In this document: piece by piece, positions 1 through 52,470 of the stretch
How positions within the stretch are numbered: the stretch's first letter is position 1
Layout of the letters: every line of letters begins with the position of its first letter
Origin: Macrostomum lignano
Lineage: Eukaryota
Reading direction: 5' to 3'
Assembly: GCA_002269645.1 (NCBI GenBank)
Contig: NIVC01004264.1
Location: forward strand, 1 to 52,470
DNA: 52,470 nt
Translations under genes and position numbers: made by a program
The notes under the pieces: generated by a model
Databases searched by the model: none
Told to the model about the DNA's origin: nothing
The model's input: only the letters and a program-made list of their open reading frames with translations

Positions 1-1560
1 CAGGGCATAATAATACAGGCATGATAAGACAGGCATGATAAGACAGGCATGATAAGACAGGACATGATAAGACAGGCATGATAAGACAGGCATGATAAGA
101 CAGGACATGATAAGACAGGCATGATAAGACAGGCATGAAAAGACAGGCATGAAAAGACAGGCATGATAAGACAGGCATGAAAAGACAGGCATGATAAGAC
201 AGGGCATGATAAGACAGTGCATGATAATAGGAGTACAGGCATGATAAGACAGGCATGATAAGACAGGCATGAAAAGACAGGCATGATAAGACAGGCATGA
301 TAAGACAGGCATGATAAGACAGGCATGAAAAGACAGGGAATAATAATACAGGCATGATAAGACAGGCATGATAAGACAGGACATGATAAGACAGGCATAA
401 TAAGACAGGCATGAAAAGACAGGCATGATAAGACAGTGCATGATAATACGAGTACAGGCATGATAAGACAGGCATGATACGACAGGCATGAAAAGACAGG
501 GCATGATAAGACAGTGCATGATAATACGAGTACAGGCATGATAAGACAGGCATGATACGACAGGCATGAAAAGACAGGCATGATAAGACAGGACATGATA
601 AGACAGTGCATGATAATAGGAGTACAGGCATGATAAGACAGGCATGATACGACAGGCATGAAAAGACAGGCATGATAAGACAGGCATGATAAGACAGGCA
701 TGATAAGACAGGCATGATAAGACAGGGTATAATAAGACAGGCATGAAAATACAGGGCATGATAAGACAGTGCATGATAATACGAGTACAGGCATGATAAG
801 ACAGGCATGATACGACAGGCATGAAAAGACAGGCATGATATGACAGGACATGATAAGACAGTGCATGATAATAGGAGTACAGGCATGATAAGACAGGCAT
901 GATACGACAGGCATGAAAAGACAGGCATGATAAGACAGGACATGATAAGACAGGCATGATAAGACAGGCATGAAAAGACAGGGCATATAATACAGGCATG
1001 ATAAGACAGGCATGATAAGACAGGCATGATAAGACAGGCATAATAAGACAGGCATGAAAAGACAGGGCATGATAAGACAGTGCATGATAATACGAGTACA
1101 GGCATGATAAGACAGGCATGATACGACAGGCATGAAAAGACAGGCATGATAAGACAGGACATGATAAGACAGTGCATGATAATAGGAGTACAGGCATGAT
1201 AAGACAGGCATGATACGACAGGCATGAAAAGACAGGCATGATAAGACAGGACATGATAAGACAGGCATGATAAGACAGGCATGAAAAGACAGGCATGATA
1301 AGACAGGCATGATAAGACAGGCATGATAAGACAGGCATGATAAGACAGGGCATAATAAGACAGGCATGAAAAGACAGGGCATGATAAGACAGTGCATGAT
1401 AATACGAGTACAGGCATGATAAGACAGGCATGATACGACAGGCATGAAAAGACAGGCATGATAAGACAGGCATGAAAAGACAGGGCATGATAAGACAGTG
1501 CATGAAAAGACAGTGCTTGATAATACGAGTACAGGCATGATAAGACAGGCATGATTAGAC
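1..1560. repeat. Minisatellite, ~14-bp unit ACAGGCATGATAAG with higher-order variants; probably intronic
   Basis: Tandem unit read directly, with interspersed variants such as AATACGAGTACAGG and GACAGTGCATG. Confidence 0.97.
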
Positions 1561-1640
1561 AGGCAAGCAATACAGAAGGAAAAGACTCAGAGAGAGACAA
1601 ACTTAAGGTTTCTGGTTCCGGCCAATCCCTTGCGCCGCAG

Positions 1641-3096
<1,456 letters not shown>

Positions 3097-3140
3097 GTAG
3101 CTTTGAGATGCGATGAGATCCCGTCTGGCTCGCTTTCTCT

Positions 3141-4110
3141 GTGAGAGAAGTCGGGCTTATCTACCTCTCTACCCCCCCACTCAAATCTGACTTATCTACC
3201 TCTCTACTCCCACTCAAATCGGGCTTGTCTCCCTCTTTACCCCCACTCAAATCGGGCTTGTCTCCCTCTTTACCCCCACTCAAATCGGGCTTGTCTCCCT
3301 CTTTACCCCCCACTCAAATCGGGCTTGTCTCCCTCTTTACCCCCCCCGCCCACTCAAATCGGGCTTGTCTCCCTCTTTACCCCCCGCCCACTCAAATCGG
3401 GCTTGTCTCCCTCTTTACCCCCCACTCAAAGTCAGGCTTATCTCACTCTCTACCCCCACTCAAATCGGGCTTGTCTCCCTCTTTACCCCCCGCCCTCTCA
3501 AATCGGGCTTGTCTCCCTCTTTACCCCCCGCCCACTCAAATCGGGCTTGTCTCCCTCTTTACCCCCGCCCACTCAAATCGGGCTTGTCTCCCTCTTTACC
3601 CCCCACTCAAATCAGGCTTGTCTCCCTCTTTACCCCCCGCCCACTCAAATCGGGCTTGTCTCCCTCTTTACCCCCCACTCAAATAGGGCTTGTCTCCCTC
3701 TTTGCCCCCACTCAAATCGGGCTTGTCTCCCTCTTTACCCCCCGCCCTCTCAAATCGGGCTTATCTCCCTCTTTACCCCCCCCGCCCACTCAAATCGGGC
3801 TTGTCTCCCTCTTTACCCCCCGCCCACTCAAATCGGGCTTGTCTCCCTCTTTACCCCCGCCCACTCAAATCGGGCTTGTCTCCCTCTTTACCCCCGCCCA
3901 CTCAAATCGGGCTTGTCTCCCTCTTTACCCCCGCCCACTCAAATCGGGCTTGTCTCCCTCTTTACCCCCGCCCACTCAAATCGGGCTTGTCTCCCTCTTT
4001 ACCCCCCCACTCAAGTCAGGCTTATCTCACTCTCTACCCCCACTCAAATCGGGCTTATCTCACTCTCTACCCCCCGCCCACTCAAATCGGGCTTGTCTCC
4101 CTCTGTACCC
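3141..4110. repeat. Minisatellite, ~33-38-bp unit CTCAAATCGGGCTTGTCTCCCTCTTTACCCCC(GC)CCA
   Basis: Tandem units read directly. Confidence 0.96.
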
Positions 4111-4499
4111 GGCTTTAAATTTTAAATTTTCGCCGAGTTTACTTTAGCCTACATAGAGCTCTTTTTGAAGTTTGTATCCTACTTATAAACCTAGTAGTGT
4201 CACCAGCGCGTTGACATTGTTATTAGTCATTGCGCATTATATTCGGTGTTTTCATACTGTCTAACTGCTTTATTGCATTGCGATATTGAGTTCACCTATG
4301 ACTTATTTATTGAGCATCGATACTGTCTCACACATTGGAATTTTATATTGTGTGTTACCCTCAATTTACTTCGGTTAATGCGTTGTAATGATACTTTTAT
4401 CAAAGAAAATTATCAAAACGGGCATTGCCTTAGTTATGTAACAAACCAAATCTTAACTTTGTATTGTTATTTTTATCAAAGCGACCCTCTCAGGTTCTG

Positions 4500-5030
4500 T
4501 CAGTCTCAGCCATAACCTGACACACTCACTGATTCCCCTAGCATCTCTATTGTCAGCATCAGCCATAACCTGACACACTCGCTGATTCCCCTAGCATCTC
4601 TATTGTCAGCATCAGCCATAACCTGACACACTCCCTGATTCCCCTAGCATCTCTATTGTCAGCATCAGCCATAACCTGACACACTCGCTGATTCCCCTAG
4701 CATCTCTATTGTCAGCATCAGCCATAACTGACACACTCCCTGATTCCCCTAGCATCTCTATTGTCAGCATCAGCCATAACTGACACACTCCCTGATTCCC
4801 CTAGCATCTCTATTGTCAGCATCAGCCAAAACCTGACACACTCGCTGATTTCCCTAGCATCTCTATTGTCAGCATCAGCCATAACCTGACACACTCCCTT
4901 ATTCCCCTAGCATCTCTATTGTCAAGTCTCAGCCATAACCTGACACACTCCCTGATTCCCCTAGCATCTCTATTGTCAAGTCTCAGCCATAACACTCCCT
5001 GATTCCCCTAGCATCTCTATTGTCAGCATC
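4500..5030. repeat. Minisatellite, 53-bp unit CAGCCATAACCTGACACACTCGCTGATTCCCCTAGCATCTCTATTGTCAGCAT
   Basis: About 10 tandem copies; period measured as 4560 to 4613. Confidence 0.96.
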
Positions 5031-5090
5031 AGCTGTGGGTGACTTGGGAAGAAGTACAAATATTGCATCTGTAGCCAAGGAATTTTAAAT

Positions 5091-7500
5091 CTAGCAACTC
5101 CTTGCTGTAGCAAAAGCTTGTGTCAAAATTAGAAGTTCAAATGCCAAGGCAAGCGAGTCTTCAAGTAGGTCGTAGTCTATGGCATTAACTGTTCGGTATT
5201 GAATACAGTGCCCCCTCATGCTATTCTCATTTTTTAAATAGCGGGAAATCTGCTTAAGTTGGCATCGAAATTCTCAGCTTCCCGACGGCATTTCTGCTCA
5301 GCTTACTCGATACCATGCTCAGAAGGAATTGTCTCCGTACTTCAGGAAGACCCGTTCGCCCGTTGAGTAATTGGTAAGCGAGATGAGGATGGGCGCCGGT
5401 CGGTACACCTTCACACATCTGCAAAAGGTTTCTCCCGGGGTTTTTGAGGGTGCTGATCTAAAAGTTTCAGGTCAATCCGAATATCGCAAGTATTTTATGT
5501 ATCCAAACTGAAGAAGTCCGTCCCTTCTCTTTCGCTGTGGCCTATGGCTATATGCTACCTAAGGCCCTTGGCCTTAAGGTGATAAGGATTAGCTCCCTAC
5601 CCATTTTGCATCGGGCTTATCTCCCTCCCTACCCATTTTGCATCGGGCTTATCTCCCTCGCTACCCATTTTGCATCGGGCTTATCTCCCTCCCTACCCAT
5701 TTTGCATCGGGCTTATCTCCCTCCCTACCCATTTTGCATCGGGCTTTTCTCCCTCCCTACCCATTTTGCATCGGGATTTTCTCCCTCCCTACCCATTTTG
5801 CATCGGGCTTATCTCCCTCCCTACCCATTTTGCATCGGGCTTATCTCCCTCCCTACCCATTTTGCATCGGGCTTATCTCCCTCGCTACCCATTTTGCATC
5901 GGGCTTATCTCCCTCCCTACCCATTTTGCATCGGGCTTTTCTCCCTCCCTACCCTTTTTGCATCGGGCTTATCTCCCTCCCTACCCTTTTTGCATCGGGC
6001 TTATCTCCCTCCCTACCCATTTTGCATCGGGCTTATCTCCCTCCCTATCCATTTTGCATCGGGCTTTTCTCCCTCCCTACCCTTTTTGCATCGGGCTTAT
6101 CTCCCTCCCTACCCATTTTGCATCGGGCTTATCTCCCTCCCTACCCATTTTGCATCGGGCTTATCTCCCTCCCTACCCTTTTTGCATCGGGTTTATTTCC
6201 ACCCTACCCTTTTTGCATCGGGCTTATTATCTCCCTCCCTACCCTTTTTGCATCGGGCTTATTTCCACCCTACCCTTTTTGCATCGGGCTTATCTCCCTC
6301 CCTACCCTTTTTGCATCGGGTTTATCTCCCTCCCTACCCATTTTGCATCGGGCTTATCTCCCTCCCTACCCATTTTTCATCGGGCTTATCTCCCTCCCTA
6401 CCCTTTTTGCATCGGGCTTATTTCCACCCTACCCTTTTTGCATCGGGCTTATCTCCCTCCCTACCCTTTTTGCATCGGGTTTATCTCCCTCCCTACCCTT
6501 TTTGCATCGGGCTTATTTCCACCCTACCCTTTTTGCATCGGGTTTATCTTCCTCCCTACCCTTTTTGCATCGGGCTTATTTCCACCCTTCCCATTTTGCA
6601 TCGGGCTTATCTCCCTCCCTACCCTTTTTGCATCGGGCTTATTTCCACCCTACCCTTTTTGCATCGGGTTTATCTCCCTCCCTACCCTTTTTGCATCGGG
6701 CTTATCTCCCTCCCTACCCTTTTTGCATCGGGTTTATCTCCCTCCCTACCCATTTTGCATCGGGCTTATCTCCCTCCCTACCCATTTTGCATCGGGCTTA
6801 TCTCCCTCCCTACCCTTTTTGCATCGGGCTTATTTCCACCCTACCCTTTTTGCATCGGGCTTATCTCCCTCCCTACCCTTTTTGCATCGGGTTTATCTCC
6901 CTCCCTACCCTTTTTGCATCGGGCTTATTTCCACCCTACCCTTTTTGCATCGGGTTTATCTCCCTCCCTACCCTTTTTGCATCGGGCTTATTTCCACCCT
7001 TCCCATTTTGCATCGGGCTTATCTCCCTCCCTACCCTTTTTGCATCGGGCTTATTTCCACCCTACCCTTTTTGCATCGGGTTTATCTCCCTCCCTACCCT
7101 TTTTGCATCGGGCTTATCTCCCTCCCTACCCTTTTTGCATCGGGTTTATCTCCCTCCCTACCCTTTTTGCATCGGGCTTATTTCCACCCTACCCTTTTTG
7201 CATCGGGCTTATCTCCCTCCCTACCCTTTTTGCATCGGGTTTATCTCCCTCCCTACCCATTTTGCATCGGGCTTATCTCCCTCCCTACCCTTTTTGCATC
7301 GGGCTTTTCTCCCTCCTTACCCTTTCTTTGCATTGGGTTCTTCCTTGGATTTATTGCGAAAACTTTACACCGAATACTCTTATACACTGTACTTTAAACT
7401 GTTCCATTGCCTGCCAACCCGAATTTTCCCAATACAAGCGCTTCAAAACATGCCGGCAGTCTCGGGCCGTGGATGAGTCCTCCCGCCAATGCGACGACAT
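5091..7500 (-). CDS. Candidate 3-exon small protein of unknown function; exons 7500(or further 5')-7393, 5418-5307, 5176-5091
   Basis: Canonical GT/AG sites with matching phases (0, 1) give MSSHWREDSSTARDCRHVLKRLYWENSGWQAMEQFK-MCEGVPTGAHPHLAYQLLNGRTGLPEVRRQFLLSMVS-NYDLLEDSLALAFELLILTQAFATARSC*; no homology recognised. Confidence 0.45.
5595..7330. repeat. Minisatellite, 32-bp unit ACCCATTTTGCATCGGGCTTATCTCCCTCCCT
   Basis: Over 50 tandem units; explains the long ORFs in all three + frames. Confidence 0.97.
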
Positions 7501-7659
7501 GTTCAAAAAAACGGCAACAATAAAAAGCCATCTGGTTCGGCTGATTTTGCTAATGACAAAAGTTGCGGTCACTTGAGCGATACGACTCGGTTTTGCCTGC
7601 AGACTAACAATAACAAGAGAGAGCGCAGGTAAGAAGGCTGAGGAACTTGGGTGGAGGAG

Positions 7660-8075
7660 GGTGAGGCGTCACTGAGGGACTCAGATGAAATTGGGTGAGG
7701 CGTCACTGAGGGACTCAGATGAAATTGGGTGAGGCGTCACTGAGGGACTCAGATGAAACAGGGTGAGGCGTCACTGAGGGACTCAGATGGAACAGGGGAA
7801 CAGGGTGAGGCGTCACTGAGGGACTCAGATGAAATTGGGTGAGGCGTCACTGAGGGACTCAGATGGAACAGGGTGAGGCGTCACTGAGGGACTCAGATGG
7901 AACAGGGGAACAGGGTGAGGCGTCACTGAGGGACTCAGATGGAACAGGGTGAGGCGTCACTGAGGGACTCAGATGGAACAGGGGAACAGGGTGAGGCGTC
8001 ACTGAGGGACTCAGATGGAACAGGGTGAGGCGTCACTGAGGGACTCAGATGGAACAAGGTGAGGCGTCACTGAGG
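7660..8075. repeat. Minisatellite, ~34-bp unit GTGAGGCGTCACTGAGGGACTCAGATG(G/A)AA(CA/TT)GG
   Basis: About 12 tandem units. Confidence 0.95.
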
Positions 8076-8274
8076 TGACTTAAAGGTTGAACTTCGGGAC
8101 CAAAGGAGTGGTGCTATAGAAGGCACTCGAATAGCTATTTGTTTTTTTAAGCTGTAGTTTAAATAATCTTTCGCACCTGCTAATTCGCTAATTAAATCCG
8201 CCCTTTCCATTCCTACACGATTCAATTAGCGCTGTGGCGGCAACATCAAAGAGCGCTGACAGTCTATCCAAGCT

Positions 8275-8730
8275 ATGGCTGAATCAGCCGGTGCAAGAGT
8301 CCCCGACGGCCACCCGGACATCATCAGTAACCATCTGGACGACGATGAGTCCGCTGTGCAATCGGTCGATTCTGAAGTCACCACCCGGCCGACCCTGACA
8401 ACGGAGCGGGCGACCCTTCGAACTCGACTGGACCTGCAGACGAACAACAGCCGGCGGGAGAGAGTCTGGGGCGTCGGCAGCGGCAGCTGCGGTCCTGCCT
8501 CATCGTCGGCTGCCGGCGAAGAACTTTGCGACGACTACGAGGTCGTGTCGGAGCTGACTGAGCCAATTAGTGAGACTATTTATTATTGTCGCTTTTTATT
8601 CAAATATGGTCGATTAATAGGTCATAAAAATCTCTATTAAAGTGCCTTTTTTCATCTTTTAGGCTTGGAGAACACAAGCGCTGTGGCTAAAGGTACGCCG
8701 GCGAGAGTCTTTATGATAAAAATGGAGAAA

Positions 8731-8818
<88 letters not shown>

Positions 8819-11800
8819 TGTCTTTTGAATATAATTTTTATTATCTGCAATAATGTCCAAACAATCCATATCTGTCTCTCTCACAAACTGAACCATCCCA
8901 CACAATGTACTCCTCCAGGCTCGGATGCAATGGTGAAGAACTCGCTCTCCCGCCCGACTGAGATCATCGACACTTCCAAGCTAGTCGAGGAGGGCAAAGT
9001 CTCCACAGAGTACATTGACGAACCAGAAATTATCGAGGAGCAGGGTGAGATGCACAAGCATTGACGTATATTCGCACATTATTACGTATGACCTATATTA
9101 CTAACAATAAAAGCAAGATTTTGAATTTCTGCAGATCGCGCCATGATAGACGAATACGAAAAGACATTCGCATACGCCAGACGTCTCAGAGGGCTGCTCA
9201 ACATGAAGTTCAAAGAGTTGGACAGGGGCACGGTTGATACCAACTTCTTGCTGATCAAAGCGCACGAGCACCCGACTCAACGGCTGATCGAACGCTGGCG
9301 GAACGTCGACTACGGCATCTCCTATAACGAGCAGGTGAAACGGCAGAAACTCATCGAAGATTATCGGGCCAATGCGGTCAAGAAGAAGGGCAAGAAAGGC
9401 GACGAACAGGAGCCAGTGTACCCGGATCAAATTCGATTCACGGTGCGATTTAGGCAGGAGAATTCCGAGAAACGCTGGAAAGATTACCTGAACTACAGAA
9501 AGAACCAGAAAAAACTCGGCGGAAAGAAGGGATCTGGCCCGGTGCCCAAGGTGAGTGGATTTTGGTTTGGAGTGTGAGGATCTAAATGAAAATCAGTAGG
9601 GATCTAGATGCCAGTCAGTAGGGATCTAGCTGTTAGTCAGTAGGGATCTAGGTCTCAGTCAGTAGGAATCTAGATGCTAGTAAGTAGGGATCTAGATGCT
9701 AGTCAGTAGGGATCTAGCTGTTAGTCAGTAGGGATCTAGCTGTTAGTCAGTAGGGATCTAGGTCTCAGTCAGTAGGAATCTAGATGCTAGTAAGTAGGGA
9801 TCTAGATGCCAGTCAGTAGGGATCTAGCTGTTAGTCAGTAGGGATCTAGGTCTCAGTCAGTAGGAATCTAGATGCTAGTAAGTAGGGATCTAGATGCTAG
9901 TCAGTAGGGATCTAGCTGTTAGTCAGTAGGGATCTAGCTGTTAGTCAGTAGGGATCTAGGTCTCAGTCAGTAGGAATCTAGATGCTAGTAAGTAGGGATC
10001 TAGATGCTAGTCAGTAGGGATCTAGATATTAGTCAGTAGGGGATCTAGATATTAGTCAGTAGGGATCTAGATGCTAGTAAGTAGGGATCTAGATGCTAGT
10101 CAGTAGGGATCTAGATATTAGTCAGTAGGGGATCTAGATATTAGTCAGTAGGGATCTAGATGCTAGTCAGTAGGGATCTAGATCACCATCAGTAGGAGTC
10201 TAGATGCCCGTCAGTAGGGATCTAGCTGTTGGTCAGTAGGGATATAGATGGTAGTCAGTAGGAGATCTAGATATTAGTCAGTAGGGGATCTAGATGTTAG
10301 TCAGTAGGGGATCTAGATGTTAGTCAGTAGGGGATCTAGATATTAGTCAGTAGGGGATCTAGATGTTAGTCAGTAGGAGATCTAGATAATAGTCAGTAGG
10401 AGATCTAGATGTTAGTCAGTAGGGGATCTAGATGTTAGTCAGTAGGAGATCTAGATGTTAGTCAGTAGGGTCAGTAGGTCAATGTAACATAGAGTGTGGT
10501 GTGTGTGTGATGTGTTTAACGCGGCCGTAGAGTTATCATTTTCTACTCAACGTGCCTCCAAGGCAAGAAAAAAGGCATTGCATGTACACATCGACAACCA
10601 AAACCCGTCAACTGCCCGCAGCCCAACGACAAGTACGTGTTCGCCTTTCTAGACATCTGGTCTTACGCGCTGGTGGTGTTTGTGAAGCCATCGGCATGCG
10701 TGAAGGACATCATTAACCCTGTGTTCGCCAGGCTGGGGCTGGAACAGCGGGCGGACTTCACCTACACAGTTGGCTGCTTCAAAAACGACAAAAGGGCCGG
10801 AAAAGCGAAGATTATTGGAGTTCCGAATGGTGAGGCCGGCTTTTCATTGCTTTTAGATTAAAGCTTGATTTGCAGGCTTGCAGCTGTGCTCAATGCAATA
10901 CCCAGCCCCCTGACCCGAGTGACACTGCACTCTGCCCCTCTGAGCTGTTTCGCGAACGCGTGCGCGCTAGGATTCTTTAACCCTATGCGTCTTTTCTATT
11001 CTATTCTAGCCCCAACCCTTCACTAGATAACCTCTCACCAGCCTTAACTCCTCAACAGCCCCAACCCCCTCACCAGCCCCAACTCCTCACCAATCCCAAC
11101 CCCTCACCAGCCCTAACCCCTCACCAGCTCCAACCCCTCACCAGCCCCACCCCCCTCACCAGCCCCACCCCCCTCACCAGCTCCACCCCCTCACCAGCCC
11201 AAACCCCTCAACAGCCCCAACTCCTCACCAGCCCCAATTCCTCACCAGCCCCAAACCCCTCACCAGCCCCAAACCCCTCACCAGCCCCAACTCCTCACCA
11301 GCCCCAACCCCTCATCAGCCTCAATCTCTCCCAATCCCCAATCTCTCACCAGCCCCAACCCCTCACCAGCCCCAACTCCTCACCAGCCCCAACCCCTCAC
11401 CAGCCCCAACCCCTCACCAGCCCCAACCCCTCATCAGCCCCAACCCCTCACCAGCCCCAACCCCTCACCAGCCCAACCTCTCACCAGCCCCAACCCCTCA
11501 CCAGCCCCAACCCCTCACCAGCCCAACCCCTCACCAGCCCAACCCCTCATCAGCCCTAACCCCTCACCAGCCCCAACCTCAGCACAGCAACTTCAACGGC
11601 TCACTACCCCTGAAGTGTCCCTTCGCAAACCCTCCCCACCGCAGGGCCTGAGCCAGTGGACGTGAACACCTTGGCCAGCGATCTGTACAAGAGCAACTGC
11701 ACCGAGATCTACGTGAATGACAACCGCTGCGAGATGTTCTCGATCTTTCCAACATATTACAATCCCGCATTAGCCAACAAGATAGACGAGGAACAAGACA

Positions 11801-12156
11801 AGAAAAAGAAAGGCAAAGGCAAAGGCAAAGACAAGGGCAAAGACAAAGGCGGCAAGAATAAAAGCAACGCTGAGAATTTTGCTTCTAGCAACGTTAGCGC
11901 CAACAATTTCGCCAAAGCTGACCAGTCTTTGTCTTCGTCTTTGTCGTCTTCATCGTCGGAGTCGGAGTCGGCGCAGAAGAAATCGCCCAAAGATTTGAAT
12001 CAGCGGATTCACCGCCAGGCGGACTTATTCGACAAAACTACGGCGACAACGGAGGCGGCGGCTCTCTCGGCGACGGTGGCGCCGATCTCGCCGCTGCTGG
12101 CCTCTCGCCGGTACCTGGCAGTCGTGGAGGAGACCTCCCACGAAAGCCTGGCCTAG
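8275..12156 (+). CDS. Unknown ~528-aa protein (paralog B); exons 8275-8569, 8663-8692, 8919-9044, 9135-9550, 10622-10829, 11645-12156
   Basis: All five introns are GT-AG with matching phases (1,1,1,0,1) and give an uninterrupted frame. The 208-nt exon matches paralog A's 208-nt exon. Lys-rich and Ser-rich low-complexity C-terminus. Start codon tentative. Confidence 0.8.
8731..8818. repeat. (TCTG)n microsatellite, intronic
   Basis: Direct reading. Confidence 0.97.
9590..10470. repeat. Minisatellite, ~22-bp unit TCAGTAGGGATCTAGATGCTAG, intronic
   Basis: About 40 tandem variant units. Confidence 0.96.
11000..11580. repeat. Minisatellite, ~17-18-bp unit CTCACCAGCCCCAACCC, intronic
   Basis: Tandem units read directly. 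Confidence 0.95.
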
Positions 12157-12749
12157 AAGCCGGCTTTAGTTGATATAAGCAAATTAGACAGAAGTGCAAG
12201 CAAGGCATTCAAGCTTCTGACAGGCTTTTGAACACGTCCAAAACTTTTTCTCTGCTCAGAGCAGTTTGTTTCATTTTCATAACTCTACGTACTTCGTATG
12301 AGTAGTAACTACCATATGCTCTTACCCACTGTATCATCCGCAACACTTGAAGTACGCGTACCGGTAAATACGTGGCATTTTTGTTTGTCGAATTGTATTT
12401 TTTATCGGCAAGTTTTCGCTTCTGTTGAAATCGAGACACCCAACGTAATGAAGGGCCTTTAAACTTTTCAAAAAACTGACCCCTCTGCTTTGTTTATCGA
12501 CGAAGGACTCTCTCTATACAATGTACCGACTGTGGAAGTACTTATGCTACTTTATTAGCAAGGAGTACAATATGTACTTTTCTTTTTCTAACATTTTACT
12601 CCCGTAAGAATAAAAATTAAAGTGTCAAGAAAATACAATACGCCATGCAAGTATAAACTTAAACCATACAAATATAAATACTGTACGCTCGGGCACTGAA
12701 GTTGAAGAATTAAGAAACAATTGCTCGGCTTGTCTTTTCTAGCATTGAT

Positions 12750-13360
12750 TTTTGCTGTCCCTCTACCTCTCCCTCTACGTCTCCCTCTACCTCTCTACTT
12801 CTCCCGCTCCAGCTCCCTTCCCCTCTCTCTTTCTCCCCCTCGTCCTCTCACTCTCCTTATCCCTCTCCTTCTACCTCTCTAACTCTCCATCTCCCTCTAC
12901 CTCTACCTCTCGCTCTACCTCTCGCTCTACCTCTCCCTCTCCCTCTACCTCTCCCTCTCCTTCTACCTCTCTCTCTCCCTCTACCTCTCCCTCTCCCTCT
13001 CCCTCTACCTCTCCCTCTCACTCTCTCTACCTCTCCCTCTTCCTCTCCCTATTCCTCTATTCCTCTCCCTCTCACTCTACCTCTCCCTCTTCCTCTCCCT
13101 ATCCCTCTCCCTCTCCCTCTCCCTTTACCTCTTCTCTCCCTCTACCTCTCTACTTCTCTCGCTCTAACTCCCTTCTCTTCTCTCTTCCTCCCACTCCCTC
13201 TCCCTCTCCTTATCCCTCTCCCTCTCTCTTCCTCTTTCTACCCCCTCTTCCTCTCCGTCTACCTCTCTCTCTTCCTCTCTCTCTTCCCCTCTCTCTACCT
13301 CTGCCACTCCTTCTACTTCTCTTTAATCTCCCTCTCCCACTCCCTCTCCCTTTACCCCTC
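12750..13360. repeat. Polypyrimidine (CT-rich) low-complexity tract
   Basis: Almost purely C/T over ~600 bp. Confidence 0.93.
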
Positions 13361-13877
13361 CGTTTTTTACCCCACGAAAATGCCAAAATGAATCTCAATG
13401 ACTCTTCAAGTAATCCTAACTGCTACCAATAACGATACGAAGCAAAGAGAGCGCGCCCTGGTCAGAACGAGACAAACATTCGGTGTAGTAAAGCAATCTG
13501 GTCGCACGCCCGGCCCCCGCTCTCTGCCATGCAATTGACAAAATTCGTTGTTAGCCACGTGGCCCCAAAACAGAGAGAGCAAGATACAGATATACATGTA
13601 AGGGGGGCTGGCCTAAATCGCTAGAAACTGTGCAATCTTGATCTTCTGCTTTGGCCAGTCAGGAGGGGGAACATGCACATAGTAAAAGAGCGAGCGAGCG
13701 AGAAAGAGAGAGAATAATGAAAGGTAAGTAGAGTGCAACAGCTGTGACAGCCGAAAATATGGGAGGGGGCTTGCTTACGAAACTCCCCAAGATTATTTTT
13801 TATAATCGGCCAAAAAGCTGATCCTTAACCCGAAAAGCAACCCGCAGCGACTCAACAATCCAGTCGGCAACTGGAGC

Positions 13878-16800
13878 ATGACGAGAAGAATCTGCCGCAG
13901 CTTTGTGTTCTTGTTGGCATTTGCCTTGGTGGCAGCCGAGAGCAGCATCAGACTGGTTGGAAAGCCACTCCAGGTGCTTCGTCATGGCAACCAGGTAAGC
14001 TTGCTTTGTTCTTCACTATCATCGTATTCTGTTCTCTGAGAAGGACGCAGGAACCGCTAGAAGTTACGGTTTTATCCCGAAGTTTTGTCAGAATTAAAAT
14101 TCATTTGAAAGCCAATCTTGATTTAAATACGTTAGCAAGATGAAAAACAGGCATTAAAATTGTTGTCACGTCAAGTCCGACAAAATCTGCAAACTCGAAG
14201 ACACTGGGGCGTGACTGCAGGAAATTGCACATTATTTAATATTCTAGAAGACGTAGAATTTAAACTGAGTCAAGAAGACAATCGTCCCTCGTCAGTTACT
14301 CATTAACGTACGCTCGTACAAAATGTTACGGCTTGGACTTACTTCAGAAAACCAAATCGTTTTTAGTTGTACTGGTCGCTTAAACAGAATTTTGTTGCTG
14401 GTTCACTTTATATTTGGTAGAGCCAATCGGGTGAATAGAAGCCGCAGTGCAGAGTTCACCTTTTTACGAGCGTACATTCAGATTTCAAATTAAGTCGGAG
14501 TTCGATGCGACATGTTTAGCTCGTCCACGTTGGACGGCCATGGCCTCTTACTGGGTAGGCTCCTCAGCAAATGTCTGAGAGCGAGCTGCCACTTCATGAT
14601 TGCTTGAGTCTTCGAGTTGCGTAGATTGAGTCGAATATAAGCTCGTTGTGTTGAGCAGTCGGCAGCTGCGAATTTAATGACAGTTTACACAGTATCTGAG
14701 GTAACTGCGCTAAAATGGGGCGTCTGTAAAATCGTGATTTGGGCGACTGCTGATGAATTCGGCGACTTGAAGACGAGACTTACTCCGAATTGACTCAGAG
14801 GCAGTTAGAACTCCAACCCCCAGAAATTAGCGATTGCATTAGCTTGAATGAGCAGATGTGGCTACATTCGAATGCATAGATATTTCTGAGGGAAAATGAC
14901 AGTTCAGTGCTACTGAGTTGCTAACCCAATAAGCAGGCTCTGGGGTTACCGAAGCTGGAATGGCTTCGAGAATGACAAAATAAAGCTTATCGATGGTCGA
15001 TGCCGCACGCCTTCAGGAAGTCCTCGGATTCTTTGAAATCAAACTGTGGTCGATGCGGGTGGTGATCTCTCGCGGGATGCCCAATGTCGATGAGCAGCTC
15101 CGATCACGGTTCCTTCAGCTCTTTTCGCTAATGGCGCTCGCAGACCCGTTGCTGACGGACCACTCGATGTTGCCGTCCATTTCTTTCATTTCTTGCCTTT
15201 CTGACGCTTCTTTGTTACTTTCAATAGTAAAGCTAGGGAATAATATTTACCAGATTGGAGGAAAGAGTTTAGCAACAGGCTGGTTGTGTAAAGTCTTCTA
15301 CCAAATTTTGGGATTGAAGTTTACAGTTTTAGAGGTGTGTGAATCTATCTATTACAACACATTTCGTAATAATAATAACAAAAATTTGTCACTTTTTGTA
15401 AAAACAATAGCAAAAGTTTGAGTGAGTGAACGAAGCCCACAACGGGTGGGTTAGCTACGCAAAAGGAATAGAGGGATGGAGTGAGAACTAGAGGCTAAAG
15501 AGGGAAGAAGTGAGGACCAATCAGGAGGAGGACAGAAGTCGCTACATGAGAGTACTATAATAATTCCTCTCCTAAGACACTGCAATCTACCCCAGAAAAA
15601 ATAACTTTCAGGTCAATTTGAAACCCACAGTCTGGAAATAAATTGCGGAATTCCCCTATTACTCGCTTCATTTTCAATACCCCCAGTACTCAATCCGATT
15701 CACAAATGAGCCACAGCACAAGTCGTTCACAAAAGCATTTTTCCTGTCCTCTGGTTCTGTGCATTCTTTAATCAGTTAGTACAAAATCGACTTCCCCTCT
15801 CACTACATAAGACTGAGAAAGGGGAGAAAATCTCTCTGGGTGTGTCTGGTAGGATTTTCCATTAAGGATTTTCGAAAGTGTCTCTCTTAAAATCTGTACC
15901 AAAGTGCTCAGTTTTTCACTCGTAGTGAAAGAAATAATCTTCGAGTCTTTAACACACACACTCTCTTAGGGACACATTTTTAGATACATCTTGGGATCTT
16001 GGGAAAGAATTTCCAAAGAACGATTTATAAAGTACACATCCGATGCTAATCATAAAAGTGAAAATCCAGTTGTAATTTCTTAAGGGCAGATAATCAAATC
16101 GGACAACAAAACAACAACAACAAAATACGCGGCCCCGCAAGCAAAGTCAGTTAGAGCAGGGCGCGTCAGATGTCGCGCCGCAGAGCCTGGGAGCGAACGA
16201 AATCCGCTCCGTTGGCAGTGTCGGGCGCCCCAGCGTTGCACAGCAGGCAGTCCACGTATCGACGGGTTCGGGCCTGACCCCGCCTGAACGGGCCCTGCAA
16301 GGTGAGCAGCAGGACGTCCTGAACGGGTTGGGGGCAGTAGCCCTCGGCCCGGATCACGTGGCCCGCCAGCTGGAGTCGCCGTCGGCGCAGGATGGTGGAC
16401 GGGCGCTGCAGCTTGGCCCGATCGTACAGGGCCTCGGTCCCGACGCTCTCGTCAGCTCGAAAGGCCGCACGGAGCAGCCCTGAGTGCGCCGAGTCCAGCT
16501 GCCGCTCCAACGTAGCCGTCAGCGTCCACGTCTCGGCGTTGTAGAGCAGGACGTTTTCGACCACCGCCTGCCACAGCCGAGCCCTCTGGCGGTCGGGCAG
16601 CGCTTCGGACTGGAGGACGGCTCGGATCGAACGAAAGGCCGCCCAGGCAAGTCCTCTGCGCCGCCGGAGGTCTTCTTCCACGTGGGGCACCAGACCGCCG
16701 AGGTAGGTGAACCGCTGGCAGCGTGCGAGCCTGGTCGTCTGCCCATCTGCGCCGCGACATGTCAGGTCTGCTGGGATGTCGGCCGGCACAGTCAGCACCT

Positions 16801-19800
16801 CGGTCTTTAGCGTGTTGACAACCAGACCGACGCTCGATGCTACCTCGACCAACCTGTCGATCTGGCGTTGGGCGCCTCCAACAGACGAGGACAGGAGGGC
16901 GAGGTCGTCGGCGTAGCCAAGCACGCTTAGGCGCTTTTCGCCGTGGCGGCGACCGATGCGTCTGCGCAGCAGGAAGCCGTCATTAGCCGAGGGGAGTGCG
17001 GTCCGAAGCACCCAGTCCAGCAGCAGCACGAAGAGGAACGGCGCCAAGGTGTCTCCCTGCAGAACTCCTGATGAGGTGTCGAACAGGTCAGACAGGCCGT
17101 CCGCCGTCACCACAGCAGCTCGAGTATCGCAATACAGCGTCATGACAGCGTCGATTAGCTGCTGGGGCACCCGGTAGGCTCGAAGGACGAAGGGGAGAGC
17201 GGCTCTCAACACCGAGTCAAACGCCTTTCGGAAGTCAACGAAGACAATGATCAGCGTAGACTGGCGGATGCGCGCCTCCTCGATGACATGGCGGAGTGCG
17301 AGGATCTGTGTCACTGTACCGCGTTGCGGCCGGAATCCGTTCTGCTCGTACCGCAGGTACGGGTCCAGCACCGACTGGAGACGATCGAGCAGCAGCCGGT
17401 TGAAGAGCTTCGCGGTGCAGGACATCAGCGAGATCCCGCGGTGGTCTTCTTTCCGCGTTGTCCCTGCCTTCTTCGGGATTGGCACGATGTGCGCGACGGT
17501 CCACTCGGTGGGCGCAGGAGCGCCGGCGAGCACGCGGTTCATGACGCCTGTGACCTGGGAGGCCACACAGCGGAGCCGCAGCGCTTCGACCGGGACTTCG
17601 TCGGGGCCGAGCGCCTTGCCGCCTGATGTTTTCCGAGCGAACAGCACAACGTCCTCCGTGGTGACTTGTCTGGTGCAGAAGTCCTCCTCAGCTGGGAGCG
17701 GCGTGTCCAGTGGGAGCGCAAAGCTGGCGGGCAGCGGCGATGCGGGCGCGTTCACGATGCCGGCGAAGAAGTCGCGCAATTCATTCCTGCGCTCCTCCGG
17801 AGTGTCGCCGGCCAGATTCAGCGCCACGCGCTTTTTGCGCCCCGTCAGAGTCCGGACGGCCGTCCACACTGCGCGGCTCTTCACGTCGGGGCCGGCTGCA
17901 GTGATGGACCTAATGGCGTCGTCGACAGCGGCCTGCTGCCGCTCGTCAAGAAGGCGCTCAAATGCGTCTTCAGCTTCGCCTGTGGGCCTCCGGTTTCTGC
18001 GGAGTCGCTCGATGTTGAGCCGCGCCTGCCTGATGGTGGGGTCGCTCTGCCAGACAGGCAACGATTTTTGCGCTGGCCGCATCAGCGGGACCGTCTGCTC
18101 TGCAGCGGCTCTAACGGCGGTGCTGATGTCGGAATACTCCGCCTCGCGCTGGTCTCCAAGCGCGCTGACGAAGGCACCCGCGAATTGACGCTTTACGTGG
18201 GTGTCCAACAGTGCGCGATAGTAGCGCCGTGGCCGCTGCTTTGGCGGTCGGTAGAGCTGGTCGCGGAGCCGCAAGTCGCAGATCAGGAGTCGGTGGTCTG
18301 ACCGGAGAGCCAGCGGAGCCATGGTGTCGCAGTTGGTGACGCGGCGGCGCTCGCGAGTGCGAACCAGCGCATGATCGAGTTGCGCCAGTCTCCTCGTGGC
18401 ATTCCGCCCGCGTGCGTTCCGCCGCCTTCTCTTGCAGCCCGCAAAGGTGACCAGGCGGGCAGGGGGCTTGCGGAACTGGGTGTTCGCGGACACCAGGTCC
18501 AGCCGGTCAAGCAGGTCCTCCAGCTTATCGGTGTTGGCGTTCTCGCGTCCCGCGACAAAGGGCGAGCGCTCGGACCTCCGCGGGACTGCGTTCAGGTCTC
18601 CGAGCACTGCCAGCGTGTCGCGATTTGGTACCTCTTCCAGCTGCCCAGCCAGGAAGTCGGAGAAGGCACGCGCCTCCTCGGGGTGAGCAGCGGTGGGTGC
18701 ATACGCGCAGAACAGCCGGATGCAGCGGGCGCGCAGTCGCAGGTCGACCCGCATCAGTCGCGGGGACAGCGAGATGCAGTGCACGCTCTGCCGGAGGCGC
18801 GGTCCGATCAGTACGCCGACACCGCCCCGGCCGCGGTTGTCTGCCGACGTGTACAGGAGGCTCCAGCCGGCTCCGAGGTCCTCAGAGTGGAGCCCCGGCT
18901 CGGCCACGATAGAGACCTCCTGCAGTGAGACGAGGTCCAGCTGTAGGTCGTGGGCCAGCTGGACAAGGATGGTGCGACGCCAGGGGGCCTTCAGAGTTCG
19001 GCAGTTCATCGTGCCGAGTCTGAGGCGGCCACCTGGTACAGCTGGGGCCAGATGGAGGTTGGCCTCATGGTCCCCGGCGCCACCCGGCGGATCCATAGTT
19101 GAGGTAGCAGGGACTGGGGACAACAGGCGCCTGGCCGCGCCACGGAGTCGCCCTCGCCGGTTGCGCTCGCGCCGCCGCTCAGTTCGACGTTGCGCGCTGC
19201 GCTGACCTCTGCGAGTCCCTGCTGTGCCTGCTGTGCTGAGCTTTGCTGCCGCAGCCGAAGCGCGGCCGTCCGAGCCAACCGAGGTCATCCGCGGCCTGAT
19301 GATCTGGAGGCCTGGTGTTAGGAGGTGTCAGCACGATTTGCACGGGTGTGCAAATAAAATGGCTCTTTATTTGCACAAATCGGAACAAGATTTAGGAGAA
19401 ATCATGAGGGATATCTTACGAGATCATCCCTGAAGGACCATCTTAAGAGTCTCCTCATTTTTGAGCGAGTATGTCAGCGTAACAGTCTCGTTGATGTACT
19501 GCAGTACGATCTCGACCGCCATCTGGAACAATGCCACCCACCCTCGCTCCTCTATCTCAGAGAAAGAATCTTCTACTTCTTTATTATGTACCTCACCTTT
19601 CCAGGTAACTCTGCTGGTCAGATGCCGCCATCCGAGCCGGCAGACAGTTCGACTTCAAGCCACGCTCGTCATTCGCGGACGTCAGCGGTTGCTGTTTGAC
19701 GCCCGTCTGCCCTGTCCGCCGACTTCGGCTCCGTCATTAAACGCCCCGCTCCGCCTGCCGCCGAGCTATCGCTGCTACCGGCACTCGGCGCTGCTGTCTG

Positions 19801-22800
19801 GCGTCTACGCACCAGATATTGGCGCCGCCCGCCTAAGAGCCTGGCTGGCCGAGCCGGACAGGGACGAATTCCGGTTGGCGACGGCCCGGCTAGTGCGCGA
19901 GCTGCCGCTGCCACGATACTGGGAGCTGCCGATTGACTGCGCCAATGCCCAGCTGAAGGACGAGGGCGCCGAGGAACTCTTCGCTGGGAGCTGTGCCTCC
20001 TGGCCCGGTCGGATTCTCACGAGTCTGCAGGACCGCAGCGCAGAACGGGGGTGCAGAGCGGAGAAGGGTGAGCCAGACTGTCCAACTGCGTCGCTAGAGA
20101 ATAGTTGGTTACGATATACAAGGTAGCATTGATGGAAATGCGCCCGGCGCGCTGCGAGGTGCCCAAAGGGGTTTCTTTAAGGACAAATGGTTGCGAGACG
20201 ACATAACACTGTGAAATAATTGATGAGATATGCATTTATTTGGTATCCATCGCCAAATTGACGATTCTCGTATTCTTCAACTTTGCAAACGCACATAAAG
20301 GTTCATGAAAATGCCTTTAAATGCAAATTTAGCTCGTATTAGAGATTTATCTTCATTTTTGACACTATAAATTCACAAGTACTGCTTTATATCGAATGAA
20401 AAAGCACTGTAAGGATTTTTAATCTTCAGATAGTCATGAAGTAAAATTTGACAAAGACAGAACAACTTTGAGCTCGCCCATTGCATTTTCAAGCGGAATG
20501 GTATATCCTCTTGCTTCCAGGGCCTTTCAATATAAGTTTCAAAAGTTAGGCTTCCAGGGCCTTTCACGTTTACTTTTGTACTTCCCCTAAAAACTACTTG
20601 CCTTAATAGTAACTATAATTGGTACATGCGAAATTAATTTAGGATAAATTATTTTGTGCATAGCCTCTGACTTTCAGACAATTGAGCTCAGATAATTAAG
20701 CCCAGAAGACGGCTTCTCTAACGATTTTAATTAACAAGCGAAGAGAATTGAGCGCAATGTTTCGCTGATCGGCCTCCATTATAAGTTGCTTTGTGCAGTA
20801 ACTCGGTTTAAGCTGCTCTGGCTTTTCACAGTCTCATAGGGCCAATTTTATGAGCTGACAATGAAAAAAATACAAGGGAAAGGAGCCCAAGTAGAAAATC
20901 CGCGTCTCGATGAAAACATCGACAAGATACAATTCGCGAAAGACTTACGCTACATTAGAACCCAAACCAACATGCTCAACAGTCATTAGCGAGTCATTTT
21001 TCTATTTTTCCTGCAAAGAATAACTACTTCTTATTTGAAGTATTTGAAGTAATTAAAGTCAATGTGTCTACAAGTTCTCCACATGACGGCTTGTGACTCG
21101 AGCGAATTTACAAAGCTCAATAACACATATATTACAGTTGCATTAGGTACCAAGAAGGATGCAGCTTGTTGTTATATTTATTAAAACTGATCAGTGAGTA
21201 CGGGCTGTGTAGATTTCACGTTTACCATTCAGGCATTGTTCGGTTCAGAGTCAAATTTCAGAGTCAGGTCAGCTGTGAGGTTTGAGTGCTAGTCACATAT
21301 TCTTCGATAAAACGACTTCGATGTACGATGTTGCTTATTTACCAGGTAAATGAAGGTGGAATTTCTTCCTGAGCTTCGGGAACTGCTCATCCGACATGCT
21401 GGAAACGTCCATCTCGGTCGGATCATCCTTCGAATCACTTTGGCCCCTGTCGTCCTCCTGGGAAGGCTCGGCGACGACCAGGGCTGCGAACAGCAGAACT
21501 CCGAGAATCAGTTGCCACTTCATGGTTGCTTGAGTCGAGTAGAGTCTGAGCTTGTTGTGTTGAGCAGTCGGCTGCTGCTAATATATACGCATCGGATCGG
21601 CACATGTTTCCGATCCGTCGAGCAACGTTGTTTGATTTGAAGTCTTTTGCGCGAGCAGCGTTGCTTTAAGCGCATATCATGTAGCGTTTGCTTGCTTTTT
21701 GACACCCGAGCAATCAAACAAGTACCGCTCGAGCATTTTCACAGCGCAAATGTCTCTTAGGAACCTCACTGTACTAAACTGCATTTGAATATCAAGTCAG
21801 TTGTATAGTAAAGCCAAATGACACTATCTATCAATTGTGGAGAATATATGCGCAAAACAGGATATTTACAGATTTTTGTCTCGGCTACTGCGTGTCAATT
21901 TCTGATTAGTGGTTCTCAACTTTTCAGACGCTATTTAGAACTCCTTAGCTCGTAGATTTGATTCCTTACTTTCTTATTCCCGGGTAGCGAATTTTGGGAG
22001 CCGATTTCGTGTGCGACCGAACAAAGCAGAAAAATCGGAAAATTCAGACCTAGCGAAAGAAATGCATGTAAGCTCGCCGTTTGCCAGCTTTTGATATACT
22101 CTGTTTTCGAGTCGCTACGTCGCTACTTCGCTATCATCACTTACGCTGAAACCCAGCAGAGTTCCATTGAAAAACCGATGGTTCAATGCAGTCAGACGAG
22201 ACTACCTATAGTGTTTGAATTTTCTTAAATGTGCGGTTGCAAACCATGCTAAGCACACTGGACTAACACCATCTTGTCATCAGCTTTTGTACTGCAGAGC
22301 GTAGCACCACAGGCGTTACTGGCAGGAACATGAGAACCTGCAGGCAATCCAATGGCGCTTCTCTCCTGCCCTGTCATCAGCTCCGAGACATTATCTTGCG
22401 CCTCTAGGGAAGAGATATCCTTGATGTCACTATGAAATCTGTTCATGAAATTTGCTCACCCGAGTCGATTAAGGAATCAAATATAAGGAGCTCTAAATAG
22501 CACATGGCAAGCTTAGAACCCCAACTGGAAACTACAGGAATGGATTTCAACATTGAATTTAGCAGCAGCGCAAACAACTAATTGTAGAAAACAATCGCGA
22601 AGCCATATACAATATTTTTCCATATTCGATGGATAGTGTCATTTGGCTTTACTAATGCATCTGATAAAGAGCAAAATGCAATGCAGTGCAGTCTGCTGCG
22701 GTACGTAGGATAAATTTGCACTGAGAAAACGCTAGAGCGGTACTTGTTAGATTGCTCAGGTGTCAACAAGCAAATAAACGCTTCATGCTTTTCGGTTAAA

Positions 22801-25800
22801 GCAACGCCTGTCTCTGCTCACGCAAAAGCCGTCAGCTCAAACAACGTTTCTCAACGGACCGGAAACACGTGCCGATCCGATGCGTATAAATTTGAAGCTG
22901 CCGACAGCTCAACACAACAGCAAGCTCAGACTCGACTCAATCTACACACAGCTCGAAGAATCGACTCGACTCAAGCAATCATGAAGTGGCAACTGGTTCT
23001 CGGACTTCTGCTGTGCGCCGCCCTGGCCGTCGCCCAGCCCACCCAGGAGGAGGCCAAGGCCGAGAGTGAGTCTAAGGAGGATCCGTCCGACTCGGACGAT
23101 TCCAAGCTGTCGGAGGAGCAGTTCTCCAAGCTGGAAAAGAAGGGCTTCCACGTTCATTTTCATGGTTAGATGAGCCACATCGTACATCGCACAAGTGGTT
23201 TCATGGATCGGAAGATTAAGACAACTCACAGCTGACCTGACTCGGAACTCTACTCGCAACCGCCCGATTCTTAAATATGAACGTAAAATCTACACGGCAC
23301 TTATTCGCTGATCAGTTATAACAAATATAACAACCAGGACCATCTAATTAGGCTCCCAATAAAACTATAATTTTTGTGTTGTTGAGCGTTGTAAATTTCT
23401 TTAATTCAAAAGTCGTAATGTGGAGAACTTGTAGAGACTTGTAGCGTCTTGCAGTAAGTGAATTGTCGCACGAAATGTAGCAAAATGTGTTGATTCGATA
23501 TGATACTTATTCAGCGCTTATGGCTTATTCATTCATTTTCGCAAATATTTATCGTTCGCAACAAGCTTACTACTTTATGGACTATTGTGTAGTGCTTAAA
23601 TCCAAACTTTTCCGGTCATTTATTATATTGTTGGGGTGATTCGTAACTCGTCACCAAGATAAGACTAAACATATTATGCAGCTTTAGAGTTTGACATAAT
23701 TGTGGCTGAGTCACGCTAACTCACAGAATGTTCTCTTGTTTTTTGACCTAGTTGCGCCGCTTAATGAAACGTTCGATTCATGGAGCCATCATGAAGCAAA
23801 TGCCCATTTCAGGAGAAATCTCTAAGTGAAGGGCGTGACAATTTGACAAGGGACAATAGACAGAATACAACTGATTTTGGTTTCAATAAGATTTTATAAC
23901 ACGAATCGACAGCGAAGGCTCAAAGTGTGCGCAGATGTATCTCATCATTATCATTTCGCAATTCAAAAAAGCATTGTACACCTTTTACCTGACACCACAT
24001 GACCCCGCTCATTCTTAATTCATTGTATCATATCCTTGTACATTTAAATCGTTTTTTGGCCTCGCTATCCATGTAGAATACTACGAGCTAGTAGGAATAC
24101 CAAGCCATTTTCCGCCCGTCGAACTACCAAGAAGGGGGGATTCCCCAATGACAATTTTTTGTTGCGCCAGAACGGAGCAACGCAGGCATACGGAATTCAA
24201 GAACACGGGCAAAATTTTTGTTGCGCACCGTCTCAAACAAGAAAAAATTCGCCAGCCCTCCGGACCGTTGAGATATTCGACGATTCTGCCAGAAGATCCA
24301 GAAGATCGGATTTTTCCCTTGATGATGAAGTCCTAGTGTATTCAGTACACCCCTGTGCGCCAATCAGCCCTGCGCCTCAGTGCAGCCTCCAAATTTCATC
24401 AGTACGTCGACCATATGTGTCTGCAGCTCTGACTTCGTTGATCACTTGCCTTCATCCAGGCTCAGCTAATCTGTTGAAGGTACCGACGGCGTCAGGTTGA
24501 TGACGCATGTCCAGCAGTTGAGGCTTGCCCATTATTGAAGCTTGATCGGCGAAACAGGAGAATTTTGCAACAGCTCGTCCATAGTCACATGGGGCCACCT
24601 GTTGAAGGTCCAGAAGCTCCCCTCTCTTGGTAGTTTTACTGTTGAGCACTGTGAAATCAACAATAAAGTTGAGTTTATTTGAAATTGTGAAATGAATAAA
24701 TGAATAACCAAAAACTTCCTAATGAGTATCTTATAATTCAACACCTTTTTGTTGAATTTCCTGCGACAAATTATTAACTACAAGACGATTTACACTCGTT
24801 TCTTCAAGTGCTCCACATGACAACTTGCGACTTGACAAAAATGAAAAAGCTTGTCAACACAAATATTTTGGATTTTTAGGTGCTTATTTAGATCGTGCTG
24901 GTTGTTATATTTGTTAAAACTGATCAGCGAATAAGGGCTGTGTAGATTTCACGCTTAATTTTTAGGAGTTGGGCGGTTCCGATCAGAGTCCAAAGTACGG
25001 TCAGCTGTGAGTTGTCTTAATCTTCGATGAAGCGACTTCGACGTACGATGCTGCTTATTTACCAGGTAAATGGAGATGGAATTTCTTCCTCAGCTTCGGG
25101 AACTGCTCCTCCGACATCTTGGAATCGTCCGAGTCGGACGGATCCTCCTTCGACTCACTTTCGGCCTTGGCCTCTGAGGGCCCAGCGACGGCCAGGGCTG
25201 CAAACAGCAGAAGTCCGAGAACCAGTTGCCACTTCATGATTGCTTGAGTCGTGTTGAGTCTGAGCTTGTTTTCTTGAGCAGTCAGCAGTCGGCGAATTTA
25301 TGCTCATCGGATCGGCACGTGTTTCCTGTCTGATCCGATGAGCGACGTTGTTTGATTTGCAATCTTTCGCTTGAGCAGAGAAGCGTTACTTTAACCAAAT
25401 ATCATTGCAGCGTCTATTTGCTTTATGACACCTGAGCAATCAAACAAGTAAGGCTCCAGCGTTTCTAAGTGTAAATTTATCCTACACACTGCACTGCGCG
25501 GCACTCTATACGGATTTTAATGATTAGCATAAGAAAACCAAATGACACTATATCTATCGATTGTGGAGATTAAAGTTGCGAAATCGGGATATCTACAGAT
25601 ATGTATTTCGGCTACTGCGTGTCGATTTCTGCAGTTTCTGATGGCGGTTCTCAACTTGTCAGGTGCTACTTAGAACTACTTTGATTGTTTAAAGTTGTGA
25701 TACGGGTAAGCGGATTTAGTGAGCCGACAACCGGACGCATGGCCGGCCAGATATGCATGGAAGCGCACAGTTTGCCAGCTTTTATTCTTTCTTCATCTCG

Positions 25801-28800
25801 ATCCTTCGACATCAAACTGTCTGAATATATTCTTTAATCACTGCAAAGCCCCCTGAGCTCTCATTAAAGTAACCACTAGATGAGGTTCAGATTGTTGATT
25901 GGGGCTGCGAGATGGACTCAATCTGGATTGTCTGATATAGTTAATGTAGCTTGGTTTACCTGGCAGATCTTTATTTAAAAGGTTTCCAATTCACATCTTT
26001 ATCTCACGTTGGCTACTTACTCATTAGAGGGGACTACTTTCCCTCACAACTTCTTACCCCTTAAAGGTTTACCTGGCAACTTGCCATGACTTAGTGCTGC
26101 ATTTTCATGAAATATTTACAATACAACCAGGTATTCATTTCTTCACTAAATACGAGCGTATGCGAAAGTCATTCAAAGTAGCAAAACTGCCACTTTAGAA
26201 TCCCGGTAGAGAGTGTAAAAGAAGATGAGAATAATTCGCAAGACGAGGTAAAGGCTAGTAGTTTTCGTGGCGGGGTAGTTTTCTACAATACGATTTTTGC
26301 TAAATCTCACTTTCTTCAATCCTCTCAAGACTGAAATGGTGATTTTGTTATTAAAAACTTTTATCGCCTTTTTAAATTTGATAAACTCTTCTATCGGGTA
26401 GATTGATAGACTGATAGATTCTTAGTTTCTCTTTTTCAATGTCTCTACCGGGATTCCCACATGATATTCGCTCAAAGGAACGATGAGGCTGCGTCCTGGT
26501 CTCTTGAACAGCTTGAACACGACCGGATTGGACGCATTTGACGATTTAGTTCTGGCAGACTGACGCAAATGTTCAGCGGTCCCGCTAATTGTTGCCAATC
26601 TTGGTCGTCAATGTATTCATTTATTTTTCGCCGATCTTATTGTGAGAAAGTGACGATGCTCATCAAATGTGTTCATGAAATTTTCAACGTGTGGTGTCAA
26701 ATTAAAAGCTAATTTGATACAAAAAAGGTAAAATTATGTCGGTATCATTTTCAATTCATGCGCTTCACCGATCTTGAATGGTTTGAAATTCGTCCTCTGA
26801 GATGTACTTCTTCTCGATGGCCTTTAAGATAAACTATATGATCAATATATGGAACTGTTGCTGATGCCTAGCTGACTTGGAATTGACAATTGAGTTATAG
26901 TTAGCCTACTCGCTACGCTCGCATTTTTCCTATGTTACTTACTGGCTCGATCGTCCCAATTCGAAAAATAAGGAGTTTTGGCCATAGACAATTTTTAGAT
27001 TTTATTATTTCTTTCTTTGTCTAGAGTGTTGGTGTGCTAATAAAATCGGCTTCACTTTAGACCCCTCTATTGGCAGTCTATGTATACTCGATATTCTCTG
27101 GTGAAACCACAGATAGTAATAAATAGTATGTTAATTGTTATAGTATCTGTGAGTCGAACTAATAAAATACTTCTTAGTTTTTAACTTTTGTCGCTCGCTT
27201 TGTAAGGTAGCTGACGGAGTTTATTACATTTCTCAGTAAGTTAAGTGGGCCTTAATGGTAGATTGTGTAGTAGGTCCTAGAATTGATAAATATTCAAAAA
27301 CTACTCGTGCTTCACACGCATTATTCTGGGATGCATTATTCTATGGCCTACCCTTTGTCGCCCAATTTTTACGTACCGCATGTAATATCGCTTATGACTC
27401 TTGACGATTTGGCCATAGGAAACTTTTACAGCTTAGATAGAAAGACCAGGGAGAAAATAGAGAAGGTAAGACCGACCATACACTATAATTTCTCTTGACT
27501 TAAAGCTCCTTTCACCGAGACTCTTGAAGCAGTATCAATATATAGCCGCTAAGTAGTATTGGTTTTGTCAGCCTAACTGAGAATAAAGCCATCCAAAGTG
27601 AGAATCCTGCCTACGCTGACTGCGAAGGGCCTGGCTGCGTGCAGCCTTAGTCTATGGGCCATAGACTATAAAGGATAAGCAAAGTGATAAAAAGCCATCC
27701 AATGTGAGAATCGATCGCTTTTTCTCTTTCCCCCAGCTCTCTTCACTCCTCCAAGCGCAACTCCTCCATCACTGCTTCTCCATCACCCACAGTCTCGTTG
27801 CTTTCTTGCCTATTTATCCAACACTTAGAAGGCTGCCGCGTGGGACCTGCATTGCAGACGACTCTTTGGGCAGTGCATTGAGGGACGGCTATTTTAACTC
27901 TTTAGTTTACTGTACTGTATCATCCAGTGTGTTCCTGTTTCCGTTATTCCGTTCAAGCTATTGGCTAGTCATATGGCTCAGAAGGTATAAAAATAAAAGA
28001 ATACAACGCATAGACCAATCGATTCTCACATTGGATGGCTTTTTATCACTTTGCTTGTCCTTTATAGTCTATGGCCCATAGACTAAGGCTGCACGCAGCC
28101 AGGCCCTTCGCAGTCAGCGTAGGCAGGATTCTCACTTTGGATGGCTTTTTTCTCAGTTAGGCTGACAAAACCAATAGTAGCAGAGTTGAGTTTTAACCCC
28201 TTCAAATTATGATTTGCCAAGCAAATCGATCCCCATCAAGTACGTCAGGCAAATCCACTAAGCATTTATTTTCTGGTTTTTCCGTATTTTCTGCTTTGTT
28301 CAATAAAAAAATCGACTTCCAAATCCGCTTACTCAGATCGAGTAAACAATCGAATCTAAGGAGCGCAAAAAACCCATCTGACAAGTCGAGAACAACCGCC
28401 AGAACCTGCAGAAATAGACACGCAGTAGCCGAAATAACAATCTGTAGATATCCCAAATTGTACGCATTTTTTCTCCACAGACGATAGATAGTGTCATATT
28501 GGTTTGCTATGCAAAATAGTCAAGTAGAGTGCATTGAAGTGCAGTGCCGTAGGATAAATTTGCACTGAAAAACGCTAGAGCGGTACTTTTTGATTGCTCG
28601 GGTGTCAACAAGCAAATAAACGCTACATGATATTCGGGTAAAGCAACGCCTGTCTCTGCTCACGCAAAAGCCGTCAGCTCAAACAACGTCTCTCAACGGA
28701 CCGGAAACACGTGCCGATCCGATGCGTATAAATTCGCAGCTGCCGACTGCTCAACACAACAAGCTCAGGCTCGACTCAATCTACACACAGCTCGAAGAAT

Positions 28801-31800
28801 CGACTCGACTCAAGCAATCATGAAGTGGCAACTGGTTCTCGGACTTCTGCTGTGCGCCGCCCTGGCCGTCGCCCAGCCCACCCAGGAGGAGGCCAAGGCC
28901 GAGAGTGAGTCGAAGGAGGATCCGTCCGACCCAGACGATTCCAAGCTGTCGGAGGAGCATTTCTCGATGCTGAAGAAGAAAGGCTTCCACGTTCATTTTC
29001 ATGGTTAGATGAGCCACATCGTACATCGCACAAGTGGTTTCATGGATCGGAAGATTAAGACAACTCACAGCTGACCTGACTCGGAACTCTGACTTTGAAC
29101 TTCTTAAATAGAAAACCTGAAATCTTCACTGCCCTTATTCGCTGATCAGTTATAACAAATATAACAACCAGTATCATCTAATTAGGCACCCAGTAAAGCT
29201 ATAATTTTTGTGTTGTTGAGCGTTGTAAATTTCTTTAATTCGAAAGTCGTAATGTTGAGAACTTGTAGCTCGTAGATCATCACAATCGAATTGAGCACAC
29301 AAAGCAACTATACTATTAATGTTGTTAAGCTTTGTAATTTTTCAAGTTGCGAATCGTAATGTGGAGAACTTGTTAATGCTTGCAAATAATGCTTTGTCGC
29401 ATGAAATTCAGCGAAACTTGTTGATGCGATAGATAATTTGCGACTTGATGCGATAAGGTCAGCAATTATCAGTTATTTCTTCGTTTTCGCCGAATCTTAC
29501 CATTTAAAAAAGAGTTAGTGCTTAATGAACTGTTTCAAAAAATATTAGCTACATGAAGGAAGATTTCAAAAAATCATTTATGATTTCTTGTGGCGATTCG
29601 TTATTCGTCACCGACAATATGGCTAACAAAGACACGCAGTTAACCGTAAATACGCTATCTTTGAACCTTTGGCGCACTACGAGCATTTCCTGGAATTTTC
29701 CCGTGTTTTTTCGAATACAACTGCTCTTAGTGGCTTAACTGCGTGTGCGGTAGGTGAGCCGACATGAGTAGATAGCTTTTAAATTGACAACATGGAAGGC
29801 CACGTCCCCTAGACTTAGAATTCCACAAAGGGTCAAATGGAAGGCATAAGAACAAAAATTTGGTACCCTGCCATTGGAACCCACTTGGGATTCGGTGATC
29901 CTAGGTCAAGGAGTGTGGTCGGGCTCTGAGAGCAGAATCTAACAAACGGAGGATTTGAGGACGAAGCCAAGTCTTCAGAATCTGAGCTCTCCTCAGCTAC
30001 TCTGGTGGGGTTCGGGGGTCGAGGGGAGAAATCTCTTCCATTTTGTCATCGGAGCCTGAGGACTCTGGCGGAAATCTCCAAGTCAATCTCTCAAACGAGC
30101 CCCGACGGAATGAGAAAAGGATTGAATCCTGTATAGTCTCCTTGACGGGAGAATCGTTCATAAATTGAATTTAGTATATTATGACTAACCTCCACTGCCA
30201 AAGGAGCAACTTTCTGTCTACAAATAAATCTATTGCCCTATTGCCCCTCTGCGTCAGTAAATTTTATTAAGACTGCAAAGTTGCACAGGCCAGTCCTTAT
30301 CCTAATCCATGAACCCTGGATGCGCAACGGTAAGTTGCTCAACATTCCTTATGGCTACTCTGACTTCAGTGTTTGTGGCCCGGAGAACAGTTGCCCTACA
30401 GTGACCATCCTCGCTGCCAGCCATCTCCAGGCTTGGCTGAGGGCGATCTTTCAGATGGAGGTCTTTGTGTCATCCAATCTGACAATCTCTCTTGGCGTGA
30501 CAGGGTGATAGGGTAATATCCTAGGTAACAGGGACCCTAACTGCGCCGAGCGCAATACTACGAATTTCAGAAGGCTGAGCTGTGCTTGGGGGGACGACCT
30601 TAACACACATCATAAGCACTAGAACAGCAAAAACACCAATGCTAGAGGGTAGGAGATTCTTGTCCTCATCTATTTTTGAAATATTATGCTCTGCAACCAC
30701 AGAAGCACTCTTACCTTCGAAAATGCCACATGCACCAATGTTCTCGATGCCACACTCGTTACCCCAGACTCTGATCTGATCAACGAAAACCCACTTTATC
30801 TGACGTCTGCTCCATCGCCTTTAACATCGCGGAAACTCAGCTCCAGGCCTTGAGTACTTGGAGGGGTAACGTCCGCAACACTGATTGGACAGCCTATAAG
30901 GTTACCTTCGATCTGCACCTGCAGGAACTCACGGACGAGCGTCCGATTGAGGCCTGGGAGGAATTCGATCAAATGGCTGAGAGGCAAACAGACTGCATTA
31001 CTGCAGCTTTTGAAGCGGCCTGTCTTGTCCGTGCCTACAAAGGCAAGACTTCTTTCAGTCCGTGGTGTAGCCCGGAGAAGCTCAGACTGAAGGCCAAAAG
31101 CCCTCACCGCAGCGCCACAAAAACTTGTAACCCAAAAACTTCAATTCTGAGGTGCGGAAGGCCAAGGTATGTGGCGGATATACTGCAATGAGTTGGATCA
31201 CGAAACCTACGTCTAGGCTTGTCAAGCCCCTGACAATTGGAAAAAATGTCCAAACTAGCCATCATAAGAAATTATGATGGCTCTCTAACTAAAAGCCCTT
31301 AAGAAATGATTTAACAAATGCTCAGCACCATCTTTGCAAAGTTACCCACTGCCAGAACAGAGCCCTATGTAGGGAGCCACTTTGGTGGCAGGCATCGTTA
31401 CAAAAGACTCTATCACCTGTGCGGTTGGAACCTTCAAGCCCTTCAACTCTCTTGGAGCTGATGGTAACTACCCAGTTCTTCTTCACGAAGCATCTGTCAT
31501 ATCTTCATTTCGCTTTACATGCAATAGTAGAACGGGCATGGCTGGGCGACACTTATGCCTTCAGTCTTTCCCTCAACCTTGAAGGTGCTTTTGATAATGT
31601 AATCATCAAGGTGTGTCAGGTGGCTCTTAAAAATCACAAAGCTCATGCTACTCTCCACGGTGCATTATGAACATGATTTCCATCCCCACGGTCACTGCTT
31701 AACTTTGCGTGCAAATCCCTTCCACCAGATTCTGAAAGGGAGGATCCAAAGGCTGAGCTCTCACGCCGACGCTCTGAAGCCTGGTCATGAGTGCCTTTCG

Positions 31801-34800
31801 AGTGATCCCTGGCCACCAGGCCCTGTCTTCATTTTCGGTTGGTTACGGTAACGACGCCACTGCCATTGGAGGCAGGGCCGTCACCCTGCACGCCCAGACA
31901 TTTACTTGATCCAAAGCTTTATCCGCAGAGCTCAATCCATGAAAGAGGTTTAAAACTTTGAGGTTGAGCCCAACACTCTCGGCATTATGTTAGTTCACCA
32001 GCAAAATACAGTGGAGCATGAGACCTCTGCAGTCATACGACGGATATATTGCCCTCACCCAGAAAACTACCTTTGACAAGTTAAGAGCTACCATCGGAAA
32101 CTGCAAAAAGCGACACAAAGTAGCCGAGACAAAAATCTGTAGACATTCCGAATTTATTCTGCGCAGGCGATAGATAGTGTCATTCGGCTTTACTATGCAA
32201 CAGATTAAGAGTCAAATGCAGTGCAGTACACTGCAGAGTACTGCGATACGTAAGATGAACTGAGAAAACACTAGAGTGATACTTTTTTTGCTCAGTTGTT
32301 ATAAAACAAATATACACTACATAAAATTCTTTTAAAGCAACGCCTGTCCCTGCTCACGCAAAAGCCTTCATCTCAAACAACGTCTCTCAACGGACCGGAA
32401 ACACGTGCCGATCCGATGCGTATAAATTCGTAGCTGCCGACTGCTCAACACAACAAGCTCAGACTCGACTCAATCTACACACAGCTCGAAGAATCGACTC
32501 GGCTCAAGCAATCATGAAGTGGCAACTGGTTCTCGGACTTCTGCTGTGCGCCGCCCTGGCCGTCGCCCAGCCCACCCAGGAGGAGGCCAAGGCCGAGAGT
32601 GAGTCGAAGGAGGATCCGTCCGACTCGGACGATTCCAAGCTGTCGGAGGAGCAGTTCTCCAAGCTGGAAAAGAAGGGCTTCCATGTTCATTTTCATGGTT
32701 AGATGAGCCACATCGTACATCGCACAAGTGGTTTCATGGATCGGAAGATTAAGACAACTCACAGCTGACCTGACTCGGAACTCTACTCGCAACCGCCCGA
32801 TTCTTAAATATGAACGTAAAATCTACACAGCACTTATTCGCTGATCAGTTATAACAAATATAACAACCAGGACCATCTAATTGGGCACACAAAACAACTA
32901 AAAAATTAATTTCGTTGAGCTTTGTAATTTCTTCAAGTGTCAAGTCCTCGTGGAACACTTGTGGATACATCTACTTGCACATAATGATTTTTAGCTTTCA
33001 TTACACATCGTACATCGAAGTAGCTTTATGGAAGCTGGCCGGACTCTGAAATCTGACTACTCAATTATCTAGTGATACGAGTAAAAGTAAACTCTGCACA
33101 CTTCAAGCTTTTTATGCTTCAAGCACAGACACACACACACACACTGCTTGCTAAATTTAAGAGGTGACTTTAATGAAAAGCTTCTTTTATACCCTTTTCT
33201 TCATCGTTGTTGGTAAATGTGCACGTTATTGATGACTCGCGGTTAAAAATGGACTGTCTCTATTAGATTTTTTGATCAGATTTGGAATGAATCGCTACAG
33301 CGAAAATATTGTTGCGGGGAATATGCTAAAATTTTGGTGGGCATATTGACCCCATATATAATTACGTTGATCAATAAATAATATTCATTTGTCACATTTC
33401 TGAATATATTTAAGATTCACTCGTGGATACGTCCACACAGCCATCTAATTGACCATCAAATCACGCGAACCATGTGAAAAGGAATAAAAATATGTACCGG
33501 CTGTGTGATGGCACCAAATTGGCGATATTTGATCGCTGTATGAACGAGCGTTAAAGGCACTTACTGTGTACACTGAGAAAAGTCAGGCCATAATATATGC
33601 ACCCACGAAAATGTGTGCTAGTTGGATTAGCGAACGATTGAATTTGATCGTCCACTTGCAGGTTGAGTAAAATGGCGTCAACAGCAACACATTTGAATCT
33701 CGCGCGAAGGCACATGTACTTTGGTTTGCCTGGGCTCAGACATTCAAGGCACAGAGTGTACTGAGATGCTTGACAATAAGAATGTTAAAGCCGCTGAATG
33801 CCCGGCTGAAGTTTATGCCTGTATATTCTGTGGTGTGCCTGCGTACGCATCGGTGTACTTAAAGGTAATCAGAATGGCCTGCCTTAACTACTTGCCTCCT
33901 CACTGGAAAATAGAGATCTTGACATGCAGTTGCACCAGCGACAGATAAGGAAGAAACTGTAATTTATTGTTTTTTATCTAACAAGTTTTTCTAGTCATTT
34001 TTAGTTTACCTTCCACTACAAAAGTACCTTGCCTAAAATTTACCCTCAATAATCCATCAATCCAACAGAGCGAGTGCAGTTCAACGAATTTCCGTTGGCA
34101 GTCCATGGAGACATTGGCGTGCTGACTCACCTGCAGCCGATTAACGAGCCTGAGCTGCTCCAACATTGGGATAGCAATGGCGGCAGAGGAGTGTGAGCAG
34201 CTCTATGCTGATGCTTTTAAATGTTTTACCTCTTCCGTTTAGAAGGTAACTCCCTCGTCTGTCTCCTGCGTCGAATGGAAGCTCACTCTTCCAGTTACTC
34301 TGACTCTCCAGCTTCACCTCACGACTCTCACTAACGGCTCGTTCACACCATTGTATTGTATGTATTGTTCAAATCGACAAAATTATGGGAAGATAACGTA
34401 AAAATTGGCTTAATTTTATGGCAGTGTAAACTAGCATTAGATCTTCCCATAAAAATATATTTCAGATTCACCTTCTCAACCTGGATCTACTTGGAGAGGT
34501 CATGCGATTCGAGCTGGTGCAACATCCTGCTGGGCATCGACGCCGAGAACCGACATCGGTCGCCCGGCCTGTTGATAACCAAAGACAACAGGCTGCACTA
34601 CCAGGGACATCAATCCAACCGGGAAGACTCGAAGGGATCCGCCTTCCTCAGTGGCTATCGGCTTCCCCTGAGGACTTGGTTGCGGATTGTGTTGATCTGG
34701 CAGCCGCACGAGGTTCGTAAACATTTTTACCAGCATTATTGGGCCTAAAGTAGGATATTGGCAGGGGTCAGGATCCCCAGCGGCAAAAATTTCGAATCCG

Positions 34801-37800
34801 TGTGCTCCAACGGCAATTTGGGTCTCATGGGTATCTGGGGCTTGTCATGGGATTCACGCCATTGAGAACCACCCCATGGTACCGAGTGTAGTCATGGCTG
34901 TTGATGTGAAAATCAGGACTGCTGTACACCAGTCACAAGGGGTGAAGCTGAGACTGAGGAGAGTAGTGAGATAGAAGAGCCAATCAGAAGGCAGTGAGGG
35001 AGAGAGGAATAACAAGACTGAGCTGGACAGAGAGGCAGAGAAAACCGAGAAGATTACACATGAACTGGATCGAACAAGACAGTCAGTCGCCACAGGACTG
35101 TACTGAATACACCGGGGCTTCAAAAGTCGAACAGAATCGTTGGATGGCTTGATTGTATGGAGGAAAAGGTGCTTGACAAATAGTTAGTAAATGTCGTTGA
35201 ATTTCGTGTGATTCGGTTACTCCGTTCCAGCGCTGAGAAAAATTGAAAGTTTTCCTTGGCTAAAATGGATGTTAACTCCAGTTTTTGTGATACCAAAACG
35301 TTTAGCTCTAAGATACGGAACAGAAATCGAACAGTGGCAATTTATGATAATAAATGAGGATTCCTCCCCATTTACGCGTACATGAATAATTTACATGAGT
35401 AAGACTGTTGTTTGAAACATAACTCGATTGGCACTTCTCTTCTTCAGATTCAGATTGGAGTCTTCGATAAGCTGGATAAGACCATGTTTAAACACATTGT
35501 TCACAGGTATGTCCAGAGTTTCTTGGCCTTTCCGTCTTAATTATACAGAAATCAGTATTTCCGCGTTCTAATTTTTTTATTTCTAAACACATTGCAATAT
35601 CGTACTTCCTGACTGGCTGACTATTTGATTCCATGAACTCTTACCCTATCTAGGTTCTGATTAGCTGGCTGGCTGTACAATTCATGAAAATCTTTCAACG
35701 CCCAAACTCATTCCGCAGGTGGCCGAATCCCGTTCACTACGAGGACTCCGAACTGGCGCTACTGATTGGCGGTTACAGCCAGACTCCTGGCATCAGCGGC
35801 TACATCGCCCAGACGGTGTTGTACCGAGGCCGAGCTCTCCTGCCACTGTCAGCTCGATCAATGCCAATGACGCCGGGGTTCCTGCAGCGCAGCAACTGGC
35901 TGAGGCCGCGCCTGTGCGACTACTGTGAGAGACTCGTGGCGAGGCTGGAAGCCGATCTGGATAGGAGAGTTCGGGCTTTGCAGACTAGAGGTTGGTCTGT
36001 TGTTGTCTTTTAGAAAACTCTTCTCAAGGTTTCTGTTTTATAGAATAAAGAGAAATGTTAATAGTAAGTTCAGTCAGTAAGACGCAAGATGAGTCAGTAA
36101 AGTGCCAGCTCGGTGGTCTCATGTTCCTGTTCAACAGACACTTGTCAATCATGGGGCGCGTTCATCTCTCGGCTCTCTCTGACCAAGGAGCGTCAACGTC
36201 GCAATGTCTGTCGCAGCGGCGCAGGGGACGGAACCAAAGCTTCGGTGGCGACAGCCGTCGAACGAAGTAAGCGCCTCGTCGAGCAGTTGATGGAGCGGAG
36301 GCTGCGCTCGCTGCCACTGACGCAGGGGAAGCTAAGCGAAGAAGCCCGTCAGCAGCTGGCCCAGTTTGCCTACCAGCTCGCCGTGAAACTGATGCAGGTC
36401 TGTGGTGTTTTAATAGAGGCCAGAAGCTGTTGAAATCAGCACAACCAATTTTAAAGGCCCTTAATTTGACCAAATTCACAATTCGTCACCTTCCCAGACC
36501 AGCCACTTTGACAACATGGACCAGAGCGCTGCACTGCTGAATGCGTCAGCCTGTCTGGGCCACTGCTCAGCCAAGTTTCTGCTATCGGCTATGCTGAGCT
36601 ACGGTCTGCAGTCGGACAGACACATGGACTTTACCGAGGTTTGATTTTTTTACAATATGATATTCAGGATTGCATATTTAGTTTACACATTCCACTGATA
36701 AAAAATAGAGTATTAGCAAGCCCAGGACGTGCAGTTTTGAGAACGAAATATTTTAAGATGCAAGTTTTCGAGGATATGAAGTTTCTATGATGTGAGTTTA
36801 TGTTTGGCCTCAAAAATGGGAGGTTTCATGGATTTGAGGTTTCGGGAACGTGGGGTTTAGAAGGTGTGGGGTTTTGGTAATGTGAGGTTTCAGGGATGAG
36901 CTTTGAATGACAGAAATTTATGAACGTTGGAATCTTGGAATCTTCATCCATCCAGCAAATCCGCTCTTCTAAACCCGCAGTCCAACGCGCTCCTACTAGA
37001 AAACGTGCTCCGCTGTCGTCACCAGCTCAGTCTGTTGGCCCTTGCAACCAAGCACTACCTGGGCTCGGACGGGGCTGAGGCGAATCGGGAACTCTCGCTG
37101 GCTTATTTCTTTCATTTGGCAAGACGGACACCGAGCGAGAAAGACGAGCTGGCTAACGAAGAGTACAACCGGGTTGACATGGTGCGACTCACCGACGAGA
37201 ACCGAGTCAAGGAGGTGACTCATGCAGAGGACGACCTGTTCCAGTGGATCAGCCACCAGGCTGGTCGCGGGGTGCCCTGGGCGAAGCGGAAGATGGCGGA
37301 TCTGCTGTACTGGGGCAGCAGCGGCATGCAGAGGAACGTCCAAGAGGGCCTGAGCTACTTTAAGTGAGTTAAGGAGAAATGCCGAGAAGTGAGGAGAAGA
37401 AGTCATCGATTCGTAGCTGATTATATAGTAATATTGTTTTGTTTTGATACAATATGCGTCTACCAGTGAGTGGTTAAGCTGTGGGGTAGTGATAATATCA
37501 GAAAGTTAACATGACCGATACATTGAACGCCTAGGTCGCTGTGCGCCCTTGAGAGTGATTACCTGTCCAGACGTCTTTGAAAGTCCTTTGGAAGTCAAAA
37601 GGAAAGCGGGATGCTTTTATAGCTACATGCATATGAGTTCTGATTGGCTGCGGAGTGTTAAAGCTATGAATGAAAGGATAGTATAAATCGCTCGACTGAA
37701 CCAACACAATTTAAGATTATTTATTCATGTCTACGGCCTCTTCAGCCAACGAGAGGTCACGGCGAGAGTTGGCAGGCAACGAACAAACAGGTGGGCACAC

Positions 37801-40651
37801 CTTGTACGACGGATTTTATATTTGGAATTAGGAGGTTAGAAGTTACGACAAATGCAAGAAATACGAGAATATAACAAAAAACATTGAGCAGGTGAGCGAC
37901 AGCGCTGCTGGAGCAGAATTTGGGGGTTTAAACGCTAGCGCGACGCGACAGCCCCCAACGCCGACGGCTCCCCGCCACCCCTAACACACTTTGCAAGCAG
38001 CCTATATGCTGTAAGGTTTAGCAGTTAGGGATATCATTCCTGGCTAAGGAATACCGCACAATTCCTCCTTGTTTGTCTCAATCGAAAAAAAACAGAAAAG
38101 CGGCTGACGAAGACGGCAGCGCGGGTGCCGCGCATGACTACGGCATGCTGCTGATCAAGGGCGGTCACGGAAGCCACCGAGTGCGCGAAGGCCTCCAGTA
38201 TCTGCAGAGGGCGGCCCAGCTCACCAACGAGCGCGACCCGCGGACCCTCACCTCTTTAGGCTGGTACGCCGAGAGGCATGAGGGCGACATGGCCAAGGCC
38301 ATCGATCTCTACAAGCGAGCCGCCGCTCTGGGAGGCCACGACGCCGTGTACAACCTCGGCGTACTTCGCGACATCGGATTCCCGCAGCATGGACTGCCAA
38401 AGGATCGACGCGAAGCGTTCCGGCACTTCACGGAGGCCGCCGGGCGCGGGCTGCTGCACGCTGCGATCATGGTGGCAAAGTACAGGCGGCGCCACATGCC
38501 GGACATCGGCTTGCCAAGGGACTTGGGACAGGCGACCGAGTGAGTGAAGCTTTTTATACCGCAAGTGCGAGTGCCCGCCTGCGTGTGCGTGCGGACGTAT
38601 CCTAGCAGTCAGCGGAGGGGGCTTAGCAGCATGCCTATCTGCCGACTGTTACTCGACTGTCCCCTTGAATCGCAGCAGTACCCAAATGTATCTTAAGGAC
38701 TTCTTGAGTAGTCTGCTACTACTACACACTGCTACTAGTGATACTTGAAGCATCCATGTGAAAAACTTTATAAACTTTAAAACCACCCCTCTTCCCTCTA
38801 CCCCTATTCCCTCTACCCCTATTCCCTCTTCCCCTCTTCCCTTTACTCCTCCTTCTACCCCTCTTCCTCTCCCTCCCTCTCCTCCCTGCACCACACTTCT
38901 ATCTATCCTTTTCCTCAAACCTCTATCTATCTTTGCTTTGTACCTCCGATCTACCCAACTAAATGTACCCGAATACCCCGCAGATGGTCCCGTTACGTGG
39001 CGGAGCTCAACCCCAAAGTAGGGGCACTGCTGACCAAAGCCATTGTGGCCTATCGCAAGGAGCAAATGTGAGTGTCAAAAAAATTACATTTAGCTACGAG
39101 CTTAGGTAAAGAGGGCGACTACAGACTGGCTATAATGATTTTAAACAACTTCAGCGAGACCTCAGCCCTGTGGTACACCTTAGCTGCATACTGCGGATTG
39201 GAGGTAGCCAACTTCAACTTGGCCTACCTGTGCGACCAGCATAGCAACCGGCTGAACGGCAGGTTCGCCAAGGAGTGCCAGTTTCATCACTACAACAGGA
39301 GCGTCTGGAGGGACGAGAATCAAGTACACGCCAAGTGTGAGTTTCTTAGTTCAATTTTGGACGGTTTGGGATAGTTCTTGAAATGAGAATGCAAATGGAT
39401 GAGTTGGGATCAGTATAACCAGTGAGATGCATGAGGACCGCGATAGAACAGAGTCAGTGAGGAAAGGAAAATGAGGGAAATGAGATAAATGTACAGGTGG
39501 GATCAGTGATAGATATGAGATAATGGGAGATGAGATCATAGAGGGAGATTTGTGAATCGGATGAAATGCGGAGTTGATAGGTTGGATGCATGCAAGAATA
39601 TTAACAATAGCTGGGCTACCAGCGCCAGTCACACTACTGAACAAAACCCGAGAGTAGGCTAAGCGGGGCATAACCATTCTTTCCTCAGCGCTGACGCGCA
39701 TGGGAGACTACCACAGCCTGGGCTTGGCGCACGCCTCCAACCTGAGCGCCGCCGTGGATTTTTACACTCGCGCGGTTGCCAAGGGCGACCCGGAGGCGGC
39801 CTTCAACCTGGCCGTCCTGGCCGAGGCTGGCCGTCTGTCGCCGAGTACGGCGAACAAGCTGACTGGCGACGCCTTCGAGGGCGACGGCGAGGGCGATCCC
39901 AGCTGGCTGTTGATGGGACCACGGGCGAGAGCCGCGTTTCGACTGTACAGGCTGTGAGGACTTGCTTGGGATGGGGCTTCTGTAGGGCAAGCTGTGGTCT
40001 GTGTACTTTTGCAACCTTTGTCCTGTCTGTGTATTTTTGCAACCTGTGTCCTGTCTGTGTACTTTTGCAACCTTTGTCCTGTCTGTGTATTTTTGCAACC
40101 TGTGTCCTGTCTGTGTACTTTTGCAACCTGTGTCCTGTCTGTGTACTTTTGCAACCTGTGTCCTGTCTGTGTACTTTTGCAACCTGTGTCCTGTCTGTGT
40201 ACTTTTGCAACCTGTGTCCTGTCTGTGTACTTTTGCAACCTGTGTCCTGTCTGTGTACTTTTGCAACCTTTGTCCTGTCTGTGTACTTTTGAAACCTATG
40301 TCCTGTCTGTGTACTTTTGCAACCTGTGTCCTGTCTGTGTACTTTTTCAACCTGTGTCCTGTCTGTGTACTGTGTCTTACAGCGGCCTCAAGGAGTTAGA
40401 GTGTTTCTACTTTTATACTTCTATCGATATTAACGAAAGCATGGATGATGCTTTACCTCACCTGACCCTTCCCACGCAGGTGTGAAAAGCTGTCAAAGAC
40501 CGAAACCGACCTGCCTTGTCGCCTCGCCCGCTACAAGCTTAAATTATTAACCTACATTTCCCATTACCTGGACGTTCTTAGAGGTGCCTTGTTGGCCAGT
40601 CTGCTGGCTCTGGCCGCTTGGAGATACATGTGCAGCAGCCACAGGGACTGA
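13878..40651 (+). CDS. SEL1L3: SEL1L3-like protein (signal peptide, LamG/ConA-like region, Sel1 repeats, C-terminal TM), ~1070 aa. Exons 13878-13994, 19605-20067, 34069-34192, 34466-34712, 35448-35506, 35719-35990, 36138-36397, 36498-36638, 36981-37363, 38096-38539, 38984-39067, 39155-39336, 39689-39953, 40480-40651
   Basis: All 13 introns are GT-AG with matching phases, and the 3213-nt spliced frame is open. Segments recall vertebrate SEL1L3 from memory (FTFSTWIYL..C, VRLTDE..VKEVT..EDDLFQWISHQAGRG..WAKRKMADLLYWG, YTLAAYCGLEVANFNLAYLCD, LTRMGDYH). N-terminal signal MTRRICRSFVFLLAFALVAA. Confidence 0.88.
14490..14680 (-). pseudogene. Decayed copy of the His-rich micropeptide precursor gene in SEL1L3 intron 1
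   Basis: Keeps the family 5'UTR (GCTGCCGACTGCTCAACACAAC...GACTCAAGCAATC) and ATGAAGTGGCAGCT at 14597, then diverges (MKWQLALRHLLRS...PT*); E-box/TATA module and His peptide are lost. Confidence 0.75.
16104..19375 (-). mobile_element. Full-length, apparently intact RTE-clade non-LTR retrotransposon
   Basis: Single 1040-aa ORF, (TTG)n 3' tail, 9-bp TSD CAAATCGGA at 16095-16103 and 19376-19384. Confidence 0.92.
16166..19288 (-). CDS. APE endonuclease + reverse transcriptase (RTE-like ORF2)
   Basis: APE motifs LGTMNCRTL, SLQEV, VLGDLNA, LDH, SDH; RT motifs DHRGISL, EQNGFR, FVDFRKAFDSV, GVLQGDTLAPFLF, LGYADD, FTYLG. Confidence 0.96.
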   Translation of the reverse strand: MTSVGSDGRASAAAAKLSTAGTAGTRRGQRSAQRRTERRRERNRRGRLRGAARRLLSPVPATSTMDPPGGAGDHEANLHLAPAVPGGRLRLGTMNCRTLKAPWRRTILVQLAHDLQLDLVSLQEVSIVAEPGLHSEDLGAGWSLLYTSADNRGRGGVGVLIGPRLRQSVHCISLSPRLMRVDLRLRARCIRLFCAYAPTAAHPEEARAFSDFLAGQLEEVPNRDTLAVLGDLNAVPRRSERSPFVAGRENANTDKLEDLLDRLDLVSANTQFRKPPARLVTFAGCKRRRRNARGRNATRRLAQLDHALVRTRERRRVTNCDTMAPLALRSDHRLLICDLRLRDQLYRPPKQRPRRYYRALLDTHVKRQFAGAFVSALGDQREAEYSDISTAVRAAAEQTVPLMRPAQKSLPVWQSDPTIRQARLNIERLRRNRRPTGEAEDAFERLLDERQQAAVDDAIRSITAAGPDVKSRAVWTAVRTLTGRKKRVALNLAGDTPEERRNELRDFFAGIVNAPASPLPASFALPLDTPLPAEEDFCTRQVTTEDVVLFARKTSGGKALGPDEVPVEALRLRCVASQVTGVMNRVLAGAPAPTEWTVAHIVPIPKKAGTTRKEDHRGISLMSCTAKLFNRLLLDRLQSVLDPYLRYEQNGFRPQRGTVTQILALRHVIEEARIRQSTLIIVFVDFRKAFDSVLRAALPFVLRAYRVPQQLIDAVMTLYCDTRAAVVTADGLSDLFDTSSGVLQGDTLAPFLFVLLLDWVLRTALPSANDGFLLRRRIGRRHGEKRLSVLGYADDLALLSSSVGGAQRQIDRLVEVASSVGLVVNTLKTEVLTVPADIPADLTCRGADGQTTRLARCQRFTYLGGLVPHVEEDLRRRRGLAWAAFRSIRAVLQSEALPDRQRARLWQAVVENVLLYNAETWTLTATLERQLDSAHSGLLRAAFRADESVGTEALYDRAKLQRPSTILRRRRLQLAGHVIRAEGYCPQPVQDVLLLTLQGPFRRGQARTRRYVDCLLCNAGAPDTANGADFVRSQALRRDI
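21335..21523 (-). CDS. Secreted micropeptide precursor, type A (FHLHLP-GK); most divergent spacer
   Basis: MKWQLILGVLLFAALVVA signal + acidic spacer + RKK + FHLHLPGK*; own upstream TATA module. Confidence 0.85.
   Translation of the reverse strand: MKWQLILGVLLFAALVVAEPSQEDDRGQSDSKDDPTEMDVSSMSDEQFPKLRKKFHLHLPGK
21580..21612 (-). promoter_or_regulatory. Family promoter module (GGAAA-CATGTG E-box variant, TATATA)
   Basis: Same block upstream of all intact copies. Confidence 0.6.
22859..22892 (+). promoter_or_regulatory. Family promoter module CCGGAAA-CACGTG-CCGATCCGATGCG-TATAAA
   Basis: E-box 22866-22871, TATA 22885-22890, ~95 bp before the ATG; conserved across copies. Confidence 0.7.
22981..23169 (+). 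CDS. Secreted micropeptide precursor, type B (GFHVHFH-G)
   Basis: Signal MKWQLVLGLLLCAALAVA + acidic spacer + KK + GFHVHFHG*; AATAAA at ~23356. Confidence 0.88.
   Translation: MKWQLVLGLLLCAALAVAQPTQEEAKAESESKEDPSDSDDSKLSEEQFSKLEKKGFHVHFHG
25055..25237 (-). CDS. Secreted micropeptide precursor, type A (FHLHLP-GK)
   Basis: Same architecture; intact ORF. Confidence 0.87.
   Translation of the reverse strand: MKWQLVLGLLLFAALAVAGPSEAKAESESKEDPSDSDDSKMSEEQFPKLRKKFHLHLPGK
25295..25327 (-). promoter_or_regulatory. Family promoter module with CACGTG; TATA altered to CATAAA
   Basis: Aligns with the other copies. Confidence 0.55.
26400..26830. repeat. Diverged duplicate of 46590-47010
   Basis: Shared blocks TGTCTCTACCGGGAT, CATGATATTCGCTCAAAGGAA, GAACAGCTTGAACACG, CTCGATGGCCTTTAAGAT in the same order. 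Confidence 0.85.
27557..28176. mobile_element. MITE-like / non-autonomous DNA transposon with ~159-bp near-perfect TIRs and a ~300-bp non-coding core
   Basis: 27557-27715 is the reverse complement of 28018-28176 with a few mismatches; flanking duplication reads as GTAG, TA or TAGTA depending on the boundary. Confidence 0.85.
28701..28735 (+). promoter_or_regulatory. Family promoter module (E-box + TATA)
   Basis: CCGGAAACACGTGCCGATCCGATGCGTATAAATT. Confidence 0.7.
28820..29008 (+). CDS. Secreted micropeptide precursor, type B (GFHVHFH-G), KKK processing site
   Basis: Intact ORF; spacer variant PDDSKLSEEHFSMLKKK. Confidence 0.87.
   Translation: MKWQLVLGLLLCAALAVAQPTQEEAKAESESKEDPSDPDDSKLSEEHFSMLKKKGFHVHFHG
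30200..31900 (+). mobile_element. Degraded APE-RT non-LTR retrotransposon (R1/LOA/I-like)
   Basis: Fragmented frames with LQINL, LILIHEPW, WTAYKV, PWCSPE, PGADG-like LGADG and LNLEGAFDNV motifs; many stops and frameshifts. Confidence 0.7.
32395..32428 (+). promoter_or_regulatory. Family promoter module (E-box + TATA)
   Basis: Identical core block. Confidence 0.7.
32514..32702 (+). CDS. Secreted micropeptide precursor, type B (GFHVHFH-G); protein identical to 22981-23169
   Basis: Intact ORF; differences from the 22981 copy are synonymous (e.g. CAC/CAT, TCT/TCG). Confidence 0.88.
   Translation: MKWQLVLGLLLCAALAVAQPTQEEAKAESESKEDPSDSDDSKLSEEQFSKLEKKGFHVHFHG
39990..40370. repeat. Minisatellite, 28-bp unit GTGTACTTTTGCAACCTGTGTCCTGTCT in the last SEL1L3 intron
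   Basis: About 13 tandem units. Confidence 0.96.
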
Positions 40652-40739
40652 TGCGCCCGGACCAGTACGAACAGCTTGATTACCTTGCCTTCAACATGTG
40701 AAAATTTCCGTGATTAAACCTCTAATATACATAGGTAAA

Positions 40740-41427
<688 letters not shown>

Positions 41428-41933
41428 GATTAGCATTTCATTTTACTCCTTTACCAAGGCCTTCTGGTGATTGGTATTGCATGGTTTTTGTCTCTGCTCC
41501 GCTGCATCGGAAAATATATTGATGCTGCACTTTATTGTATTTTGCCAATCTCCCTACGGTAACTCAACATGCAGTCTCTGAATTCCAGCGTATCTTGACA
41601 TTTTACCCGTTAAAAAAACCTTACCGCGCCTTCGGCAGTTTGAGACTGCTCAGAGACAGTTTAAGACTACGGAGAGACAGTTTGAGACAGATTCTAAAAA
41701 TCCTAGTTTCAATCATTTATTCTGCACATTTAAAAGATAGTGTCATTTGGCTTTACTATACAACTGCTCAAATAGAGCTCCGTGTTGTGTAGTGCAGCGC
41801 GATTAGTGGGATATATTTGCGGTACTTGTTTCATTGCTCGGGAGTCAACAAGCAAAAAAACGCTACATGATATTCGAGTAAAGCAACGCCTGTCTGCTTA
41901 CGCGAAGCAACTCAAACAACGCCGCTCCTCGGA

Positions 41934-41967
41934 CCGGAAACACGTGCCGATCCGATGCGTATAAATT
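41934..41967 (+). promoter_or_regulatory. Family promoter module (E-box + TATA)
   Basis: Identical core block. Confidence 0.7.
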
Positions 41968-42052
41968 CGTAGCTGCCGACTGCTCAACACAACAAGCTCA
42001 GGCTCGATTCAATCTACACACAGCTCGAAGAATCAACGCGACTCAAGCAATC

Positions 42053-42235
42053 ATGAAGTGGCAACTGGTTCTCGGACTTCTGGTGCTCGCAGCCCTGGTC
42101 GTTGTCGAGCCCTCGGAGGCCAAGGCCGAAAGTGAGTCGAAGGAGGATCCGTCCGACTCGGACGATTCCAAGATGTCGGAGGAGCAGTTCCCGAAGCTGA
42201 GGAAAAAATTCCATCTCCATTTACCTGGTAAATAA
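42053..42235 (+). CDS. Secreted micropeptide precursor, type A (FHLHLP-GK)
   Basis: Intact ORF downstream of SEL1L3. Confidence 0.86.
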   Translation: MKWQLVLGLLVLAALVVVEPSEAKAESESKEDPSDSDDSKMSEEQFPKLRKKFHLHLPGK

Positions 42236-43470
42236 GCCACATCGCACATCGAAGTCGCTTCATTGATGATTAAGACAACTCACAGCTGACCGAACTTTGA
42301 ACACTGACTTGGAACCCTACTCAGTCTTTATTCGCTGATCAGTTATAAAAAATATAACTGCAAGTACCATCTAATCAGGCATCAACTACAACTATAACAT
42401 ATTGTTGATCTTTGTGAATTTCTTTAAGTTGCGAGTCGTCTCGTGTGGGGAAGTTGTACGAGGTACATGTACTTGGAGATAATGATTTGTGACGTCACAT
42501 AAAATTCAACAAAAATGTGTCGATGAGATAAGATACTCATGCACTATAGATTATTAAATAATTTTACTTAGTTTTACCGTTTAATGTAAGCACACAGCTC
42601 AATGGGCGAGTAATGGGTGTGTAATTATTAAATTGCATTCGATCCCTATCTTCACCAGTCATTTATAACTTTTTTAACTATTCCCAGCATATGACTGAAG
42701 AGCTTTAATGTTCGAGAATGCTTGCCACTGAACTTTTAGAGTTGAATGAATTTTCGGTTGTTCTTTGGTCTCGGTAAACATTATTTATTAAATGTGCAGT
42801 CGATTCATGAAACGTTAGACCATCATGTAGCAGGTGTGCATTTCATGAGAAATCACGAAAACAAGAAAAGAGAAAATGTGAGCAATCATGCGAACTGGCT
42901 TTGATCCGAAGGTAAACAAGGAGTGTCTCCCGCTGTAAGCGACACCGATCAATGTCGGTTGAATCATCAATCATCAATAATCAGCGAAGTTAGGAGCTGC
43001 CATTTATTAATAATTTTAGAAATTTAGAAACTAGAAATTTTACATCGCCATTTATGTTGTAAAATTAGTTTGAAATATAAAAATTTGGCGAAAATGAAGC
43101 GCTAAACCAAAAATGCCGTATGAACAACTTATCACATTAGCGCTATTTTGATGAATTTCAATTAAAAAATTCTTATCTGGAAGTAAATAATCTGAAATTC
43201 TTTCAAATAACGACTCGCAAATTGAACAAATTGAACAAATCGCATTAAGCTCAACAACAAATATTATAGCTGGACGTTTAAGCAGATGGTGCTGGTTGTT
43301 ATATTTGTTATACTAATACTAATCAGCGAAAAAGGTTGTGAAGATTTCACGCTTAAGTTTTCACGTTGTCACACTCAGAATTTTTGCGGTTGCGAATCAG
43401 AGTTCAAAATCAGGCAGCTGTGAGTTGTCTTAATTTCGATGAAGCGACTTCGATGTGCGATGTGGCTCAT

Positions 43471-43653
43471 CTAACCATGAAAATGAACGTGGAAGCCCTT
43501 CTTTTCCAGCTTGGAGAACTGCTCCTCCGACAGCTTGGAATCGTCCGAGTCGGACGGATCCTCCTTCGACTCACTTTCGGCCTTGGCCTCCGAGGGCTGG
43601 GCGACGGCCAGGGCTGCGAATAGCAGAAGTCCGAGAACCAGTTGCCACTTCAT
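43471..43653 (-). CDS. Secreted micropeptide precursor, type B (GFHVHFH-G)
   Basis: Intact ORF, tail-to-tail with the 42053 copy. Confidence 0.87.
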   Translation of the reverse strand: MKWQLVLGLLLFAALAVAQPSEAKAESESKEDPSDSDDSKLSEEQFSKLEKKGFHVHFHG

Positions 43654-43740
43654 GATTGCTTGAGTCGAGTCGATTCTTGGAGCCGTGTGTCAGATTGAGA
43701 CGAGTCCGAGCTTGTTGTGTTGAGCAGTCGGCAACTACGA

Positions 43741-43773
43741 ATTTATACGCATCAGATCGGCACGTGTTTCCGG
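43741..43773 (-). promoter_or_regulatory. Family promoter module (E-box + TATA)
   Basis: Reverse complement reads CCGGAAACACGTGCCGATCTGATGCGTATAAAT. Confidence 0.7.
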
Positions 43774-44789
43774 TCCGTAGAGCGGCGTTGTTTGAGATGA
43801 AGGCTTTTGCGTGAGCAGAGACAGGCGTTGCTTGGAGCGTATATCATGTAGCGTTTGTTTGCTTGTTGACACCCGAGCAATCAAACAAGTACCGCTCTAG
43901 CGTTTTCTCAGTGCAAATAAATCCCACTAATCGCGCTGCACTGCATTGCGCATCAGTTGCATAGTAAATTCAAATGCGCTATCTGTCGACTGTTTAGAAT
44001 AGATGTTTAAAATTTGGATATCTACACCATTTTACCCTCGATTTTGAACATGGAGAACTTCGAAACTGAGAAACTCTTCTTTAATATTGACACTATATGG
44101 CTGGTCACTCAAAATCTACTATCGATATTGACCATATTCTGTGATATTGACAGACCGGGCTTCAATTTAATCCAACGAAAGCCTGAACAGTGATGAAGCG
44201 ATCTGTGCAAAAGCAGCTCGTTCTGACCTTTATTTTGGGATTTACAAGAGTTGCTAAAATTTATTTTTTCCCCATTCTTCTACTAACACACTAAAATAGC
44301 CTGACTAACTAGTTGGACTGCAAAGTCTGATTTTATTTTGACTGAGTTGCTTTAAAATTGACACTGTTCTGTATACCCAAAAATTCTGCTTCACTTTTGA
44401 CAACTCCTAATCAATATGAGTTTACGAGCTGTTTACGAGCGTACAATCAATTTGGCAGCTACTTTATTACGTCTGTTCTTGGTTCTGTATGTTTCAGAAA
44501 ATAGGCTGTAGACACGTAGAATTGTCAACGATTCAAAAGAAGTATTGTACTCGTATTTTTAAATAACACGCAATGTACGATTTCTAGGTTAGGTTAGGTA
44601 TCTGGCGGGCGGGAGCTTGAGGCAACGGCGGCACATCTCCTCCCACCCAGAAAATTTGGTCAATATTCAGTTAAAGGGGTTAAAGCTTTTATTCTGCCAC
44701 ATGCTAAATCTTACATATTAGAGGTCACTGCTTTTCCTCCGGACTCCTGACTCATAAAAGTTTACATGGTTACTTACTATGGTGCATTC

Positions 44790-45360
44790 AAATACCTCCG
44801 CGGTCTGGTGAATTACGTGGAGGAAGACCTCCGGCGGCGCAGACGACTTGTCTTGGGCGGCCTTCCGTTCAATCCGAGTTATCCTCCAGTCCGAGGGCTC
44901 GGCTGTGGTAGGCGGTGGTCGATACTGTCCTGCTATACAACGCCGAGACGTGGACACTGACGGCTACGTTGGACTCGACGCACGCATGGCTCCTCCATGC
45001 GGCCTTTCGGGCTGACGAGAGCGTCGGGACCGAGGCCCTGTATGATCGGGCCTAGCTGCAGCGCCCGTCCATCATTCTGCGCCGGCGGCGACTTCAACTG
45101 GCGAGCCACGTGATCCGGGCCAAAAGCTACTGTCCCCAGCCTGCTTAGGATGTCCTGCTGCTCACCTTGCAGGGCCCGTACAGGCGGCGTCAGGCCCGAA
45201 CCCCTCGATACGTGGACTGCTTGCTGTGCGACGCTGGGGCGCCCGACACTGCCAACGGAGCGGAGTTCGGCCGCTCTCAGGCTTTGCGGCGTGCAATCTG
45301 ACGCGCCCCTGTTCTAACTGTGCTTTGCATGCGTCGCTGCACATTTTTTTGTTGTTTTTT
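44790..45360 (+). mobile_element. 5'-truncated, mutated copy of the RTE element at 16104-19375
   Basis: Nucleotide match to the ORF 3' end (GAGGAAGACCTCCGGCGGCGCAGA...GCTCTCAGGCTTTGCGGCG...TGACGCGCCC) followed by a T/TTG tail; stops and indels present. Confidence 0.88.
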
Positions 45361-46035
45361 TTATGACGTATTGCTCCATTTTTATTAAATATTCTTAACG
45401 AAAAAATCAAGCAGATATTCTTTTCACTCAGGGAAAAAGTAACTAAGACGAGGTTAGGGATAGTGCTGTTTATTTTACGCTCTAAATGCTTCGTGGACCT
45501 CAGTGCAATGTGTGTTAACCACACTCCTCCCCTTTGCGCCCTCCTTTTCGCCTAGCCCGACATCCACCGCGTTTCAAGAGGTTATAAGCCCCAGATTTTT
45601 CAGGCTTGGCCTTTTCTGTGTGCCACTGCTCGGATTAATATTCATATTTCTTCCGATTTTTTACGGTTCATCTTCAATATATTTTCTAACTGCTAATTCG
45701 ACATATGTTGGCGCAAATGCTTAAAATAAATGCAACATGCGAAAGGAGAAACCTTCCCCTCCTCGCCGCCGCGTTTTGCTCGCTGCCACCCCATCGTTTT
45801 TGTTTCTCTGTCTCTGCCAGGGACTACTTAAACTAGTAGTCCCTGGTCTCTGCTGGTGGGGGAATTAATCTTAGTTTTTGTGACCGTTTGGTTCTATCTA
45901 TTCTTTTCACAGCCTCTATGATTATTTTTATTGTATTATCTTTACTAAATCTCCTTACTTGTAATTTTCACTGTTTAATCTACTCAGACTGTAAAGCTGA
46001 TTTTGTTATTGAAAATTCTTACCAACTCAAATCAA

Positions 46036-46553
46036 CAACAACAACAACAACAAGGTACTGCTCCCGCCGGCCACGCAGTAGCCAGAAAGGGGGGAGCAGT
46101 CAGAAAGCGCGTCTCTGGGCCATTGCCCTCAGGAAGTCGCATCCCCCTGCTTGGTCCGGGGCGCCAGCGTCACTCAGAAGTCGGTCAGGGTATCGCACCG
46201 TTCGCCCTTGGCCTCGCCTCCGCGGTCCCTGCAGCTTGAGCAGCAGCACGTCGTGTAGCGGCTCAGGACAGCGGGCCTCCGACCGGATGACGTGGCCAGC
46301 CAGTCGAAGTCGCCGCCCGCGCAGCAGGTCAGAAGGCCGCGTCAGGCGGGCCCTAGTGTAGAGCGCGGCGTTGGTCTCGCTGCCTGGGCCGCTGCGCACT
46401 CCGAAAGCCGCACGCAGCATTGCCGCATGCGCAGCGTCCAGCTGCCTCTCCAAGGCGTCCGTCAGGGTCCAAGTCTCGGCGTTGTACAACAGGACAGTCT
46501 CGATGACTGCCTGAAACAGCCGAGCCTTGAGCCCGTCGTCCAGGGCCTCAGAT
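46036..46553 (-). mobile_element. 5'-truncated copy of a related RTE subfamily
   Basis: YNAETWTLT...LERQLDAAH...RLRLAGHVIR...LLL.LQGP.RRGQ matches the RTE C-terminus; (TTG)n tail; probable TSD TCAAATC(AA) at ~46027-46035 and 46554-46562. Confidence 0.88.
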
Positions 46554-46589
46554 TCAAATCAAATAGATGAATACGAGCTAGATAGAATT

Positions 46590-47010
46590 GATAGATTCTT
46601 CTTTCTTCTTTTTCACTGTCTCTACCGGGATTTTGTACATGATATTCGCTCAAAGGAATGACGAGGCTGTCAATCACAGCTTGCTGCGTCCTGGTCTCCT
46701 GAACAGCTTGAACACGCCCAGGTTGGACACATTTGACGATTTTATTTCTTCAGACTGACACGAAGTTCCCGCTAATTTTTGCCATCCTTGTTGTCAATCT
46801 AATCGTTCATTGTTTGCCGATCCTGCTGGGAGACAGAGACTTCTAATACTATGGTCATCACGGCAATCGTGAACTTTTCTATTTATTGTGGTGTCAAATG
46901 AAAGGCAGATTTGGTGCAAGGAAAGTGTAGCTCAATTTATGTTAATATCATTCTCCATTCATGGAAGGCATTCCACTGAGATGTACTTTTCCTCGATGGC
47001 CTTTAAGATG
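46590..47010. repeat. Diverged duplicate of 26400-26830
   Basis: See the partner feature. Confidence 0.85.
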
Positions 47011-47559
47011 TGAGAATGATCAATGCATTGACACCGTTTTTATTCATTACGAGCGTAGTTTCCTTTTTTAGTTTTTGGGTTTCATTTGCCGGTAATGGGG
47101 CAGCGCTTCAGTAATTTCTGGAACAAAAATCGTATGCAGCATCCACTGACCCGATCAGGACAGCGGCTAGAACTGGTATGAAACCATCGACATATCCATC
47201 GACATATGGCAAAGCACGCACTCAAATATGCCATCAAACTTGAGTAGAGGGTAGAGCGCGCGAATCACCCAAATAAGTCACAAATGAACGGCGAAGTGAG
47301 GAACTGCCGGTTAATGCTCGTGACTCGTAATTTTACAATTGTTGATTATGTTGTGGGCTTATGCGATATATTAAAATTCAAAAACATTATTGAGCACCGC
47401 AAAAGTGCTGAGTATATTATCGCATCAATAAACACGCCGGAAGGAGCCAAACGAGACAAATCAGTTGCGAAAAGCAGGCAGCGGCCGAGAAAGCGGATCC
47501 CAACCCCAATGATGGGGAAGGGAAGGAGTAAAAGCGGGAAGGCAGTCAGGTGGACGCAG

Positions 47560-48595
47560 CCTGCAGCTGCGAAGCCATGAGAGAAGCAGAGCGCTGGCGG
47601 CGCGACAGGGCAGAGCTGGAAGAAAAGTAGCGGAGAACAGCGTCCGATCTCCAGCCCCAAGAGCCCGAACGTCCGAATCTGGCAAGCCGATTTGATGACA
47701 GAAGCTGGCACCCCCACGCCGGATGCTGTGGCCGGAGAAACCAGCAGCTGGAAGGCCGCACGCAGCCAGACACGCACGAAGACAGCTGATGAGCTGGCTG
47801 GCTGAGAGCTCGCCTCCGAGGCCGTAGCCAAAGAGTGGCGCCTTGGGTCGCTGGCTGGTGACAGGTGCAGGTGAGACCGCAGGGCGCGCACAGGGCAGAG
47901 CGGTGACTCTTGAACAGGTGGCAGAAGAACGACATGCGGCGTCGACCCGAACTGGTTGGTCTTGGACTTAGGGAGGGCCAACTTCCAGCAGCCAGATGAA
48001 GCCGACAGGCAGCCCGCGAGACAGAGCGGCTGCCGCGGGTCGATAGGAAGTCGCCAAGGCGCAACATGCCCCACCAGCCCACCAGAAGAGCCGCCCAGAA
48101 GGCGGCCCTGAGATCTGCGCTTGAGATGGAGCGCGGGAGCTGCTGATGGATGCTCTTGAGGTGCTCGATGGTCAGCGGCTTCGCCTGTTTGCATCGCAGG
48201 CCCAGATGACGTTTGGCGCCGCGGAGGGCCAGCTGCACGGTGAAGTCTTTCGCTGGGTCGGGGGCGCCGGTGGCTTGGTGCAGAAAAGAGACGGCATGGA
48301 TGTAGGATCGGAGGCTAGAGAAGGACCGGAGCCGGGTGCTCACCAGGTGCGCGATGTAGCGGCAGAGCAGGTCCCCGTCAGCTGGAGATGAAGGGCGGCC
48401 TGCGCTAACACAGAAGGCTTCCCAGGAGCGCAGCTGGCTGAGGTGGGATCGCCAGGAGTTCTCCGCCAGGCCGAGGCGGCGCAGGTGTCCGGCGGACACA
48501 GCGCGGGGGCGGGCGGCGTCTCCGGAGGGCGAGGGCGACCTGCAAAAGGAGGCGAGATTGGGAAGCGGCAGAGAGCGCGTGCGACGCGAACTCAA
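47560..48595 (-). pseudogene. Tyrosine recombinase, frameshifted
   Basis: GLAENSWRSH..QLRSWEAFC, GMLRLGD, LPKSKTNQFG, CPVRAL, GWRSDAVLRY spread over two frames. Confidence 0.85.
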
Positions 48596-48639
48596 GCGGG
48601 CAGATCACGAGCGTACGGCAGTAGCGGCAGCAAAAGTTA

Positions 48640-50200
48640 ATGAGCTCAGACTGCGAGACAAACATGCGGGAGGCGGCATCAGCAAAAATCTGCATGCGAC
48701 CAGGAAGGCGAAAGGCCTCCAAACTGATGCTGTTCCTGACGCACAGCAGAGCCACAGTCTGGTACACCTGCAGGAACCGCGGGTCACGACAGCTCAGCGA
48801 TTGATCATGCCAGCCGCAGCGGTGCTGTCGGTGTAGATGACAATCTTGCAGTTCTATAGCTGAGAGCGACGGTGCAGGATAATCAGCAAAGGTGCCAGAG
48901 CCTCCTTGAAGTTGATATGAACATCCTTGAACACCCCACCGCAGTCGAGCTCCCAGTCGATGACACTCCAGAAACTCTCGGCACCCCAGATGACTGCGGC
49001 TGCGCCCGACCGGCTGCTGTCAGTCTCCATGGCAAACTCCTCATCAAAGCGCGGCCACAAAGACACCAGGGGGGGGTGGAGCCAAGCCAGGGCTCTGAGC
49101 CACCAGGACAGGTTGGCGCGGGTCTCATCGGTCACCCAAAGCTTGCAGTCAACAGCAGTTGTCAGCCAGTCGAAGAGCGGACGCAGGAAGACTCTGACAT
49201 GAGGGACAATCTGACAGAACCAGCTAAGCTTGGCAATCAGCTTCTGAGCAGAGCGCATGTGCACCCGAGTCTCCGAGCAGGTTTGAGTCAGCAGCTTTGT
49301 CGTCTCGAGAGCTTTCTCTTCGGGCAGCGACTTGGTGCCGGTAGCGGTGTTGATGCGCACGCCAAGGAAGTCGATGCATTGCGTAGGTCTGACAACCTTG
49401 TCCCAGTTGATGGTAAAGCCGAGGCGCTGCAAGATGTCCAGCAGGCAATCGAAAGCAGCGAAAGCCTCGGACTCAGATTTCCCAGCGACTGCCCAGTCAT
49501 CCAGGTAGTTCACCGTGGCAGAAAAGCCAAGCCGATGCATGTGCCGGGTAACGGCGGCTGAAAGACGGTGGAAAACTTCGCAAGCAGCTTTGGCGCCGAA
49601 GGGAAGCCTGGTGTCGCAGAGCAGACTGTCCTGGCTGTCTGAGTCAAACCGCCAGGCGAAGCCGACGAGCCGGTAGTCAGCAGGCCTGATTGGCACGGAC
49701 CTGTAGGCGCTTTTGAAATCAATTTTGGCCATGTAGTGTCCCGGACGGAGATGACGAACCAGCTGCTGGACAGTGCAGTACTTGATGTGCTTCTGTTGGT
49801 CGTAGAAGTCGTTGACAGACTGGCCGGTCGGATAGGACAGGTCATGGATCAGGCGGACCCGCCCGTCGGACTTGGGAAGGGCACCGATGGGATTGACTTT
49901 GATCGGGCCGCTCCACCGGATGTACCTCCCAAGGCGCAGCTCCTCCTCGACCTGGGCTTCCACAGCAGAGCGGTGTAGCAGGGCGGAGGCGTGGTTCTTG
50001 GACGAAGTCAAAGGTGGCTGGCCAGCATTGGTGAGAGCGAAACCGTTGACGACGCCTTGCATCAGAAGGTCGCGGTCTGGGTCGTCGCTGAGCAGAGCAC
50101 TCCAGGCGTCAGGTTGCAGGTCAGACGAGATGGGCAGCGAAAAAGTAAAAGCAGAAAAATCGGAATTAAAAGCAGAGCAGTCAGCTGGATAAAATGGCAT
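48640..50200 (-). pseudogene. Reverse transcriptase-RNase H; RNase H tail broken by a stop and a frameshift
   Basis: VRLIHDLS, KIDFKSAYRSVPI, LPFGAK, NYLDD, IDFLGV, METDSS, HINFKEALA, then L*NCKIVIYTDS and LPGRMQIFADAASR in a shifted frame. Confidence 0.9.
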
Positions 50201-51360
50201 CAGTTTTTTGCACTCGCACCGGTCACGTGACCCGGCAGCTGTCCGGTGAGTAGTGACTGCGGCGACTGCGTGTGAGCGTGAGCCGGGTGCGCTGCCAGGC
50301 AGCCTTGGATTTTGCAGACGTGGCGGAACCTGCAGTTCTGGCGGGTGCACCCGGACTCGGAGTTGAAGCGCAGACAGATCGGCCTGGTTGCTGCCGGGAT
50401 TTGCTGCTGGCTGGGCTGCTTAGCGAACGTGAACCGCAGGTTTCTGGGGGCGTTGAGGTGCTTGTGGTACAACTGAGGGGGCTCCTCACCCCACGCCATG
50501 CCCGACTCCGCCACCAGCCTCCAGTAGTCCTCGTCAAACTCCCAGATTACGGACTCCGGGTAGTCAGCAGCCAGCAGCTCGCCAATCTTGCGATTGTAGT
50601 CAAGGTAGCCAAGGACGTCAGTCAGGAGACCATCAGTGCTTCCAGCAGCCGCCGGAAGTTTTTCCTTGATCAGCTTTTACAAGATGATCGAGTTGGCCGC
50701 GATCCACTGACCAGCAGAGATACTAGACAGCTTCGGCTACTGCTTTCTGAATGAGAGCGAGCCATTCTCCATAGTGGCGACCAACTGCTCCTGACTGGCT
50801 GAGCCGGGTCCTCTGGCTAGCTTGATATGGTCTCTGACGAGATGCAACTTGCGATTCGGAGCCTGGCAATTAGCGGCCTGAAGCTGAGCCGCCTCCCTCA
50901 TCCCAGATTCAAAAACCTCGGGCAACTGCAGACTGGTATGTGCGTTTGGCTCACCTGATGATGATGTTGGCTGGGGCTGAGCCGTCAAGCGCTGCTGAGT
51001 GTGAAGCTGTTGCTGAAGATCACGACGACGGCCTTCCAGGACTTGCAGTTCGAGCAGCTCCACCTCCTGCCGCAGCGCAGCCAGCCGGTCGCTCCCCGCC
51101 CCCGGAGGCGCCTCGCCCGCGCAGCTGATGCCGACTTCGGCGTCCGGAGCAGAAGTCATCTCGGAGTTGTTGAAGTCTTCGTCAGCTTGCTCTAAACCGA
51201 GTGCAGTAGACAAGCGCTTGGCAAGCTGTTGTTTGCGACCCGTAGTAGGCAGGCCTCTGTTTCGCAGCTCAGCCTTGAGTTGGCGCACGTTTAGAGTCGC
51301 TTTGGGCTGGCACTCATGGCGGTGGCTGAGCAAAAAATTGAGAAATTGCGGCGGAGCCAA
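50200..51360 (-). pseudogene. Gag-like ORF1 with an N-terminal SAP-like motif and a C-terminal Cys/His finger; two in-frame stops
   Basis: LNVRQLKAELRNRGLPTTGRKQQLAKRL; ICLRFNSESGCTRQNCRFRHVCKIQGCLAAH. The frame stays continuous through TAG (~50737) and TAA (~50677). Confidence 0.78.
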
Positions 51361-51814
51361 GCCGGGCCGGGTGCAGAGGCTTTAAGCTGGCCGGCGCGGC
51401 CAACACCCCCACACCTCAACCCCTACCAAAGTACAGCCATATGTACAGCGGCACCCTCCGGCCTGTCTAACACCCCTTACTCAGAGAGTAACGATTGCAA
51501 TAAATCTTCGATGAATTTCCTTTTAAAAACCCTTATCTACTCGTACAAGTAGCTGCACCGAGAGGTTCTCCACATGACGACCTGCGACTTGAAGAAATTT
51601 ACAAAGCTCAAAAACGCAAACGTTATAGCAGCATTGGGTGCCTTATTAGATGGTGTTGGTTGTTATATTTGGTAAAACTGATCAGCGAATAAAGACTGAG
51701 TAGATTTCACGTCTATCATTTAGAATTGGGCGATTCTAAGTCAGAGTTCAAAGTCCGGTCAGCTGAGTTGTCTTAATCTTCGATGAAGCGACTTCGATGT
51801 GCGATGTGGCTCAT

Positions 51815-51997
51815 CTAACCATGAAAATGAACGTGGAAGCCCTTCTTCCTCAGCTTCGGGAACTGCTCCTCCGACAGCTTGGAATCGTCCGAGTCGGATG
51901 GATCCTCCTTCGACTCACTTTCGGCCTTGGCCTCCGAGGGCTGGGCGACGGCCAGGGCTGCGAATAGCAGAAGTCCGAGAACCAGTTGCCACTTCAT
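51815..51997 (-). CDS. Secreted micropeptide precursor, chimeric (type A spacer end FPKLRKK + type B peptide GFHVHFH-G)
   Basis: Intact ORF. Confidence 0.86.
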   Translation of the reverse strand: MKWQLVLGLLLFAALAVAQPSEAKAESESKEDPSDSDDSKLSEEQFPKLRKKGFHVHFHG

Positions 51998-52082
51998 GAT
52001 TGCTTACGTCGAGTCGATTCTTCGAGCTGTGTGTAGATTGAGTCGAGTCTGAGCTTGTTGCTTTGAGCAGTCGGCAACTACG

Positions 52083-52116
52083 AATTTATACGCATCAGAT
52101 CGGCACGTGTTTCCGG
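52083..52116 (-). promoter_or_regulatory. Family promoter module (E-box + TATA)
   Basis: Same block as 43741-43773. Confidence 0.7.
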
Positions 52117-52470
52117 TCCGTCTAGCGACGATGTTTGAGGTGAAGGCTTTGCGTGAGCATAGACAGGCGTTGCTTTACCCGAATATCATGTAGCGTTTGT
52201 TTGCTTGTTGACACCTGCGAGAAATCAAACAAGTACTGCTCAAGCGTTTTCTCAGTGCGAATGCATCTTACACACCGCTTCACACTGCAATGCACTGCCC
52301 GCACTCACGAGAATTTAATTTTTAATCCGTTGCACACTCAAATCAAATCAAATGCGATCACGAGTACTTATTTATTCACAGTTAAACCGCGGGGAAAGAA
52401 ACGAGGCAAGACAAGGGATGGCGCGAAACGGAACCTACTGCGGGTCGAAAAAAAAAATGGCAGCCGATGA

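What the first reader, a model, noticed from the sequence alone, without database searches (positions are those of the whole stretch)
21335..51997. Eight-copy family of secreted His-rich micropeptide precursors (signal - acidic spacer - KK - FH(L/V)H(L/F)xG)
Seen: eight intact intronless 60-62 aa ORFs (21335-, 22981+, 25055-, 28820+, 32514+, 42053+, 43471-, 51815-). They share an 18-aa hydrophobic leader, a D/E/S-rich spacer, a KK/RKK/KKK site and a 6-8 aa His-rich tail ending in G or GK. Established: dibasic prohormone-convertase cleavage plus a C-terminal Gly (or Gly-Lys) is the standard route to amidated peptides. A multi-gene family with one peptide behind an acidic spacer is the layout of amphibian skin peptides and many venom or antimicrobial precursors, rather than typical single-locus neuropeptide genes. 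Inference: an unannotated, recently expanded secretory peptide system producing GFHVHFH-NH2 and FHLHLP-NH2 (defence, mucus/adhesive gland or signalling). Small single-exon ORFs inside another gene's intron are easily missed by annotation.
Basis: partly seen in the sequence, partly recalled or inferred. Interest (0 to 1): 0.92.

Follow-up and report, generated by a model that had tools for sequence, protein, structure and literature searches.

The report
Flatworm gene cluster for tiny secreted peptides
The eight small genes are real, transcribed copies of a large flatworm-only (Macrostomum lignano) family that most likely makes very short, histidine-rich, amidated secreted peptides; their arginine-rich sister genes look like antimicrobial-peptide precursors, and no function has been tested.

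Summary
All eight ORFs exist exactly as described. The window is the whole contig NIVC01004264.1 of the Macrostomum lignano Mlig_3_7 assembly.

Each ORF sits in a ~0.45-0.9 kb gene unit with an invariant promoter block (GGAAACACGTGCC-N-TATAAAT) and a conserved 3' motif.

The genes show coding constraint:
- 24 of 24 full-length copies sampled on four contigs are intact.
- Variable sites by codon position are 13:13:32.
- pN/pS is 0.41.
- Within each tail type there are 5 synonymous and 0 non-synonymous variants.

They are not unannotated. At least four window copies and dozens of paralogues carry RNA-seq-derived NCBI models named "hypothetical protein".

They are the His-rich branch of a Macrostomum-restricted superfamily. 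All members share the signal peptide, an acidic spacer and an invariant KK. The tails are hypervariable, alternate hydrophobic and cationic residues (FVRVRVRL, IFRVRVRI, WLRVRARVRI, longer Arg-rich peptides), and nearly all end in Gly or Gly-Lys.

Best reading: secreted, KK-cleaved, amidated effector peptides, most likely for host defence. A neuropeptide role (FVRIamide-like) and a metal-dependent self-assembly role remain open.

Similarity between copies comes from gene conversion, not recent duplication. I found no expression site, peptide detection or activity data.

The parts
21335..21523 (-). c1: 62-aa prepropeptide, tail RKK-FHLHLPGK*. It has the most divergent spacer. The gene unit runs about 21171-21611.
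   Evidence: ORF. Promoter block 21581-21611 (variant GGAAACATGTG...TATATAT). 3' motif 21171-21194.
22981..23169 (+). c2: 62-aa prepropeptide, tail EKK-GFHVHFHG*. The gene unit runs about 22861-23331.
   Evidence: Promoter block 22861-22891 and 3' motif 23307-23331. An NCBI partial CDS model spans 22861-23169.
25055..25237 (-). c3: 60-aa prepropeptide, tail RKK-FHLHLPGK*. The gene unit runs about 24904-25326.
   Evidence: Promoter block 25296-25326 and 3' motif 24904-24928. An NCBI model spans 25055-25252.
28820..29008 (+). c4: 62-aa prepropeptide, tail KKK-GFHVHFHG*. The gene unit runs about 28703-29165.
   Evidence: Promoter block 28703-28733 and 3' motif 29141-29165. An identical protein occurs on NIVC01000570.1.
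32514..32702 (+). c5: 62-aa prepropeptide, tail EKK-GFHVHFHG*. The gene unit runs about 32397-32864.
   Evidence: Promoter block 32397-32427 with TATAAAT at 32421-32427. The NCBI partial model starts at 32460. 3' motif 32840-32864.
42053..42235 (+). c6: 60-aa prepropeptide, tail RKK-FHLHLPGK*. The gene unit runs about 41936-42358.
   Evidence: Promoter block 41936-41966 and 3' motif 42334-42358. Its prepro region is near-identical to a paralogue that carries the other tail type.
43471..43653 (-). c7: 60-aa prepropeptide, tail EKK-GFHVHFHG*. The gene unit runs about 43298-43771.
   Evidence: Promoter block 43741-43771 and 3' motif 43298-43327.
51815..51997 (-). c8: 60-aa prepropeptide, tail RKK-GFHVHFHG*. 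The gene unit runs about 51662-52114.
   Evidence: Promoter block 52084-52114 and 3' motif 51662-51686. It is listed as a called gene of the NCBI record.
32397..32427 (+). Example of the shared core promoter block, GGAAACACGTGCCGATCCGATGCGTATAAAT. It is an ACGTG-containing element placed 13 nt upstream of the TATA box.
   Evidence: It occurs exactly eight times in the window, once per gene. GGAAA[CA]ACGTG plus [TC]ATAAAT is also kept upstream of the most divergent paralogues, where the surrounding DNA no longer aligns.
14565..14676 (-). Decayed relic (pseudogene) of an Arg-type family member. The ATG is at 14597-14595, the signal region is deleted, the frame is lost and the TATA is mutated to TCATTAAAT.
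   Evidence: It serves as an internal example of an unconstrained copy.

Best explanation
The eight ORFs are functional, transcribed genes of a Macrostomum-restricted multigene family of secretory prepropeptides.

Shown:
- Each gene is a compact unit: a conserved ACGTG element plus TATA box, a ~50-nt 5'UTR, an uninterrupted 60-62-codon CDS and a ~150-nt 3'UTR ending in a conserved AAATATAAC motif.
- The CDS is under purifying selection.
- The copies are homogenised and their tails are shuffled by short-patch gene conversion.
- They form the His-rich branch of a superfamily with the same signal peptide, acidic spacer and invariant KK. The tails are hypervariable and alternate hydrophobic and cationic residues. 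Nearly all end in Gly or Gly-Lys.

Inferred:
- Signal peptidase cuts after residue 18 (A-V-A|Q-P).
- A prohormone-convertase-type enzyme cuts after KK.
- A carboxypeptidase removes basic residues.
- Peptidylglycine alpha-amidating monooxygenase (PAM) uses the terminal Gly to give GFHVHFH-NH2 and FHLHLP-NH2.
- The anionic spacer (net -5 to -8) masks the tail until release.

Most likely role (inferred from the paralogues): secreted host-defence or mucosal effector peptides. The His versions are Arg-to-His variants whose charge rises from about +0.5 at seawater pH to +3 to +4 at pH 5. Their i,i+2 histidines can bind Zn or Cu. They would therefore act in a pH- or metal-dependent way.
For: Identity of the locus and transcription:
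- The window is M. lignano contig NIVC01004264.1.
- NCBI models exist for window copies and paralogues.
- The Mlig_3_7 annotation was built from RNA-seq (PMC5730564).
- Half of the 20 models tallied start 48-57 nt before the ATG, about 37-40 nt downstream of TATAAAT.

Coding constraint:
- 24 of 24 full-length copies are intact and only 3 fragments were found.
- Only the sense frame is open in all copies.
- Variable sites by codon position are 13:13:32.
- pN/pS is 0.41 overall and 0.29 in the tail region.
- Within tail types there are 5 synonymous and 0 non-synonymous variants.
- CDS indels are 3 and 6 nt. The single 1-nt gap is the stop-codon shift between tail types. Flank indels have all lengths.
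- A decayed relic in the same window shows what an unconstrained copy looks like.

Superfamily:
- A full HMM scan of 1.84 billion proteins and two word-index profile searches found only Macrostomum relatives plus one unidentified SRA contig.
- All 21 tabulated precursors have a KK site. The 20 from M. lignano end in G or GK.
- The short tails have a beta-strand hydrophobic moment far above the helical one.
- Spacers carry net -5 to -14.

Shared regulation and independent prediction:
- The promoter footprint is shared by all subfamilies.
- A published AMP-prediction pipeline flagged a long-tailed superfamily member, BOX15_Mlig001477g4, and the look-alike BOX15_Mlig026130g1-3 (PMC10414684, supplementary file 5).
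Against: - There is no direct evidence of the mature peptides, of amidation, of the expressing cell type or of any activity.
- Signal-peptide cleavage was judged by eye, because no SignalP was available. The VVV-E variants fit the -3/-1 rule poorly.
- KK is a less common convertase site than KR or RR.
- Peptides of 6-7 residues carrying almost no charge at seawater pH are atypical for membrane-active AMPs.
- The held (truncated) table of the AMP pipeline does not contain the His-type or short Arg-type members.
- CDS nucleotide identity between copies (0.895) is no higher than in the core promoter and 5'UTR (0.894). Gene conversion therefore contributes to the similarity and confounds pN/pS.
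- Some transcript models start upstream of the TATA box.
Confidence: 0.55

Rival explanations
1. The genes encode neuropeptide or hormone precursors. The family would be an expanded, diverged offshoot of an I/L-amide neuropeptide such as flatworm GFVRIamide or lophotrochozoan FVRIamide, and the His-rich peptides would act on receptors or peptide-gated channels.
For: - The processing logic is the same: signal peptide, dibasic site and C-terminal Gly.
- Paralogue tails begin with FVR and end in VRL-NH2 or VRI-NH2 (FVRVRVRL, IFRVRVRI). They read like internally extended FVRL/FVRI-amide.
- GFVRIamide is an accepted flatworm neuropeptide, and FVRIamide is a lophotrochozoan family.
- Type A tails start with GF, as GFVRIamide does.
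Against: - Each precursor carries one peptide, and there are dozens of near-identical tandem genes.
- Tail length (6-31 aa) and sequence vary greatly behind a conserved prepro region. This is the reverse of receptor-constrained neuropeptides.
- No precursor similarity to any non-Macrostomum protein was found, although flatworm proteomes are in the searched libraries.
- The long Arg/Trp-rich paralogues (for example WLLRRIRIRWRRVLRVASRVYRIYRYLPI) look like AMPs and not like neuropeptides.
Confidence: 0.2
2. The products are structural or material-forming secreted peptides. Alternating His/hydrophobic amidated micropeptides would self-assemble with Zn2+ or Cu2+ into beta-sheet fibrils or gels (mucus, rhabdite, adhesive, eggshell or seminal secretion), or would simply chelate metals.
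For: - FHLHLP, FIHIHF and GFHVHFH share the alternating pattern and the C-terminal amide of the designed heptapeptides acetyl-LHLHLRL-amide and acetyl-IHIHIQI-amide.
- Those designed peptides form Zn-dependent cross-beta fibrils, with His2 and His4 on one face (PMC10008563).
- The beta-strand moment far exceeds the helical moment.
- High gene dosage fits a bulk secretory product.
- GFH and FIH would give an N-terminal X-X-His (ATCUN-type) copper site. This rests on my own knowledge.
Against: - The natural peptides would have a free, charged N-terminus, and FHLHLP ends in Pro. Both differ from the designed peptides.
- No assembly data exist.
- The majority of the superfamily is Arg-rich, which does not bind metal.
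- The gene ids were not found in the supplementary tables of the seminal-fluid in situ screen (PMC5977470), a weak negative. No adhesion paper's supplements were searched.
Confidence: 0.12
3. The precursor is not cleaved. The functional product would be the ~42-aa acidic secreted protein with a short His tag-like tail, or the acidic spacer alone.
For: - The spacer is as conserved as the tail within the His subfamily.
- Processing has not been demonstrated.
Against: - KK and the terminal Gly are the only elements invariant across subfamilies whose spacers have diverged by more than 50%.
- The 1-nt deletion that destroyed the type-A stop codon produced G-K-stop in type B. That ending is still amidation-competent.
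- Tails are exchanged as discrete cassettes.
Confidence: 0.08
4. The ORFs are non-functional and are carried by a repeated or mobile cassette.
For: - The unit is discrete, ~0.9 kb, and occurs in both orientations at irregular spacing.
- CDS identity is no higher than UTR identity.
- A 13-14-nt inverted repeat brackets the transcribed part in c2 and c4.
Against: - Third-codon-position excess, frame-preserving indels and 24 of 24 intact copies despite up to 18% divergence.
- There are no TIRs, LTRs or TE coding capacity at the unit ends.
- RNA-seq-derived gene models exist.
- The promoter footprint is conserved across deeply diverged subfamilies.
Confidence: 0.03

Closest known systems
Amphibian preprodermaseptin-type antimicrobial peptide precursors (hylid and ranid skin peptides; own knowledge, e.g. 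Vanhoye, Nicolas and Amiche 2003)
   Same: A multigene family with a conserved signal peptide and acidic spacer. A dibasic cleavage site precedes a single hypervariable C-terminal peptide, which is often amidated through a terminal Gly or Gly-Lys. Peptide diversity is concentrated behind the cleavage site.
   Different: No sequence similarity was found (only Macrostomum hits). The site is KK, not KR. The CDS is uninterrupted here. The products are 6-10 residues and strictly alternating (beta-type), not 10-50-residue helices. The host is a flatworm, and activity is untested.
M. lignano AMP-like peptides predicted computationally by Irvine et al. 2023 (PMC10414684, supplementary file 5): BOX15_Mlig001477g4 and BOX15_Mlig026130g1-3
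   Same: BOX15_Mlig001477g4 is a long-tailed member of the same superfamily (P0043). Mlig026130 has the same layout: an MKWQLA signal, an acidic spacer and a cationic tail ending in G.
   Different: Those entries are only rows in a supplementary table ('Ungrouped' and 'Same genome'). They were not described as a family or tested. Similarity of Mlig026130 to this family is confined to the first 24-25 residues (signal peptide plus the start of the spacer; hhalign 94.6%). The His-type and short Arg-type members were not found in the held, truncated file.
FVRIamide / GFVRIamide (npp-1) neuropeptides of lophotrochozoans and flatworms
   Same: Amidated peptides with an aliphatic C-terminus and an F-V-R core. 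The Arg-type paralogues read F-(VR)n-L/I-NH2. Type A begins with GF.
   Different: The window tails contain no FVRI/L motif. Each precursor holds one peptide. No precursor homology was detected outside Macrostomum. Copy number and tail variability are unlike a receptor-bound neuropeptide.
Designed catalytic-amyloid heptapeptides (acetyl-LHLHLRL-amide, acetyl-IHIHIQI-amide)
   Same: Peptides of 6-7 residues with alternating hydrophobic and His residues and a C-terminal amide. The HLHL and IHIH cores are identical to FHLHLP and FIHIHF.
   Different: They are synthetic and N-acetylated. Whether the natural peptides bind Zn or assemble is untested.
His-rich or pH- and metal-dependent antimicrobial peptides (histatin 5, clavanins, piscidins with an ATCUN N-terminus; own knowledge)
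   Same: Histidines provide charge that switches with pH. An X-X-His N-terminus (GFH, FIH) could bind Cu(II).
   Different: Those peptides are 22-24 residues or longer, and clavanins and piscidins are helical. They are unrelated in sequence, and their precursors are organised differently.
Hydra arminins and other taxon-restricted AMP families (own knowledge)
   Same: A lineage-specific secreted family with an anionic pro-part and a cationic C-terminal peptide, present in many paralogues.
   Different: No homology. The arminin active parts are about 30 residues. Nothing is known here about regulation by microbes.

Membership tests
Regulated-secretory prepropeptide (convertase plus amidation route) | N-terminal signal peptide | tested here: met
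   MK + a 16-residue hydrophobic core + A-V-A|Q-P in most copies. This was judged by inspection only, because no SignalP was available. The VVV|E variants fit the -3/-1 rule less well.
Regulated-secretory prepropeptide (convertase plus amidation route) | Conserved dibasic cleavage site before the peptide | tested here: met
   KK is invariant in all 8 window copies, all 24 His-type copies and all 21 tabulated superfamily precursors.
Regulated-secretory prepropeptide (convertase plus amidation route) | C-terminal Gly (with or without basic residues) as amide donor | tested here: met
   8 of 8 window copies. The 20 tabulated M. lignano precursors end in G or GK. P0044 and the SRA contig P0025 do not.
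Regulated-secretory prepropeptide (convertase plus amidation route) | Mature amidated peptide actually produced | not testable with these tools
   This needs LC-MS/MS. The predicted [M+H]+ values are 879.437 and 762.441.
Antimicrobial peptide precursor superfamily of the preprodermaseptin type | Conserved prepro region with a hypervariable C-terminal peptide across paralogues | tested here: met
   Alignments A2 and A3 and the tail table.
Antimicrobial peptide precursor superfamily of the preprodermaseptin type | Sequence homology to the frog prepro region | tested here: not met
   The HMM scan of 1.84 billion representatives and two word-index profile searches returned only Macrostomum proteins and one unidentified SRA contig. 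There is no Pfam match. The resemblance is therefore analogy, not membership.
Antimicrobial peptide precursor superfamily of the preprodermaseptin type | Antimicrobial activity of the released peptide | not testable with these tools
   The only support is indirect. Long-tailed relatives scored as AMP-like in 82-91% of the predictors used by Irvine et al..
FVRIamide / GFVRIamide neuropeptides | C-terminal FVR(I/L)-amide motif | tested here: not met
   The window tails are GFHVHFH and FHLHLP. Only the Arg-type paralogues resemble an extended FVR...R(L/I).
FVRIamide / GFVRIamide neuropeptides | Orthologous precursors in other flatworms or lophotrochozoans | tested here: not met
   There are no non-Macrostomum hits. 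Short peptides alone are below detection, so a distant origin is not excluded.
FVRIamide / GFVRIamide neuropeptides | Neuronal expression | not testable with these tools
   No expression-site data were found. Five supplementary sets were searched.
ATCUN (N-terminal X-X-His) copper-binding peptides | Free N-terminus with His at position 3 | tested here: inconclusive
   This holds for the predicted GFHVHFH (and the paralogue FIHIHF) if cleavage is directly after KK. FHLHLP has His at position 2. It depends on unverified processing.
Zn-dependent catalytic-amyloid type peptides | Alternating hydrophobic/His heptad with an amidated C-terminus | tested here: met
   The pattern and the predicted amide match. 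The N-terminal acetyl group is absent.
Zn-dependent catalytic-amyloid type peptides | Metal-dependent fibril formation or catalysis | not testable with these tools
   This needs synthetic peptide biophysics.
Transposable-element cassette | Terminal repeats, target-site duplications or TE-encoded proteins | tested here: not met
   There are no TIRs or LTRs at the unit boundaries. Identity decays gradually at the unit edges. The only ORF under constraint is the peptide ORF.

The most novel reading that the evidence does not exclude
The His-rich genes would encode natural counterparts of the designed 'catalytic amyloid' peptides. On this reading, 6-7-residue amidated peptides with alternating His and hydrophobic residues arose from Arg-rich antimicrobial tails by Arg-to-His changes. 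After secretion they would bind Zn2+ or Cu2+ and self-assemble into beta-sheet material with a defensive, adhesive or catalytic role. This would be a genetically encoded, multigene metal-switchable peptide material in an animal.
Probability: 0.12. Interest if true: 0.85.

Novelty: new variant of a known kind. Interest (0 to 1): 0.6.

Why it matters
Free-living flatworms have almost no characterised antimicrobial or secreted effector peptides. A 2025 review calls AMP research on free-living marine flatworms early-stage (PMC12466427).

This locus, with its paralogues, is a large lineage-specific gene family with a shared compact promoter. It sits in a model species that has RNAi and transgenesis, so the prediction can be tested directly.

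If the peptides are made, they would be among the shortest gene-encoded amidated effector peptides known. The Arg-to-His series would offer a natural experiment on how charge, pH and metal binding tune such peptides.

The family also shows convergence on the frog-type layout of a conserved prepro region with a hypervariable tail. It gives a clear case of tail cassettes being swapped by gene conversion.

Tried and rejected
1. Pfam scan of three family members. There were only sub-threshold chance hits (DUF4576, SPG4).

2. Literature search for peptide strings and gene ids. There were no hits in full text. General M. lignano neuropeptide, AMP and gland searches found nothing describing the family.

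3. Supplementary tables searched for six representative gene ids. None was found in PMC5946080, PMC5816591, PMC12896417, PMC7336406 or PMC5977470. PMC12801592 has no supplements held. These are weak negatives, because the tables may be truncated or use other ids. No expression site was obtained.

4. Transposon idea. It was rejected because there are no terminal repeats.

5. Antisense ORFs of 56-105 aa overlapping every copy. The -3 frame is open in 21 of 24 copies, but start and length are not conserved and the open frame follows from the Glu/Asp/Ser/Lys-rich codons. I rejected them as products. NCBI model PAA88591.1 appears to fuse such an antisense stretch to a sense copy.

6. 'Recent tandem duplication'. 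It was rejected because only ~0.9 kb is shared between paralogues.

7. Homology of BOX15_Mlig026130 to the family. Only the first 24-25 residues (signal peptide plus the start of the spacer) align, so this is left open.

8. Source organism of the SRA contig (SRR31628392, L006). It could not be determined.

9. Whether the neighbouring Sel1-repeat gene spans the peptide genes. This was not resolved.

Full report
OBSERVATION

Five end in (E/R/K)KK-GFHVHFHG* (c2, c4, c5, c7, c8). Three end in RKK-FHLHLPGK* (c1, c3, c6). They are 59-100% identical at protein level. A self-BLAST shows that each ORF lies in a unit of about 0.8-0.9 kb that aligns between copies, while the DNA between units does not. 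A ninth, partial hit lies at 14565-14676(-).

SOURCE AND ANNOTATION

The window is the complete contig NIVC01004264.1 (52,470 bp) of the Macrostomum lignano assembly GCA_002269645.1, Mlig_3_7.

The family is not unannotated. The contig's own record lists CDS models for at least four copies:
- c2: 22861-23169
- c3: 25055-25252
- c5: 32460-32702
- c8: 51815-51997

Dozens of paralogues are deposited as 'hypothetical protein BOX15_Mlig...'. The Mlig_3_7 annotation is a genome-guided transcriptome built from RNA-seq (PMC5730564). These models are therefore evidence of transcription. No name, domain or function is attached to them, and there is no Pfam match.

GENE UNIT

The eight-copy alignment and motif scan show one anatomy for every copy:
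- An invariant 31-nt block, GGAAACACGTGCCGATC(C/T)GATGCGTATAAAT. It occurs exactly eight times in the window, once per gene.
- About 37-40 nt further on, the position where half of the 20 models tallied (10 with extensions of 16-19 aa; 5-10 aa in three copies with the shorter 5'UTR, which have a ~30-nt deletion there) begin their 5'-partial CDS. The sequence there, TCAGACT, fits an initiator.
- A ~50-nt 5'UTR and an uninterrupted CDS.
- A 3'UTR ending in CTGATCAGT...AAATATAAC, about 135-160 nt after the stop.

Some models start upstream of the TATA box, so the transcription start is inferred and not proven.

The promoter element is a phylogenetic footprint. GGAAA[CA]ACGTG followed by [TC]ATAAAT is retained upstream of the most divergent paralogues, where the surrounding DNA no longer aligns. 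That argues for common regulation of the whole superfamily.

CONSTRAINT AND MODE OF EVOLUTION

I sampled about 133 kb on four contigs: the window plus L001, L003, L004 and L005.
- 24 of 24 full-length His-type copies are intact, and only three fragments occur.
- Only the sense frame is open in all copies.
- Across the 20 distinct coding sequences, variable sites fall 13:13:32 on codon positions 1, 2 and 3.
- Pooled pN/pS is 0.41 overall and 0.29 for the site-plus-tail region.
- Within each tail type, the KK-tail-stop segment shows 5 synonymous and 0 non-synonymous variants.
- CDS indels are 3 and 6 nt. The only 1-nt gap is the stop-codon shift between tail types. Flank indels have all lengths.

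The relic at 14565-14676(-) has lost its signal region, its frame and its TATA box. It shows what an unconstrained copy looks like.

Nucleotide identity in the CDS (0.895) is no higher than in the core promoter and 5'UTR (0.894). Selection on the protein is therefore not the only force keeping copies alike.

Gene conversion is demonstrable:
- The window is 96-97% identical over long stretches to NIVC01000570.1 and NIVC01000181.1, and 99.6% identical to the end of NIVC01000619.1. These are homeologous or allelic versions of the same locus in a neopolyploid.
- At the position homeologous to c5, the other contig carries a c4-type patch of eight nucleotides.
- c6 and a paralogue on NIVC01000619.1 are almost identical from -100 to codon 52 but carry different tail cassettes.

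'Recently expanded' is thus better put as 'old array, kept similar by conversion'.

Type B differs from type A by loss of the Gly codon, three amino-acid changes, and a 1-nt deletion that removed the stop and created Gly-Lys-stop. That ending is still compatible with amidation.

THE WIDER FAMILY

A full HMMER scan of 1.84 billion representative proteins, plus two profile searches that first select candidates sharing short exact words, found relatives only in M. lignano, plus one unidentified SRA contig.

These paralogues keep the signal peptide (MKWQLALGLLLCAALAVA), an acidic spacer (net -5 to -14) and the KK. Their tails are completely different:
- FIHIHF
- IFRVHVRF, FVRVHVRF, IFRVRVHI, IFRVRVRI, IFRVRARIHI
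- WLRVRARVRI, FVRVRARIRL, FVRVRVRL, FIRARVRVRL
- Longer tails: FRIRIRWGRVARNVLRLL, WLLRRIRIRWRRVLRVASRVYRIYRYLPI, WRIKSACKIFRRLLHLARKCYAKK
- A Pro/Arg-rich 31-mer on the SRA contig

All 20 tabulated M. lignano precursors end in G or GK. The short tails alternate strictly, so the beta-strand hydrophobic moment far exceeds the helical one. Arg and His interchange at the polar positions. The window's peptides are therefore the all-His end of a series.

Several subfamilies lie on the same 208.6-kb contig (L010 at 29-49 kb and L003 at 185-205 kb).

MECHANISM

Shown: the architecture, the constraint, the transcription models and the family-wide invariance of KK and the terminal Gly.

Inferred:
- Signal peptidase cleavage after residue 18.
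- Convertase cleavage after KK.
- Carboxypeptidase trimming.
- Amidation to GFHVHFH-NH2 and FHLHLP-NH2.

Flatworms are known to have PC2-type convertases and amidating enzymes (own knowledge). The anionic spacer probably neutralises the tail during transit.

The layout of a conserved prepro region with a hypervariable cationic amidated tail, combined with high gene dosage, is that of antimicrobial peptide gene families. An independent published pipeline scored two relatives as AMP-like: the long-tailed member BOX15_Mlig001477g4, and BOX15_Mlig026130g1-3, which shares the layout (PMC10414684, supplementary file 5). Mlig026130 aligns to this family only over the first 24-25 residues.

I therefore favour secreted defence or effector peptides. 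The His versions would be nearly uncharged at seawater pH and +3 to +4 at pH 5. Their activity would depend on acidification or on metal binding.

RIVALS

1. Neuropeptide. The Arg-type tails read like an extended FVRL/FVRI-amide, a recognised flatworm and lophotrochozoan neuropeptide motif. Against this: one peptide per precursor, dozens of genes, extreme tail variability and no precursor homology outside Macrostomum.

2. Metal-dependent self-assembly. FHLHLP, FIHIHF and GFHVHFH mirror the designed Zn-binding amyloid peptides acetyl-LHLHLRL-amide and acetyl-IHIHIQI-amide. This is untested.

3. Uncleaved small acidic protein. This fits poorly with the invariance of KK and Gly.

4. Dead ORFs on a mobile cassette. 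This is rejected by the codon-position signal, the intactness of all copies and the lack of terminal repeats.

NOVELTY AND LIMITS

I found no paper that names or describes this family. A 2025 review states that AMP research on free-living marine flatworms is at an early stage.

The kind of system is known. The family is new and has no homologues outside the genus, and the products would be unusually short.

There are still no data on where the genes are expressed, whether the peptides exist, or what they do. The pN/pS values are blurred by gene conversion.

Noticed in passing
window 16106-19376 (ORF 16166-19288, - strand): A non-LTR retrotransposon with an intact 1040-aa ORF (endonuclease plus reverse transcriptase). 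The whole element is absent from the otherwise 96-97% identical homeologous contig NIVC01000570.1. It is therefore a recent or polymorphic insertion.
   Followed up: partly
window 47546-51360 (- strand): A retroelement inserted between peptide genes c7 and c8. It has an RT ORF at 48854-50350, a 349-aa ORF at 47546-48595 with no Pfam hit (possibly a tyrosine recombinase, DIRS-like), and a SAP-domain ORF at 50737-51360.
   Followed up: partly
window 14565-14676 (- strand): A decayed relic of an Arg-type family member (MKWQLAL..., then frame lost). Its TATA box is mutated to TCATTAAAT.
   Followed up: yes
window 36927-39957 (+ strand): Exons of a Sel1/TPR-repeat gene lie between peptide genes c5 and c6 (Sel1 Pfam hit in ORF 38073-38543). 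Whether its transcript spans any peptide gene was not resolved.
   Followed up: partly
window 22907-22919 / 23375-23387 and 28749-28762 / 29208-29221: A 13-14-nt inverted repeat, GCTCAACACAACAA / TTGTGTTGTTGAGC, brackets the transcribed part of c2 and c4. One arm lies just after the TATA box and the other about 200 nt past the stop. Its meaning is unknown.
   Followed up: no
window 4-13351, 39997-40371 and 40913-41427: Dense mini- and microsatellite arrays: 14-nt x105, 38-nt x27, 53-nt x10, 32-nt x54, 22-nt x40, 17-nt x32, a 28-nt x13 array, and (GATA)n x129. They explain the strong composition skews in the first 14 kb.
   Followed up: no
all family copies, e.g. window 22942-23259 (- strand): Long antisense ORFs overlap every copy. 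The -3 frame is open in 21 of 24 copies. NCBI model PAA88591.1 (P0010) fuses such an antisense translation to a sense copy. This is probably an artefact of acidic-codon composition and of head-to-head gene pairs.
   Followed up: partly
L006 (Logan contig SRR31628392_42504, 929 nt): A genomic contig of unknown organism encodes a family member with a Pro/Arg-rich 31-residue tail (FLRVRLPRVRMPRVRLPRVRLPRLRVRFRWS). It has no terminal Gly but keeps the GGAAAAACGTG...CATAAAT promoter.
   Followed up: partly
window 1551-2093 and 9143-9577 (+ strand): Two ORFs share a motif ([24 protein letters not shown] and IRFTVRFRQENSEKRWKDYLNYRK). This suggests exons of an unknown gene or paralogous domains. There is no Pfam hit for 9143-9577.
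   Followed up: no

What the first reader, a model, noticed from the sequence alone, without database searches (positions are those of the whole stretch)
23134..23169. Two mature peptide classes map onto two classic Cu(II)-binding N-termini, with an alternating hydrophobic/His pattern
Seen: type B (5 copies) gives G-F-H-V-H-F-H-G and type A (3 copies) gives F-H-L-H-L-P-G-K; they are homologous and differ by a leading Gly. Established: a free N-terminal Xaa-Xaa-His is the ATCUN Cu/Ni site, also found in piscidin-type antimicrobial peptides, and Xaa-His is a second high-affinity Cu(II) motif. Strictly alternating hydrophobic/His heptapeptides (designed IHIHIQI type) self-assemble into Zn-binding catalytic amyloids. 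Inference: if cleavage is directly after KK, the family makes one ATCUN and one Xaa-His peptide that could chelate metal, produce ROS or form metal-crosslinked fibrils.
Basis: inference. Interest (0 to 1): 0.75.

Follow-up and report, generated by a model that had tools for sequence, protein, structure and literature searches.

The report
Flatworm gene array for tiny histidine peptides
The window holds eight copies of a small flatworm (Macrostomum lignano) gene that should release 6-7-residue, amidated peptides of alternating hydrophobic and histidine residues. These are the histidine branch of a large, undescribed family whose other members look like arginine-rich antimicrobial peptides.

Summary
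The window is a Macrostomum lignano contig with 8 intact intronless genes: 5 end in KK-GFHVHFHG-stop and 3 in KK-FHLHLPGK-stop. Each has its own conserved promoter box. Each encodes a signal peptide, an acidic propiece, an invariant KK and a short C-terminal peptide.

The predicted products are GFHVHFH-NH2 and FHLHLP-NH2.

Within each class the KK+peptide cassette shows only synonymous change, across 24 cassettes on 4 contigs. The prepro region and flanks are mosaics shared between the classes.

Profile searches found at least 25 paralogue clusters, all in M. lignano plus one unassigned contig. They share the promoter, signal peptide, acidic propiece and KK. Their peptides are FIHIHF-NH2, FVRVHVRF-NH2, IFRVRVRI-NH2, FVRVRARIRL-NH2 and 18-31-mers with charge +7 to +12. 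This is the build of antimicrobial-peptide precursors.

His replaces Arg in phase. The conserved theme is therefore an amidated, amphipathic beta-strand peptide with alternating hydrophobic and basic residues, not a fixed N-terminal copper site.

The ATCUN (GFH) and Xaa-His (FH) termini do follow from KK cleavage, but metal binding, assembly and activity are untested. No expression data or publication was found. Verdict: a new variant of a known kind, and interesting.

The parts
23134..23169 (+). The finding itself: E-K-K processing site, GFHVHFH, amide-donor Gly and stop, in copy B1
22981..23169 (+). Gene B1 CDS (62 aa): signal peptide, acidic propiece, EKK, GFHVHFH-G-stop
22861..22891 (+). 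B1 promoter box GGAAACACGTGCCGATCCGATGCGTATAAAT (CACGTG E-box plus TATA), 90 nt upstream of the ATG
21335..21523 (-). Gene A1 CDS (62 aa). Its propiece is divergent, but RKK-FHLHLP-GK-stop is unchanged
21581..21611 (-). A1 promoter box (CATGTG and TATATAT variant)
25055..25237 (-). Gene A2 CDS (60 aa), RKK-FHLHLP-GK-stop
25296..25326 (-). A2 promoter box
28820..29008 (+). Gene B2 CDS (62 aa), KKK-GFHVHFH-G-stop
28703..28733 (+). B2 promoter box
32514..32702 (+). Gene B3 CDS (62 aa), EKK-GFHVHFH-G-stop
32397..32427 (+). B3 promoter box
42053..42235 (+). Gene A3 CDS (60 aa), RKK-FHLHLP-GK-stop. Its prepro region is identical to that of a class-B gene elsewhere in the genome (P0009)
41936..41966 (+). 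A3 promoter box
43471..43653 (-). Gene B4 CDS (60 aa), EKK-GFHVHFH-G-stop
43741..43771 (-). B4 promoter box
51815..51997 (-). Gene B5 CDS (60 aa), RKK-GFHVHFH-G-stop
52084..52114 (-). B5 promoter box
14490..14597 (-). Decayed relic of a paralogue of the Arg-type subfamily. It keeps the 5'UTR homology and MKWQLAL, has internal deletions and frameshifts, and has lost the E-box part of the promoter

Best explanation
The locus is a tandem, mixed-orientation array of a gene family so far found only in Macrostomum. The genes encode secreted prepropeptides.

Gene structure (shown). Each ~0.85-kb intronless unit has its own TATA/E-box promoter. It encodes an 18-residue signal peptide, a 34-36-residue acidic propiece, an invariant Lys-Lys, a 6-7-residue peptide of alternating hydrophobic and His residues, and a terminal Gly or Gly-Lys.

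Processing (inferred). The signal peptide is removed, probably at A-V-A|Q or V-V-A|E. A convertase cuts after KK. The trailing Lys is trimmed by a carboxypeptidase. The Gly is converted to a C-terminal amide. The products are GFHVHFH-NH2 and FHLHLP-NH2.

Family context (shown). These genes are the His-substituted branch of a superfamily with the same promoter box, signal peptide, acidic propiece and KK. In the other branches the C-terminal cassette is hypervariable. It ranges from 8-10-mers of alternating hydrophobic/Arg residues (IFRVRVRI-NH2, FVRVRARIRL-NH2) to strongly cationic 18-31-mers.

Function (inferred). The family most likely makes secreted host-defence or effector peptides of the amphipathic beta-strand type. 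The His peptides would be switchable versions. They carry about +3 to +4 at granule-like pH 5.5, are almost uncharged at seawater pH, and have i/i+2 His pairs plus an ATCUN or Xaa-His N-terminus. Their activity or assembly would therefore depend on pH and on Cu/Zn/Ni.

Both peptide classes are kept by selection while gene conversion homogenises the rest of the gene.
For: Anatomy:
- There are 8 intact ORFs and a codon alignment with the Gly codon in register in both classes.
- The promoter box is present 8/8 with 0 expected by chance. It also sits upstream of every copy in L001-L005, including the Arg-type genes.

Constraint:
- Within a class the KK+peptide segment has pN = 0 and pS = 0.10. The propiece has pN = 0.058 and pS = 0.18 (18 copies).
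- All 24 cassettes found on 4 contigs encode the same peptide within their class.

Mosaicism:
- Flanks and prepro do not separate class A from class B; for example the A3 5' flank is 92% identical to B2 but 83-84% to A2 and A1.
- The cassette does separate them: 90-100% identity within a class and 72-86% between.
- A3 and the class-B protein P0009 have identical prepro sequences.
- Synonymous divergence between the classes is 0.43 in the cassette against 0.13-0.19 in the prepro region.

Superfamily:
- A profile search of 1.84 billion proteins and a word-indexed profile search return only M. lignano hypothetical proteins and one Logan contig.
- Their sequences are, and the predicted products, charges and propiece charges.
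- Short members have their hydrophobic moment maximum at 180 degrees.
- Arg-type, mixed and His-type genes lie side by side on one contig.
- The in-phase codon relation is CGT GTT CAT against CAC GTT CAT.

Transcription and processing capacity:
- The BOX15_Mlig gene models come from an RNA-seq-guided transcriptome assembly (PMC5730564), so the genes are transcribed.
- M. lignano has a PC2 homologue and GYIRFamide-positive neurons, so it has dibasic processing and amidation machinery (PMC4490696).
Against: - No peptide has been observed and no expression site is known. Seven supplement look-ups gave nothing: five searches found none of the gene ids and two papers had no supplementary text held.
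- At 6-7 residues and about +0.4 to +1.4 net charge at pH 7-8, the His peptides would be poor membrane-active antimicrobials on their own.
- KK is a less favoured convertase site than KR or RR (own knowledge).
- Short amidated peptides behind basic sites also fit the flatworm prohormone definition (PMC2953531).
- The substitution counts rest on about five independent synonymous events, and the pairwise comparisons are not independent.
- The lineage restriction may partly reflect poor database coverage of other macrostomids.
Confidence: 0.5

Rival explanations
1. The genes are neuropeptide or peptide-hormone precursors. The amidated 6-10-mers would act on receptors as signalling molecules, and the tandem amplification would only reflect the duplicated, repeat-rich M. 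lignano genome.
For: - The genes meet all three prohormone criteria of Collins et al. 2010: a signal sequence, basic cleavage sites flanking the peptide, and a length under 200 aa (PMC2953531).
- Known flatworm neuropeptides include short amidated Arg/hydrophobic peptides such as AVRLMRLa and GFVRIa.
- The planarin prohormone genes are also neighbouring duplicates in opposite orientation.
- A PC2 homologue is expressed in M. lignano neurons.
Against: - The same prepro region carries 18-31-residue peptides of charge +7 to +12, including a Pro/Arg-rich 31-mer and a two-Cys 24-mer. These look like antimicrobial peptides, not neuropeptides.
- The mature region is hypervariable while the prepro region is conserved. 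Neuropeptide families usually show the opposite.
- Each precursor carries a single peptide.
- There are dozens of copies, all with one shared promoter box.
- No homologue was found outside Macrostomum.
Confidence: 0.2
2. The selected function would be N-terminal Cu(II)/Ni(II) chelation by an ATCUN site (GFH) and an Xaa-His site (FH), giving metal sequestration or ROS-based killing.
For: - KK cleavage, which the family as a whole supports, gives free GFH- and FH- termini.
- A third His-only subfamily, FIHIHF-NH2, also has His3.
- ATCUN coordination uses the terminal NH2, two backbone nitrogens and the His3 imidazole, as in the piscidins (PMC10398361).
- The His-type genes are the most amplified branch: 24 cassettes in about 110 kb examined.
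Against: - The His position relative to the N-terminus is not conserved among close relatives. It is H5 in IFRVHVRF, H7 in IFRVRVHI, H9 in IFRVRARIHI, and absent in IFRVRVRI.
- In an alternating peptide that starts with one or two hydrophobic residues, a His at position 2 or 3 is automatic. The motif match therefore carries little information.
- Nothing in the locus relates to metals.
Confidence: 0.12
3. The His peptides are self-assembling material. They would be soluble and cationic in acidic granules, then form beta-sheet fibrils cross-linked by Zn or Cu once released into seawater at about pH 8. The fibrils would serve as a structural, adhesive or catalytic matrix.
For: - The hydrophobic/His alternation is strict, with the hydrophobic moment maximal at 180 degrees.
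- Computed charge falls from +3.6 (class B) or +2.7 (class A) at pH 5.5 to +0.4 at pH 8.1.
- A C-terminal amide is predicted.
- The very high gene dosage suits a bulk product.
Against: - The designed peptides are N-acetylated heptamers. The natural peptides would have a free amine, and class A has only 6 residues ending in Pro.
- The paralogues are highly charged Arg peptides, which are unlikely to serve as bulk structural material.
- No experimental data exist.
Confidence: 0.1
4. The ORFs are non-functional, carried along in a repeated DNA element, and no peptide is made.
For: The window is rich in minisatellites and retroelements. No protein-level evidence exists.
Against: - All 24 cassettes examined are intact, and within a class they show only synonymous change.
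- The promoter box and ATG context are conserved.
- The gene models are RNA-seq-derived.
- A genuinely decayed copy at 14490-14597 shows what loss of constraint looks like.
Confidence: 0.03

Closest known systems
Amphibian skin antimicrobial-peptide precursors (preprodermaseptin/temporin type; own knowledge)
   Same: Both have a conserved signal peptide and acidic propiece, a dibasic site, and a single hypervariable C-terminal peptide that often ends in Gly or Gly-Lys for amidation. Both are multigene families that diversify quickly.
   Different: There is no sequence homology. The site is KK rather than KR. The peptides are much shorter (6-10 residues in most subfamilies) and are beta-strand-type rather than helical. 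The His-only products are nearly uncharged at neutral pH.
Designed short beta-sheet antimicrobials of the (X-Arg/Lys)n-NH2 type, e.g. IRIKIRIK-NH2 (own knowledge)
   Same: The Arg-type paralogues (IFRVRVRI-NH2, FVRVRVRL-NH2) have the same 8-residue alternating hydrophobic/cationic amidated design.
   Different: The paralogues are natural and gene-encoded. The window's own peptides carry His instead of Arg or Lys.
[quoted passage not shown]
   Same: Both have alternating hydrophobic/His residues, 6-7 residues and a C-terminal amide. The cores -HVH- and -HLHL- are shared.
   Different: The natural peptides would have a free, non-acetylated N-terminus. They use aromatic Phe and a terminal Pro or His. 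Assembly, Zn binding and catalysis are untested.
ATCUN-bearing and His-rich host-defence peptides: piscidins (PMC10398361) and clavanins (PMC13370850, abstract)
   Same: Both have the N-terminal Xaa-Xaa-His pattern (GFH here and FIH in paralogue P0040) and several His residues. Clavanins are a His-rich precedent for antimicrobial peptides that bind Cu and Zn.
   Different: Those peptides are helical and more than 20 residues long. Here the peptides have 6-7 residues, and the His position simply follows the alternation.
Flatworm prohormones (Collins et al. 2010, PMC2953531), including the tandem planarin genes
   Same: Both are small (<200 aa) with a signal peptide, basic cleavage sites and amidation. 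The planarin genes are also neighbouring duplicates in opposite orientation.
   Different: There is no homology to any described npp/spp family. The mature region is hypervariable and there is one peptide per precursor. Some members are long, highly cationic peptides.
C. elegans nlp-29/cnc-2 clusters (own knowledge)
   Same: Both are tandem clusters of tiny secreted-peptide genes that look like neuropeptide genes. The C. elegans ones turned out to be epidermal antimicrobial effectors.
   Different: The sequences are unrelated (Gly/Tyr-rich there). No induction data exist here.

Membership tests
ATCUN (NH2-Xaa-Xaa-His) Cu(II)/Ni(II) site | His at position 3 of the mature peptide, and residue 2 not Pro | tested here: met
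   Class B gives G-F-H if cleaved after KK. Paralogue P0040 gives F-I-H. Class A has His at position 2 instead, the Xaa-His pattern.
ATCUN (NH2-Xaa-Xaa-His) Cu(II)/Ni(II) site | A free, unblocked alpha-amino group exactly two residues before the His, meaning the true N-terminus lies after KK | not testable with these tools
   This is inferred only. KK directly precedes the variable peptide in 22 of 23 precursors. Mass spectrometry is needed.
ATCUN (NH2-Xaa-Xaa-His) Cu(II)/Ni(II) site | The motif position is conserved among relatives, as expected if it were the selected feature | tested here: not met
   Close paralogues have Arg at that position (IFRVHVRF, FVRVRVRL, IFRVRVRI). Their His, when present, is at position 5, 7 or 9.
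Flatworm prohormone / neuropeptide precursor (criteria of PMC2953531) | A signal sequence, basic cleavage sites flanking the peptide, and fewer than 200 aa | tested here: met
   The hydrophobic N-terminus is MKWQLVLGLLLCAALAVA, followed by KK, within 60-62 aa. The signal peptide was judged by inspection; no predictor was available.
Flatworm prohormone / neuropeptide precursor (criteria of PMC2953531) | Neuronal or endocrine expression and a signalling role | not testable with these tools
   No expression record was found.
Flatworm prohormone / neuropeptide precursor (criteria of PMC2953531) | Homology to a described neuropeptide family, or conservation of the mature peptide across species | tested here: not met
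   Only M. lignano proteins and one unassigned contig were found among 1.84 and 5.8 billion proteins. There were no Pfam hits. The mature region is the variable part.
Antimicrobial-peptide precursor with a conserved prepro region and a hypervariable C-terminal peptide | The signal peptide and anionic propiece are conserved across members whose mature peptides differ | tested here: met
   See alignments A3. Propiece net charge is -2 to -10 in all 23 precursors.
Antimicrobial-peptide precursor with a conserved prepro region and a hypervariable C-terminal peptide | The mature peptide is cationic and amphipathic | tested here: inconclusive
   This is met by the paralogues, at +3 to +12 with hydrophobic moment maxima at 180 or about 105 degrees. 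The window's own peptides are amphipathic but carry only +0.4 to +1.4 at pH 7-8, rising to +2.7 to +3.6 at pH 5.5.
Antimicrobial-peptide precursor with a conserved prepro region and a hypervariable C-terminal peptide | Antimicrobial activity, or induction by microbes | not testable with these tools
   Needs synthetic peptides and challenge experiments.
C-terminally amidated secretory peptides | A Gly directly before the stop, or before basic residue(s) and the stop | tested here: met
   The GGT codon is aligned in both classes and is followed by TAG or AAA TAA. 20 of the 23 superfamily precursors end in G or GK.
Catalytic-amyloid-type heptapeptides | Alternating hydrophobic/His residues, about 7 residues, and an amidated C-terminus | tested here: met
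   GFHVHFH-NH2 and FHLHLP-NH2 compare with acetyl-LHLHLRL-amide and acetyl-IHVHLQI-amide. The N-acetyl group of the designed peptides is not predicted here.
Catalytic-amyloid-type heptapeptides | Fibril formation, Zn(II) binding and esterase activity | not testable with these tools
   Needs ThT/TEM and p-nitrophenyl acetate assays.

The most novel reading that the evidence does not exclude
A flatworm has evolved natural counterparts of laboratory-designed catalytic-amyloid peptides, starting from an arginine-rich antimicrobial-peptide family. These are ribosomally made, amidated 6-7-mers of alternating hydrophobic and His residues. They would be stored protonated with an acidic propiece. On release into seawater they would lose charge, bind Cu or Zn through an ATCUN or Xaa-His N-terminus and i/i+2 His pairs, and assemble into metal-loaded beta-sheet fibrils. 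The fibrils would have antimicrobial, catalytic or adhesive function. Two peptide classes would be actively maintained against gene conversion because they do different jobs, or co-assemble.
Probability: 0.12. Interest if true: 0.85.

Novelty: new variant of a known kind. Interest (0 to 1): 0.6.

Why it matters
No antimicrobial-type peptide family of free-living flatworms turned up in the searchable literature, and none of the peptide strings or gene ids appears in it.

If the reading is right, a transgenic, RNAi-tractable model animal carries a large, fast-diversifying effector-peptide superfamily that is annotated only as 'hypothetical protein'.

Its most amplified branch is a natural Arg-to-His replacement series: FVRVRVRL, then FVRVHVRF, then FIHIHF and GFHVHFH, then FHLHLP. 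That series tests directly how swapping a fixed charge for a pH- and metal-switchable one changes a minimal beta-strand peptide.

The peptides have 6-10 residues, so they are cheap to synthesise. They overlap designed catalytic amyloids and designed beta-sheet antimicrobials.

The mosaic gene structure also gives a clean case of a roughly 30-bp functional cassette held in two forms while the rest of the gene is homogenised.

Tried and rejected
- Literature searches found nothing for the peptide strings, for the BOX15/Mlig gene ids, or for Macrostomum antimicrobial or His-rich peptides.
- McVeigh et al. 2009 (PMC2749192), the survey of flatworm neuropeptide families, is not held. I could not check whether any 'npp' entry from M. 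lignano ESTs matches.
- I looked for expression data in the supplements of seven papers. Five searches found none of the gene ids (searches cover six searches in all). Two papers had no supplement text held. Many of the stored files are truncated, so the cell type remains unknown.
- Pfam gave only chance-level hits, such as Lock_Gag1-like at the cut-off on a duplicated acidic repeat in P0032. There is no annotated domain.
- Rfam and tRNA scans of the window found nothing.
- I rejected the antisense ORFs overlapping the genes (for example 22942-23259, 105 aa). The TATA box, the ATG context, the excess of synonymous over non-synonymous change, and the annotated transcripts all fit the sense frame.
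- I rejected the view that the classes differ only by a leading Gly.
- I did not interpret the promoter box as a site for any particular factor. CACGTG is a generic bHLH-ZIP E-box, and nothing here identifies the factor.
- P0027 (1598 aa, E = 4.7e-5) matches only profile positions 14-43, so I treat it as a low-complexity chance hit.
- Structure prediction was not run. A 60-residue precursor made of a signal peptide, an acidic linker and a 7-mer would not give an informative model.
Full report
**What is there.**

The finding's coordinates (23134-23169, + strand) read E-K-K-G-F-H-V-H-F-H-G-stop. They are the last 12 codons of a 62-codon ORF at 22981-23169.

A six-frame scan of the 52,470-base window finds eight intact ORFs of 60-62 codons, all starting MKWQL.
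- Five end in KK-GFHVHFHG-stop (class B: 22981+, 28820+, 32514+, 43471-, 51815-).
- Three end in RKK-FHLHLPGK-stop (class A: 21335-, 25055-, 42053+).

[quoted passage not shown] The window is thus a contig of that species.

**Anatomy of one unit.**

The repeated unit is about 0.85 kb. It has roughly 370 bp upstream, the uninterrupted CDS, and roughly 270 bp downstream. Copies are 72-90% identical and lie in both orientations, separated by unrelated DNA.

Ninety bases upstream of each ATG lies an almost invariant box, GGAAACACGTGCCGATCCGATGCGTATAAAT, made of a CACGTG E-box and a TATA box. It occurs exactly once per gene, 8 of 8, with none expected in shuffled sequence.

The protein has four parts:
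- a hydrophobic signal peptide, with a likely cut after A-V-A, V-V-A or V-V-V (by inspection);
- a 34-36-residue acidic propiece of net charge -3 to -6;
- Lys-Lys;
- the short peptide.

The GenBank models for the paralogous copies come from an RNA-seq-guided transcriptome assembly (PMC5730564). The family is therefore transcribed.

In the codon alignment the two classes share a GGT (Gly) codon in register. It is followed by TAG in class B and by AAA TAA in class A, a 1-nt indel.

A Gly before the stop, or before a basic residue and the stop, is the standard amide-donor signal of secretory peptides.

M. lignano has a PC2-type convertase and amidated (GYIRFamide-immunoreactive) peptides (PMC4490696). 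The machinery therefore exists.

The classes also differ by more than a leading Gly: a GGC indel plus V/L, F/L and H/P.

**Constraint.**

I fetched three further M. lignano contigs.
- L001 is syntenic with the window.
- L002 and L003 carry more copies.

Together with the window there are 18 class-B and 6 class-A cassettes. Every one encodes the same peptide within its class.

Nei-Gojobori counts on 18 copies give the following within-class values:

| Segment | pN | pS |
|---|---|---|
| KK + peptide | 0 | 0.10 |
| Propiece | 0.058 | 0.18 |
| Signal peptide | 0.060 | 0.14 |

The independent events in the cassette are few: about five synonymous and no non-synonymous changes. The evidence is clear in direction but modest in weight.

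The divergent A1 subclass makes the same point. Its propiece is heavily substituted, yet EQFPKLRKK-FHLHLPGK is untouched.

**Mosaic genes, two maintained cassettes.**

The flanks and the prepro region do not sort by class.
- The A3 5' flank is 92% identical to B2 but only 83-84% to A2 and A1.
- B5's prepro CDS is 94-95% identical to A2 and A3 but 92% to B1.
- The KK+peptide segment does sort cleanly: 90-100% within a class and 72-86% between.

A3 and a class-B protein from another contig (P0009) have identical prepro sequences. Between the classes, synonymous divergence is 0.43 in the cassette against 0.13-0.19 in the prepro region.

The simplest reading is gene conversion or unequal exchange that homogenises the genes, while selection keeps two distinct ~30-bp cassettes.

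**The wider family changes the interpretation.**

I ran a profile of the family against 1.84 billion representative proteins. I then ran a word-indexed profile search seeded with those hits. Together they recover at least 25 clusters. All are from M. lignano, apart from one 929-nt Logan contig of unknown origin.

All have the same signal peptide (MKWQLALGLLLCAALAVA), an acidic propiece and KK. The C-terminal peptide differs:
- FIHIHF-NH2;
- FVRVHVRF-NH2, IFRVHVRF-NH2, IFRVRVHI-NH2, IFRVRVRI-NH2 and FVRVRVRL-NH2;
- IFRVRARIHI-NH2, WLRVRARVRI-NH2, FVRVRARIRL-NH2 and FIRARVRVRL-NH2;
- FRIRIRWGRVARNVLRLL-NH2 (+7);
- a 29-mer (+11);
- a two-Cys 24-mer (+10);
- WRRRRRFRWRKAIRVAGKVAKAVL (+11);
- a Pro/Arg-rich 31-mer (+12).

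The promoter box sits upstream of these genes too. On contig NIVC01000619.1 an FVRVHVRF gene, two FIHIHF genes and a WLRVRARVRI gene lie side by side. GFHVHFH genes follow 150 kb further on.

Codon alignment shows the peptides are in phase. TTC GTC CGT GTT CAT GTT AGG TTC GGT TAG (FVRVHVRFG) aligns with GGC TTC CAC GTT CAT TTT CAT GGT TAG (GFHVHFHG). Arg CGT and His CAC/CAT are one or two nucleotide changes apart.

The short members have their hydrophobic moment maximum at 180 degrees, which marks amphipathic beta-strands.

**Best explanation.**

A conserved signal peptide and anionic propiece, a dibasic site, one hypervariable and mostly cationic, amphipathic, amidated C-terminal peptide, and rapid tandem amplification make up the classic build of antimicrobial-peptide precursors, such as those of frog skin (own knowledge). 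The 8-mers match designed (hydrophobic-Arg/Lys)4-NH2 antimicrobials (own knowledge).

I therefore read the superfamily as secreted host-defence or effector peptides. I read the window's genes as its His-substituted, most amplified branch.

His makes the peptides switchable. Computed charge is +3.6 (class B) or +2.7 (class A) at pH 5.5 and +0.4 at pH 8.1. The i/i+2 His pairs and the N-terminus offer metal sites.

My estimates:
- about 0.75 that the peptides are made as predicted;
- about 0.5 for the full statement including the defence or effector role.

**The copper idea.**

GFH- then fits the ATCUN pattern, which uses the terminal NH2, two backbone nitrogens and the His3 imidazole (PMC10398361). 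FH- fits the Xaa-His pattern. FIHIHF adds a third His3 case.

I expect the synthetic peptides to bind Cu(II) in vitro. That expectation rests on chemistry (own knowledge), not on any test here.

The match says little about function, for two reasons.
- Any alternating peptide that begins with one or two hydrophobic residues puts a His at position 2 or 3.
- The nearest relatives put Arg there.

The resemblance to designed catalytic amyloids is real at the sequence level (acetyl-LHLHLRL-amide, acetyl-IHVHLQI-amide, acetyl-IHIHIQI-amide; PMC10008563). The predicted C-terminal amide strengthens it. The natural peptides would, however, lack the N-acetyl group.

**Rivals.**

- A neuropeptide or hormone role (0.2) fits the Collins criteria and the existence of short Arg/hydrophobic amidated flatworm neuropeptides. 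It does not fit the long polycationic paralogues, the variable mature region or the gene dosage.
- Dedicated Cu chelation or ROS production: 0.12.
- pH- and metal-triggered self-assembly: 0.1.
- Non-functional ORFs: 0.03.

**Limits.**

No peptide, expression site or activity has been observed. Seven supplement look-ups and all literature searches were empty. McVeigh et al. 2009 could not be read.

Signal-peptide cleavage was judged by eye. The lineage restriction may partly reflect thin sampling of macrostomids in the protein databases.

**Novelty.**

The architecture is a known kind. The family itself appears undescribed. Natural, amidated, strictly alternating hydrophobic/His 6-7-mers derived in phase from Arg peptides are an unusual variant.

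Noticed in passing
window 1-13432: The first 13 kb are a patchwork of unrelated minisatellites. Periods are 14, 34/68, 4, 38, 53, 32, 34/110, 22, 17 and 6, and arrays reach 1.7 kb. This explains the strong GC and AT skews there.
   Followed up: partly
window 16166-19288 (-): An intact 1040-aa ORF with endonuclease/exonuclease/phosphatase and reverse-transcriptase domains. It is a possibly active non-LTR (LINE) retrotransposon lying between peptide genes, and it accounts for the 63% GC block.
   Followed up: partly
window 48854-50350 (-) and 50737-51360 (-): A 498-aa ORF with a partial reverse-transcriptase domain. Next to it is a 207-aa ORF with a SAP DNA-binding domain. Both lie just upstream of gene B5.
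   Followed up: no
window 14490-14597 (-), context 14400-14700: A relic pseudogene of a different (Arg-type) subfamily. It keeps the 5'UTR and MKWQLAL. The signal and propiece are deleted or frameshifted (traces of EPTQ-EAMAV-NVDE remain). The E-box half of the promoter is gone.
   Followed up: yes
L005 (NIVC01000619.1:28923-49243) 379-573(-), 6284-6475(+), 10130-10321(+), 13444-13644(+): Arg-type, mixed and His-only paralogues sit side by side: FVRVHVRFG, two FIHIHFG genes and WLRVRARVRIG. A retrotransposon pol ORF (830 aa, 2572-5064) lies between them.
   Followed up: partly
window 42053-42235 versus P0009 (L003 10001-10183): A class-A gene and a class-B gene have identical prepro protein sequences. 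The peptide cassette behaves as a separate ~30-bp module within genes that exchange sequence.
   Followed up: yes
3' flanks of all eight genes, e.g. window 23300-23340: A conserved 3'UTR block, TTCGCTGATCAGTTATAACAAATATAACAACCAG, lies about 140 bp after the stop. A conserved CACAGCTGACC lies about 75 bp after the stop. A canonical AATAAA is present in only one copy (B1, about 23357).
   Followed up: no
L004 (Logan SRR31628392 contig 42504, 929 nt): The only relative not assigned to M. lignano. It is a genomic contig with the same promoter box (GGAAAAACGTGGC...CATAAAT) and a 31-residue Pro/Arg-rich peptide, FLRVRLPRVRMPRVRLPRVRLPRLRVRFRWS. The organism behind the run is unknown.
   Followed up: partly
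public annotation of paralogues (P0012, P0043): Some public gene models are chimeric. P0012 fuses an antisense translation of a neighbouring copy to a class-B precursor. UniRef names P0043 'SERPIN domain-containing protein' although it is a truncated member of this family.
   Followed up: no
P0032 (Mlig004661): This paralogue has an internal tandem duplication of 22 propiece residues (AMAVLEALSNVDESSMSEEAVDN twice). That repeat causes a borderline Pfam 'Lock_Gag1-like' hit, which is probably spurious.
   Followed up: partly
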